DNA from: Scenedesmus sp. PABB004
Lineage: Eukaryota
Length of the DNA stretch: 64,000 nt
Assembly: GCA_014905635.1 (NCBI GenBank)
Contig: JABVCE010000002.1
Coordinates: 372,001-436,000 of the forward strand
Direction: 5' to 3'
Shown here: in pieces, positions 1-64,000 of the stretch
Layout of the letters: each line of letters opens with the position of its first letter
How positions within the stretch are numbered: position 1 is the first letter of the stretch
Position numbers and translations under genes: made by a program
The notes under the pieces: model-generated
What the model was told of the DNA's origin: nothing
Seen by the model: the letters and a program-made list of their open reading frames with translations, nothing else
Databases searched by the model: none

Positions 1-461
1 GCGCGCGCATTGACGAGAGCGGCGGCAGCACTGACTGGCGGCGGCGGCAGCAGCGGCGGCAGATGTGGCGGCGCACCCCAACCGCACGGTGCAACAGAGG
101 CGGCGTGCCGGCGGGCGGCAGCGGCGGCACAGGGCGCAGCGGCGGGCGGATGACGGCGGGCCGTCTCAGCGCGCCATCCGGTGCAGAGCTGCCTCCCGCG
201 CCGCCCCAGTCACTGCCCGCCGCTTGCAGCCGCGCCAGCGCACGCACAGAGCCGCTCTCGGCGAGCCAGGCCCGGCAGCCCGGAGCGCACGCGCGCCTGG
301 CCCGCCGCGGCCTGCCAGCAGGCCTCAGCGCTCGGGAGTGGGGCAACAGCAGCTCCGGCTTGCGTGGGAGCCGCGGCAGGGCCCACGCCGCGGGGGGTGG
401 GCGGCCGGCATCGCCGCAGCAACAGCGCCCGCGCAGCCCGCGCGCTGCCCTCGCGGCAGCC

Positions 462-1687
462 ATGGGGCGCGTGGAGGCGGTGTACGATGAGTACCTGGCG
501 CGTCGCAAGGGCATCATCCGCGCGCTGACGAACGAGGTGCGCGGCGGCGGCGGCCGCGCCGCTGCCGGCCGCGGCGGCGCCCGCCGCGGCGCGTGCGGCG
601 CGCCGCCGACGACGCCCTCCCGCCTCCGCGTGCAGGTGGACATGTTCTTCTCGCAGTGCGACCCGGAGCGCGAGAACCTCTGCCTGTACGGCAACGTCGA
701 CGGCACGTGGTCGGTGAGCCGCGCGGCCGGCTGCTCGCCGCGCGGCGGCGGGGCCCCCGCGCGGCGCGCTCACACCGGGCGGCGCGCGCAGGTGGACCTG
801 CCCGCAGAGGAGGTGCCGCCGGAGATCCCCGAGCCGGCGCTGGGCATCAACTTTGCGCGCGACGGCATGCAGGCGCGCAGCCGCGCCGCGACGGCGCGTG
901 GCAGCGCGCCGCGCGCCGCGCGCGCCGACACCCGCGCGCTCCCTCGCGCCCCGCCGCGCAGCGCAAGGACTGGCTCGCGCTGGTGGCGGTGCACTCCGAC
1001 TCGTGGCTGCTCGCGCTCGCGTTTTACAAGGGCGCGCGGCTGAACAAGGAGCAGCGCGAGGAGCTGTTTGGCGCCATCAACAGCTTACCCACCTGCTACG
1101 AGGTCGTGTCGGGCAAGGCCAAGGGCGCGGCGCAGCCGCGCAAGGTCGGCGCGGCGGCGCGGTCCAAGGCGCGCGCGGTGGGTGGCGGCGCGGCGGGGGG
1201 GGGGGGGCGCGGGCGCCGCGCAGCGCACGTGCGCGCCGTCGCGGGGCGGGGCGCGCGGCGGGGCGCGCGGCGGGGCGCGCGGCGGGGCGCGCGGCGGGGT
1301 GCGCGGCAGCCGCGCCCGCTGAGGGGGCTCGCCCCGGCCGGGCGGCGCGCCGCAGGACGACTACGACGACGACGACGAGGAGGACGACGGCTGGCAGGAC
1401 GGCGAGGGCGACCCCTGCCCCGGCTGCCGCGGCTTCTACCGCACCGACGAGTTTTGGATCGCGTGCGACAAGTGCGACAGCTGGTGGTGCGGCCGCTGCT
1501 CCAAGGTGCGGCGCGGCGGGCGCGGCGCGGCCGCGCGCTGGCCGCCGCCGCCGGCGGGGCCGGGCGGGCGGGCGCGCGAGCGCTCGCCCACACACCTTGC
1601 GCGCCCGGCGCGCAGATGACGGCGGCCAAGGCTGAGAAGACCAAGAACTGGTGCTGCGTCAAGTGCTCCGGCAATCGCTTCGACTGA
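462..1687 (+). CDS. Alfin-like PHD finger protein (PAL domain + C-terminal PHD), about 6 exons
   Basis: Spliced exons 462-536, 636-713, 792-872, 962-... give [60 protein letters not shown] and a PHD CPGC...[16 protein letters not shown]...WCCVKC. TGA at 1685-1687. The intron-4 donor is ambiguous. Confidence 0.95.
1246..1297. repeat. Intronic 12-bp GC tandem repeat (CGGGGCGCGCGG), about 4 copies
   Basis: Read directly inside Alfin intron 4. Confidence 0.75.
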
Positions 1688-2162
1688 CCGCGACACGCGC
1701 CTTGGCGCGCCGGCGGCGGCGGCGCGACGACGCAACGCACGCCCCCTCCCTGACTGCGACCCGCGCTCGATGGCGCGCGCTGACGACGACTGGTGCCGAC
1801 GACCACGCCGCGGGGCGCCGCGCGGCGCGCGGCGGCGGGCGGCGGCCTAACGCAGCGCACACTGGCTGCACACATTGCGGGTGACTGGCTCTTAAGGGTG
1901 ACCGGCGGGGCGGCAACAGCGGCGGCAGCAGCGGCAGCGGCGGGGCGCGGTCGCGCCGTGCGCGCGTGGCGCGGGGTGGCTCGCCGCCGGGGTGGGGTGG
2001 GCATCACGGCCGGGCGGTGTGCACTCCTGGCGCGGGCTCAGGCAACTGTTCAAAAACACGACGGCCGCTTCCCTGCCTGCACGCGATGCCGACGTGGCAG
2101 TCGGCCAGGGCAGACCCGCCGCGCGGCCCCGCCCCCGCGGACGCGCTCCCCCGGATGCCAGG

Positions 2163-3919
2163 ATGGCTGAATCGATGAGCCGCAGCTTCAGCGTGGACGA
2201 CCTGGTCGGCGGCATCTTCAGGCTGCAGAACCAGGCCGCGGGCGGCGCGGGCATGTTTGGACGCACCGACAGCGAGGCGGCGGTGAGGCGGCGGGTGGCC
2301 GGGCGCCCGGGCGGGTGGGGCGCGCATCCCACTGCCGCCGCCCCGCGCCCCCGCCCCGCCGCGCAGTTCCAGGAGTTCCTCAAGCGCATACCCAGCGCCA
2401 CCAACCTCACAGCCAGCGGCGGCGGCGCGTACGAGCCCGCGGCGCTGCAGGCGCAGGCGCAGCAGCTGCTCGCGTCCGGCGCGGGCGCGGGGGCCGCCGC
2501 GGCCGCGGCGGGCCTGCCCGAGGTCAGCGGCGGCATGCCCCGGGTGCCGTCGCTGGACGTGCTGCGGCAGCTGGTGCTCCAGAACCAGCTCAGCTCGGGA
2601 TTGAGCGTCGTCAAGAGCGAGGTGCTGCCGCCAGGTGGGGGGACGGCGCGCGCCTAGGGCGGGCCCGGCGGGTGGACCCGGCACCGCGGCAGTCGGCGGG
2701 CGGCGCCGGCGCGGCGCCGGCGCGGGGCGGCGCCGGCAGCGGCGCGCGGCGCGGCGCGGCGCGGCGCGGCGCGCGCGCCTGCCGGACCGCGCGCAATGCT
2801 GGGGTCCCCCCCTCCCTCCCCTGGCCGGCCTGACCCGCCGCCGCCACCGCCGCCGCCCGCAGCGGTGTCGCTGGCGGCGCCGGCGCCGGTGCCGGGGCTG
2901 CCAGCGCTCTCGGCCGCGGCGGAGCCAGCGCTGCCGCCGGTCGACCCCGCGCTCGCCGCCGCCGCCGCCGTGGCCGCGGGCTCGGCGCTCATGGTCAACC
3001 CCGCGGCGGCCGCCGCCGCGGCGGCCGCGATCCAGCTGCAGCAGATGCACGTGCCGCTGCGCGCGCCCAGCAGCTCGCGCGACCGCGACGACAAGGAGGG
3101 CGGCGGCGGCGGCGGCGGCGGCGGCAAGGACGAGTCGCGGCGCCAGCGCAGGTGCGGCGCCGGCCGCGGCGCCCGTGCGGGAGGGGTGGGGGGGGGCTGC
3201 ACCCGCGCGTTGCGCCCGCCCTCGCCGGCCGCTGCCCGCCCGCGCGTGCGCGCGCGCCCTGTTTACGCCCGCCCGCCCGCCCCGCCAGGATGCTGTCCAA
3301 TCGCGAGTCGGCGCGGCGCAGCCGCAAGCGCAAGCAGGAGCACATGCAGACGCTGGAGGCGCAGCTGGAGGAGGTGGCGGCCGAAAAGCGCGAGAAGGAG
3401 GCGGCGGCCGACCTCGCCGAGCGCCGCGCGCGCGGCCTGGAGGAGGAGAACGCCCGCCTGCGCGAGGACAACGAGCGCCTGCGCGACGAGCTGCGCTTCC
3501 TGCGCGAGGAGGTGCGCCTGTGCGCGTGTGTCGCGTGTGTGCGCGCGGGAGGGGGCGCCGACACGCGACGCGCCGCGCCGCCCCCGTCGCCCCCGCGCCG
3601 ACCCGACCCACCCGACCCGGCCCGACCTGGCTCGCCCGCGCCGCAGCTGACGGAGCGCAAGGAGCGCAACGGTGGGTACCAGCGCGAGCGCAGCAGCGAC
3701 GGCGAGCAGGAGGCCCAGGCCGCGCGGCCGCCGCCGAGCAAGCGCACGCGCGCGAGCGCGGCGGCCGAGGCGGCGGCGCCCGCCGGCGGCGGGCGGCGCG
3801 GCAAGGGCTCGCCCGCGGCCGCGGCCAAGCAGCACGCGGCGGCGCAGGGCGAGGGCCACGGCGACGACGCGGCGGCGGAGGGCGCGCAGCAGCCGGCCGG
3901 TGACGACACGCTGCAGTGA
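2163..3919 (+). CDS. bZIP transcription factor, group C-like (bZIP63/Opaque2 type), 5 exons
   Basis: N-terminal MSRSFSVDDL and RTDSEAA|FQEFL; basic region RRQR|RMLSNRESARRSRKRKQEH followed by a leucine zipper; GT-AG introns; TGA at 3917-3919. Confidence 0.9.
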
Positions 3920-4521
3920 CCGCCGGCCGCGCGGCGGCCGTGGCGCCGCGCCGCGCCGCGCGGCATGGCCGCCACCCAGGCGAATGCCAGCGCGCGCACG
4001 CGCGCGCGCCCCGCCGGCCGCGCCGCGCGCCCCGGGCGCGCAGCGCGTTGTGCAGCCTCCTGCACGCGTCAGTTTTTGCATGTCTCCCTCGCTGGCGTGG
4101 CGTGAGTGTGACCCGGCTCGCGCGCGGCGGCGGCGCGCTCCCGCCCCGCCCCGCCGCGGCCGGCCGGGGGCCGGGACCATTTTGCGGTTCTCACATTTTT
4201 GTTTGGCACGGCGTCTCCATAAACGATGACGACCCGTCGGCGGAATGCTATGCTTTTGGGGGCGCTGCGCACGCACGCGCCGCTGTGCACCCACAGCGGG
4301 CGCGCGGCGCAGCGGCGGTGGCGAGGAGTGCGTGCTCGCCGCCGGCGCTGCTGCTGCGACGCAGCGGCCGGCGGCGCGCGGGTGGGGCGGCCCGGCGACC
4401 AGCACACGGCTCATTGACCGCTGCAAGGGCGCGCGGCGCGTGGCAATTGCGAGCACGGAGCGCGGACGCCGTTGCCCAGCCCGGCTCCCCGCTCAGCGCC
4501 GACGCGGCGCCTGCAGGTCGG

Positions 4522-6548
4522 TCACAGGTCGTCGACGTCGTCCGAGTCGTCGTCGTCCAGCGCGTCCTCGTCCACCAGCGACACGTCCTCGCTCTCCTCC
4601 TCGCTGCCCTCCTCCTCCTCCTCCTCCTCGCTGCTGCCCGCCTCGCTCTCGCCGCCGCCGCCGCCGCCGGCCGCCGCGCTGCTGCCGGCGCCGCCCAGGC
4701 GCGCGCGCTTGGGCGAGCGCTGCTCCACCGCGTCCGGGTCAAAGTCAGAGTCCTCCTCCGACGACTCGTCGCCCGCCGCGTCGCCGCCGGCGGCGCCCAG
4801 CTGCGCGCCGCCAGGCGCCCCGCCGCCCCCGCCGCCGTCCTCCTCGTCCTCGTCGTCGCTGTCGTCGCCGACCTGCGACCCGCGCGCGTGCGGCCGCGCG
4901 GGCGCGGCGCTCGGCGGCTGCGCGCGCGCCCAGCCCCGCGCCGGCGCCCCGCGCCGCGCCCCTCAGCGGCGGGCGCACCCTGATGCGCTGCGCCGCGAGG
5001 TAGGCCTGCAGGGCGCCCAGCTCCGCCGCGTCGACCTGGCCCAGCTCGAGCGCCTTGGCGCCGCCGGCGCAACGCACGGTGAGGTCAAACGTCGCGCTGC
5101 CGCCGCCGGCGCGGTGGAACGCGACGCGCGCGATGGCGCGCGCAGGGATGAACCGCCCCGGCCGGCCGACGTAGACGAGCCCCGCCGCGAGCGGCACCAG
5201 CCAGCCGGGCGACGCGCCGTGGTTGGCGGCCACCATGAGGTCGCCTGCCGCGGCCGCGCGCGCGGCGGCGCGGCGGGGCGCGGCCTCGCGGGCGGCCCGG
5301 CGCGCGGCGGCCGGCGGCGGCGCGCGCGGCGGGGCGGGTTGAGAGGCGCGGGGGCGCACCCGCTGCGCTGGAGAAGACGTGCGGCTCCGCGGTGAGGAAG
5401 GTGTCGTCGGTGAGGTCAGGCATGAAGCTCGCCAGCAGCTGGCTCGCCACCACCGCGGCGGGGCCCGCCAGCTGCGGCCCCAGGTGCGCCGCGGCCGGCG
5501 GCGACGGCAGGCACAGCTCCGGCTGGTCCTTGGTCTGCGGCGCCGCGTCGTTGCGCGTGCCGCGGCGTCGCGCGCCGCCCCACACGGCGCCGCCCGGCCG
5601 CCCAGCTGGCACGCCCGGCCGCCCGGCCGCCCCGCACCTGCATTACCACCAGGTCCAGCTGGTTCTTGCCCTGCACCACGGGGCTGCGGTGGCGCCGGCG
5701 GCGCCGGCGCCGGCGGGGCGGGGCGCGCGGCGGCGTCGGCGGCACCGCGCAGCATCGCGGCGTCACGGCCGGCCGGCCGCCACGGCTGCGCCCCCGACCT
5801 GTGCAGGACGAGCACGATGTTGGTGGTGCTGGGCTGCTTGGGGATGGCATCGATCACCTGCGCCGCGCGTGCGCTGGACGGCTCAGAGCGGCGGGCCCAG
5901 CAAGCTCTGCGGCTCTCGCCCGCCCGCGCTGCGGCGCTCGCCCCGCACCAGCACGTGCTGTATGCTGCCGTACGGCACCAGCACGCTCGTCTGCTTGTTC
6001 GCCAGCTGCAGGCCGTCGGCAAAGAAGCCGACGTCAAACTTGCCCCTGCGCAGCACGCGCGCGCGCGCGTTTGAAGCGTCGTCGCGCGCCGGCCGCCGCG
6101 CCGCTGATGGCGCCGCCGCGCGTGATCCCACGTGACCCGCACGCGCCTGGGGATGATGCACGACACCCCGGGCAGCGCCGCCTCGGCCGCCGAGAGGTCG
6201 CGCACGGCCGCCGGCGCTGCTGCCGCTGCCGCCGCCGCCTTTGGCTGCACCGTGCTGCCTGCGCGCAGGGCAGCGTTCGCCGTGCCGCGCCATACCACCG
6301 TGATCACGGCGCCGGGCCGGCCTGCCGCCGCACGGCGCCGGTCCAGCCTGGCGCAGCCGCTGCTCGCTGCTCTCGGCGACGCCGTCGCTCCTCCGCGCAC
6401 CGTTGGTGCCGCCGCCACCGCGCAGCGCCTGCTCCACGATCTGCGCGACCTTGTCGGCTATCGCGGACACGGCGTCCTTGGGCACGCGCTGCGCCTCGAG
6501 CAGCGCCAGCAGCTCGGGGTACGCCGCGTAGCGCGCCAGGTTCTCCAT
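4522..6548 (-). CDS. Rtt106/SSRP1 middle (double-PH) domain histone-chaperone-like protein with acidic C-terminal tail, 8 exons
   Basis: Spliced product contains IIPR|GKFDVGFF and GWLVPLAAGLVYVGRPGRFIP...VAFHRAGGGSATFDLTV...ELGQVDAAELGALQAYL, then D/E-rich tracts (SSEEDSDFDP) and an NLS-like SPKRAR. Confidence 0.75.
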
Positions 6549-6797
6549 GGCGCGCTGCAGACCTCTCCCGAACTCAGGAGGCCAGCAGGCGCGTTGTGTG
6601 TGGGAGCGCCCCCGACTGCGCAGCGTTTGCTGCAGCGGTTGAGCGGTTGCGGCGGTTGAGCGGTCGCGGCGGTTGCGCGGGCGCGGTTCATCGCGGCTCG
6701 GCCCTGCGCCCGCCAGCTGACGGCGCGATCACCCCCTCCGTCCAAGAGAACTAAACAGGCAGGCATGAACGCAGCCCAGCCACAGCGACCAGCCCGC

Positions 6798-9014
6798 TCA
6801 GTCGGCCAGCGGCCGCAGGCTGGCAAACCAGCACAGCTCGCCGCCCTGCGCGAGCGCGCTCCACACCTGGGGCTGCCAGCCGCCGCCGTGCGGCGGCGCC
6901 GGCCCCCCTCCCTGCGGCGGCGCCAGCAGGTTGAGGGACGACCCGATGCCGCGCACGTCCACGGGCAGCAGCCCGTGCGCCGCGCCGGCGGCGGCGTCCC
7001 AGCGGAGCAGGGCGGCCGTGTGCGCGAGCGCGGGCGCGGGCGAGGCGATGCCGCTCACGAGCGCCTGCAGCGCGTCGTGGTTGGCCGCCGCGGCGATCCG
7101 AACGCCCACGACCACGTCCAGGTGGTGCGGCGGCCGGCTGTCGCCGCCGTCGCCGACCAGCGGGGCGTGCCGTGCCACCGCCTCGGCCGCCTTGGCGCCC
7201 GCGATGGCCCACAGAGCGCCGCACGTCGCGCAGCGCTTGCACGCGCTGACTGCGCAGTCCGGCACGCCGCAGCCGGGCGCCGGCGCGGCGGCGGCCGCAG
7301 CAGCCCCGGCCCCCGCGCCGGGGCGGCCGCCGTCCAGCACGCTGGCCCACGCGGGCTGGCAGCGCACGGAGACGCACAGCCGCGGCGCGGCGTCGGCCGC
7401 CGCGCTGGCCTCGTGCGGCGCGGCAGGCTGGCGCCCTGCCTTCGGAGGGCAGGGCGCCGCGACGAGGGCGAGGTCCCAGACGTAGCCGCCCAGCACACGG
7501 CGCTGCAGCGCGACGCCCGCCGCGCACGCGCCCTCGCGCCGCCGGGGGTCGAGCAGCGCGCGCAGCTGGCTCAGGCGCGTGCGCGTCTCCGGCCCCCAGT
7601 CGCTGCTGCTGGCTGTGCCGCCGTCGGCGCAGGGGCCGCTGATGCCGGAGGCGTCAGGGCTGGCCGGGAGCCCCCGGCGCAGCGTCGCCGACCAGGGGCA
7701 GCTCTGCCCGCGCCGCAGACGCTGCATCGCCAGCTCGTAGCGGCCGTGCATGTCAGCGCTAGGACGGTGCGCAGCGTGGCGAGCGGCGGTGCGCGGCGGT
7801 GAGCGGGCTGCGGCCCCGGCCGCCGCCGCGCGCCGCGCCCGCACCGCGGGGTCCGCCACCGGTCCAGCAGCGCTGCGTGCAACTGCCGCCGCGACCTCAC
7901 CTGTAGAAGGCGCGCATCGGCCTCAGCCCTGGCGCGCCCCGCATGCCTGCGCACAGCCACGGCCGCTGCGCCACGGCGGCCGCGAGGAGCGCGCCCGAGA
8001 CCAGCGGCAGCCGCACCGCGCGCACCAGCAGCTGCAGCGCCGCCGTCAGGCCCGGGCCGCCGCCGTCGGCCGCCCCGCCCCCGGCGGCGGCGCCTGGCCC
8101 TCGAGGCGCCGCGCAACTGGCCCCGCCAGCCAAGCGTCGATGGCGGTCAGCGTGCTGCCCTCGGACGCCAGCGCTAGCTCGTCGCTGCGCAGCAGCGCCG
8201 CCAGCACGTCGGCTGGCAGGCGCTGCAGCACGTCACGCCCGGCCGGGCTCGCGAGGCAGAGGTCGAGGTCCCGCAGGTCGCGGGTGAGCCGGTCGACGGC
8301 GCCGCGCCGCAGCTTCGCGAGCGCCGGCTGCTGCGCCAGCGGCGCCGGCAGCCAGAGCACCTCCAGCGCTGCCGGCCAGCTCAGCGCCGCAGGCTGGGGC
8401 GCGCCCCGCAGCAGGCCGCTCAGCTGGCCCGCCGCCGCCGCCAGCACGCCCGGCGCCCCGAACCGGTCGGCAAGGCGCAGCACGCCCACCGCCAGCTCCT
8501 GCTGGCAGGGGCCGGCGGCGTCGTCGGCCGCTGGGCCAGCCACGCCACGTGCGCATGCGTCAGCACAGGCGCTCGCGTCGCCGCCGGGCGGCGCCAGCAC
8601 TGCAGCCAGGTCGGGCTCTGCCAGGGCCTCCACGCTGCCCGTGTAGATTGCCCTGAGCAGCGCCAGCATGGGCAGCAGATCCCCCGGGTCCTCCAGCACC
8701 ACGCGCACGCGCCGCATCACCTTCATCACGTGCGGCGCGCCGCAGCGCAACGCCAGCGCGCCCCCGCGCGGCGGCTCTGCCGCCTGCGCCGGGCCGCCGG
8801 CGCCGTCCGCCCAGTGCTGGCCGAGTGCTGCGGCGAAGAAGCCGGACGCCGCCACCAGCAGCACGCCGTGGGCCGGCACACGCGCGAGCACCTCGTCCTC
8901 GTGCGTGAGGGGCTCGCCGCCCCCGCGGCGGCAGGGCTGGGCGACGACCAGCTCGAGCTCACAGTCGGCATGGTGCCGGTCAAGCCACAGCTGTGGCAGC
9001 GCTGCCAGCTGCAT
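6798..9014 (-). CDS. BTB/POZ-BACK domain protein, 3 exons
   Basis: ADCELELV...VPAHGVLLVAASGFF (BTB); LLRSDELALASEGSTLTAIDAWL...Q|LLVRAVRLPLV (BACK). Introns 8032-8093 (GC-AG) and 7759-7900 (GT-AG) join three ORF-track frames. Confidence 0.75.
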
Positions 9015-9400
9015 TGGACGAGGGGGGCCGCCGGCGGACAGGGCAGTGATGGCGGGATGTGAGATGGCTCGCCCGCCCGGCGCGCCGCAGGCCTCGCAGG
9101 CTTGGCTGTCGGTCCTGCAGCTAGATTGTAGCGATACGAGTGTGTGGCGAGGTTGTCAAGGCCTGAGGTCGTGCGACGGCGGAGCCATATGCGAACGATG
9201 GCTGCTGCAGGCGGCCCAGCTCCCTGGCGTGAGCGGGAGGGCCTCGCGGGGTTCTGACAGCGCGCATAAGGTGTCGCCACAGCTTTTCGGTGCCTGCTGA
9301 TGCGCGGCCGAGCGGCGTGTCACCCGCCGCATTGTCACCCATCAACCGCGGCGGCGCACGGCGGCTCGCTCACGCGCCGAGCCGCTTGGGTCCGGGGGGC

Positions 9401-12400
9401 TCACCGCTTCACTGCGACCCAGGTGAGGGCACGCAGCTGCGCCTCCATGAAGGCGCAGAAGCGCTCCTCCTCGGCCGTGCTCCAGGGCGGCAGGCCGTCG
9501 AGGCGCTGCTCGCGGCGGTACTTGCGCTCCTGGCGCCGCCGCAGCTCCGGCACATCGCCCTGCCCCGTCGCGACCAGCAGCAGCGCGTTGGCCGGCAGCG
9601 CGGCGTGCACGGCGCCCACCGCGCGGTCCAGCGCCGCCAGGCGCGCCGCGAGCGCGTCGGGGCCAAAGTCGCGCGCGAGCGCCGCCGCCGCCGCGGCCGC
9701 CGCCGCGGCGAGGTCCTCGCCGGCGGCGCCGCCGCCGTCCGGGGCCGCCTCCGCCTCCGCCTCCGCCTGGCGCTGCGCCTGCTGCGCGGCGGCCAGCTGC
9801 CGCTGCGCCTTGGACCTGCGCCGCGGCGGCGGGCGGGCGCGTGTGGGCGCGCGCGCGTGCCTGCGCGCTCACGTGCGGCGAGCCGCCGCAGCGCGCGGCG
9901 TGGCCGGCCGCACCGTTCAAACTGGTAGTCTGACAGCTCGGTCAGCTGCGTCCACACAAAGCCGTACGCGCCGCTGCGCGCCGTGCGCGCCGCCGTCTTG
10001 GCCGCCTGCTCGTCGCTCGCCACGAGCACCGCGCTCGCGTGGCCTGCGGCGCACGGCGGTGCGGCGCGGCGGGCTGGGCACAGCTGCGCGCGCGGGCGCA
10101 CACGCGCACGCGCACACACAGCAGCTGCGCGGCCTTTGCCGGCGGGCGCGCACCCGTGGCGTGCTTGCTGAGCGCCTGCTTCCGGTCCACGAGGCAGCTG
10201 GCGACCTTGCGCCCGCTGCCCGCGAGGACGTCGGGCAGCTTGTCCACCGACGCGGCGCCGTCGTTGGTGCCGAATGCGGGGCCTGGGCGGCGCCGCGCGC
10301 GCGCGCGGCTCGAGCGCGGCGCGCGCGCTGCGCGGCCGCGGTGGCGCGCCGTGCGGGCAGGGCCGGCGCCGCACCCTTTTCGATCTTCAGAAGCGCCAGG
10401 TCCATGGCGGCGCGCGCGTCGACGGCGCTGTCGTGCTCACCCTGCTGGATAGCGCGCTGCAGGAAGCGCGATGCCAGGTAGCGCAGCGACGAGCGGTATG
10501 GCAGGCCGCGCGGGTGCGGGAACAGCGCGGCGGTGTCCAGCACGCGCGCGTGGCACATCTGTGCGGCGGCGCGGCGCGGCGGCGCGGCGGCGCGGCGCGG
10601 CGGGTGGGCGCGCGCCGCGGGCGCGCGGGCGGCGCCGGCCGCCCAGCCGGGCGGCGCGGCGCGCGCCTTGAGCGCGGCGAGGTCGTTGTCCAGGGCGTGG
10701 CCGACGAGCAGCGAGGAGGGCTTGATGTGCCGCAGCAGCATGCGCTGCGCCGGCGCGGCGCGGCACGGCGCGGTGTCAGCCGGCGCGGCGGCGCACGTGC
10801 CCGGGCTGCCGGCGGCGCCGGCGCCGGCGGCCGCGCGGCCACCTGCGCGTCCTCGAGCCGCGTGTGCACGCCCTGCAGCATGGCGGCGGTGATGCCGCTG
10901 AAGCGGGTGTTGTAGTCGGTGATGGGGTTGACCGGCACGACAAGCTCGTCCACCAGCACCGCACCGCCCGCGTCGACGAGCGTCACGCGCGTGAGCTCAA
11001 ACCCCGCGCCCGTGATGCACATCTCGCAGTCCAGGCCCAGCAGCGACCCCGCCCACGGCGGCGGCGCCGCCGCCACAGAGCCCGGCGCCGCCGGCTGCTC
11101 CGCGGGCGGCGCCGGCGGCGGCGGCGGCGGCGGCGCGTCCGCGGCGTCGCCTGCTTCTGCGCCGCCATTCGCGTGCTTGTGCCGCTTGGCGGGGTGCTCC
11201 ACCTGCGCCTCCTCGGCCTCCCCCTCTGCCCCCTCGCTGCTCGCCTCGCCGGGCGCAGCCGCTGCTGCCCCGGCGTTGGCCCCCGCTGACTGCTGCTCCT
11301 GCTCTGGCAGGCTCCCGGTGCCGCCGCCGCTCCATCCGCCGCCGCCGCTGCTGCTCTCGCCGCCGCCGCTCTCGCCGCTGCCGCCCTCGCCGCTGCCGCC
11401 CTCGCCGCAGCTCGCGTCCCGCCGCTGCTGCTGCTCGCCCGCGACGCCGCTCACGACGTCGGGGTCGGTTGAGATGTAGCCGGGCGGGCAGTGCAGCCGG
11501 CCGTCGCTGCCGAGCGTGGGCACGGGGTAGCCCATGCTCTGCTGCTGCTGCGGGCCCAGCACGTAGTGCTCGGGCGGGAACGGCGGACGCCCCGCGCGCG
11601 CCGCCTTGGCGGCCGCCGCCTCGGCGACCGACTCGCGCTTGCGCTTGCGCGTCTGCGGCACGCCCAGCAGCGCGGCCGCGGTCTGGCCTGCGGGCGGCGG
11701 CGCGGCGCGGCGCGGCGCGGCGCGGGGCGGTTCGAGGCGGTTCGAGGCTCTGGGCGCGGCGCGCCGCGCTGCCCAGCCAGCAGGCCCAGCCGCGGCGGTC
11801 CGCGCACCTGGCTTGACGCTGCTGTTCAGCGCGAGCGTGGTCACCGGCGGCGGCAGCGCGGCGAGGTGCGTCATCAGGCCCTTGTGCTCGTCGTAGAGCT
11901 CCTGGCTGAGGCCATGCGCGAGCAGCAGCACCACCTGGCCGATGAGCGGCTTGTGCTGCGCGCGCGGCCGGCGGCGGGGCGATGAGCGGAGGGGGGAGAG
12001 CGCGAAGGCGGGGCGCCGCTGCGCGCGCCCCCCTCGCGGCGCACCTTGACAAACGCCCAGCGCGGCGACACGGCGTCGCCGAGCACCCAGAGCACCAGCT
12101 GCTGCACGTCGCGCAGCTGGATGGACGCCTGCGCCTTGACCTCGACGTCAGCGCGCGCCTGCGGAGGGGGGGGGGGGGGCGGCGCTCGGCGCGGCGCCGC
12201 GCGCGCCCAGCGGCTGGCTGCAGCGGCGCCCCAGCCGGCAGCCAGGCTCACGTCGTCGCCGTAGACGTTGACGAAGCCGCCGCCGACTGCAGGCGCGTCG
12301 GCGGCGCCGCCGTCGCCGCTGCCCGGCGCTGCTGCCGCGGCGGCCGCGGCGGCCGCGGCGGCGCGGGCGGCCTTCTTCGCCTTCTTCTCCTTCTTGGGGT

Positions 12401-12572
12401 TGCGCTGGACCGGCGGCGGGGCGCCGAGCTCCAGCTGCTCGTCCCACGCGGGCACGGCCCGCCGGCCGGCTGCCGCTGCGCCGCCGCCGCCGCCGCCCTG
12501 CGCCGCCACGGCCGCGTCCCACTGCCCGTTGACCTCGCCCGCGATCTCGCCGTCCTCCAGGTCGGAGCCCAT
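9401..12572 (-). CDS. DEDDh 3'-5' RNA exonuclease (REXO1/REXO5/SDN5-like), about 10 exons
   Basis: [70 protein letters not shown] at 12572 ([10 protein letters not shown]). Confidence 0.92.
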
Positions 12573-12839
12573 GGCCGCCAGCGCGGGAGCCGCTGCCGCC
12601 CGCGACGGCAGCGCGCCGCTGCCCCGCGCGGCGCGTGCTGCTGGCGGCCACAGCTCGCGGGCGGCGAGCCTGGCTGTGCTGTGCTGGGCAGCGCGGAGGC
12701 GCGGCCACGGGGAGCAGGCGCAGCGGCGCGTCAGCGACACGCGCGCGGTTCGGGCCGCCGCGGTGCAGCGCAGACAACGGCGCTGCTGCCGCCCCCGCGC
12801 GCGGGGCGGGGGGACGCGTCGCGGCAACGAGGAAACGGG

Positions 12840-12844
12840 TTACA
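12840..12844 (-). promoter_or_regulatory. TGTAA polyadenylation signal of RPL26
   Basis: Plus-strand ttaca, about 100 nt past the RPL26 stop. UGUAA is the established chlorophyte poly(A) signal. Confidence 0.7.
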
Positions 12845-12945
12845 CACACAGCAGCGCGCGCGGCGCGCGCCGGGCGCGCCTGCGCCCGGGCGCCGCCGCC
12901 GCGCGCCGCGCCGCCGCGAGCGCGGCGCGGGGAGGGGGCCGGCGC

Positions 12946-13324
12946 TTAGTCGACCTCGGCCATGGCCTGCACCTCCTGCTCCGTGAACTTGCCCTTGCCC
13001 TTGTCCGCGGCCTTGCCGGCGCCCTTGCGGTCGAGCATGGCCTTGCGGTCCTTGTCGAGCTTGAGCTTGGTGATGACGCACTTGCTGGGGTCCACGCCGA
13101 CGCTCACGCTCGCGCCTGCCAGGCGGGCGCGCGGGCGGGCGGCGTGAGCGCGCGTGCACACAGGCGCGGGAGGGAGCGGCGCGACGGGGCGAGTGCGGAC
13201 GGCGCGCAGCGCGGGCCCCCGCCGTGCTACTGCCGCGCGACTGCTGCCACGACAGCCGCCCCGCGCTGCCGCGACTGCCGCCGCAGGTGCAACTGCCGCT
13301 GCCGGCGCCTCTGCCGATCCCGCT

Positions 13325-13358
<34 letters not shown>

Positions 13359-14386
13359 CTGCTGGCTTCGCCGCTGCTCGCGCCGCTGCTCACGCCGCTG
13401 CTCGCGCCGCTGCTCGCGCCGCTGCTCGCGCCGCTGCTCGCGCCGCTGCTCGCGCCGCTGCTCGCGCCGCCGCCGCCGCAGCAGCAGGCGCCGCCGCTGC
13501 AGGCGCCGCTGCGGGCGTTGCCGCTGCCGCTGCCGCCGCCGGGGCTGGCGCACGTGCACGCCGCCTGCGCTGCGCCCGCTGCTGCCTCTGGTGCGGTCCG
13601 GAGCGCGCCGCCGGGCCTCACCGTTGACCTTCTCGCGCGTGATGCGCTCAATGTGGATCACCCACTTCTTGCGGTAGACCTGCGTCACCTTGCCCTCGCG
13701 GCCCTGCGCCGCGGGGCCGGGCGCGCGCGGCCAGGCGCGCGGTGAGGCCGCCGCCGCGCTGCCGCGGCGCCGCGCCGGCCCCCGGCGCCGGCCGCGCCGC
13801 CTCCCGCGCGCGTCTGCGCGGGGCGCCCGGCGGCCGCCGGCCCGACCCGCGCCGCGCCGCCGCGCACGGCCCGCTGCCCGCGGCCCGCCGGCGGCGCGCG
13901 CGCCGCCGCTGCTCGCCGCTGCTGCTGCCGCCGGCGCGCACCTTGAAGGTGCCGCGCACCACCTGCACCTCATCGTCCTTCCTGATGGGCACGGCGCGCA
14001 CCTGCGCGGGCGGGGGGCGGTGAGGGGCGCGCGCGGGCGGGATCGGGCGCCCGGGGGCCCGCCCTGGCAGCAGCCGGCGCTCGCCTGGTACTTCTGGCGC
14101 AGCTCAGCCGACAGCGGCGAGCTCATGAGCTTCCTCCGCACATTGGAGGGCGCGGTGAAGTGAGCCTGCGGGCGACCGGGCAGCGGGCGGCGCGCTCGGC
14201 GGGCCATCGCAAGCGCCCCCGCCGGCGAGGAGCGCCCGCGCGCCGCAGCGCGCTCGGGGCGGTCCGGGCGAGGCCCGTGGGTGCGCCTGGGACCGCGCCC
14301 CACCGCAGGCGCGCCCCCGCTGCGCCCGCCCCGCCCACCTTGCGGCTCTTCCGCCGGGAGCTGCTGACGTTGGCTGAATACTTCAT
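12946..14386 (-). CDS. RPL26: 60S ribosomal protein L26 (uL24), 5 exons
   Basis: [115 protein letters not shown]. Confidence 0.99.
13369..13464. repeat. 12-bp minisatellite (CGCCGCTGCTCG)x8 in RPL26 intron 4
   Basis: Eight contiguous units, one with a G>A change. Confidence 0.9.
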
Positions 14387-15038
14387 GGCGCCCCTCCTGA
14401 CCTCCGCGCGAGCCGCCGGGAAAGAGGGCGCTGCCCGGGGCGGGCGCCCGCTTTGGGGGCGCGGTTCAGGGCTGGGCCGCCGAGCGTGCTGGCTGCGCTG
14501 GGGCATGGCTACTCCCTGCGGCCGGTCCGCCGGCCAGCCCGCCGTCGCCGCGGCGTCGCTGCGTCGGGCGCGCCCGGGCGGCGGCGGCGCGGCGCCGGCG
14601 CGCGGCCATCACGCGCCGGCGCCGGCGGTGCCAGGGTTGTGCCCGGGCCGCGCGGGCGCGCTGCGTGTCGTGGGCTGTGTGAGTGCTGCGGGTCACCAGG
14701 CGTCGCTGGCGCCGCCGTGCGCCGCGCGCGCCGGAGCCGCCGCTGCCGCGCCGCCAGGCCCCGCGCGCTCCGGCCGCGCAGCGCAGCGCGCGCCCCAGAC
14801 CGGGCGCTCGGCAGGCGCGCCCGAGTCACGTCATGCCGCGCGCGGGCGCGGTGGCCCGCAAGCGCCGCCGGTCGGTCAACGCAACGCGCCGTCGTCGTAC
14901 GACCGCTCTCTGCCGCCGTCCGCTCGCCCCCGCCACTACCCGCGCACTCCCCCACGCTCCCCCGCGCGCCATCGACGCAGGCAGCTCAGCCGCGCAGCAG
15001 GCGCGCCCCGCCGCGCGCCGGGCGCAGCAGCGCGCGAG

Positions 15039-16753
15039 ATGGCCGCCGCGGACGCGCCGCCGGCGCCGGCGCGGCTGGCGTTCGTCACCGAGTGGACCGA
15101 CCCCAGCAGCGGCGTTACGTGGCACCACCAGCTGCTCTTCTACACGGAGACGGGCGAGGTGGAGATGTGAGCGCGGCGCCGAGCGCGGCGGCCGCGCGCC
15201 GCCCGAGCGCGGCGCTGAGCGCGGCGGCCGGCGCAGGCACGACATCAAGAACCGGCGCTCCTTCCTCAAGCGCGTGCGCCAGGACGCCGTGACGGCGGGC
15301 CAGCTCTACGTCGGCGCGGTGGTCAGCCTCTTCGGCCGCCAGCTCCGCATCACCGACTGCGCCGACGACGCCACGCGCCGCGCCGTCGAGCCGCGCGCCG
15401 AGCGGTGCGCGCATGCGCGCCGCGCGCGCACTGGGCGGCGCCGGCCCCGCGCGACGACGCGGGCGCCGGGCCCCACGCGCGCGCGCGCGCTGCGCGCCTC
15501 GCAGGACGCTCGCGCTGATCAAGCCCGACGCGGTGCGCCACGCGGGCAAGATCCTGGCGGCCGCCGCCGCGGGCGGCCTGGCCGTCACCGCGGCGCGGCT
15601 GTGCCAGCTGACCGCCCCGGAGGCGGCGGCGCTCTACTCGGCCCACGCCGGGCGGCCCTACTTTGCCGCGCTCACCGCGGCCATGGCGAGCGGCCCCGTG
15701 CTGGCGCTGGAGCTCATGGCCGCCGGCGGCGTGCGCAAGTGGCGCGAGCTGCTGGGTGCGCGGGGGGCTGGGCGGCTGCGCGCGGCGCGCACGCGCGCGC
15801 GGCGCGGCGCGCGTGCTGGGCGGCGCGGCCTCGGCCGCCCCTCACGCGCATGCGCGACCCGCAGGCCCCACCGACAGCGCGGCGGCCCGGGCGCAGGCGC
15901 CCGGCAGCATCCGCGCGCGCTTTGGCAGCGACGGCACGCGCAACGCGGCCCACGGCTCCGACAGCCCCGCGGCCGCGGCGGCGGAGCTGGCCTTTTTCTT
16001 CGGCGCCGGCGCCAACGGCAGCAGCGGCAGCAGCGGCAGCAGCGGCAGCAGCGGCAGCAGCGGCAGCAGCGGCAGCAGCGGCAGCAGCGGCGGCGGCAAC
16101 GGCGCCTGCGCCAGCGCCGGCGGCGCGCCGCGCGGCGTCGCGCGGTGCTGCGGCACCACGCTGTGTGTGATCAAGCCGCACGCGGTCAAGGAGGGCACCG
16201 CGGGGCCCATCCTGGACGCGCTGCAGGACGCGTTTGAGGTCACGGGCCTGCAGGCGCGACGGCCGCGCCCTGGGGCCGGCCGCGGCGGCGGTGCACCGCC
16301 AGCAGACGTGCGCCCGCGCGCCGCGCGCAGATGTTCACGCTCGACCGCGGCGCGGCGTGTGAGTTCCTGGAGGTCTACCGGGGCGTTCTGCCGCCCGGCG
16401 AGTTTGCCGCCGCGGTGGACGGGCTCGCCGAGGGGCCCTGCATCGCGGTCGAGGTGGGCGCCCGAGCTCGGCCGCGCGGCCGCGGCGCGCGCGGCGCGCA
16501 TGCTGCGCAGCTCACGCGCGCCGCCGCCGCGCGCGCGAACCAGGTCGCGGACCGGGCGGGCGGCGACGCCGTGGAGGCGCTGCGGGAGCTGTGCGGGCCG
16601 CGCGACCCCGAGCTCGCCGCCGTGCTGCGGCCGGCGAGCCTGCGCGCGCGCTTCGGGCGCTCGCCCGCGCGCAACGCGGTGCACGCGACCGACCTCGCGG
16701 GCGACGGCTCGATGGAGACGGCCTTCTTCTTCAAAACCCTGGCCGGCGGGTGA
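15039..16753 (+). CDS. NME7: Nucleoside diphosphate kinase 7 (DM10 + two NDK domains; FAP67-like), 6 exons
   Basis: LAFVTEWTDP...EVEM|HDIKNRRSFLKR (DM10); TLALIKPDA...RNAAHGSDS; TLCVIKPHA...RNAVHATDL. Confidence 0.95.
16017..16088 (+). repeat. Coding 9-bp repeat (GGCAGCAGC)x8 encoding a (GSS)8 linker
   Basis: In frame between the two NDK domains. Confidence 0.85.
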
Positions 16754-17196
16754 GGCCGGGGGGAGGCGGGCGCGCGAGCGCCGCGGGCGTCAAACGGGGG
16801 AGGCGGCCAGGCGGCCAGGCAGCTGGCCGGGCGGGGCGGGCGCGGTCGGGCGGCGACTGCCTCCCACGGGCACACAGCGAGTTTGGTGAAGCTCCCCACG
16901 GGCCTGCCGGCACGCGCCGCGGCCGCCGCGCGCGCACGAGAGCGAGCGCGCCGCCAGCGCCGCTGCTGCTGCGCCGCCCGGCCGCCGCGCGGCGGCGCCT
17001 GCTCTGCGGCACGACCCCAGCAATTGCTGCAGCGTGACAGCAACGCGCGATCGGTCGCAGCGCGTTCCGTCAGGCCGTGGGCAGCGCGCGCATCTGCGGC
17101 TCCTCCCGCCAGTGCGCGGCGCGGGCCGCGCGGGCCGCGCCCAGCGCCATGCTGAGTGGGTCCCTCGAGTAGGGCGCGCTGTGCGTGGAGGGCGCG

Positions 17197-20100
17197 ATGA
17201 AGAAGCACTCTGACGGCGGCGGCGCGGCGCTGCTCGGCGGCGCCGGGCGGCACGCGGCGCCGCTGGTCATCATCCTGGCCGCCCTGATCGCGGTCAACCT
17301 GGTCTACTTCCTCAGCACCCACACCCGCATCATCAGCACCATCCACGCCCGGCAAGCCGGTGCGCGCGCCCGCGCTGGGCACAGCGGCGGGCGGCGGCAC
17401 CGAGCCGCGCGGCAGCGCCCGCTGCTCGAGGCGCCCCCGGGGCGCGGCGCAGCAGCGCGGGCCCGCGCCGCCGACGCGCCCGCGGCGGCCCTGCGCCCCC
17501 CCCCCCCCCCCCCCCCGCGCGCGCAGAGGACTCGGACCGCAACCGGCTGCGCCTCGTCACGGCGCCCGACGGCGACGCCGGCGCCGGCGGCGGCGGAGCG
17601 GGCGCGGCGGGCGCCGGCGCCGGCGCGCCGCGCAGCGCCGACGCCGACGCGGCGGTGCGCTACCTGCAGCACGTGGTGTTTGCGGACGCCGCGCGCGCGC
17701 CGCGCGCGCCGGTGGAGGGCTTCTGGCTGCCCAGGCCGGCGGCCAAGAACGCCACGCTGGCGGAGTATCGCGACAAGGTCGCCGACTACCTGCGGTCAGA
17801 CGCCTTTGCGCAGCGCTGGCAGGCGCTCAAGGACCAGGCGCGCGCGCGCGAGCGGTGCAGCCGCCGGGCCGGCGGGCCGGCGCCGGCGCCGGCGGCGGTG
17901 GCCGGTGAGAGAGGCGCGGCGCTCAGGCCCGCACCGCCGCCGCGCCGCCGCCGCAGACGCACCATGAGCGCGGCATCGTGATGAGCGCTGGCGGGCGCTA
18001 CTACCTGCCCCAGGCGATCGTGCTGCTGCGCGTGCTGCGCGCGGTGCACCGCTGCACGCTGCCGGTGGAGCTCTTCTGGTACGGGCCGGAGGAGATGGAC
18101 GACGCCACGTTCAAGGCGCGCCGCGCCGCGGCCTGGGAGCGCCCCAGGGGGGCGCCCGCGGCCGCGGCGCGCTCGCGCGCGGGAGGAGGGACCTGCGCGG
18201 CGGCGCCGGGCGGGTCCGTGCGGCGCCCGCCGACAGCCCCTCTCTCCCCGGGCCGCGCCGCAGGCAATGCAGGCGGAGTTTGGTCCGCTGGAGGGCTACG
18301 ACACCAAGGCCCTGCCCTACCCGCCCCACCACCTGCCCGGCGCAAAGCTCAAGGGCTTCCCGCTCAAGCCCTACGCCCTGCTGCACAGCAAGTGCGGGGC
18401 GCCGCGGCGCCGCCGCCGCGCGCGCGGTGGGCGCCCCGCAGGGCCCCCCTCGGCCGCCGACCGCGTCGTCGCCGCCGCGCCCGCGCGGCCGCGCGCGCGC
18501 CGCGGCGCAGGTTCAAGCAGGCGCTGCTGCTCGACGCGGACGTCGTGCTGCGGCGCGACCCGCGGTACCTGTTTGACGCGCCGCTGTTCCGCGAGCGTGG
18601 CAACTACTTTTGGGGCGACATCTACGGCGCGGGCATGGTCAAGGATGAGGTCTACGAGTTTGTGGGTGCGGCGCGCGCGTGGGCGTGCGCGTGTGGTAGT
18701 GGTGGTGGGTGGGTGGGTGGGTGGGTGGGTGGGTGGGTGGGTGGGTGGGGGGGGGGGGTGGGTGGTGGGTGGGTGGGTGGGTGGGTGGGTGTGGGTGGGT
18801 CTCTGTGGTGGTGGCGGGTGCGCGAGGGGCTTGAGGCCCGAGGCTGGAGCGGACGCCGAGCGGCGCCGCCCCGCGGCCGCGCCGCAGGGCTCAACCGCAG
18901 CGTGCGCGCCGTGCTCGACGCGGGCAAGGCCGACTTCAAGCGCTACGCGGAGAGCGGGCAGGTGCTGATCGACCGCGCGATGCACCTGGGTGAGCGCCGC
19001 GCCCGCGGCCGCCCGCGCCCGGCCGCCGCCAGCACTGCCCGCGCGCGCCGACGCGCCCCTCCCCCACCCACCCCGCCCACCCCACCCACCCCCCCTGCCT
19101 CGCAGACGTGCTGGAGTGGACGTGGTTCCTCAACTCCTTCAGCGACGGCGCGGTGTATGACTTTATGTATGGTGACAAGGACACCTATGGCCTCGGCTTT
19201 GGCCTCGCGGGCAAGGCCCACCTCTACACACACATCAACACGCCGCCAGGTGGGTGGGGCGCCAGGGCACGCGCAGCGCACGCGCTGCGGCCGCCGGGGC
19301 CGCCCGCCCGCCGCAGAGCCTCGCGCCGGCGGCGCCGCGCGCGCGCTGACGCGCGCCGCCCGCCGCCCGCCCCCCGCCGCCGGCGCCGCGCGGCAGGTGG
19401 CGTGTTCACGCACCGCGACACGCTCGGCTGGTCGCCGCGCGCGGAGCAGATGCGCAAGCAGGGCAACTGGTGGCTCATGGGCCTGGTGCACTACGACCAC
19501 AACGGCGAGGCGCTGCTCGTGCACCGCGTCACGGGCGAGGTCAACGTGTTCAGTGGGCACGCCCCAAAGGCGCGCGCGTCCGCGGCCCGCGCGTCCGCGC
19601 CGCGCGTCCGCCGCGTCTGCCGCGTCCGCCGCGCCGCGCTCCCCCGCCCACACGCCACCCGTCCCTCTCCCGTTCCCCTCCCGTCCCCCGCCCCTCTCCC
19701 CCCCCCTCCCCCGTCCCTCCCCAGGACGAGGTCATCACGCCGCCCATCCCCCACAGCTGGTCCATGTGGTTCATGGGCTACGCCCCCGACGCCACGCTGC
19801 AGCGCACCCTGGACCTGCTCAGCCTCAACGTCACCTTCCTCCTCGAGTCCGCCCCGCCCGGCCAGGCCTGCCCGCTCGCCGCGTGGGCGGCCTACTGGAC
19901 GCTGCGCACGCACGGCATCCCCACGCAGCGGTGCGGGGCCGCGCGGCCGCGCCGCCGCGCCGTGCTGCCGCGCACACGGTCGCGCGCGGTTGCGCGCCGC
20001 CGCCGCGCGCGCGGCTGACAGCGCCCGCGCCCGCGCGCACGTGTGCCGCCGCCGCCGCGCGCAGCAACACGACGCTCGAGGCGCGGTGCGACGCGATGCT

Positions 20101-20507
20101 GGACGCGCAGTACGGCGCGGCCGGCGCGGCGATGATCCGGCGCGCGGGCCTGCTGGAGCACCCGCTGCGGCTCGTGGTCAACGCGGAGTGGGACCGCCAA
20201 GTGGACGGTGCGCGCGGGACGGCGCCGCCGCCGATGGCGGCGCCACCGCGCGCGCGCGCCTCACGCCCGCCGCCGCCGCCCTCCCGCCGCCGCCGCCGCC
20301 CTCCCGCCGCCGCCTCCGCCCTCTCGCGGCCGCCGCGCAGGCGGGTGGCACGCGCCCAAGCACCCGCTGTGGGCGGTGCCGCTCAACCAGACGGCCGCGT
20401 ACGTGATGTGGCAAAACCTGGACGCGGCGGTCGGCTGGGCCAAGAACTGGACGGCGCGCAACTCGCCCCTGCTCAGCAAGGGCCGGCGGCGGGCGCGCTG
20501 GAGCTGA
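17197..20507 (+). CDS. GT71 (MNN2/MNN5-like) alpha-mannosyltransferase, type II membrane protein, about 11 exons
   Basis: N-terminal TM anchor LVIILAALIAVNLVYFL; RGIVMSAGG, TLPVELFW, KPYALLHS, LLLDAD (DxD), ESGQVLID and YGDKDTY motifs. Confidence 0.88.
18707..18800. repeat. (GGGT)n intronic microsatellite with G-quadruplex potential
   Basis: Read directly in a GT71 intron. Confidence 0.9.
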
Positions 20508-20510
20508 CGC

Positions 20511-20560
20511 GCTGAGCTGAGCTGAGCTGAGCTGAGCTGAGCTGAGCTGAGCTGAGCTGA
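20511..20560. repeat. (GCTGA)x10 pentanucleotide repeat immediately after the GT71 stop
   Basis: Ten perfect units. Confidence 0.95.
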
Positions 20561-21165
20561 GCCGGCGGTGAAACAGCTGCGTCGGCCTGATCTGAGGGGG
20601 GGCATGGGATTCCTTGTAGTGAGTTCAGCAGCGGCAACAGGTGTTGGCCTGCAACTCCCTCCCCGCCCCGCCCGCCTCCCGACGCGCGCCCGCGCCGCCG
20701 CGCTCGTGCTGCCGTCGGTGCAGCTGCAGCGTCGATTGGATTCGATCATGGAAAGCCAAAGCCAAGGCTAAGGGCCGCGCTGGTGCATGGCCAAAGCTGC
20801 GGGCCGGCTGGTGCACGGCCAAAGCTCATCACCGCCGCTCCATGACCGCAGTGCGTGTGTGTGTGTGTGTGTGCCGGAGCCGGGTTGGTTTGCCGCGCAC
20901 GTAAACAACGTTGCGCGGCGTTTGTGTGTGAAAACCCGCCCCCGCCAGTGCCCCGGTGCTGCGCAGCCGCCGCCGCGCAGGTGCACGGGAGCGGCCGCGA
21001 GCCTGCAAACTGTGCGCCAGCACATCAGGCGCCTCCGCCGCCTCCAGAAACACAAGCTGCCCCCGCCGCGTCGTGCGCGTGGCAATGCGCCGACGACCCG
21101 CGTGACCGATGCGCCGCGGTCAAAAGTCGAAAGTCCTGCAACACCATTCATTTATTGCGCGGGCG

Positions 21166-21314
21166 TCACAGCTGGCCGGTGTGGCGGCTCGCGAGCGCGC
21201 CCACTGCGGCGGGCAGCTCCAGGTGCAGCACGGCGAGGCTGTCGAGGCTCCCCGACGCGGGCCGCGGCGCGAGCCGGACCCTGCGCGCGCCCGACGCGCG
21301 GCGCGGCTGCGCCG

Positions 21315-21348
<34 letters not shown>

Positions 21349-21732
21349 GCTGGAGGGCGCGCTGCTGTGGCGCTTCGCGGCGCCGCTGCCGCCCGCCGCG
21401 CCCGCCGCCAGCTCGTGGCCGTCGCTGCTGGCACTGGCGCTGGGGCGCGCCGGCGCGCTGGCGACGCGCGGCCAGGACTGCTGCGTCTCGAGCGCGCGGC
21501 ACGGCGCCGGCGCGCCGCCGTCGCCCGAGCCGCCCGCCGGCGGCCCCACGCCGACCACGGCCGGCGGCGGCGCGTCCCACCAGCAGCCTGCGCCTGCCTC
21601 GAACGCCAGCGCCGGGCGCGCCGGCGCCGCCAGCCCCGCCGCGCGTGTGGTCGTGAACACCATCGGAACGAAGGTCAAGCCTTCCAGCCCGTCCGCCTCC
21701 GCGTCATCAGGGGCGTGGGGAAACAGCTGCAT
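21166..21732 (-). CDS. Hypothetical low-complexity protein, single exon (MQLFPHAPDD...)
   Basis: ATG-started ORF with GC-ending codons, followed by AT-richer UTR-like sequence. No recognisable domain. Confidence 0.4.
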
Positions 21733-22261
21733 GCCGCGCCCGGCGGGCGCGTTGTCCAAAGCTGCCGCCGCTGCTGGCGCCGGGGGCGCCTGCGTCGAGC
21801 GGGCGGCGCAGTGCGTCCGGAGGTGGGTGAGGGCGAGTGGGCCGCCTGGGAGTCAGGGTGCGGGCGTCCCGCGCGCACGGGGCTCGGCCGCATCCCCGCT
21901 CCCTGCTGCGCACCGCTCGCTAGGCCCCGGCCGGCATCGCGGAAGCTGGTGAGCGCGCACTCCCGATCTTTCGGGAGCGAGCCGACCCTCGCGACGCACG
22001 GGGGAGAGGCTGCAAACGCTCGCGGCGTGGCTGCTGCCCGCTGTGTGCAGCCGGCGGTGCGTCAGCCGCTCGTGAGACGACACTCCACCGCGTCGCGGTC
22101 ACATCCGATGACAGGCCAGGGCGCGGCGCGGCGACGGCGGCGGCACCCGGGGCTCGGCACGCAGAGCCCCGCCGGCTGCTACACGCGGCCGCCGCCGGGC
22201 GCGGGCAGCACGCCGGCGCGCCGGTAGAGCCCGTCCAGCAGCTCCCCTCGAGCCGTCGCCG

Positions 22262-23986
22262 CTACACGCCGCTGCCGCTGGGCGGGGGCAGCACGCCGGC
22301 GCGGCGGTAGAGGCCGTCCAGCAGCTCGCCGAGGACCTCCTCGTAGCACCGCTTGCGCCGCCGCGCCTGCAGGAGCGCGACACCGGCAAGGAGGCGCTCA
22401 AACTCGGCGACGTCCAGCGCGAGCGGCTGCGCGCACAGCACGAAGCGCGCGGGGTCGGCGGCGCCGCCGCCCGGCGGCGCGTGCTTGGCGAAGACCACGG
22501 CCGCGGCGAGCTCCGCGGGGCTGAGCTCGCCGCCGCCGAGCAGGCCCCAGCGCGTGAGGTGCCGCGCGACGTGGCGCGCGTCGACCTCGAGCTTGGGCGC
22601 CCGCACGCGCCGCACCTGGCAGCGCTCGAGCGCCGCCTGGGTGAGCCGCCGGCCCTTGCGCAGCAGTGCGAGCGCCGGCGGCGTGAGCGCGCCGCGCAGC
22701 TTCTCGAGCCGGCGCGCCAGGTCGGGAAAAATGTTGGGCGCGACGCAGTCCTGCAGCAGCGAGAGCAGCTTTGCCACGAGCGGCGCGCCGCCGCCGCCGC
22801 CGCCGCCGGCGGCAAACGACTCGGCCTCAAACCTGGGCCGGCGGCGGCGGCGGCGCGCGCGGCGGGTCGGCGCCGCGGCCCAGCGCAGCGTGGCGCCCGC
22901 GCGGCGCGGCGGCCGCGGCCGCGGCCGCACCGCATGTGCGCGACGGCGACGAGCGTGAGCATGAAGTCGGCGAGGTCCAGCCTCGCGCCGCCCGGCGCGC
23001 TGCCGCCGCCCTTCCTGCGGGCACGCGCAGCAGGCGCCGCCGCTGGTCAGCAGCGAGCCCCCCTCGCCGTGGGCCCGACGCCGCAGCGAGCCAGGCCGCC
23101 CCGCCGCGCCGCGTGCGCCCGCGGCGCACCTGGCCAGCGCGCCGGGCGCGGCCTGCACCGCGGCGACGACCTCGTCCAGCCGCTCGGGCGGCAGGGCGGC
23201 GCCGGTGGCCTTGGCGGCCAGCAGGAACGCCTTGAGCTGCGGCAGGCTCAGCCGGTGTGCCGCGTCCAGCGTGCCCGCGCCGTCGCACGCGGACAGCAGG
23301 AACAGCGCCTGCAGCGCGCCGGCGTGCTGGAGCAGCACCTCGCGCACGCGCGCCAGGCCCGCGCCGTCGCCGCCCGGCTCCTCCAGGCCCGCGAGGCCCT
23401 CCGCCGCCAGGTCCAGCTCCTCCAGCCACGCCGACGGCGTCGGCGGCGGCCCGTCCGCGCACGCCAGCGGCGGCGGGCTGCGCGGCCGGCCCTCCCAGCT
23501 GCGGCGGCGGCGGCGGCGGTGACACTGCTGGAGCCCTCGCTGCTGCTGCTTCTGGCCGGCCGCGGCGCCGGCGTGCGTCGCGCGGCCGCCGCACCGCGTG
23601 GTGAAGGCGAGCGGACCGTCGCCGAGCTCCACCGCCAGCTCGTCGCCGTCGCCCGCGACCTCGCTCAGCACGGTGTCGACGTCCAGCGCGGCGCCGTCGC
23701 CCGCCAGCACCCCCTGCGGCACGTAGCGCCCGGGCGGCTCGCCTGCGCGGCCGCGGCGGCGGCGGCGCTGGGTGGAGCGGGGTGGCTCGCACACGGCGGT
23801 GCCGCCGCGGCCCACGCGCAACGGGGCACGCGCGCCGCGCCCGCGTCGGCCCGCACCGCGGCGCGCCGCCAGGCGGGCGCACGCCGCCGTGGCTAGCCAG
23901 CGCAGCGTCTGCTGCCCCGCGCCGACCTCCAGCTCCAGGTGCGCGCCGCCGCCCAGGGCGCCGGCCGCGAGCACGCGCACGCGCAT
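22262..23986 (-). CDS. Uncharacterised protein, 5 exons (beta-grasp-like N-terminus, EF-hand-like helical region)
   Basis: MRVRVL...LELEVGAGQQTLRWLATAAC; four clean GT-AG introns give VREVLLQHAGALQALF...LSLPQLKAFL...LDLADFMLTLVAVAHMR|FEA...LDVAEFERLL. Fold calls are inference. Confidence 0.7.
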   Translation of the reverse strand: MRVRVLAAGALGGGAHLELEVGAGQQTLRWLATAACARLAARRGAGRRGRGARAPLRVGRGGTAVCEPPRSTQRRRRRGRAGEPPGRYVPQGVLAGDGAALDVDTVLSEVAGDGDELAVELGDGPLAFTTRCGGRATHAGAAAGQKQQQRGLQQCHRRRRRRSWEGRPRSPPPLACADGPPPTPSAWLEELDLAAEGLAGLEEPGGDGAGLARVREVLLQHAGALQALFLLSACDGAGTLDAAHRLSLPQLKAFLLAAKATGAALPPERLDEVVAAVQAAPGALARCAAGARGAAGRPGSLRRRAHGEGGSLLTSGGACCACPQEGRRQRAGRREAGPRRLHAHARRRRAHAVRPRPRPPRRAGATLRWAAAPTRRARRRRRRPRFEAESFAAGGGGGGGAPLVAKLLSLLQDCVAPNIFPDLARRLEKLRGALTPPALALLRKGRRLTQAALERCQVRRVRAPKLEVDARHVARHLTRWGLLGGGELSPAELAAAVVFAKHAPPGGGAADPARFVLCAQPLALDVAEFERLLAGVALLQARRRKRCYEEVLGELLDGLYRRAGVLPPPSGSGV

Positions 23987-24311
23987 CTCACCGCGGCAGC
24001 GGTCAACGCGCGCGGCGGCGCCGGTCGCGGCGGCGGCGGCGGGCGGTGGGAGGTGCGGCTCGAGCTCCAGCGCTCCACCGTCGAGCTGCTGCTCCAGGGC
24101 GCGTGTCAAACGGGGTGCAGCAGCACGGCCGAGTGGTGCGGTCCAGACCGCCGTTTGCTGCCGCGCCGAGCTCTGCGCGCGCCCGCCACACCTCCAGCCG
24201 CGCACAAACAGCACGCCCGGCGGGCGGCCGCAGCAGCGCAGGGAGGGTGCTGGGCGTGGGTGCTGTCCGCGCGCCACCGCTCGCGCCCCCCGGCGTGCGC
24301 GCCGGGGGGCC

Positions 24312-24799
24312 ATGCCCAGCGACAACGCGCCAGGAGGTCGTGGAGACGGTCGCAGCCCCGACGGCGGCGGCGGCGGCGGCGGCGCGCGGCAGCAGCTGCT
24401 GGCGCCAGCGAGCGCCCCAGCCGGCACGCAGGCCCCGCAGCAGCAGCAGCAGGCCCAGCAGCTGCAGCAGCAGCAGTTCCAGCAGCAGCAGCCCCCTGGC
24501 AGCCCGGCGCAGCAGGCGGCGCTGGCCGCGCCCGCGCGGCGGGGCCGGCGCGCGCCGGCGTCGCTGTTTGTGCTCGCCGGCGAGCCCGAGCCGTGCGGCG
24601 CGGCGTGCTGCAGCAGCAGCACGGTGGGCGGCCACGCCACGGCCTGCACCCACCGGCGGAGGAGCAGGAGCTTCGACGACGCACCGGACAGCCGGCGCGG
24701 CAGCGCGGCGGGCGGCCAGCAGCAGCACGCCCCGCCCGGCGCGCGGCGCCATGGCAGCGGCGCCGGCGCGTGCGGCAGCAGCGGCTGCACGTGCGACAA

Positions 24800-24850
<51 letters not shown>

Positions 24851-27653
24851 CGCGCGCCGCCGGCTCAGGGCGGCGGCGGGTGCGGGCTGACCGCGACGCG
24901 CATCCACGCGGCGGGCATCTGCTGCCCCATGGAGGCGCGGCTCATCCACAGCGTCCTGGACGGCGTGCGCGGCGTCGTGGGCGTGGACGTCGCGGTCGTC
25001 ACCAAGAGCGTCACCGTCCGGCACGACCCCGCGGCCATCAGCCCCGCCGCGCTCGTGGCGGCGCTCAACAGCGCGGGCCTGCAGGCCAGCCTCGGCGGCC
25101 GCACGCGGCCGCCCGGCGGCTGCGGCGGCGGCGGCGGTGGCGGCGGCGACGACGCGCGCGGCGGCGGCGGCCGGCGGCCGTGGTGGGCGCGCTGCGCGGC
25201 GCTGCGCGCGCACCCCGCGCTGCCGCCGCCGGGCGTGCTCGCGGCGGGGCTGCTACTGGCGGTCAACCTGGCGCTGCTGGCGCCGGCGCTGTCCGCGCCG
25301 GCGCTGCTGCGGCGGGGGCTGCTGGCGCTCGCTGGCGCGGCGGCGGGCCTCCCACCCGTGCTGCGCAAGGCCTGGGCGGGGCTGCGGGGCGGGGCGCTCG
25401 ACATGAACTGCCTGGTGCGGGGGTGGTCGGTCAGAGGGGGCTGCCGCGGCGGCGGCGGAGGGGCGCAGCACGGCGCGCAGCGCATCGCAGCGCGCGCTGA
25501 CCGCGCGCGCCGCTCCGCAGGTCGTCGTCGCGCTGGCGGGCGCGGTCGGGCTGGGCGAGTGGTTTGAGGCGGGCGCGCTGGTCTTCCTCTTCACCCTCGC
25601 TGAGTGGCTCGAGGAGCGCTGCGTCGGCCGCGCCGCGGGCGCGCTCGAGGACGTGCTGCGCCTGCAGCCAGAGACGGCGCTCGTGGTCGTGGAGCTGCGC
25701 GCCGGCGCGGCGCGCGGCGCCGCCGAGCAGCGGGGCGGCTGCCGCGCCGAAACGCCGCAGCCGGGCGGCTGCGACGTCAGCAGCTGCGGCGCCGGCGGCT
25801 GCGGCGCCGCGAAGCAGCCGGGCGGCGGCTGCGGCGGCGGCGGGCGCGAGGCGGAGCGGCACCAGGCCTGCCACGACGCGGCCTGCGGCGCCGGTGGCTG
25901 CGGCGACCAGGGCGGCGTGGCGCTGCTGCCCATGCCCGTGTCGGCGCTCGGGGTGGGCGTGCTGGTGCTGGTGCGCCCCGGCGACAAGGTGCCCGTGGAC
26001 GGCACGGTCGAGGCCGGCAGCAGCGTGCTGGACGAGTCGCTGGTCACGGGCGAGGCGCGGCCGGTGGCCAAGGCCCCCGGCGACGCGGTGCTGGCGGGCA
26101 CCGTCAACTGCGGCTCGGCCGCGCTGCGCGTGCGCGGCGGCGCCGCGCCCGGCGACAGCACGGTCGCGCGCCTCGCGGCGTTGATGGAGGCTGCCGCGGG
26201 CGCCAAGTCGCGGCACGACGCCGCGGTCGAGGCGTTTGCGCGCTGGTACACGCCAGCCGTGGTCGCCGCGGCGGCCCTCACGCTCTGCCTGGGCGCCGGC
26301 CTGCAGCCCGCCGCCTGGCGGCACTGGGCCTACCTCTCGCTCGTGGTGCTCGTCACGGGCTGCCCCTGGTGCGTGCGCGGCCCGGCCCTGCCCGCCGCCG
26401 CGCGGCGCCGTGCATTTGCTCGGCCGCCGCGCCTGCTGCGACCGACCCCGCCCGACCCGCCCGCGCCCGCGTGCCGCAGCGCGCTGGTGATCAGCACGCC
26501 CGTGGCGAGCGTGGCGGGGCTCACGCGCGCGGCGCGGCGGGTGCGTGCGCGGCGGGGGCGGGCCGCCGCGCGCCCCGCCGCGGGCCCGCCGCCGCGTGGC
26601 TGCTGAGCCCGCCTGCCCCTGTCCGCCCTGCTCCACGCGCAGGGCGTGCTCATCAAGGGCGGCCGCTTCCTGGAGCTGCTCGGCGCCCTGGACGTGGCGA
26701 GCTTTGACAAGAGCGGCACCCTCACCGAGGGCGCGTTCCAGCTCACCGCGCTGCACACCTTTGGGGACACCACGCAGGCGCAGGCGCTCGCGCTCGCCGC
26801 CGCGCTGGAGGCGGCGTGCAACCACCCGCTCGCGCACGCGGTCGTCGGCGCGGCGGCGGCGCGCGGCTGCATGCCGGGCGCGCCGGGCGCGCCGGGCGCG
26901 TGCGGCGGCGCCGCCCCGAGCGGCATCACCGAGGTCCCCGGCAAGGGCCTCGTGGGGCAGCTCGGCGGGCGGCGCGTCGCGGTGGGCAGCTGGGCGTTTG
27001 CGCAGGAGCTCGCGGCCGACGCGGGCTGCGGCGACCCCGCCGACGAGCCCGCGCTGTCCGCCGCCGCGCGCGTCATGGCCGCCGCGGAGCGCGACGGCGC
27101 GAGCGCGGTGTGCGTGGTCGCGGGGCGGTCGGTCGTCGCCGCGCTGCTGCTGTCGGACCGGCCCCGCCGCGGCGCGGGCGCCGCGCTGCGCGAGCTGGGC
27201 GGCCTGGGCGTGCGGTGCGTGATGATGACCGGCGACAGCGCGGGCGCGGCGGCGCACGTCGGCGCGGCGCTGGGGCTGGAGCAGCACGCCGTCTACGCGC
27301 AGCTGCTGCCGCACGACAAGCTCGCCATGCTCGACTCGCTGCGCCGCGCCGCCGCGCCGGCCGCGCGCGCGCGCCGCGGCGCGTGGGCGCGCCTGCGCGC
27401 CGCGCTCGGCGGCGGCAGCGCTGGCGCCGGCGGCGGCGGCGGCGGCGTGGCCTGCGGCGCCTGCGGCGGCGGCGAGTGCCGCTGCGCAGTCGCGCTCGCG
27501 CCGTGCGGCGCCAGCAGCAGCAGCAGCAGCGACGGCGGCGGCTTTGGCGGCGGGCGCGGCGACGCGTGCGGCGGCGGCGCCGCGCGGCGGCGCGGCAGCG
27601 GCGGCGGCGGCGGCGGCGGCTTTGGCGGCGGGCGCGGCGTCGTCGCGCACGTT

Positions 27654-27685
<32 letters not shown>

Positions 27686-28553
27686 GGCCGCCGACGTCGG
27701 CGTCGCGATGGGCGTCGCGGGCGCGGCGCTGGCGGTGGACGCCGCCGACGTGGCGCTTTTCACCAACGACCTCGCCGCGCTCGCCTTTGCCGTGCGCCTC
27801 GGCCGCCGCGCGGGGTGGGTCATCACAGCCAACACCGCCTTTGCGGTCGCGGTCAAGGCCGCGGTGCTCGGCGCCGCCGCCGGCGGCGCGGCGAGCCTGT
27901 GGCTGTCGCTGCTGGCCGACGTGGGGTCGTCGCTGCTCGTGACGCTGCACGCGCTCACGCTGCTCACGTTTGAGGGGCGCGGCGCCGCCAAGGCCGGCGG
28001 CGGCGCTGCCAAGGCCGGCGGCGGCGCTGCCAAGGCCGGCGGCGGCGCGATGCAGCTGGCGCGGCGGCAGCCACCGCCCGACGCTGGCGCCGGCGGCGCG
28101 GCGCGGGCCGGCGCGGAGGGCTGCCAGGGCTGTGCCGGCGGCGGCGGCGGCGGCGCACGCGCCGCCCCCGTCGCCAGCAGCGGCCGGAGCTGGTGGGAGC
28201 GCGCGCTGCTGGCGCTGCCGGGCGCGGGCTGGCTGCGGCCGTACCACCGCCTGGATGAGCACGTCGCCTCGGCCGCGGTCTCCGCCGCGGCATCGCGGCG
28301 CGGCAGCCTCAGCCGCGGCGACTCGGCCGCGTACGCGCCGGCGGACGGCGGCGGCGCGCTGCCGCGCCACGCGCGCCCCGACGGGGCGCCGCCGCCGCTG
28401 TGCGCGCGCGGCGACGTGGTGCTGCGCGAGGACGTGCTCAGCGCACTCAGCAGCCCCGCGTCCTCCGCCAGCCCCGGCGGCGGCGGCGCGGGCTCGGCGG
28501 CGCTGCCGCACGCGCCGCTGGCCCACCTTGTGCTGGACGACGGCGACGGCTGA
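24312..28553 (+). CDS. P1B-2 heavy-metal (Zn/Cd) transporting ATPase, HMA2/3/4-like
   Basis: HMA domain GICCPME; LDMNCL; TGE; CP|CALVISTP; DKSGTLT; HP; TGD; GDGINDAPALA; TM7 Lys and TM8 DVG. The junction near 24850 is unresolved. Confidence 0.93.
24804..24848 (+). repeat. (CAG)15 trinucleotide repeat
   Basis: Read directly. Confidence 0.95.
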
Positions 28554-29571
28554 CTGGCGGCGGCTGTGCTGTGTGCGCGCCGTTGCTGTTGCTGTTGGGA
28601 ACACAACAGGGGGATTACTTGGTAATCACCGGTGCACACCCGCCCGCGCTCGCTCGCCAACTCTCGCCGCCTCGTCCCACGCTGAGTTGGCGCCGCTTCC
28701 TTCTTCTCGGTCGGGCCGCTCGTGCATCACCTTCCCGTCATCGTCGACGACGTCGTCGTCAGCGTGGTTGGCGTCCGCATGCGCCGCGCGCCACACGCAC
28801 ACATGCACACAGCCAGTGCAGCAGCAAGACCCTTTCAATGCTCTAGAGGCCGTCCGGCGGCGGGCGCGCGTGCGGTGCTTGCTGCGCAGCCGCCGCGCCG
28901 CGCCCGTGGCGCCGCCATGCGGCAGGCGGCGCCGCCAGGTAGACCGATGGCGGCAGACCAGCCAGTCGGGGCTCCGCCCGCCCGCAGCCCAGCCCAACCC
29001 AGCCCCCCCGGCCCCAACCGCGCCGGCGGACGCCTGGTTGGCGCACGCCTGCGGCACACAGCACACGTCACAACGGCACTGCGAGTGATTGGGCAAGCAA
29101 GTCGGCGCCGTTTTCATGGGCTGGACGCCACGTAAGAGAGAGTGTGCGCGGCGGCCGCGCGCGCGCTCGCCGCGCGGGGCGACGACGGGCGCGCGCCGGC
29201 GCCGGCACCGCAGCAAAAAGCAAGAGCAGTGGCCTCCTTGTCCGTGGCAGACACACACGCACACGGGGAGCGTCGTCTGAAGGAAACCCTGGGGGAGGGG
29301 CGGCCGGGGACCAGCCGCCGCCACCAGCCCGCGCGCGGCCGGCGCCAGCCCCGCCCGTCGGCGGCCCGGCCGGCGCCGCCGCCGCCCAGGTCATCATCGA
29401 TCGGCCCCATTAAACCGCCACGGCGAGCGGGGGCGCGCGGCGCGCGCGCCGCCCGATTCACGCCCGGCCCCGGCGGCGGGGGCCGGCGGCGTGCCCGCGA
29501 AGCGCGGGCACGCCGGAGGCCCCCGATTCAGACGCCCCGCCGGGGTGTTCAGTGCTTGCGCCCGCTGGCGC

Positions 29572-32500
29572 TCAGTTCTTGACCGGGTGCGCGCCGACCT
29601 GCGGGGCGAGCGGGGGCGGCGTCAGGGGCCGCGCGGGCGCGGGCGCAGCGGGCGGCGCGCGCGCGTGCGCGCGCACCATGTCCTGCGGCGGCAGCACGTC
29701 CTTGGCGGTGTCGGCGAGCGCGGCGTCGCGCGACTCGGCGGTCTGGCAGCGCATGAGGTGGCCGAGGATGTTGAGGATGTGCGGCCCGCTCTCCACAATG
29801 GGGTAGAACACGCAGCACGCAGACGCGAGCAGGCCCCAGATGAGCGCGATGACGATCCTGCGACGCGCATGCGGCGGGGGCGGGGTGAGCGCGGAACAAA
29901 AAAAAGGTCGAGCGCGGGGCGCGGCACGTGCTGCGCATGGGCGCGGCGGGCTGCGTCTGCCCTGCTCTGCGTGGGCGCGTGGGCTCACCACATGGTGAAG
30001 TAGCTCTTGGAGAAGACGCCCGCGGGCAGGGCGAGCAGGGGCCACGCGATGACGAGCACGAGCGTGAGCACGCCGCCGGTGAGGTAGGTCCAGCGCAGCG
30101 CGCGCGTGAGCGCGGCGGGCGAGTCGCCGCCCTCGGCCACGTACGCGGCGGGGTCGTCCTCGACCATGGGGATCTCCTTCATCAGCGCCCTGGGCGGAGG
30201 AGGGCAGGGTTCAGGGGGCGCGGGGGCAGGGTTTAAGCGCGTGCAGGGCTCAGGGCCCAGGGCCCAAGGGTTCGGAGCCCACAGAGCAGGCCGGGGGCCC
30301 TGGCTGAGTGCTGGGCGCTGGGCGCTGGGCGTTGGGCGGGCAGCGCGGCGCTGCCGCCCTCACCAGTCGTAGTTCTGGGGCTTGATGAACGACACCACGA
30401 TGCACACCACGGCGGAGAGGCCGATGGCCACGACGTTGCCCGCAAGCATGGGGAAGTCGCCGCCGAGCGTCGCGATGGTCACCGCGCCGGTCAGCGCCTT
30501 GGCGGTCACGCACCACGTGATCACCGCGCCAGCGAGGCCCGCGAGCGCGCCGCTGATCGCGCCAGCGGCGGAGATCTTGGCCCTGCGGCGGCGGCGGCGG
30601 CGCGGCGGCAAAGCGTGAGGCGCCGCGACCGTGCGCGCCGGCGCGCGCGCGCGCGCGCGCCGGCCGCCGGGCTGTTGCCGGGCGCTGCCGCGCGCGCGCG
30701 CGCGGGGCGGCGCGGGGCGCACCAGGTGATGCAGAAGGCGATGGGCGGCACGGCGCTGCCGACGACGATGCCCATGAAGAGGTACACCCAGCCCAGGCTC
30801 AGGCCGATCTTGCTGCGCAGCGCGAGGGAGAGGCGGGGCGCGTGGTCAGCGGCGAGCGCGGGCGCGGCGGGTGCGCGCGCGGGTGCGTGGCGGGCGCGGG
30901 CGCGGCAGGTGCGGCGGCGCGGCGCGGGCGGGGTGGCTCACAGCAGGATGATGGCGAGCACGCCGGAGAGCACGCCGTAGGCGAGGACGATCATGCGGCT
31001 CACAAAGATGATCTGGCAGGGGGGAGGGAGGGGGAGGGGGTATGGAAGGGAGCGCGCGCGGGGCGTGGGGGCGGTGCACGCGCGCGGCGGCGCGTGTGCA
31101 CGTCCCCCTTGCGCGTCCCCGCGGCGGCGGTGCGGCACGCGTGCGCTGTGCGCGCACCTGCTTGCCGGTGGCCTTCTTGTTGATGTAGGGGCGGTACACA
31201 TCGTACGCGATGAGGCTGCTCACCGCAATCTGCTCCGCCGACCCGCTCGCCGTGACGGCCATCCAGAGCTGGAACACGAGCAGGAAGCCGCCGCCGGGGC
31301 CGAGCAGCACCGTCGCGACCGCGGGCGGCACGAGGCCGGCGTTGGACTCGTCGAGGCTGCGCGCGTGGGCGCGCGCGGTGGGCGGCGGCAGGCGCCGAGG
31401 GGCGGTCAGAGGGGCGCGGCCGGCGGCGCGAGCGGCGCGTGGGCGGGCGCCGGCGTGCGCGGGCGGCGCGGGCGCACCTGATGGGCAGGTTCATCGCGCG
31501 CGCGCCGAGGCCCATGGAGGTGGCCATCGTGAAGGGCACCGCGAACCAGCAGAGGCCGCCGAGCAGGTAGCCCTTGTAGGTGGCCGACGGCTTGGCCGCG
31601 ATCGCGCCCTGCCAGTAGGCCTGGTCCACAAACACGGTGCCAAAGTTGCCGATGACGTTGATGATGCCTGGCGGGGTGACGTGAGGGGCGCGCAGAGGTG
31701 CGCGCGGCGTGGGCGAGCGGCCGGGCGGCAGCAGGGCGCGCCCGCACGGCAGGGCGCGCGGCGCGGCGGCGGGGCCGGCGGGGCCGGCGGCGCGGCGCGG
31801 CGGCGGGGCTGGCGGCGCGCCCGCTCACCGAACACGAGGCCCTCGAGCGACCACATGGTGAGCAGGGAGCCCTCCTTGTTGTGCTCCACGGGGCGCAGCG
31901 TGGACATGGCGGCGAGGTTGTCGTAGACCTTGCTGATGCTGCCGAGGGGGCTGTTGGGCGCGGCGTAGATGAGGAAGGCAAAGGTGCACAGCGCGATGTA
32001 GATCACCGCCACGTGGCCTGGCGGGGCGGCGGGTGGTGGTGCAGGGCGGAGGGAGGGAGGGAGGGAGGGAGGAGAGGGAGGGCGTCAGAGGACGCGCGCG
32101 CGTGCACGCACGAGGCGGGGCAGGGAGGGAGCGAGGGAGGGGGCGCGCGGCGGCCGCGGCGCGGTGCGGCCGCGCGCGCGGCGGCGCCGCGCACCCCAGG
32201 CGGCGATGAAGGTGGCCTTGAGGCCGCCGTGCGCGGTGTAGAGCATGACGCCGACGGGGATGAGGAACGCGCCGGCGTAGAGGTTGACGCCCGTGAGCGC
32301 GGTCACGACGCTCGCGCCGCCGAGGATGAGCATCGACGTCACGATGATGTTGGTCAGCAGGCAGAACACCTGTTGGAGGGGTGGCAGGGCGGCAGGGTGG
32401 CAGGGCGGGGGTGGGTGGTGAGGGGGGAGGATGGAGGGCCCCCCGGGCGCACCAGGACGAGAGGGGCGGGGGGCGTGTGCGGCGCGCGGACCAAGCCCCG

Positions 32501-33730
32501 CGCGGCCGCACCAGGAACACGAGGTGCGCCGCGGTGCCCCAGCGGGCCTTGACGATCTCGAGGCACGTGTGCGTGGTGGGGGCCTTGCGCTTGATCTCGA
32601 CCGCGAGGATGGCGAACAGCAGGACCTGGATGGTCGCGCCGCTCGCGTACCAGAACGGCCCAGACACGCCATACTTGTACGCGACGTTGGACGACTGCAG
32701 CAGCGTCGCGGCCCACGTCCACTTGGACACGATATCGCACGCGGTCAGGCCGGCCTTGATGCTGCGGCCTGGAGAGCGAGGGGGGGGGGGGGAGGAGGGG
32801 CGCGCGCGGGCGGCGCGGACGGGCGGGCGGCGGCGTGGGCGCGTGCGCGCGGGCGCGCGCGCGCGCGTGCAGTGGGGCAGCGCGCGGGCGGCGCGCGGGG
32901 CCTCGCCGCGCGCAGGGGCGCGCGCACCAGCGGTGGAGAACTGCTCCGAGGTGTGGGAGGAGCCGCCGAAGCGGTAGTCGAGGAAGACAAGGACGCTCGT
33001 CAGCAGCGTGAACAGGGCGCCGAAGGCGACCACGATCACCTGGCGGTGCGCGGCGCGCGCGGGAGGGGCGCGTGAGCGGTGCGCCGCGCGGGGAGGGCGG
33101 CGGGCGGGCCAGCGGGGCGCCCGGCGGGCCGGGGCGCGACGCGGTACTGTGGTCAGCGGCGGCGCGCGCGCCGGCCCGGCCTGGCGGGGGCGCGACGGCC
33201 CGCGTGCGCCGGGCATGAGGAGTCCCATGCTCCCGGGCGCCCGACCGGGCGGCCGGCGCCCGCCGTTCGGGCGCCGCGGCCGCCCGGCAGCCCCCGAGGC
33301 AGCGCGCCAGGCTGGCGGCCGGCGGCCGCTCGGCCGCTCGGCGGTCGATGCGCGGCGCGATGGCGGCGTGCACGGCACGCTCATCGCATGCCGCAATGCG
33401 CGGCGCCGATGGCGCCGCATGAGCGAGCGCGGGGCAGGCGTCAAGCGCGGGATGCGCGCTCACCCAGCCGATCGCCTCGCTGATGGCATGGCTCGAGCCG
33501 AAGAAGGAGCACTGGCCTGCGTGCGGACGCGTCGGCGGCGTCGGCGGGGCCGCGTCGCGCGCGTGCACTGCCCACGGGGCCGCCCCGTGGGCGCTAGGGC
33601 TGTTTGGCGCCGCGCTCCAGGGGCGCCCCGACCGCGCCAGGAGGTGCCTCTCACCAGGAGTGAAGTCCTGCTGGCCGAAGCTGTACGCCTGCCAGTTGTA
33701 GCAGGACGGAGTGATGGCCGCGGCAGCCAT
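29572..33730 (-). CDS. DUR3: Urea active transporter (sodium:solute symporter family), about 15 exons
   Basis: [94 protein letters not shown]. Confidence 0.97.
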
Positions 33731-34299
33731 GGTGGTGGAGGGTGGTGGCGGGGTGGGGAGACTCTGCCCTGACTCGGTTCGCGCTTCGCCGTGCGCGGGG
33801 CGGTCTGGAGAGCACCGGCGCGGCGAACAGCAAGCCTGGCGGCCGCGAGTGGCCCTTTCAGACGCCAAAACCCTGCACCTCAGCGGGCACAACGTACTGT
33901 GCAGGCGGCCATCGAGCTCAGAAGGCTGCTGCGGCACCGTCCAAAGCAGCTGTAAACGCCCGCCGCGCGTGATGCGTGCCGCGGCACCGTGAGAGCAGCG
34001 ACCGGCGCAGCGAGCTGGTCCACGGCGGCGCACTGCCGCACTTGCCTGCTGGCCCGCAGGCTGCTGCAGCACCGATGCGCACGCACGCCGTGGCCAGCCT
34101 GAGCGCTGACCGCTTGCGGCACTGGCAGGACCGGCGCCAGGGCGTGCTGGCGTGCGCCAGTTCCGCGCAGGTCACACCGCGCTGCTCGATCCGCGGCCGC
34201 TGCTGCCGCCGTCACACCGGCAGCGGGAATACTTCCAGCGGGCCAGGCGCCTGCGGCTGCTCCGAATGCAACGGCTGTCGCGCAACGGCGTGCGCGCTC

Positions 34300-37200
34300 T
34301 CACAGCATCGTGTCGGACCGCGTGGGCAGGCGTGCAACAAAGTTGACCGGCGGCGGCGGCAGCGGGTCGCGCAGCACGGGGTGCCTGCGCGCGCGCGCGC
34401 GCGCGCGCGAGCGGGGCAGAGGTGAGTGGCCGGGAGGGGGGGGGGGCGTGTGCGCGAGCGCCCCTGCGCCGCCGCAGGCCGACCTGAACACCCACAGCAG
34501 GCCCACGGTGATGAGCGCCTGCAGGCCCACCAGCCACAGGCCGAGCGCGAGCGCCACCAGCAGCGCCAGCAGCACGAGCGTGGCGAGCTGGTCGGTCCAG
34601 CTGGCGGCCAGCTGCAGCCGCTCGCCCGCGGCGGCCCAGCCATCCAGCACGTTCTGGACCTGCGCCGGCGGGTGGGGCGGCGGGCAGTGGCGCGGTGGTC
34701 GGGCGTGTCGCCCCGGCGGCGGGGCGACGCGCGCGCGCGACAGGCGAGTCCCCCCTCCCGCCGCGCGCGCCCGCGCGGGCGCGGCGCGCACCGTTGTGAG
34801 GAAGGCGACCAAGCCCTCGTAGTTGGCCTTGAGGCTGCTGTACGCGTCGCTCGGCGCCGCGCCGCCCGGCGGCTCGCCCTCGCCGCCAGCCGCCGCGACG
34901 CCCGGGTCGTGCATCACCGGCGGCGGCCGCGGCGCGAGCAGCTGCCAGTCGCCGCGCGCCGCGGGCGCACCCGCCGGCGCAGGCGCTGCGGCGCCGGGCT
35001 GCGCCGCCGCCGCCGCCGCTGCTGCGGCCGTCGCGCTCCCGGGCTGGCGGCGGGCGCCGCGGAGCAGGCACACGCAGCAGCACAGCAGCGCGGCAGCCAG
35101 CACCTGTGGGTGTTGCGTGCGTGCGCGCGCGCGCGGGTCGGCAGCCGCGCGGGCGCCGGGCGGCCGTGCGGGCGTGCAGCACGCGCGCCGCGCCGCCGCG
35201 GCGGCAGCCCCCCGTGTGCCCACCTTGGAGGGGTAAAACCCAAAGACCACGATCAGGCCGCACCACGCCCCGCTGTGCAGCGGGCGCCGCCAGCTGCAGA
35301 GGTGCGCAAACGCGGCGGCCGCGGGCGCGGCGGCCTCGCGCAGCATGATGAGGCGCCGCCAGTTGGCGCGCGTGCGGCTGAGCGTGAACTCGGCGCGCCC
35401 GCCGTCCTGGGCCTTGCGGAAGACGCGCGCCGGCAGGCCCGGCGGCTGCGCCTCGAGCCAGCGCGCCGCCGTGCCCGCCGCCTCGGCCGCGAGCGCCTCG
35501 AGCGCGCTGTCTGCCGCGCCGCCGCCCGCGCCCGCGGCGAGCAGGTAGAGGGCGGGGCTGCAGGCCCCAAACCTGAAGTACGCCCCCAGGTAGCTCCCCA
35601 GGCGCGGCACGGCCAGGCGCAGGTACAGGTGCGCCGTCGCGGCGCAGGGGTCACCCGCGCGCGCGTTGGTGCGCTCGCCTGCGGCGCGGCGGACGGCGCG
35701 CGTGGCGCGGCGTGCCCGGCGCGGCGCGGCGCGCGCAGCACGGCCTTTCCGCGGGGCGCGCGGGGGGCGTCGCACCCTGCAGCGGCAGGCTGGCGTTGAG
35801 GGGCGCGTTGGGTGTGAGCGTGCCGAGCCGCACGCGCAGCTTGCCCACAAGGCGCGTGGCGGCGCTGAACATGGTCAGCATGCCCACGCGCTTCTTGCCG
35901 CCCGCCTGGTCCTCCCGCGCAAACAGCGCCTGCCCGGCAGCGCGGCGGTGGCGGCGGCGGCGGCGCAGCGGTCGCGGCGGGCCGCAGCCGGCGGCAGGGC
36001 CAGGGGCCCTGTGCGGCGCCGCGTCGGCGCGCTGCGCGCGCGGCGCGCCCGCCCCGCCCCTCCCTCACCAGCGTGAGCACGTCGCCCGGGTCGGCGACGG
36101 GGAGGTGGAGGTGCCAGCCCCAGCTGTGGTGCTGCGTGCTGTGGCTGGTGCTGCTGACGAGGCAGTAGGGCCCCAGCAGAAGCACAAAGAACAGGTCCAG
36201 CGGCCTGCCGGGGCGGCGTCGGCGCGCGCGGCGTCGGCGCGTGCAACGGCGCTGTGCACCGCCGGGCACGCAGGGTTGGCTGCAGCGCAGCTGGCGCGCC
36301 AGTGCGGCGCGGCACGCGCGCGCGGCCCCGGTTCGCTCACTTGCGCGTGTCGATGGCCTTCACAGCGACGTCCAGCATGGCGACTGGCGGCGGCGCGGCC
36401 AGGCCGCCAGCGCCCTCGCGGCGGCCCGACACGCTGCCGTTGCTGCTGCCGGCGGATGCGGCGGCGGCCCCGTCCTGCTGCGCCTGCAGCTGGGGCACAG
36501 CGCCCAGCGGGGCGCCGCCTGCGCCGCCGCTGCCCTCGTGCGCGCTGCCGTCAGTGACCGTGGCGCCCAGCATGCTGCCTGCCGACGCCGAGTGCTTGAC
36601 GCTGCCCTCCCCGACCGCGCCCTGCTCCTGCAGCAGGGCGGGCGACGAGGCAGCATGCGCGGTGGCGGCGCCGAGCCCCTGCTTGCCCCCGGGGGCTGGC
36701 TGCGAGCTCGCGCCGGCGCCGCCGTCTGGCTCCGCCGTCGACAGGATGCGGGGCGCGCCGCCCAGCTCGGCGCGCATGTCCCAGTCGGCCGCCTCCACGG
36801 TGAGCGACAGTGAGCCTGTTTGCGGCGGCGGCGCCGGCTGCGGTGAGCGAGGGGCGCGCTCGGGGCGCGTGCCCACGGCGGCGGCTGCGGGCGGGCGCCT
36901 CACAGTGCAGGTGGTCTGAGAAGGAGGCCTGCAGCACGTGGCTTGCCCTGAACCACGGGCTCCCGGCCTCGCCGCCGCCCTGCGCGCCGCTGCCCGCCAG
37001 CAGCACGGTCAGCGGCACCTTCACCTGCGCGACCTGCTTGCCGCGGCTCCTGCGCGGCGCCGGCGGGCGGCGCGCGCTGCTGGGGCGGCAGCCCGCGCAC
37101 GGCGCGGCGGCGCGCGCGCCGGCCCCCCGCGCCGCCGGGGCCCGCGCCCCCGCGCTGCGCCGCGCGCCGGCTCACTTCTCGTCCTTGCTGGCGAAGAGCT

Positions 37201-39251
37201 CCACCTCGAGCGCCGTGCCGGGCGGCGCGGGGCGCGGCACGGGCAGCCAGAAGCCCTGCTCCCACGCCGCGTCGCCGCGCGGGCCGAGCGGCACGACGCG
37301 GCTGACGTGCGCGTCGCCGTCGAGCACGAGGCGCGCGTACACGTACGCGCCGCCGGGCGCGTCGCTCTCGTGGAAGCCGTTGTCCTCCAGCGCCGCCATG
37401 ACCGCCTCCGCGTCCACGCTGCCGCCCCGGCGCGCGCGCGCCGGCGCGAGACGGCTCGCTGGCTCGTCCGCTCGTGGCGGCGGCGGCGGCGGCGGCCGCG
37501 GGCTGCCGCCGGCGGACGGCGCACGGGGGCTGCCCCCGGCCAGCGGGCTGGCGGCGCCGCCGGCGCTCATGGGCGAGGCCGGGCCGCCGGCGGCGTCTGC
37601 CGCCGCGAGCGCGGCGGCCGCGCTGGCCGGCGTGGCTGGGCCGCTGCCGGCGCGCTGCGGCGTGCCTGGTCCCGAGCCCGGTGCTGCGTCCTCGTCCACG
37701 GCTGGCAGCGGCGGCGTGGCGCGGCCCTCGCTGTCGGCCGGCGCGCTGGCCGCCGCGCCACCCCCGACCTCCCACGGCGACGGCGCGAGCGACGGGCCGC
37801 CGCTGGCCGCCGCGGGCGCGCCTCCCTGCTGCTGCAGGCCACCAGCGGCGTCGCCCTCGCCGCCGCTGTCGGGCGCGTCGCTCGGCGCGGCGGCCGCCTG
37901 CGCTGCCGCCGCGGCGGCGCTGCGCCCGCTCTGCGACAGCATTGACGAGGCCGCCAGCGCCGCCGTGCCCGCCGCCGCGCCCGCCAGCGCCACAGGCCTG
38001 CTGCGCCCAAACCAGCTGCTGGTCTTGCTGAACAGGGCCTTGCCGGTCTTGGTGCCGTCTGTCGAGGCGGGGCGCGGCGTCGCGCGTGGGCGGGCGGCGC
38101 GCGCGGCGGCCGGCCCACGTGCGCACGGGCAGCCCCGCGCCGCGGCGGCGGCGACCCACCGAGCACCGCGCTGGCGGCCATGCGGGCGCGGTCCGACCTG
38201 CTGGCCACGCTGGCCATGCGCGCCAGGTCGGGGCCCAGGCGGCTCATGGCCGCCGCGGCCGCGGCCGCGGCGTGGGGGTCGACGTGCAGATTGTCCAGGC
38301 CACGCGCTTTGTGCAGCGTGATGCGCAGCAGCTGGCAGGTGGGCGTCTCGTACAAGTGCCCCCCGGCGGTGTGGAGCACCGCGCGGCGCGGGCCCAGCCA
38401 CGCGCCGCTGGCGCTGTGCGTCGGCGGCACCTCGGCGCGCCCGCTGCCGACCGGGCCTGCGCGGGCGGGCGCGGCGCGCTCGGCGCGGCAGCGCGCAGCT
38501 GCGCGCGCCGGCGCCGGCGCCGCTCGTGCGCGCGCGCGCGGAGGACCCACCCAGCAGCTGTGGCGGCAGCGCCGGCGGCGGCAGCTCCGCGAGCTCGAGC
38601 AGCATCACGGAACTCTCAGCCCCCAGCACCCAGCCGTCCTGCAGGCCCGGGCTGCCTGGGGCGCCGGCCGCCGCCGCCGCCGCGGCCTTGGCCGCCTTGG
38701 CGCCCTTGGGCTTGGCCAGCGGCACGCGCGCCGTGAGCGGCGCGCCGCCGGGCGCCAGCTGCGCCGCGAGGGGCGCGAGCAGCAGCTCGCCGCTCGCCGT
38801 GACCGCGTCGCTGCCCCAGCGCTTGGCGCTGAGCAGCTCCACCGCCAGCACGGGCGACGCGCCGCCGCCGGGCAGTGGGCGCTGCGCCGCGTGCGCGAGG
38901 TCGCGGGGCGCGAGGAGGAAGGACTCTGGCCACGGCCCGCCGCCGCCGCGCCGCGCCGGCAGCGCGCGCGTCGTGAAGCGCACGTTTCCCGTGGACAGCA
39001 CGGCGTACACGTCGCTCTCGGCGTCGGCGGGAAGGCCCGACACCGACAGGATCTGCCGCGGCGGCGGTCGGCGGGCGGGCGTCGGGCGGGTGAGCAGCGG
39101 CGCCCGGCGCAGCACCCCGGCGTGGCACCGACGCAGCCAGCAGCGGTGCGGCGCGGGTGGTGGTGTCGGGGATCACTACGGCGCCGGTTACGGGCCGGCA
39201 TTCAGCCGCAGCGCGCACCCTGAGGACGAGGTGCTGCTGCTGCTGCGCCAT
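34300..39251 (-). CDS. Multiple C2 domain and transmembrane protein (MCTP, FTIP1/QUIRKY-like, PRT_C end), about 11 exons
   Basis: C2-like segments (SDVYAVL..., PYCLV, VGKLRVRLGTL); SWRRPLHS; VQNVLDGWAAAGERLQLAASWTD; terminal RHPVLRDPLPPPPVNFVARLPTRSDTML. Confidence 0.88.
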
Positions 39252-39514
39252 CGCGCCGGCGGCGCGCGGCCCAAGCGTGCGACCTGCGCTCGAGCGGCGC
39301 CTCCCCACCGCACAACGCGCTGCGGCGGGCGCCGGCCGTTGCCGTCGCCGGGCTCCCGGGGTCCGCCGGCGGCGGCGGGCGGCGCGCAGCGGCTGCGGGC
39401 GCCGCCGCGCGCTGTCGGCGGCGCACGGGTTGCTGCGCGGCCTGAGCCCGGTCACAGCGAGTCACGCGGCACGGGCGCTGGTTTCTCGTCCCCTCCTGCT
39501 GGCCCTGAACCCCG

Positions 39515-42500
39515 TCACAGCGCCCCGCCCGCCTCGGCCGCAGCGAGCGCGCGGAGCTGCGCCTCGGCGCGCGCGTGCCACGCCGGCGCCTGCGCCGCCA
39601 CGCGCGGCAGCAGCGCCGCGGCGCGCCCGCACGCCGCGCCGCCCTCCGCGCCGCGCAGCAGGCGTGCCAGCGCGCCGCTGCGCTCGGGCTCGTCGCCGCG
39701 CGGCGGCCCCGGCGGCGGCAGCAGGGCCGCGGCCTTGGGCAGGTGCGCGCCCGGCGGCTGCGCGCCCAGCGTCGCGTCGAGGCCCTGCGCGGCGGCCGCG
39801 AGGTCGGCGAGCAGCACCCACACCGCGTCTGCGTCCACGCGCGCGGCCGCGACCAGCAGGCGCGCCGCCGCCTCGCGCAGCGCGAGCGGCTGCGCGTCGG
39901 CCAGCAGCGGCGCCGCCAGCGCGGCGGCGTCCCACGCAAGGCCCGCCATGGCAGGCGCGGCGTCGGCGTCGCCCGCGACCGACGCGAGGCAGCCCAGCAC
40001 GGCGAGCTGGACGCGCTGCAGCGTCGCGGGCGCGAGGCCGGCGTCGGCGTCGTCCGCGCTGCACCCCGGGCCCGCGCCCAGCGCGTGCGCATCGTTCCAG
40101 CCCCGCGCCTCGCCGCCGCTTGCCGCCGCCTGCAGGCTCGCGAGCGCCGACTGCAGCACGCGCCCCTGGCCACCGCCGCTGCCGGCGCGGCCGCCGACCG
40201 CTGGCTCGCTGCCGGGGCCGCCGCCGACGCCGAGCAGCGCGGCCGCGGCCGGCCCGCCGCCGACGGTGCCGGCGGCGGTCGCCGCCGCGAGCGCCGTCGC
40301 GCCGGCCTGGGGGCCCGTGCGCAGCAGGCGCAGCAGCAGTGGCCAGGCCTCGCCCCTGAAGCGCCGCGACATGAAGCGACCGCCCGCGAGGCGCACCGCC
40401 TGCGCCAGCAGGCCCAGCCCCGCCTCGAGCAGCGCGACGCTGCCGGTGTCCTGCAGCGCCGCCAGCAGCGGCGGCCAGAGCGCGTGCACCGCGGGCAGCA
40501 GCTTCACGGGCTCGGGCCGCGCCGGCCGCAGCGCCGCGTCGCGCTCGCGCGCGAGCAGGCAGTCAAACAGCCGCTCCTCGTCGTCCAGCGCCGCCGTGGC
40601 CGCGGCGAGCGCGTCGAGCGCGCCCGCCAGCACGCCCGCCGCCTGCACGGCCGCGCGCAGGCTGCGCGCGAGCAGCAGCGGCGTCGCCGCCTCCGCCGCG
40701 GCGCTGGCCAGGCTGGCAGCGCTGTGCGCGCGGCGCCACGCGAGCTCCAGCGCCTCGAGCTCCGCCGGCGGCAGCCGCATCTTGCGCCCCGGCGGCAGCG
40801 CCGGCAGGCTGCGCAGGTCCAGGTCCACCTGCGGGGCTGCTGCCGGCGCCGGCGGGCACGGCACGCCTGCACCGTGCCCGTTGGCCTGCGGCGGCGACCG
40901 CGGCGGCTGCTGCTGCAGCGCCGCGCCACCCGCCGCCGCCTCGGCTGCCTGGCGGCGCATGCGGCGTCGGAAGTAGCGCGCCGCCGCGTCGGCGCCCGCC
41001 GCGGCGTCGCCGCCCTCCTCCTCGACAACCACCGCCGGCCCGCCGGCGCCGCTCTCGCCATCATCCTCGTCGCCCTCCTCGTCCTCGTCGTCGTGTGGCG
41101 CGTCAAACAGCCCTGACGCGCGCGCTGCGGCCGCCGACGCCGCAAGCTGGCCGTGCAGCGTGGCGGCCGCCGCGGCGGCCTCGTGCGCCGAGCCGGCCGC
41201 CACAGACTGCAGGATGTGGAGGAATGGCGCCACGTGGCCGGGCTGCTGCTTGCGCGCCAGAATGGACAGCCCCTGCGCGCCGGCAGCGGCGGCGGCAGAG
41301 GCGGCGGATGAGGAGGCGGCGGAGGAGGTGGCGGCGTCGGCCGGCCGCCCGGCGCGGCGGGGGCGGAGGGAGCGGCGCCCTGCGCGCGCGCTGCCAGCTC
41401 CCGCGCGGCGCAAACTCACGCTCAGCGCGGCGCGCAGCGGCTCCGCCAGCAGCGGCAGCAGCTGCCCGCCCACGCCCGCCTCGCGCAGCAGCGCCGCGAG
41501 CAGCTGCGGCGCGCGCGGGTGCGCCTGCAGCGCGCGCAGGCGCCGGCACACGCCGTCCACCACGTAGTCGGCGTTGGCGCCCACCAGCTCGCCGAGGCCG
41601 CCGGGGTAGCCGCCGTGGCGGCAGCAGCTGTCCAGCGCGCCCGCGGCCGCCGCCGCCACGAGCGGGCAGGGGTCGGCGAGCCGCTCCAGCAGCGGCAGCA
41701 GCGCCGCGCGCAGCAGGCGCGGCCGCGCCGCAAACGCGGGCCCCGCGCAGCGCGGCACCGTGCCGACGCAGTCGACCAGCGTGCGCAGCAGCAGCGCGTT
41801 GGCGCCCAGCACCTGGGCCGGCAGCCGCTGCGCCGCGCCGCCGCCCTCGCCCGCCTCGGCTGCCTCGGGCTGACTCGTGGGCAGGCCCCACAGCCTGCCC
41901 GCGGTGGCCGCCTCCACCGCCAAGAGCAGCACGCCCTCAAACGCGGCGTCCGCGCCCGGCGCCCCCGCCTCGCCCCCCTCGCCGCCAGCGAGGCCGCCGC
42001 TCGCGATGGGCGCCTGCCACGCGGGCGAGGCGCCAAACAGCACCTCTGTCAGCGCCACTACCACGGCGGCGCTCTGGCACTGCCACTCGCCGGCCGCCGG
42101 CGTCGGCGTTGGCGTCGGCTGCTGCTGCTGCTGCTTGTGCGGCGACGCCGCGGCGTGCAGCTGCTCCAGCAGCTGCTCCACGAGCGCCCGCAGGCTGCCG
42201 CCGGGCTGGCCGCCCTCCTGCTGCTGCGCGGCGTCCGCCAGGCGCGCCGTGCGGCCCAGCGCACGCGCGACGCCCGCGGCGGCGCGGTAGCTGTCGCGAG
42301 TGATGAGGTGACGCAGCGACAGCGGCATGCGCGGCAGCGCCGGGTGCCCCGTGCCGCGGGGCCGAGCCGGCGGCGCCAGCGCCGCCGCGCCGGGCCCGCC
42401 CGCCGCGGGCGCCGGCGCCGGGGCGCCTGGCTCGCGCTGCACACCGCTCGCGGCGGCCTCGGGCGCGGCGGCCTCGGCGTCGCCGGCCGCGCCCTGCACC

Positions 42501-44642
42501 GGCGTCGTCTCGCCGCCGCCCCAGGCCGCCTGCGCGCGCAGCAGCAGCGCCGCCGAGCTGGGGTCGACGGCAAACGTCTCGGCCAGCGCCGCGCACACCT
42601 GCTGCCGCGTCGCGGGGCGACTGAAGATGCTGCTCGCGGCGAGCCCGCCGCCTGCGGGGGCATCGAGGCACGCGCCGCGCGGTGGCGCGGGCGTCAGCGC
42701 GGGGCCGGCCGCCCGCGCGGCCGACTGGCAGCGCAGCGCCTAGCCGGTGCCCGCCCCTCCCCGGACGCCCACCTGCACACAGCACGGCCGCCGCGGCGCG
42801 CTTGGCCGCGGCCGTGCCCTGCGCCTCGCCCTGCCGCACGGCGCCGGGCAGCTCCACGCACAGCGACACCAGCAGCGCGTCCAGGGATGGCCCGCCACCG
42901 CCCGCCGCCGGCAGGCGCAGCGCTGCCGCCCCGCGCGCCGCCGCCGCGCCGCCGGCGCCGCGGCCGCCGCTCGCCGCCGCCTGCTGCTGCAGGGCGCGCA
43001 CGGCGGGCGCCGCCACCTGGTCGTAGTCGTCGTGTGCCAGGGTGAGCAGTATCTCCAGCAGGGCCTGGCGGGAGCTTGCCAGCGCGCGGCTGCAGCTGCC
43101 CAGCAGCTCGCCCGCCGCGCCCGCCAGCGCGGCGCGCACGGCGGGCTGCGGGTGCGTCATCAGCCGCGGCAGCGTCATCGCCAGCAGCGTCTGCACCTTG
43201 CTGCCGCTGCCGGCCAGCCACGCCGCGTCCTGCTGCGCCGTGAACTGCCGCCCCACCTGGCGCGCCTGCTCGCGCGCGCGCGCCTCGTGCTGCGCCGCCC
43301 GCTCGTGCTGCCGCATGAGGTCGTCCAGGCTCTCAGCCTCCGCCGCGCCCTCGGCGCCGCCGTCCGCGCTGCGCAGCGCGAGCTGCTGCAGCAGCGCGAG
43401 CGCGTCCTCGGAGCTGCCCACGCTGCCCGCCGCCGTGCTCCCTGCTGCTGCGGCGCCGCCCCGCGCGTGGGGGATGTGGTCCACCGCGTCGTCACTCAGC
43501 GTCAGCACCACGACCTGCGTCAGCACCTGCAGCACAAGCACGGTGCTCGCCGCGCCGGCGGCGGCGCCCGTCACGCGCGCGCCCGCGACCGGCGGCACTG
43601 GGGCGGCGATGGCGGCGGCGGCGGCGGCGGCGCTCAGCTGGCGGCGGCGGCGGCACAGCGCGCCCTCGGCTGCCCGCGGCGGCGGCGCCAGCGCAGCCAG
43701 CAGCGCAGCCGCCCCCTCACCTGCCGCGAGGAGCTGCTTGGCGAGGCCGCTGGCAATGCCTGGCAGGAAGAAGGCCAACTGCGGCCCCGGCCCCACCGCC
43801 TGCACCACCGCCTGCAGCGCGCGGATGGCGCCGCGCCGCACGGCCTTGCTGCCCGTGGCGCCCGCCGCCACCTCGGCCTCCGCCGCCGCGAGGCAGCAGT
43901 GGATGAGCACGCCCGCCATCGGCGCGGTCGCGGGCTGCCGCAGCAGCGGCGCGCCTGACGCCTGCAGCAGCGCAGGGATGGCGCGGAGTGTGCGGGACCG
44001 CATCTGCGGCGGTGGCGGCGGCGGTTGCAGTGCGGCGGCGGCGGCGGCGGTTGAGGCGCGCGTCAGCACGGCGAGGGCGCCGGCGAGCGGCGCGCACGCT
44101 GCACGCGCGCGCCGCGCGCCGCGCCGCACCTCCTCCGTCGCCGCGCCCGGCGGAAGCTGCGCCAGCGCCGCGACGCGCTCCAGCACCGGCAGCGCCTGGT
44201 CGGGCTCGAGCGCGGCGCTGCGGTCGAGCAGCGCAAGCACACAGTCCAGCAGCGCCTCCGCCGCGGCGTCGCTGCGCATCGCGGCGATCGCCACGCCGTC
44301 GCCGCCCGGCCCGCCGGCGCCGCCCGGCCCGCCGGCGCCGCCGCCGCCGCCGCTTGCGGCGCCCGCCGGCGGCGCGGGCGGCGCGCGGCAGGCGGCGGCG
44401 CTGTCGAGCATGAAGGTCAGGGGGTAGGCCACGTAGTCAAAGCACCGCGCCAGCCCCGCCGCGTTCACCGCGTCGCCGTCGCGCAGCGCCGCCGCGAGCG
44501 CGCCGAGCGCGCCGCACAGCGCGGGCGCGTCGCCGCGGAGCTGCAGCAGCTGCGCGCAGAGCGGCCTCAGGCGCGCAAACGCGGCCGTCGCCGCCGCCGC
44601 GGCGGCGGGGTCGGCCGCGAGCGTCGACAGCGCGGCCTGCAT
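39515..44642 (-). CDS. TTI1: TELO2-interacting protein 1 (TTT complex, HEAT repeats), 5 exons
   Basis: AFARLRPLC, DYVAYPL, LAFFLPGIASGLAK, NADYVVDG, KLLPAVHALWP, FMSRRF, VDADAVW. Confidence 0.88.
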
Positions 44643-44723
44643 CGCGTCGCGCCGCCGCGGGCTCCTCCTCGCTCACGCGGGCTCGCGGCCCCCCAGCGGC
44701 CTCGCGGGGCCCCGCCGCGCGCC

Positions 44724-45095
44724 TCACAGCGCGCACAGCGCCACGCCCGCGGCCACGAGCGCGCAGCCGGGCAGCAGCGCGGCGAGGGCGTAGGTCTCGC
44801 CGAGCGCGAGGTCGGCGAGCGCGTTGGCGGCGATCGACACCGCGTTGGCCGCCGGCGCCGCGCGGCTGATGTCGCCGAGCGCCAGCAGGCGCACGAAGAG
44901 CAGCGAGCCGGCCTGGTTGGCCGCCCACGGCGCAAGCAGCGCGGGGTGTGCCCACGCCGCCCAGCGGCGCCGCTGCCCGCCCGCGCCGGCCGCCTGCGCC
45001 GCCGCCTCGGCCGCGAGCGCGCCGCGCCGGATGAGCGGGTTGGTGCCGCCCCACAGCACGCCCACGAGCACCGCCGCAGCGAGCGCGCCGATCAT
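44724..45095 (-). CDS. TMEM234: Transmembrane protein 234 (DMT/EamA-like), intronless, 123 aa
   Basis: LVGVLWGGTNPLIRRG; PWAANQAGSLLF...GDISRAAPAANAVS...LGE. Confidence 0.88.
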   Translation of the reverse strand: MIGALAAAVLVGVLWGGTNPLIRRGALAAEAAAQAAGAGGQRRRWAAWAHPALLAPWAANQAGSLLFVRLLALGDISRAAPAANAVSIAANALADLALGETYALAALLPGCALVAAGVALCAL

Positions 45096-45511
45096 GCGGC
45101 GGCGGCCGCTCTGCCTGCGCGCAGCAGCAGCGGCAGCAGCGGCAGCAGCGGCAGCGACCGCCCGGCGCGCTGCACCGGCTGCGCGCGGTGCTTTCCCAGC
45201 GGCTCGATCGCAAGGCGCGTGTGCAGAAGAAGCCTGTGAGAATGGCGGCGCCGCGAAGAAGCCGATCTGCGCAGCCGCACGGCGGCGGCGCGCGTCTCGG
45301 CGCAAAAACCAAGCCTGGGCCAGCGCAGGGCGTCCCGCCCACCCGCCCGCCCGCGACGCACTGACCTCGCTCCCCGCCACGTAAAGCCAGGCGCCCAGGC
45401 CCGCTCAGGCCCGCGCCCGCGCCAGGCGGCCCATCACACGCGTCTGCCTAGCCCCGCCGCGCGCACGCCGGTCGCGGGCGCGTCAGCCGCGGCCCCCGTA
45501 GCGCCAGCGCC

Positions 45512-46171
45512 ATGGCCAGCGCCCTGGGGATGCATGCCCGCGCCGCCGGCCTCGCGGCGGGCGCGGCAGCGGCGCCGCGCCGGCAGCAGCGGCTGTGCGG
45601 CGGCGCCGCCGCTGCGCCGCGCGTGCCCGCGGCGCCGTGCGGCCGCCCGGCGGCGCCGGCGCGGCGCCGCGGCGTGGCGGTGGCGGCGCGCTACCGCGGC
45701 GGGTCGCCCGACGCGGTAGAGCGCGTGCTCGCGGCGGTGCCGTACCTGCTGCCGCTGCTCGACTCGTTCGGCTACGGCCGCTTCCTGTTCTACCAGTTCC
45801 CCGCGCTCACGCGCGTCATCGCGCCGCTCTCGCCGCTGGTGTCGCTGTACGCGAGCGTGCCGTTTGCGCCGCTGCTCGCCTTCTTCGCCGTGTACCTGGG
45901 CATCGTGCAGAACCAGCGCTGGTCGCGCTTCGTGCGCTTCAACGGCATGCAGGCGATGCTGCTCGACATCCTGCTCATCCTCCCGCGCCTCGCGGAGCAG
46001 GTCGTGAGCCCGCCCGGGGCGGGCTGGGGCCTGCAGGCGTACATCACCGCGCAAAACACGGTCTGGATCTTCGTCGCCGCGTGCGTCGCCTACGGCGTCG
46101 CGAGCTCCCTGCTCGGCCAGGCCGCGCGCATCCCGCTCGTCGCCGACGCGGCGGAGCAGCAGGTGCGGTGA
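45512..46171 (+). CDS. TIC20: Chloroplast TIC20 (Tic20-V/Ycf60-like), intronless, with transit peptide
   Basis: Ala/Arg-rich N-terminus; ERVLAAVPYLLPLLD; FVRFNGMQAMLLDI; IPLVADAAEQQV. Confidence 0.93.
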   Translation: MASALGMHARAAGLAAGAAAAPRRQQRLCGGAAAAPRVPAAPCGRPAAPARRRGVAVAARYRGGSPDAVERVLAAVPYLLPLLDSFGYGRFLFYQFPALTRVIAPLSPLVSLYASVPFAPLLAFFAVYLGIVQNQRWSRFVRFNGMQAMLLDILLILPRLAEQVVSPPGAGWGLQAYITAQNTVWIFVAACVAYGVASSLLGQAARIPLVADAAEQQVR

Positions 46172-46558
46172 GGCCGGGCGGGCGGGCGCGCCGCGGCGGC
46201 GGCGGCGCTCGCCGCGGCGGCGGCGTTTTGTTGCGGACGACGGCCCGCGCTGTCGCGGCCGCGTGGGGGCTGCATTTTGAGCGTCGCGGCCCGACCCGAG
46301 CGGCGGCGGCGGCGGCTCGGTAACGCGCGAGCCCGAACGAACGAGCCCGCCGCCAGCCGCCCACACGCCCCGCGTCGCGCCCCGCCAGCCCCGCCGTCCC
46401 GCGCCGCCCCGCAGCCCGCGCCGACCCACCCCAAGCCTGAGCCCGCTGCAGCAGCCGCCCGCGCTGCTGCCGCCCCTCCCCGTCCCCTCGCTGCGGCCGC
46501 CGCCGCCTCTGCAAACGTGCGTCTGCAGCAGCCCGCTCCGCCAGCCGCGTCCAGATCA

Positions 46559-48265
46559 TCACTGCGGGCCCGGCGGCGGCATCTGCGGCGGCGGTGGCGG
46601 TGCGGTGGCGTCAGCGGGCGCGCGCAGGGCGGCTCCCCGCAGCTTGTCGGGCGCGCGCACGCGGCGCTCACCCCGGGCGGGGCCATGCCCGGCGGCGGCA
46701 TGCCCGGCGGCGGCATGCCCGGCGGCGGCATGCCCGGCGGCGGCATGCCGGGGCGCATCTGCGCGCAGCGCGGCGCGGGAGCAGGTAGGCGGGCGTCGGC
46801 GCGGCGCGGGACAGGCGCAGCAGCTGCGCAGCGCATGCGGGCGCGGGCGCCGGCAGGGCGGCCACCCGCCACGCACCCCCGGCGGCACCATGCCCATCAT
46901 GGGCGGCGGCATCTGCGCGGGGGCAGGGCGGGCAGGGGCGCGCGTGAGCGAGCGAGGCACACGGCGCGGCGGGTGCGCAGCGGCGCGCAGCGGCGCGCGC
47001 ACCCCCGGGGGCGGCGCGAAGCCCGAGGGCGGCGCGAAGCCCGGCGGCGGCATGCCGGGGCGCATGGGGGGCATGCCCATGGGCGGCGGGCCTGCCGGGG
47101 GAAGGGAGAGGTGGGGCAGTGAGCGGGCGGGCAGCGCGCGCGGGCGGCGCGCGGGCGGGCAGCGCGGGCGGCGGCGGGCGGCGCTCACCCCCGGCGGCAT
47201 CATGCCCGGCGGCGGCATGCCAGCTGCTGGGGGCCGCATCACGGGCGCGGCGGTGACCTGGGGCCGCGGCGCCATCATGCCGGGCGCCGGCGCGCCCACG
47301 CCGCGGCCCAGGCCAGCCAGGCCCTGCGGCGGGGCAGTGGAGGAGGCGGCGGTGTTGAGCGGCACAGCCTTGGCGGCGGCGGCGGCGCGGCGGCACGGCG
47401 GCGGCGGCGGCGGCGGCGCACCGCGGGGGCTTGCCCGGGTACGCCCACGGGCAGGCCGCGGCCGGCCGCCCTGCCCATGCCGGGGCCGGCCTGCGTTGCG
47501 CGGCGCGCGGGCGGCGGCGGCGCGGTGAGGCCGGCGTCCGCGGGCGGCGCGGCGCGGCCAGCCGCGCTGCGTGCGCCGCCGGGGGGGGGGGGGGCGCTCA
47601 CGGGCGCGACTTGCTGCTTGATCGACCGCGTCTCCTCCGCCGGCGGCGGGCCCTCGATCGTGAGCGAGATGATCTCGTCGCCGCGCAGCAGCAGCATGCC
47701 CAGCACGCGCCGCTCCTCGCGCTGCCGCGGCAGCGCGGGCGCGGCGCGGCGCGGCGGGGCGGGGCGGGGTGGGGCGCCGCGGGCGCGGGCGCGCGGCCGG
47801 CGCCGGCCGCTGCTGCGGCGCGCCGCCCTGCTGCTGCTGCCGGCCGCGCGGCCGCTCACGTCGTCGTTGCCCTTCTTGGGCGGCAGCTTCCTGAACTCCT
47901 CCGCGTCGCCAAGCACCAGGTTCATGTGGCGGTCGTAGGCCATGAACCTGCGGCCGCGGCGCCGGCGCCGGCGGCGGCAGCAGCGGCGTCGGCCCCCGCG
48001 CCGTCGGGCGGCCGCGTGCCGCGCCGCGGCGGCGCCCAGCGCCGCTCCGGGGCGGGGGGCGCGCCCCGGACGGGCGGGCGGGGGCGGAGGGTGCCCACCT
48101 GCCGCATATCTGGCGCCCATCAGTGAGCGTGACCCGCATGCCTGCGGCGCGCCGGGCGGGCGCGTGGGCGCGCGGCGGCGGCGCCCTGGCGCCGCGCCAG
48201 GCCCGGATCAGGCGCTCACGGTAGTTGACATACTGCAGCAGCTTCCCCGTGCGCGACAGGCTCAT
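46559..48265 (-). CDS. SNRPB: Small nuclear ribonucleoprotein SmB, about 10 exons
   Basis: KLLQYVNYR|MRVTLTDGR..FMAYDRHMNLVLGDAEEFRK..REERRVLGMLLLRG..LTIEGPPP; PPPGM-repeat tail. Confidence 0.97.
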   Translation of the reverse strand: MSLSRTGKLLQYVNYRERLIRAWRGARAPPPRAHAPARRAAGMRVTLTDGRQICGRWAPSAPARPSGARPPPRSGAGRRRGAARGRPTARGPTPLLPPPAPAPRPQVHGLRPPHEPGAWRRGGVQEAAAQEGQRRRERPRGRQQQQGGAPQQRPAPAARPRPRRPTPPRPAAPRRARAAAAARGAARAGHAAAARRRDHLAHDRGPAAGGGDAVDQAASRARERPPPPRRRTQRGWPRRAARGRRPHRAAAARAPRNAGRPRHGQGGRPRPARGRTRASPRGAPPPPPPPCRRAAAAAKAVPLNTAASSTAPPQGLAGLGRGVGAPAPGMMAPRPQVTAAPVMRPPAAGMPPPGMMPPGVSAARRRPRCPPARRPRALPARSLPHLSLPPAGPPPMGMPPMRPGMPPPGFAPPSGFAPPPGVRAPLRAAAHPPRRVPRSLTRAPARPAPAQMPPPMMGMVPPGVRGGWPPCRRPRPHALRSCCACPAPRRRPPTCSRAALRADAPRHAAAGHAAAGHAAAGHAAAGHGPARGERRVRAPDKLRGAALRAPADATAPPPPPQMPPPGPQ

Positions 48266-48919
48266 CTTTGCTGCCTCCGCCGGCCGACCGGCCGCTGCAG
48301 TGGTGCTGGAGCCGCGGCGATCAGCCGATCATGTCCCGGCGCCCAGGGCGGCGGCGTGGGGGCCCGTCTGGGCGCGCGGGGGCTGCTGGCGGGCGCTGTG
48401 CAGCAGATGGATGCTGCCGACGGCGCGGTGGCGGGCGCCTGCTGGCGACGTCGCGACTGCGGTGGCGGTGCGACGAATGCCGCCGGCAGCAGCCGCGACC
48501 CGCGGGTTTTTGGCGCGCTGCACCAGTGCCGCTGAGCAGGCGCCCGCGCACGCCCACGCCGCATTCCCAGCGCCCCCGACCGCAGCCCGGTCTCCACCTC
48601 CCTGCTTCCCCTCGCTCGCGCCAGCCGGCCGCGCCGCCCGCGCGCTCCACCACCGCCGCTCGCTGCTGCCAGCGCGCCCGTGCGAGGCGGCGCCGCTCCC
48701 GCGCGCGGGGGGCCGCAGATTGCCCGCGGTCGCCGCCCCGCGCCGGCTGGCCGCAGCCGCGACCCCTCGGGCCCCGGCCGCGAGCAGCAGCGCCGCCCCG
48801 CGCGAGCAGCGGCAGGCAGCGGCAGGCAGCGGCCGCGGTGCCGCACGCGCGTGCGCCGGCCCGCGCCCAGCAGCGGCGGCGCCGCGGGCGGCGAGCGCGC
48901 CCGCCTGCGGCAGGCGGCG

Positions 48920-49173
48920 ATGTCGACGCCGCTCGTCGCGGGGCTGGGCGTCGCCGCGGCGGCGCTGTTTGGCCGCGAGGTGGTCAAGCAATACGTGCGC
49001 TTCAAGGCCGCGCCCATGGCGGCGCGCGCCTTCTACAAGGTCCGCCCCCCAGGGCCGGGCGGGGGGCGAAGCGCGGAGAGGGCCGGGCAGGGGGCGCGAG
49101 GGAGGCGCGGGAGCGGGCGCACGGCGCGCTGCGCCGCGCCATGCGCCGCCGCGCCACACGCCGCCGTCGCCGC

Positions 49174-49204
<31 letters not shown>

Positions 49205-49561
49205 GCAGGGCGGGTTTCAGGCTGAGATGAACCGCCGCGAGGCCGCGCTCATCCTGGGGCTGCGCGAGAGCGCGGCGGAGGAGCGCATCAAGGAGGCGCA
49301 CCGCCGCATCATGATCGCAAACCACCCGGACTCGGGTGTGCGCCGCGCCGCGCGCGTGGGCAGGGCACCGCGGCGCCGGCGCCGGCGGCGGCGCGTGAGC
49401 GCAGCGGCGGCGGCGCGTGAGCGGGCGGGGCGGGCAGCGCGGGCTGACACGCGGCGCCGCCGCCTCGGCCGGGCGCAGGCGGATCGTCGTTCATCGCCGC
49501 CAAGGTGAACGAGGCCAAGGACGTGCTGCTGGGTAAGAAGGGCAAGCAGTCGGTGTTCTGA
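48920..49561 (+). CDS. PAM18: Mitochondrial import motor J-protein PAM18/TIM14, 3 exons
   Basis: FYK|GGFQAEMNRREAALILG...AHRRIMIANHPDS|GGSSFIAAKVNEAKD. Confidence 0.97.
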
Positions 49562-49590
49562 CGCGGGCACCGGGCGCGGGCGAGCGGTCG

Positions 49591-49595
49591 TGTAA
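49591..49595 (+). promoter_or_regulatory. TGTAA polyadenylation signal of PAM18
   Basis: TGTAA 30 nt after the stop codon. Confidence 0.65.
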
Positions 49596-51358
49596 CCTTT
49601 TGTCACAGTGAGGGCCCAATCAAATGACCTCCTGAGGAGCAGCAGCAGCAGACTAGCGGGAAGAAGCAAGCAGCACGCATCTGCCGGGCCGCCGAGCCCA
49701 CCGACACGCGGGTGAGGGGAGAGAGATTGATTCCGTAAAGGTACAAAACACCGCCCACACCGCCCATACCCTGCCGCCGCCCACGCCGCCGCGGCAGGAC
49801 CCCACGGCGGGCATCGCAGCCGTCGCTCGCGCCCCCACGCTTATTGCTGCTAGCAGGTTCAAAGCGACCCCCGGTCCCCCCTCCCCCCGCGCGCGCAGCG
49901 CTGGCTGCCGACCGCCCGCCCGCCGCTGCGCCCGCGGCCGCGCGGCCGCGCCGCATGCGCGGCGGCGACGGCGCGGCCGCGGCGAGCACGGCCCGCCGGC
50001 GGGGCGGGGCGGGGGCGGGGCGGGCTGCTGCTCCGCTGCCGCCCGCGCGGGGGCGGCTGCAGCCCGCCGGCAAGTGCCGGGCCGGGTGGCGGCCGTTGGG
50101 CGCGCGTGCGCGCCGCCACCCGCCACAAGGACCGATCGATCCACCCCGCTCGCAACGCGATTGGGCCGTCCGCCCCACGACCGACCGACTCTGTGGCCAA
50201 AACGCGGCGCGGGCGCGCCGCGAGGCTGCGGCACAAACGCCCGCGCCAAGGAGCGCAGTGCAGGAGCGCGCACGCCGCGGCGGACTGCACTTCTTGTGTG
50301 TGGGTGGTGCAGGCGCGGCGCCGCCGGGACTCGGCGGCGCGACGCGCTGCCGCGGCGACGCATGGCGGCGTTCGCCCAGCCTCCTCGCCGTTGCCATGCA
50401 AGTGTTGGTGCGCCGCTCGCTCAAGCAAAGCAAGGCCCCCCGGCGACACACGACGAAAGCGAGCAACTGCTGCCCCCACCACGACGACGACGGCGCGACG
50501 ACCACACGACGACGACGACGACGCCCGCGCCCCCTCGCCCCGCCACCCTCAACCCCGCGCGCCCAGACCCCGCCCGCCTCGCCGCCGCGCCACAGGCCGG
50601 CAGGCGAGCTGAACGGCGCAGTGCTGTCACTCAGGGGAGGGGCACATGCATGCATCCACATGCATGCACGCAATCGTCAGGCGTAGGGTGTGTGTGCCCC
50701 AGCACGGTGCCCACTCACCCACCGCAATGCAGCACGCGGGAGGCGTGAGGGAGGGAGGGGCGCCAGCAACTGGCTGGCTGGGTAGTGGAGGTGCAGCGGA
50801 GGCCACACACACACGCGGCTGGCCTATCACTTGGCACACACACGTCGCAATGGCCGGTTCAAAGTTGCGCGCGCCGGGCGCGCGCGGCGCCCCGCCTGCC
50901 GTGGCGCTGCAGAGGCGGCGGGCGCGGCGGGGGCCGAAAGCAATGGGGTACGAGCAATCAGACAGGGAAAAAGATCCTGCGCGGATCGCGGCGCGCGGCG
51001 CCGGTGCGGTTGGTTGTACATGCGCGCGGCGCGCCCGCCAGAGAGGCGGGCACGACAGGCGCCGACGGATCGTCTGCCAGCCTTCCTAGAGGGTGCGAGC
51101 CGCGCCCGCTCCCGCCCCCGGCGCGCGCCCTCGAGCGGGCGCCCGCGCCCGGGCGCGTGCCGCGCGCGGCCTCGCTCCCCGCTGGCGCCGCCCCGGCCGC
51201 GCCGCCGGGGCGAGCGCGGCGCGCGGGGCGGCGCTCACGAGCGCAAGGGATAGATAATACCCGAGGCCCTGCCCCCGACCTGTCGCCTGTCAGACGTTTC
51301 ATCCCCGGTCGGCCGGCCGCTGCCGCGCGCGTGTGGCGCTCGCGCGCGGCGGCACGGC

Positions 51359-53919
51359 TCAGTCAAAGCCGGCGCCCAGGCTGAGGCCGCCCAGGTTGGT
51401 TGCCAGCCCCTCGGCGCCGCCCGACGGCGGCGCCGCCTCGGGCTCCGCGCCCGCGGGCTTGTCGGCCTCGCCGCCGGCGGGCCCGTTGCCGCGCGCGGGC
51501 GCGCCGCCGGCCGGCCCGCCGAGCGCGCCCGCCTCGGCCGCGCCGGGCTCGATGCTGCCCCACGACGCGAGCGCGGCGGCGTCGAGCGGCTCCAGCTCGC
51601 CGAGCGCGCTCAGGTCGCCGCCGCCGCCGCCGGGCGCGCCGTCGTCGCCCTCAAGGCCGCCGCCGCCGGGCTCCAGCTCGCCCATGAGGTCGCCCAGCGC
51701 CACGCCGGAGGGCCCGGGGTCGTCAAAGAAGCCGTACGTGAGCGCGTTGAAGTTGGCGTCCAGCTGGCTCATCGCCAGCAGCGCCGCGGCGGTGCCCTCG
51801 TCCAGCGCGCCCACGCTCGGCCGCGCCGGCTCCTCGGGCTCCAGCAGCGAGTCGAGCAGCTTGTCGTCGTCGTCCTCCTCGCCGCCGCCGCCGGGCGCGC
51901 CGGGCGCGCCGGGCGCGCCGCCGCCGGGCGCGCCGTCGGCGCCCCGGGCGCGCCGTTGCCGGCGCCGGGCGCGGGCGGCGCGCCGGGCGCGGGCGGCGGC
52001 GCGCCGGACGCGGCCGCCGCCGGCGCGGCCGCCGCCGCCGGCGCGCCGCTCGCCGCCTGCTGCGACTCGGACAGCACCGCGAGCTGCTCCTTGGTGAGGC
52101 CCTTAAGGATGTTGAACTCGAGCGCCTGCTCAATGGTGAGGCCCATCGCAGCAAAGCGCTTGCCCACGGCCTTGAGGAACGCCTCGACGTTCTCCGGCGA
52201 CGCCGTCAGCGGCAGCCCGCCGCCGCCCATGAGCGCCGCAGCGTCGCCGCCGGGCGACGGCGCGCCGCCGCCGCCAAAGCCGCCGAGGCCGGCGAGGCCG
52301 GCGGGGCTGCTCACGGGCGGCGGCGTCATCTGCCGGCTCGGCCCCGCGGAGCCGGGCCCGCCGCCGAGGCTGAGGCCCAGCCCGCCCGCGCCGAGGCCGC
52401 CGAGCGTGGGGCTCCCGCCGGGCGCCGACGGCCCGGGCGCGAGGCCGCCGCCGAGGTCGGTCGAGACCTGCTTGCCGCGGTCCTGCCCGATCACGCCGAC
52501 GCGCGCGGGGTTGGGCTCAAACGGCCGGTTGCCGCCGAGGAGCTGCGACAGCATCGCCTGCGTCGCGACCGCGCCGCCGGGCGGCATGCCGCCGCCGCCC
52601 GCGGCGGCCGCGAGGCCCTGCAGCGCGGCGGCCTTCTGCTGCGCGTTCATGCCCGCCACGAGCTGGCGCTGCGCGAGCGCCGCGGTCGCGCCCGCCGTGG
52701 TGAGCTGCGAGGGCAGCGTGCCGACCGTGTCGGCCTTGCCCGCCGCCGCGGCCATGAGGCGCAGCAGCTGCTCGCGCTCGTTCGCGTTGGCGCGCTCCGC
52801 GTTGGCGCGCAGCGCCGCCATCGTCGCCGCGTTGAGCGCCTGCTGGTTGGCGTTCTGCTGCTGCGCCGCCGCCTGCTGCTGCTGCGCCACTTGCGCGGCC
52901 TGCAGCTGCTGCAGCTGCTGCTGCTGGCGCAGCTGGTGCTGGATCTGCAGCGCCTGCGCCTGCTGCTGCTGCGCCTGCGCCTGCAGCTGCGCGTGCTGCT
53001 GGCGGCGCACCAGGTCCTGCTGCGCGGCGTTGAGCTGCGCGAGGTTGCGGAGCTGCGCCGCGTTGTTGGCCTGCTGCTGCAGCTGCTGCTGCAGCAGCGC
53101 CGAGGCCGGCACGCCGCCGCCAAACTGCAGCCCCTGGCCCGCCGCGCCCTGCTGCGCCTGCTTGAGCAGCTGCTGCTGGATGAGCTGCTGCTGCTGCGCC
53201 GCCGTCAGGCCCTGGCCGCCCTGCAGCTGGCCGCCCATGAGGCCGTTGGCGGCGAGCTGGTTGAGCTGGTACTGCAGGCCCTGGTTGCCCTGCAGCGCCT
53301 GCTGCTGCGCCTGCGCCTGCTGGTGCTGCAGGAGCTGCTGCTGCTGGAGCTGCTGCTGCTGCAGCTGCTGCTGCTGCTGCAGCTGCTGCTGGAGCTGCTG
53401 CTGGCGCAGCTGCGCGAGCTGCGCCTGCTGCTGTGCGGCCTGCTGCTGCGCGGCCTGCTGCTGCAGCTGCTGCTGGAGCTGCTGCTGGCGCAGCTGCTGC
53501 AGCTGCAGCGCCTGCGCCTGCTGCGCGGCCTGCTGCTGCTGCGCGGCCTGCTGCGCCGCCTGCGCCTGCTGCAGCTGCTGCAGCTGCATCGCCTGCAGCT
53601 GGCTCTGGCCGCCGCCGCCCAGGCCGCCCATGCCGCCGCCGGGCAGGCCGGGCATGCGCTGCGCGCCGGGCGCGGCGGCGCCGCCGCCGAGGCCCATCGC
53701 GCCGAGCGACGGCGCGCCCGCGCCCGGCGCCTTGGCCAGGCCCGCCTGGTTCTGCATCCACACCGCCTTCATCTCGTCCATGGGCAGCGAGCCCTGGATG
53801 CTGAGGCCGTTGGGCAGGCCGGCGCCGGCGCCGGCGCCGCCGGCGCCGGGCTGCTGCTGCAGCAGCCGCGCCGCGGGGTTGGGCACGCCCAGGCCGTTGA
53901 GGCCGGCGTAGGGGTTCAT
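51359..53919 (-). CDS. Gln-rich, largely disordered protein with an apparent frameshift near 51943
   Basis: Strong codon bias; polyQ/A core; short helical domain SPENVEAFLKAVGKRF...; acidic C-terminus continues in another frame to the TGA at 51359. Likely 5'UTR intron 54029-54181. Confidence 0.8.
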
Positions 53920-54816
53920 TCCGGACCGCCGGCGGGGGTCGGGAAGGTCGGGGCCGCCGGCTGCCGCGCCTCAGCAGCTCAGCAGCACATCGCCACGGAT
54001 CGGGGCGCCCCGCCGCGCCGCACGTGACCTGCGCCCCGGCGGCGCGCGCGCACGGGACGGGTCGGCGCGTGAGCGACGGCCCGGGCCCGTCCGCCGCGCC
54101 CCCGCGCGCGCCGCGGCGCCACGGGGCGCCCCCGAGCTGCGCCGCGCCGCCCCGGCGCGCGCCGCGCGGCGATGGGCGCACCAGGCACCGCAGCGATGAG
54201 CGGCCACGGACAGCTTTGCGCAGGGCGCGAGCAGGCGCCGACGGTGCGATCCGGCCGGGCGGGGGCGCCGGGGCCGTCTGCGCTCGCAGGCCACCTGCGA
54301 CGCGCAGGGCGGGCGGGCGCGCGCACCGGGCGGTGCGGGAGGTCTCAGCGGCTTCCGAACGGGCCGCGACGGCCGGCGGCGGGGCCGGGCGCGGCCGGGC
54401 GGGGGCATGGCAACGGGCAGCGGGCCGTGCGGCCCGCCCTGCGCCCCGCGCGGACCGCCCCCAGCCCGGGCATACAGGCCAGCAGCGTCCCCTGTCGCGC
54501 GAGGGCCCACCTGGCGTCCGCCGCGCGCCGAGAAGGGCGCGGTGCTGTGTCCACGCACGCGCAAGGCGGTATGGGGAGCCGGCGGGCGGGTGGGGGGATC
54601 CGTTGGTGTGCGGGCAGCGCGCGGGGGGCGGTTGAGGGCCGGCGCGACAGCGGCGGCGGCGCGCCGCAGGCGCAGGGCTCAGGCGGCGGGCGGCGAGCAG
54701 GTCCTCCCCCGCAGGAGGGGCGGCCGGCGTTACCAGCTGCGGCCCCGGGCCCCCGCCGCGGCGCCCGGCGCCCGGCAGCCGCCGCCGCGGCCGCAGCGCC
54801 GAGGCCCCGGCCGGGG

Positions 54817-56645
54817 TCACGCGAGCGGCACGCGCGGCACCGACGGCACGGCGTCGTAAAAGTCGTGCGCCGGCCGGCGGTCCGCGACAGCCTGCGTGCA
54901 GATGCCGGCGACGTCGAGCGCGTCGACGACCCACTGCGGCACGTCGCGGCCCGGGAACATGGTCGCCAGGAAGCCGCGCACAAAGTCGGGGAAGCGCTGC
55001 TCCGCGATCGCGGCCCGCATGCGCCGCGTCAGGCCCTGCATGTACGCGACGTTGTGCATGCTCACCAGCACCGCCGCGCTCGGCACGCCGCGCGTGACGA
55101 CGTGGTGCAGGTACGACCGGCTCACGCGCGCGCACGCGACGCAGCCGCACGCCGCGTCGATCGGGCGCCCGTCGCGCGCGTACGCCGCGTTTTTGAGCTT
55201 TATGAGCCCCCCGTCGACGAGCGCGACGCCGAAGCGCGCGGTGCGCGTGGGGTAGACGCTGTCGTACATGTCGGCGCCGAGCGCGGAGCAGACGAGCACG
55301 TCGAGCGGGTAGCCCACGCCCATGACGTAGCGCGGCTTGCCGGGCGGCAGCCCCGCCGCGCACTGCGCGACGACGCGCCAGAACTGGTCCTTCGTCTCGC
55401 CGCCCGCGAGGCCGCCGATCGCGTGCCCCGGCGCGCCGCGCGCGGTCAGCGCGGCGATGCTCGCCGCGCGCAGGGACACGTCAAAGCCGCCCTGCACGAT
55501 CGGGAAGAGGCTCTGCTCCCCGGGGCGCGCGTGCGCGGCGATGCAGCGGTCGAGCCAGCGCGTCGTGCGGTGCGTCGCCTCCTCAAAGCGCGCGGGGTCT
55601 GCGGCGCGCGCGGTGCGGTTGGCGGCGCGGCGTGGCCGGCGCGGCGGCGCGGCGCGCCCGTGCGGGCGGCGGCGCGTCACGCGCACCCGTGTTGGTCGCT
55701 GGGACGACGTCGTCGAGCTGCATCATGATGTCTGCGCCCAGCGCGTTCTGGATCGCGATGCTCTGCTCCGGCGTGAGCAGCATGCGCGAGCCGTCGACGG
55801 GGCTCTGGAACGTGACGCCGTCCTCGGTGATGTCGGCGAGGTGCAGCAGGCTGACCATCTGGAAGCCGCCGCTGTCGGTCAGCATGCCGCGCGGCCAGCC
55901 GATGAACTCGTGCAGCCCCCCCATCGCCGCGACCAGGTCGGCGCCAGGCCTGGCGGCGGCGGGCGGGGTGGGGCGGGCGGGGCGGGCGGGGCGGGCGAGG
56001 CGGGCGGGCGGGCGGGCGGGCGGGCGGGCGGGCGGGCGTCAGCGCGCCGGCGGCGCGGGCGCGAGCGGGTGCGCCGGCCCCGTGGGGCGCGCCTGTTGCC
56101 CAGGTGGTAGGTGTTGCCCAGGATGACGTGGCAGTCCAGCTCCTGCAGCTGCTCGCTCGTGAGGCCCTTCACCGTGCCTGCCGCGGCGTGGCGTGCGGCG
56201 CGGCGCTCGCCGCGGCGCTCGGCGGTGCGCCGCAGGGCGCGCGGCTGCTCCTGCCGCCGCCGCCGCCGCCGCCGCTGCAGCAGGCGCAGCGCGCGCCACC
56301 GCCGCCACAGCAGCAGGTGCAGCAGCAGCAGGCGCAGCGGGAGGGGGTGGGGGGTGGCGCACCCTGCGTGCCGACGGGCATGAACATCGGCGTGAGCGCC
56401 GTGTGGTGCGGCAGCTTCATTGCCGCACTGCGCGCGCGCCCCTGCGCCGCCAGCACGCGGAACTCGAGCGCCGGCGACACCGAGCTCGGCAGCTCGCCGG
56501 CGGAGGAGGAGGCCCTGCGCGGCGCGGGCGACGGCGTGGGGCGCCGCCGGCGCGGCGCCGCGGCGCTGCCGCCACGCCAGGCAGCGCGCGCGGCGAGCTG
56601 AGCTCACATGGTGACGATGCCGCGCCGGCAGGCCCGCGGCAGCAT
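54817..56645 (-). CDS. QTRT1: Queuine tRNA-ribosyltransferase catalytic subunit (eukaryotic TGT), 5 exons
   Basis: [83 protein letters not shown], CxCxxC..H zinc site. Confidence 0.97.
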
Positions 56646-57163
56646 CCACGGCCGCGCCGCTGCCTGCTGGCGGTGCAGGGCGGGCGCCCGCACGCTGGCG
56701 CGGCAGCCGCCGCCGCCCCGGCCGGCGCGGGCCGCGGCGGCTGTCGGCACAGCGGCGGTGGTGAGGGGCAGGGCCCCGGCTGCCGCCTGGCTGCCAGGCG
56801 CCGCTGGCGCGGCCGACGGCGCGGCTGGCGGCTGCAGCAGCGGCGGCAGCGGCGGCGGCGGCGCTCGGCGGCGGCAGCTGCGCGCAGCACCAGGCGTGCG
56901 ACCTGCCTTGGGCGACGGAGAGCGCGGGGGCCCGCCCTGCACGCGCAGAGGTGTTCGCAGCAGCAGCAGTTATTCGGGCTCTGTGCGCCCCAGGGCGCCA
57001 CCCCTGACCGGCGTGCGCACGCCCACTTGGCGGCACAGTCGCTTGCGGAAGCTCACGGCGCATCGCGGAGCCGCCACGCGCCCCTGGCACGGCGCGGCGC
57101 GGCGCGCAAGACTTGGCGGGCCTCCCCGCTCGCGCCGGCGCCGCCCGGCGCCCCGCCGCCGCC

Positions 57164-60100
57164 ATGGTGGGCGTCTGCTGCGGCTGCATCGCCAAGCCGG
57201 CGAGCGTGCAGCCGCGGAAGACGTACAACATCCTCATCGGCCAGCTCTTTGCGGGGGAGCCCATCAGCACCGACGCCCCGCTCGACTCCAGCATGCGCCG
57301 CAAGATCCAAAAGCTCCAGGAGTACGCGCAGGTCAATCCCGGCAAGATCCCCAAGGTGCGGCGGGCCGCGCCGCGCGCGCCGGCGCCGCTTCGACCGCCA
57401 ACTGCTGCGGTTGCGCGCGGCGCGCGGCGGCGGCGGCGGCGGCGCGACGGTCGCCGGAGCCGGCGGGGCCGGCACGCACCCGGCGGCGGCGGCGCGACCG
57501 TCGCCGGAGGGGCCGGCACGCAGCCGCCGCGCCGCCGGCGCGCAGGTGTCGCGGCGGCTGATGCGCCGCATCAAGGCCACGCTGCGCAAGCCGGGCGACA
57601 ACCTGGGGTACGTCAAGGTCGCGGTGCATGCGTACATCTACCTGCTCGCGCGCTGCACCGACGACACGAGCAGCTACAGCCCCAGCTTCTTCGCGCGCGA
57701 GGTCGTGTCCGGCCCCGACGCCGTGGTGCGCGCCGCGCGGCCGCCGCGCCGCCGCGGCCGGCCGGCGCGCCGCCACGGCCGGCCGGCCCACTGCCGCCGC
57801 GGCGGCCGGCCCGCCGTGCGCGCCAGGTGCCGCTGCTGCTCAAGGACATGCACATTGAGATGCGCACGCTCGGCGCGGAGCTGCTCGCGGTGTTCACGCG
57901 CGTGCAGAGCCAGGTGGACAGCAAGCTGGACGCCATCCAGGCCTGCGTGCCGCAGGTGTGCCGCGCGGCGCAGTCGGCGCTGAGCGCGGTGCGCAAGCAG
58001 CAGAAGCTGCAGGAGACGGCGGAGCGGCGGCGCGCGGGCGAGGTGCTGGCGGTGCCCAACCCGCTCGACCTCGTGGCGCGGCGGTGAGGGGCCGCTGGCG
58101 CTGCGCCGCACAGCCCCGCGTGGGCACCTCGCTGCGTCGCGCCTGACGCCGCCGCCGCCGCCGCCGCCGCCGGGCCGCCCCGCAGCGACCCCGCGCACGT
58201 CGCGGCGCTCGAGGTCGCGTGCCTGCGCTGCCTCACGGAGCTCGTGGGCCTGTGCCGGCGCGCCAAGGTGCTGCCGCGGCACCTGCCGGCCATTCAGGCG
58301 GTGGTGCTCGACAACCTGCGCGCGCACGAGCGCGGTGCGTGCCCGCTGCGCTGCGCGCCGGGCGGCGCAGCAGCGAGGCGCGGGCTGACGTCGCCCGGCG
58401 CCGCCCGCGCCCGCAGGCGGCGGCAGCGTCGGCGGCAGCAGCGCCGGGGGCGATGCGCCGCCGGGCCTGCCCGGCACGCCGCGCAGCGACTGCCCCACGC
58501 CCGTGGCGCTCGCCGCCGGCGGCGGCGGCGGCGGGGCCGCCGCGCTCGGCGGCGACGGCGACGACGCGGCGTTCCCGAGCGTCGTCGACATGGCCGCGTA
58601 TGGCGCGCTCGGCATCGCCGGCGCAGTGCCGCGCGGCAGCGCGCCGCGCGCGCTCGCGGCGTCGCTGCTGCGCCTGGTGGGGTCGTTCACGCGCGACATT
58701 GGCACCGTGCACCGCGTGATGGGGAGCTTCTATGACTACCTTGACGACACCCACGCCTGGCAGGACCGCGGCGTCGTCAGGGTGCGCGCGCGCTGCGCGC
58801 GCTGCCCGCCGCGCATGCCCGGGCACGGCGCGGCGCCGACGCGCGCCGCCGCCGCGCGTCCGCCCGCTCGGCTGCCCGGCCCCGCGCCGCGCAGGAGCTG
58901 CACACCATGCTGGACGCGAGCGGCAGCGCGCACCAGTTCCCCAAGTTTGCCTCGCTGCTGCGCCACGCGGGCAGCCGCAAGCTGTCGCTCGCCGACGCCG
59001 GCGTGGTGCTGGGCCTCGCGGCGGACAAGGGCGCCGCGCTCGACCAGGGCTACAGCCTGGCCGCGCTCGCGCTCGCGCTGCTGCAGGCGCCGCGCATGTG
59101 GGCGGCCCAGGCGGCGCGCGGGCCCAAGGCCGTGCCCATGCAGGTGCGCGGCGGCGGCAGCGCGGAGCGAGGGGCGCGGCGCGCAGGCAGTGCTCGGCGC
59201 GGCGGCGCTTGGGGCCGCGCCCCACTGCGCGCCGCCGCTGCCACAGGCGTTCCTGGACCTGCTGCGCCTGGGTCCCGCCGCCGGCGGCAGGGACGCGCAC
59301 GCGCTGTCGCCGGCGGCCGCGGCGGCGCTCACGGCCGCCGACAGCGCGCAGGTGCCGCGCAGCGCGAGCGGCACGCCCGTCCCGGACTCGCTGGCAGCGC
59401 ACCCTGGGAGCGGCGGCGGCAGCGGCCTGGTGCACGCCAACTTGGCCAGCAGCGCGGCGCTGGCCGGCGGCGCCGCGCCGGGCGAGCGCGGCGAGGCCGC
59501 GGCGTTCAAGCAGCAGCTGGCGGCGCTGAACGACGCGGTGCTGTCGGCGGTGCGCCTGTTGGCCAGCCGCGTGGGCACGGCGGCGGAGCTGTGCGAGGCG
59601 GTCGCGGGCGCGCTGGCGACGGCGGGCGGCGAGCTGTGCCTCGCCGCGGCGCCCGCGTGCGGCGCCGAGCCGGCGGCTGGTGGCGACGCGCCGGGCCAGG
59701 GCGGGGACGCCACGGCCACGGCGGCGGCCGCGATGATGCTGCAGTGCGCCGCGGCGGCCACGGACGCGTTTGTGGTGCACTGCGGGCAGCCCCCGGCGCC
59801 GGGCGAGCGCGAGGGCGAGCTCGTGCTGCCGGGCGGCGCGCTGCCGCCGGGGCTGGTCGCTGCCGCGCTGCCGCTGCTGCGCGCGCCGGCGCCGCTCATT
59901 CGGCGGCCGGCGCAGCGCGTGCTGCTGGCGCTGCTGCCCGCGGCGCACAAGGTGCGGCGCGGCGGCGCCGGGGGGGGGGCAGCGCTGCTGCTGCTGCTGC
60001 TGCTGCGCACGCGGCCTGCCGCCGCCGCTCACTGCCCGCCCGCCCGCCGCACACACCGCGCGCGCAGGGCCTGGCCAGCGACAAGCAGGCGGGCGAGCTG

Positions 60101-61514
60101 GCGGAGGCGGTGGTGCGGGAGTTCACGCGCGTCACGCGCGAGGAGCCGGGCGCGGAGGACGCCTCGGCGCCTCAGCTCGCGGCGGCCGACGCGCTGCTGC
60201 GCGCCTGCCTGCGCGGGCCCAAGGCGCGGCCGGGGCCCGCGCTGCAGCTCGGGCGCCTGCTGCTGCGCCAGCAGGCGGCCTGGCAGGCGCAGGGCTACGC
60301 CGCGGCGGGAGCGGGCGCGGCGCGCGCGCACGCGGCGCTGCTGCTGGTCAACAGCCAGCTCGCCGCGCTGGCCGAGGCGACCGGCGGCGGCGAGCTGCTG
60401 GCGCAGCAGCTGCCGCTCGACCCCGCGGGCTGCCCGGGGCTGCTGCTCTCCGACTCGGGCCTGGTCACGACGGGCGCGGCGATGGACGCGGCTGCCAGCG
60501 CAGCGGCGCTGGCAGCCCTGGAGCGGCAGCGCCCGCCCACCGCGGCGCAGGGGCAGGCGCTGCGCGCCGCGCTCGGCCAGGTGCGCGCGGCCGGCGCACC
60601 GCGGCCCGCGGTGGCCGCTGGCGCCAGTGGGCGCGGGGGCGCCCAGAGGACAGGCGCGCGCACGCGGGTGCCGCCGCCGCGCCCCACGCCCGCCCGCCCC
60701 GCGCGCAGGCGCCGCGCCTGGTGGCGGAGTTCGGCGAGGCGCTGCAGGCGCTGCTGGACGAGCAGCTCGCGCCGCGCCGCAGCACGGCCAGCAGCACCTC
60801 GGACGGCCAGGGCGAGCGCCCGCCGTGCGTGGCTGCGCGCGCGCGCGCAGCGCGCCACCGCGCCGCCGCCCCGCGCCAGGCCGCCGCGGCGCGCCCACGC
60901 GCGCCTGCCGCCCCGCGCGCGCGCGCGCCGCGCAGGCTTGCTGACAAGGTCAACGCGCTGCTGCTCAAGCGCATGGGCACGCTGCGCAAGGACCTGCTGC
61001 ACGTGAGCGAACTGATGCGAGAGAGCATGCGCATCCACGACATCACCCCCGCGGCGGCGCTGCCCGCAGGCGCGCGGCTGAGTGACGCGGAGCCCGCCGG
61101 CGCGGAGGCGGGGCGCCTGAGCGCGCGGCCGTCGCTCGACGCGGCCGCGCCGACGGACAGCGCGAGCGGCTGGGTGCTGCCCAGCCCGCAGGCGCTGGCG
61201 CAGGACGTGCTGCCCTCGGCGGCGTCACTGGGCGAGCTGCCACCGCCGCGGCTGGGCAGCGGGGCGGCGACGGCGCGGCGGCGGGCGGCGCGGCGGCGGG
61301 CGGCGCGGCGGGCAAGCAGCAGCAGAAGCAGCAGAAGCAGCGGGGGCAGCTGGAGCAGGGGCTGAGCCCCGCGAGCGTCGCGCTGCACGTGTCGGGCGGC
61401 GGCAGCCTGTCCGCCAAGGTGGCGGACGCGCTGAAGCAGCCCATCCCCGCCGGCGCCTACGTGGTGCGGGACGTCAAGATCAGCCGCCTGGCGGGCGAGC
61501 TGGACCCGGTATGA
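57164..61514 (+). CDS. EFR3: EFR3-like (PI4K scaffold / SEMI-ROLLED LEAF 2 family) ARM-repeat protein; apparent frameshift at about 61262
   Basis: N-terminal Cys cluster MVGVCCGC; YNILIGQLF; RKIQKLQEYAQVNPGKIPKV; MRTLGAELLAVF. The 3' end is uncertain (61365 or 61514). Confidence 0.8.
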
Positions 61515-61772
61515 GCGCGGCACGTGTGCGGCGATGCAGCGGCGGTCTGAGCAGCGGCGCGGCTCGGTGACGCCGCCCACGTTCGAGCCCGCCCGCTCCA
61601 TCTCGCCGCCACCGATCTCGCTCGCGCCGCGGGCAGCTCGCCGCCGATTGACAGCCGCCATCGGTAGCGGTTGGCGCAGACCGGTTGTGGCAGCGTGGGC
61701 GGCAGCGCCAGCAGCAGCGCCTGGGGCCCGCCCCCAGGCGCGCTGCAGCCCGCGTTAGCCTTGACGGACGCC

Positions 61773-63664
61773 ATGGACGCGCCGCCGCACGGCGGCGCGC
61801 CTGGCAGCGCCGCGCGTCGGCGCCGACGCCGCCGGCCGGGCTGGCTGCTGCTGCTACTCCTGCTGGCGGCGGCGTCCCGGGCCGCGGCGCAGCCGTCGGT
61901 GGCGGTGACGAGCGTGGCCGTCTTCCAGACGACCGCGTACGAGTGGACCGTGACCAACACGTGCTCCGTGGAGAGCCTGTCGATACAGTTCAACACCACG
62001 GCGACCGCCGCGTACACGGTCTCGTTTGAGAAGATCGCGGCGCCGCCCACCTACACGCTGCGCGGCACCGTGACCGTGACCAACCCCTGGTCGACGACGC
62101 AGCTGCAGCTGTCCGAGCTGGAGGTCCAGGCGCAGTATGCCACCGGGTCCGGCGCCGGCCCGATCGTGGCGGTCGTGACCTGCCCCACCAACGTGCAGCT
62201 TGGTGGCGTCGTGCTCGTCAACGCCGCGGTGCCCGACAGCGCGCCGACGACGGTCGCGTGCAACTTCACCGCCCAGCTGCCAAGCCCGGATCAGGGCTAC
62301 GTGATCGCCGAGGCGAAGCGCCTCTCCGGCGCGGCGCCGCTCGTGTCCGCGCCGGTCGACTTTGCGATCGGCCCCGCCGACCCGGGCGGCGTGCCGGCGC
62401 TCACGCTCGCGCAGTGCGCGCTCGTCAACGTGACGGTCGACCCCACCAGCTACCAAGCCCTCGGGGCGCCGGTCGTCGTCGCGGGCGCCAAGCCGCCGCG
62501 CGGGGGCCTGCCGCCGGACAAAATCTGCGCCTCGACGGTCTACGCCTTCAAGCTGCGCTGGGCCGTGGCCACGCGCGCGGCGTGCGGCGACTGGTTTGTG
62601 GCGAGCACGGCCGTGGCCGACCCCATCGGCGGCACCCAGCCCCCCGTGGCGGCGGTCAACGTGCTCGAGGTCAACGCCTGCAACGCGCGGGAGGCCGCCG
62701 CGCCGCCGCCCGTGCCGGCGCCGCCGACGGCGGACACCGCCGCGCCGCAGGTGCGCGCGCGCGGGGGCGCGCGAGGCCCCCGCACCGAGGGGCCCGGCGG
62801 CCGCACCGGCGGCGGCCCGCTGCTCGCGCGGCCGAGCGCCCGCGCCGCGCGCTCGCGCCGCAGCTCACCGCCAGCATCACCAGCATCACCGGCGGCGGCA
62901 TCGCATACTCATGGGGCGCGTCAGCCTCGGTCGCGGTGCCCGCGGTGCAGGTGCGCCAGGGCGCGACGGCCAGGGTCGGCTTCAGCGCCGCCGTCACGCG
63001 CTCCGCGGCGGCCGCGCCCGCGCCGTGGGCGGTGGCGGGCGCGCTGCTGCTGACCAACCCCACGCAAGAGCCCATGGAGCTGGCCGAGGTCGAGGTCAGC
63101 TCGCAGGCGGCCGCCCCCGGGGCGGCGGCGGCGCCGTCGCGGAGCGGCGCCACGGGCCGCGCCGCGCTGCCCGGCCAGGCCGACGCGCCCGCGGCGTGCG
63201 CCCCGAGCGTCGGCGGCAGCGTCGTCGTGCCCGCGGGCGAGTCGGTGGCGTGCACCTTCCGCATCCCCTGGGCGAGCCGGGCAACGGGCGCGCTCTGGGC
63301 GAGCGCGATCACGGCCAGCGGCGTCACCGGCACGAGCGACGAGCTGCCGCTCGACCCCGCGGGCGACCCCGCGCAGGCGGCGAGCGCCGTCGGCGCGTGC
63401 GCGGCGGTGGGCACGGCGTGGGCGGCGGGCGTCGGGCTCGTGGCGCCCGCCAGCGTGGCGGGCGCGGGCGGGCCCGCGCCGCCGCTCGCGGCCGCGCCCG
63501 CGCGGGTGTGCGGCGACGCGGCGTGGAGCTGGTCGGCGACGTTTGGCCCCTTCACCGCGTGCGGCCGCCTGCGCGCCGTCGCGGTCGTGACCGCCGACCC
63601 CGTCAGCGGCAGCCAGTCGACGCAGGCCGCCAGCGTCGGCGTGGACTTCACCGTGCTCTGCTGA
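61773..63664 (+). CDS. Secreted protein with two tandem Cys-containing beta-rich domains, 2 exons
   Basis: Signal peptide WLLLLLLLAAASRAAAQ; intron 62751-62863; each exon has Y-x-W...G-x-(V/L)-x-(V/L)-TNP...C...VAC-x-F...CA...C...CG. Confidence 0.8.
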
Positions 63665-64000
63665 CGGCGGGTCGTCCGAGCGCAGCCCGGGCGCGCGCGC
63701 GCGGGCAGCTCTCGCGCGCGCCGCCCGACACGCGCGCGGCGGCGCGCTTGCAGGGCGAGGCGCAGCGTGTTGGTGTGGTGTTCGAGCTGCACGCCCGGCG
63801 TGTTGCAGCGCCCATACCAGCACCGCCACCAAGGCTGCTGCGCCGCAGCGTGGCTTGGGGCACCACCGCCGGCACCGCGCGCGACGCCGTCGCTGACCCG
63901 CCTGCGCTCGCGCGCGCCCGCGCCGCCTGCTCGCCTGTCGCCGGCTGCCGGCCGCGCCACGGCGTGGCCACTGGCCCGTGCCGGCCCGAGCAGCGCTGCG

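Follow-up and report, generated by a model that had tools for sequence, protein, structure and literature searches.

GC-AG introns and their genes

The window considered here is a 64-kb stretch of nuclear DNA from a chlorophycean green alga, with a G+C content of approximately 80%. It carries genes for an Alfin-PHD protein, an Rtt106-like protein, a BTB/BACK protein, an RNase_T-type exonuclease, RPL26 (uL24), NME7, a GT71 protein and QTRT1, the last being closest to its relative in Tetradesmus obliquus (76% identity). Introns of the GC-AG class account for about 1% of introns in most eukaryotes; the initial annotation had claimed an excess of them in this stretch, and of the ten junctions concerned, seven proved exact by homology and the remaining three probable (a slash marks the exon-intron boundary).

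873..961, plus strand: Alfin-PHD GC-AG intron, 89 nt, cag/GCGCGC...CAG, exact
6046..6146, minus strand: Rtt106-like GC-AG intron, 101 nt, cag/GCGCGT, probable
8032..8093, minus strand: BTB/BACK GC-AG intron, donor 8093 (cag/GCGCCG) or 8126 (ctg/GCGGGG), probable
10559..10666, minus strand: RNase_T-type exonuclease GC-AG intron, 108 nt, in frame and stop-free, aag/GCGCGC, exact
14002..14084, minus strand: RPL26 (uL24) GC-AG intron, 83 nt, cag/GCGAGC, exact
16254..16330, plus strand: NME7 GC-AG intron, 77 nt, cag/GCGCGA, exact
17838..17956, plus strand: GT71 GC-AG intron, 119 nt, cag/GCGCGC, probable
18116..18263, plus strand: GT71 GC-AG intron, 148 nt, aag/GCGCGC, exact
19570..19724, plus strand: GT71 GC-AG intron, 155 nt, aag/GCGCGC, exact
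55950..56092, minus strand: QTRT1 GC-AG intron, 143 nt, cag/GCGCGC, exact

Read on the coding strand, each of the ten intervals starts with GC and ends with AG, and exonic AG followed by GCGC or GCGA, as had been described, is present at all ten. Nine of the ten lengths are not multiples of three, and equivalent shifts of the boundaries produced no GT-AG or AT-AC placement in any of the ten, only non-standard pairs. Removal of the introns leaves a continuous frame and a protein colinear with its homologues, exact to the residue in seven cases and only probably so in three. A gene finder, self-trained from a flat start with GT, GC, GG and GA donors equally allowed, recovered nine of the ten exactly. 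Pfam domain evidence was taken from 126 predicted exons, replacing a scan of stop-to-stop ORFs (300 of the 542 ORFs with 60 aa or more, 1-33 kb) that is insensitive for short exons.

The Alfin intron, one of those recovered exactly, separates contiguous positions 76 and 77 of the Pfam profile PF12165, which correspond to the two exonic residues bordering the junction, and the best GT alternative (813-961) loses 20 conserved residues. For RPL26, residues 2-26 of the upstream exon correspond to residues 18-42 of the uL24 chain and residues 2-20 of the downstream exon to 45-63, with the junction at 43/44 and a gene-finder margin of 9.4 nats. Residues 93-127 of the 129 in the upstream NME7 exon match FAP67 (6u42_5O) at 233-267 and residues 1-41 of the downstream exon match it at 270-310, the junction lying at 269/270; the GT alternative 16239-16330 loses 5 aa. 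The exonuclease junction lies at residues 233/234 of the SDN1 chain 5z9x_A: in the read-through translation, residues 215-233 and 234-297 of that chain align and the 36 intron-encoded residues do not (gene-finder margin 11.0 nats). The first of these aligned stretches (215-233) is weak by itself.

Two of the GT71 introns are placed with the same precision. That at 18116-18263 has its junction at aa 211, gap-free against the homologues P0125, P0128, P0122, P0132 and P0162, and alternatives insert 34 aa (GT) or 11 aa (GG). That at 19570-19724 has its junction at aa 445, gap-free against P0125 and P0128 and with a one-residue gap against P0132, and its GT alternative 19546-19724 loses 8 aa; P0122 is among the homologues without a gap across the junction at both introns. 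In QTRT1, positions 53 to 56 of the TGT profile run on over the split codon, and the spliced protein aligns with P0002 over 425 aa without gaps; five of the 12 homologues tested are gap-free. At this locus the best GT alternative would delete 26 aa, and the best GG alternative would insert 4 aa.

Among the probable introns, the Rtt106-like one was recovered exactly by the gene finder; in the knock-out comparison it leads the GT alternative 6046-6131, with its 5 additional aa, by 5.1 nats, and its downstream exon has a weak PH1_SSRP1-like Pfam match (E = 0.13). For the BTB/BACK intron, the acceptor at 8032 is common to both models and either donor is GC, that at 8093 being the choice of the initial annotation. 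The gene finder favours 8126 by 2.9 nats, and with the donor at 8093 the BACK profile match reaches position 75 instead of 70 and gains 1.9 bits; a GT-only run of the finder gave no alternative intron at this locus. Because neither the Rtt106-like exon nor the BTB/BACK exon had a homologue among longer proteins at E <= 1e-5, both introns remain graded as probable. The GT71 intron at 17838-17956, again recovered exactly (margin 5.6 nats), falls in a poorly conserved stretch where homologues differ by 1-5 residues, and its GT alternative 17898-17956 adds 20 aa.

Gene models and the GC-AG share

The final state of the gene finder contained 118 introns, 96 with GT, 21 with GC, one with GA and none with GG donors, even though the background contains G as often as C. 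Of the 21 GC calls, at least two (13116-13266 and 13994-14070) are false, and a further nine are not fixed by homology. When GC was disallowed, the finder still placed in-frame GT alternatives (112 GT introns), and in a decoy control that permitted GG in place of GC it gave 11 GG introns, all of them where the free run had called GC or GA. The finder always supplies a substitute, and ab initio counts are therefore weak by themselves; where the GG substitute was examined against homologues (QTRT1), it was rejected.

The rough hand count of about 100 introns in the initial annotation compares with the 112-118 predicted here. In view of the false and the unplaced GC calls of the finder, the best estimate for the predicted introns is a GC-AG share of approximately 9% (10 of about 116; range 6-16%), in line with the 8-10% of the initial annotation, the counts (7-19 of about 116) applying to this 64-kb window only.

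A share near normal would nonetheless be expected if the gene models were wrong at some loci and nearby GT donors were really used, at the cost of small protein indels. An in-frame GT alternative does lie near 17 of the 22 non-GT finder calls, and the three probable introns and nine of the finder calls are beyond the reach of homology. However, the seven exact cases are gap-free with the GC donor, whereas the GT donors delete 5-26 or insert 34 residues in conserved blocks. These seven among about 116 introns are by themselves far above a 1% rate, at which the chance is 1.8e-4 (3e-7 for all ten). Mistaken gene models are thus a very unlikely source of the excess.

Donor consensus and recognition of the 5' splice site

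The donor consensus of the window is G-Y-G-[C/A/G]-G, with GTGCG or GTGAG at approximately 90% of sites and GCGCG or GCGAG at the remainder. The 96 predicted GT introns have the donor consensus GTGCG and the acceptor CAG, and the G-[C/A/G]-G at +3 to +5 is common to GT and GC donors. The motif GCG[CAG]G occurs 4359 times on both strands of the window, and AGGCG[CAG]G 112 times; the motif by itself is therefore insufficient to define donors.

The two classes of donor differ on the exon side. All ten claimed GC donors read MAG/GCG[C/A], and exonic AG at -2 and -1 is found in 10 of 10 of them, whereas 30 of the 96 GT donors have it (p = 2.7e-5, Fisher), or in 7 of 7 when only tier-A GC donors are counted (p = 5e-4). 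Exonic matches to CAG/GTAAGT average 2.70 of 3 for GC and 1.64 of 3 for GT donors (p = 3e-4), whereas total matches are 4.80 and 4.98 of 9, respectively. An exon-side excess combined with an equal total is what would be seen if a C at +2 continued to mispair. This signal may be partly one of ascertainment, as well-matched GC donors are the easier ones to detect, both for the reader and for a gene finder in which C at +2 carries a penalty. Compensation at the branch site was not seen: a CTSAY box occurs in the last 60 nt of 2 of 10 GC introns versus 32 of 96 GT introns.

Introns of the U12 type carry [AG]TATCC or GCATCC at the 5' end and a TCCTTAAC-like branch site near the 3' end. GC-AG introns of this minor-spliceosome type are known (Sheth et al. 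2006), and the present introns could in principle belong to it. The GC-AG form reads GCATCC at +1 to +6, but all ten introns here read GCG[C/A], and their +3 to +5 positions are the same as in the GT majority; the CTSAY box found in the last 60 nt of 2 of 10 (and in 2 of 10 likewise on inspection of the last 45 nt) is a branch-like motif and not the U12 branch consensus itself. Assignment to the U12 type was rejected on the 5' motif and has a negligible probability. By their GC and AG ends, the restoration of frame and the 5' splice site consensus, the ten are instead predicted to be U2-type introns.

The canonical U1 5' end is AUACUUACCUG and the canonical U6 box is ACAGAGA. A change in the U1 5' end, in the U6 ACAGAGA box or in a U1 snRNP protein might have adapted the spliceosome so that C at +2 is fully accepted, an adapted U1/U6 snRNP having been put forward as a possibility in the initial annotation; this would suit a GC-AG frequency about tenfold that of model species; Iwata and Gotoh (2011) allow for RNA modification or U1 snRNP proteins as a cause in the algae they discuss (PMC3033335). 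Against such an adaptation, the GC donors carry extra exon-side matches with a total canonical match like that of GT donors, and the canonical U1 5' end is reported for three GC-rich algae (PMC3033335). Moreover, approximately 90% of donors retain T at +2 within introns that are 87% G+C, and a strong constraint on this position therefore appears to persist. The equal total match to the U1 consensus argues for ordinary U1 recognition over an adapted snRNP, and an adapted spliceosome is considered unlikely. A search with Rfam found no snRNA genes in the window.

The introns might also be copies of an introner family, transposon-derived introns that bring GC donors with them or generate them, as in some dinoflagellates. 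According to a review, GC-AG borders prevail among dinoflagellate introner-derived introns (PMC11282704), and the clustering of nine of the ten GC-AG introns inside 20.7 kb would be in keeping with such an origin. The high GC-AG share is indeed alike in the two systems, but no intron repeat family was found here: in an all-against-all blastn of the 118 introns the top score was 80.5 bits, compared with 62-71 after shuffling (five sets), and simple GCC repeats accounted for the best pairs. The GC introns also range from 62 to 155 nt in length. An introner identity was rejected on these scores, and this origin is highly improbable.

The GC-AG introns of the window are thus likely to be ordinary U2-type introns with C in place of U at +2, the product of a GC-biased erosion tolerated by U1 pairing. 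GC-biased substitution would convert GT to GC at donor position +2, presumably in the T-to-C direction, and the C would survive only at donors whose other positions, chiefly an exon end of MAG, pair sufficiently with an unchanged U1; the outcome would be the GC-AG share of approximately 9% in this window of approximately 80% G+C. Among 60 metagenomic QTRT1 loci the GC intron (at aa 79.7) was not shared, and an intron at aa 51 was common to many of them. One metagenomic relative (L058) has a GT intron (cag/GTGCGG) that lies 5 nt from the GC intron and thus at a different position.

Comparison with other genomes and significance

An abundance of GC-AG introns is already in print for other GC-rich algae (PMC3033335). 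Reported shares are 39.6% in Aureococcus anophagefferens, 22.2% in Micromonas pusilla and 7.7% in Chlorella sp., the U1 5' end is described as unchanged in Aureococcus and both Micromonas species, and the high values are ascribed to G+C pressure (Iwata and Gotoh 2011, BMC Genomics 12:45, PMC3033335). The present window likewise comes from a GC-rich algal nuclear genome, and its predicted GC-AG share exceeds the usual 1% many times over; the same explanation applies, and the link to GC pressure drawn in the initial annotation is supported in that it matches this published account (PMC3033335). As far as its published account goes, the survey does not include the present chlorophycean, which lies near the Sphaeropleales and is represented here by predicted introns from one 64-kb window.

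The share of approximately 9% is close to that of Chlorella sp. and far lower than that of Aureococcus (the probability of 10 or fewer of 116 at 39.6% is 6e-14), whereas the G+C content of approximately 80% exceeds the 66-70% of the published algae (PMC3033335). Given this higher G+C content and far lower share, G+C alone would not set the GC-AG fraction. By the published trend, 80% G+C should give far more GC-AG introns than observed.

U2-type GC-AG introns make up 0.37-0.87% in model eukaryotes, in which the other 5' splice site positions compensate for the C (Sheth et al. 2006, NAR 34:3955). The introns described here have the same GC and AG ends and a better remaining U1 match than GT introns. 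They differ from those reported by Sheth et al. in their share of approximately 9% and in that the compensation is nearly all exonic (MAG), since the consensus inside the intron reads GYG[C/A]G and not GYAAGT. The predicted share would be about tenfold the value in model organisms, inside the range published for GC-rich algae.

Strong GC-AG introns are unevenly distributed, with 9 among the 51 introns predicted for the first 20.7 kb and 1 among the 67 predicted for the other 43 kb (post hoc p = 0.002). Should such clustering extend genome-wide, one rather unlikely reading is that T-to-C erosion of donor +2 is regional, for example through local biased gene conversion, and still in progress.

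For gene prediction, at least seven conserved genes of the 64-kb window would be modelled wrongly by a caller confined to GT donors; in the GT-only finder run the alternatives delete 5-26 or insert 20-34 residues. The MAG exon end on all GC donors and the retention of T at +2 in approximately 90% of donors would fit a threshold for pairing with a U1 that is itself unchanged. The window provides a data point at the extreme end of eukaryotic G+C and suggests that G+C content by itself is a poor predictor of the GC-AG share, a failure that was termed an enigma in 2011 (PMC3033335). If regional erosion were true, this alga would offer a natural system for the limits on GC donors, the candidates being a minimum of about five U1 pairs or an alteration of the U1 snRNP particular to the lineage.

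Composition and gene content

The G+C content lies between 76 and 81% in every 4-kb bin of the 64 kb window, a composition that is extreme for eukaryotic nuclear DNA. On the + strand of the whole window the dinucleotide GC accounts for 21.6% and GT for 3.7%; G+C is 95% at third and 56% at second codon positions of the Pfam-supported coding segments, and predicted introns (87%) are richer in G+C than exons. Because stops are scarce at 80% G+C, stop-free stretches are present in all six frames, so that open frames carry no meaning and ORF lists are uninformative; colinearity with profiles and homologues was therefore used instead.

According to Pfam, the gene set is eukaryotic and plant-like, with genes for Alfin-PHD, bZIP, Rtt106-like, BTB/BACK, RNase_T exonuclease, RPL26, NME7, GT71 mannosyltransferase, heavy-metal P-type ATPase, SSF transporter, TTI1, TMEM234, TIC20, SmB, DnaJ-like and QTRT1 proteins. 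An Rfam search of the window returned no family above threshold. The large QTRT1 exon has its best matches in chlorophycean green algae, with Tetradesmus obliquus first (76% identity) and Pleodorina, Edaphochlamys and Chlamydomonas next. The SmB (LSM domain) gene model at 46559-48265 (-) has a tail made of very short exons, three of which have near-identical boundaries (ccgggg/GTG...CAG/atgccg or atgcgc), as if this proline-rich repeat tail had grown by duplication of an exon-intron unit.

GC-AG introns and their homology support

Ten GC-AG introns had been proposed in the initial annotation; seven of these are fixed exactly by homology, while the other three are graded as probable.

GC-AG introns of the window and the alignments across their junctions
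873-961 (+), Alfin: upstream exon (to 872) matches PF12165 positions 51-76 through its last residue; the match resumes at position 77 with the first residue of the downstream exon (from 962) and runs to position 126
10559-10666 (-), exonuclease: on read-through, residues 8-26 align with Arabidopsis SDN1 (5z9x_A) 215-233, a stretch weak alone, and residues 63-123 with SDN1 234-297
14002-14084 (-), RPL26: upstream exon residues 2-26 of 27 align with uL24 chain residues 18-42 and downstream exon residues 2-20 with 45-63, placing the junction between 43 and 44
16254-16330 (+), NME7: upstream exon residues 93-127 of 129 align with Chlamydomonas FAP67 (6u42_5O) 233-267 and downstream exon residues 1-41 with 270-310, placing the junction between 269 and 270
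18116-18263 (+), GT71: junction at aa 211, no gap against homologues P0125, P0128 and P0122
19570-19724 (+), GT71: junction at aa 445, no gap against P0125 and P0128, one-residue gap against homologue P0132
55950-56092 (-), QTRT1: the TGT profile match covers positions 28-53 on one side of the junction and 56-140 on the other, separated by one residue and a split codon
6046-6146 (-), Rtt106-like: probable
8032-8093 or 8032-8126 (-), BTB: probable
17838-17956 (+), GT71: probable

All ten intervals, with the boundaries first proposed, read GC...AG on the coding strand, with an exonic AG before the donor and GCGC or GCGA at the intron start. Only the exonuclease intron (108 nt) has a length divisible by three; the other nine must therefore be removed to maintain the frame. 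When all boundary shifts yielding the same mRNA were listed for each interval, none gave GT-AG or AT-AC termini; U12-type introns are ruled out by the 5' motif.

Splicing the QTRT1 protein in silico gave 425 residues aligned to the homologue P0002 without a gap (714 bits), compared with 652 bits, one gap and 26 residues lost for the best GT-only model and 709 bits, one gap and 4 residues gained for the best GG model. In the exonuclease, 36 intron-encoded residues stay unaligned to SDN1 when the intron is read through. The GT71 homologues were taken from a representative search, and P0122 spans only the first of the two GC-AG junctions at aa 211 and 445; the GT-intron junctions at aa 254, 305, 339, 387 and 514 are also without a gap against P0125.

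The remaining GC-AG candidate of GT71 (17838-17956) is probable and lies in a poorly conserved stretch where homologues vary by 1-5 residues, while use of the nearest GT donor would lengthen the protein by 20 residues. The Rtt106-like intron is likewise probable; its downstream exon has a weak PH1_SSRP1-like Pfam match (E = 0.13), and homologue searches found nothing for this gene or for BTB. For the probable BTB intron, acceptor 8032 is common to two models with donors at 8093 (initial annotation) or 8126, each GC; a gene finder (next section) favours 8126 by 2.9 nats, while 8093 extends the BACK profile match by five positions (+1.9 bits). At this locus a GT-only run of the finder found no alternative intron.

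An intron at aa 51 of QTRT1 is common to many relatives. At a metagenomic green algal QTRT1 locus (L058, 64% G+C), a GT intron (cag/GTGCGG, L058 3060-3275) lies 5 nt downstream of the position of 55950-56092 and in a different phase, an offset that could reflect independent gain or intron sliding.

Independent intron count and the GC-AG share

Introns were counted independently with a purpose-written, self-trained gene finder, in which a codon-usage model seeded from Pfam-supported segments is combined with an opposite-strand shadow state, explicit introns of 35-900 nt, and donor and acceptor matrices learned by Viterbi training. In the free run only G was required at the donor start, with equal priors for A, C, G and T at +2. 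The flat start gave 60 GT, 28 GC, 10 GG and 17 GA introns; at convergence there were 96 GT, 21 GC, 1 GA and no GG, that is, 118 introns in 23 gene models, with nine of the ten proposed introns recovered at exact coordinates and the BTB intron with the same acceptor and a different GC donor. Background G is as common as C, yet no GG calls survived free competition, which speaks against the GC calls being simple artefacts of composition. Restricted to GT, the finder still built 112 introns from nearby in-frame GT sites; when GG was also allowed, it placed 11 GG introns, each at a locus called GC or GA in the free run. Since a substitute donor is always found, only homology tells which model is correct.

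Two GC calls are false: 13994-14070 (+), antisense to RPL26, and 13116-13266, which borders a false 100-residue exon. The five homology-supported RPL26 exons already account for 146 residues, and the frame is preserved by a single GT intron at 13116-13621; the last RPL26 intron is thus probably one 506-nt GT-AG intron (13116-13621, -). Codon-like periodicity within it (13268-13567) was strong enough to produce the false exon, and this segment (-) has no Pfam or Rfam match. Two small gene models, 13985-14163 (+) and 56380-56601 (+), antisense to RPL26 and QTRT1 respectively, are most likely artefacts.

Nine further GC calls (1169-1355, 7250-7318, 8499-8576, 11095-11172, 20489-20576, 37597-37731, 40829-40933, 47092-47295 and 51878-52053) are candidates, with knock-out margins of 0.1-4.4 nats, compared with 2.3-11.0 nats for the proposed introns. 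The first, the fourth Alfin intron (+), has donors aag/GCGCGC (1169) and gcg/GTGGGT (1178), 9 nt apart, which both keep the frame, fall in a linker that is not conserved and differ by 1.2 nats; it is possibly an eleventh GC-AG intron or an alternative-donor pair.

With the two false calls corrected, the denominator is about 116 predicted introns, and the GC-AG share of the window is 8.6% (10/116) as a best estimate, with a minimum of 6.0% (7/116) and a maximum of 16% (19/116). The 8-10% first estimated is therefore upheld and the GC-AG observation confirmed; at a rate of 1%, the probabilities of 7/116 and 10/116 are 1.8e-4 and 3e-7. Strong GC-AG introns are concentrated in the first 20.7 kb, where they account for 9 of 51 predicted introns, compared with 1 of 67 over the remainder of the window (post hoc Fisher test, p = 0.002). 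Intron G+C is alike in both parts (0.874 and 0.867), and unequal detection is an unlikely source of the clustering as the finder is blind to homology; in this one window it may reflect either chance or a regional effect.

Introner-derived introns in dinoflagellates are reported to be mostly GC-AG in a review (PMC11282704), and for this reason an introner family was considered. None was seen: when the 118 predicted introns were compared all against all by blastn, the highest score was 80.5 bits (five shuffled sets reached 62-71 bits), and the top-scoring pairs are simple GCC repeats.

Splice signals and comparison with other GC-rich algae

The GT donor consensus is GTG, then C (58%), A (26%) or G (12%), then G; 84% of these donors carry G at -1 and 40% carry A at -2. 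The GC calls have an identical pattern from +3 to +5. Sites resembling these donors number 4359 (GCG[CAG]G) and 763 (GTG[CAG]G) in the window. Exonic AG at -2,-1 precedes 10/10 proposed GC donors versus 30/96 GT donors (Fisher p = 2.7e-5), and 7/7 when only the exact cases are considered (p = 5e-4). Matches to the nine positions of CAG/GTAAGT, the textbook U1-complementary consensus, do not differ (GT 4.98, GC 4.80), whereas those at the three exonic positions do (GT 1.64, GC 2.70; p = 3e-4), so that exon-side pairing offsets the loss at +2, as described for GC-AG introns generally by Sheth et al. (2006). Ascertainment may account for some of this signal, because the initial annotation and a finder penalising C at +2 both favour well-matched GC donors. 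Acceptor CAG does not differ (10/10 GC, 95/96 GT), and a CTSAY branch-like box in the last 60 nt is not commoner in GC introns (2/10 versus 32/96 GT). The branch-site signal is weak, the box lying a median of 32 nt from the 3' end in GT introns having one.

An adapted U1 or U6 snRNP, raised initially as a possible contributor, is, on indirect evidence, unlikely in the lineage of this alga: both the compensation pattern and the fact that about 90% of donors keep T at +2 point to C there still being mismatched, and the 11-nt U1 5' end is reported as canonical in Aureococcus and both Micromonas species (Iwata and Gotoh 2011).

Five model species listed by Sheth et al. (2006, Table 1) have GC-AG shares of 0.37-0.87%. 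In the 61-species survey of Iwata and Gotoh (2011) the share is 39.6% in Aureococcus anophagefferens (G+C 69.5%), 22.2% in Micromonas pusilla (65.9%), 7.7% in Chlorella sp. and 2.7% in Micromonas RCC299, with high G+C held responsible, though not alone. The 10/116 found here is consistent with the rate in Chlorella sp. but far under that in Aureococcus (p = 6e-14). Literature searches covering a limited open-access collection found no GC-AG reports for the chlorophycean lineage. The tie between GC-AG excess and high G+C is supported, and is already in print for other algae. The Scenedesmus window is another example of GC-AG enrichment in a GC-rich alga, and what it adds to the known pattern is the combination of extreme G+C with a moderate GC-AG share.
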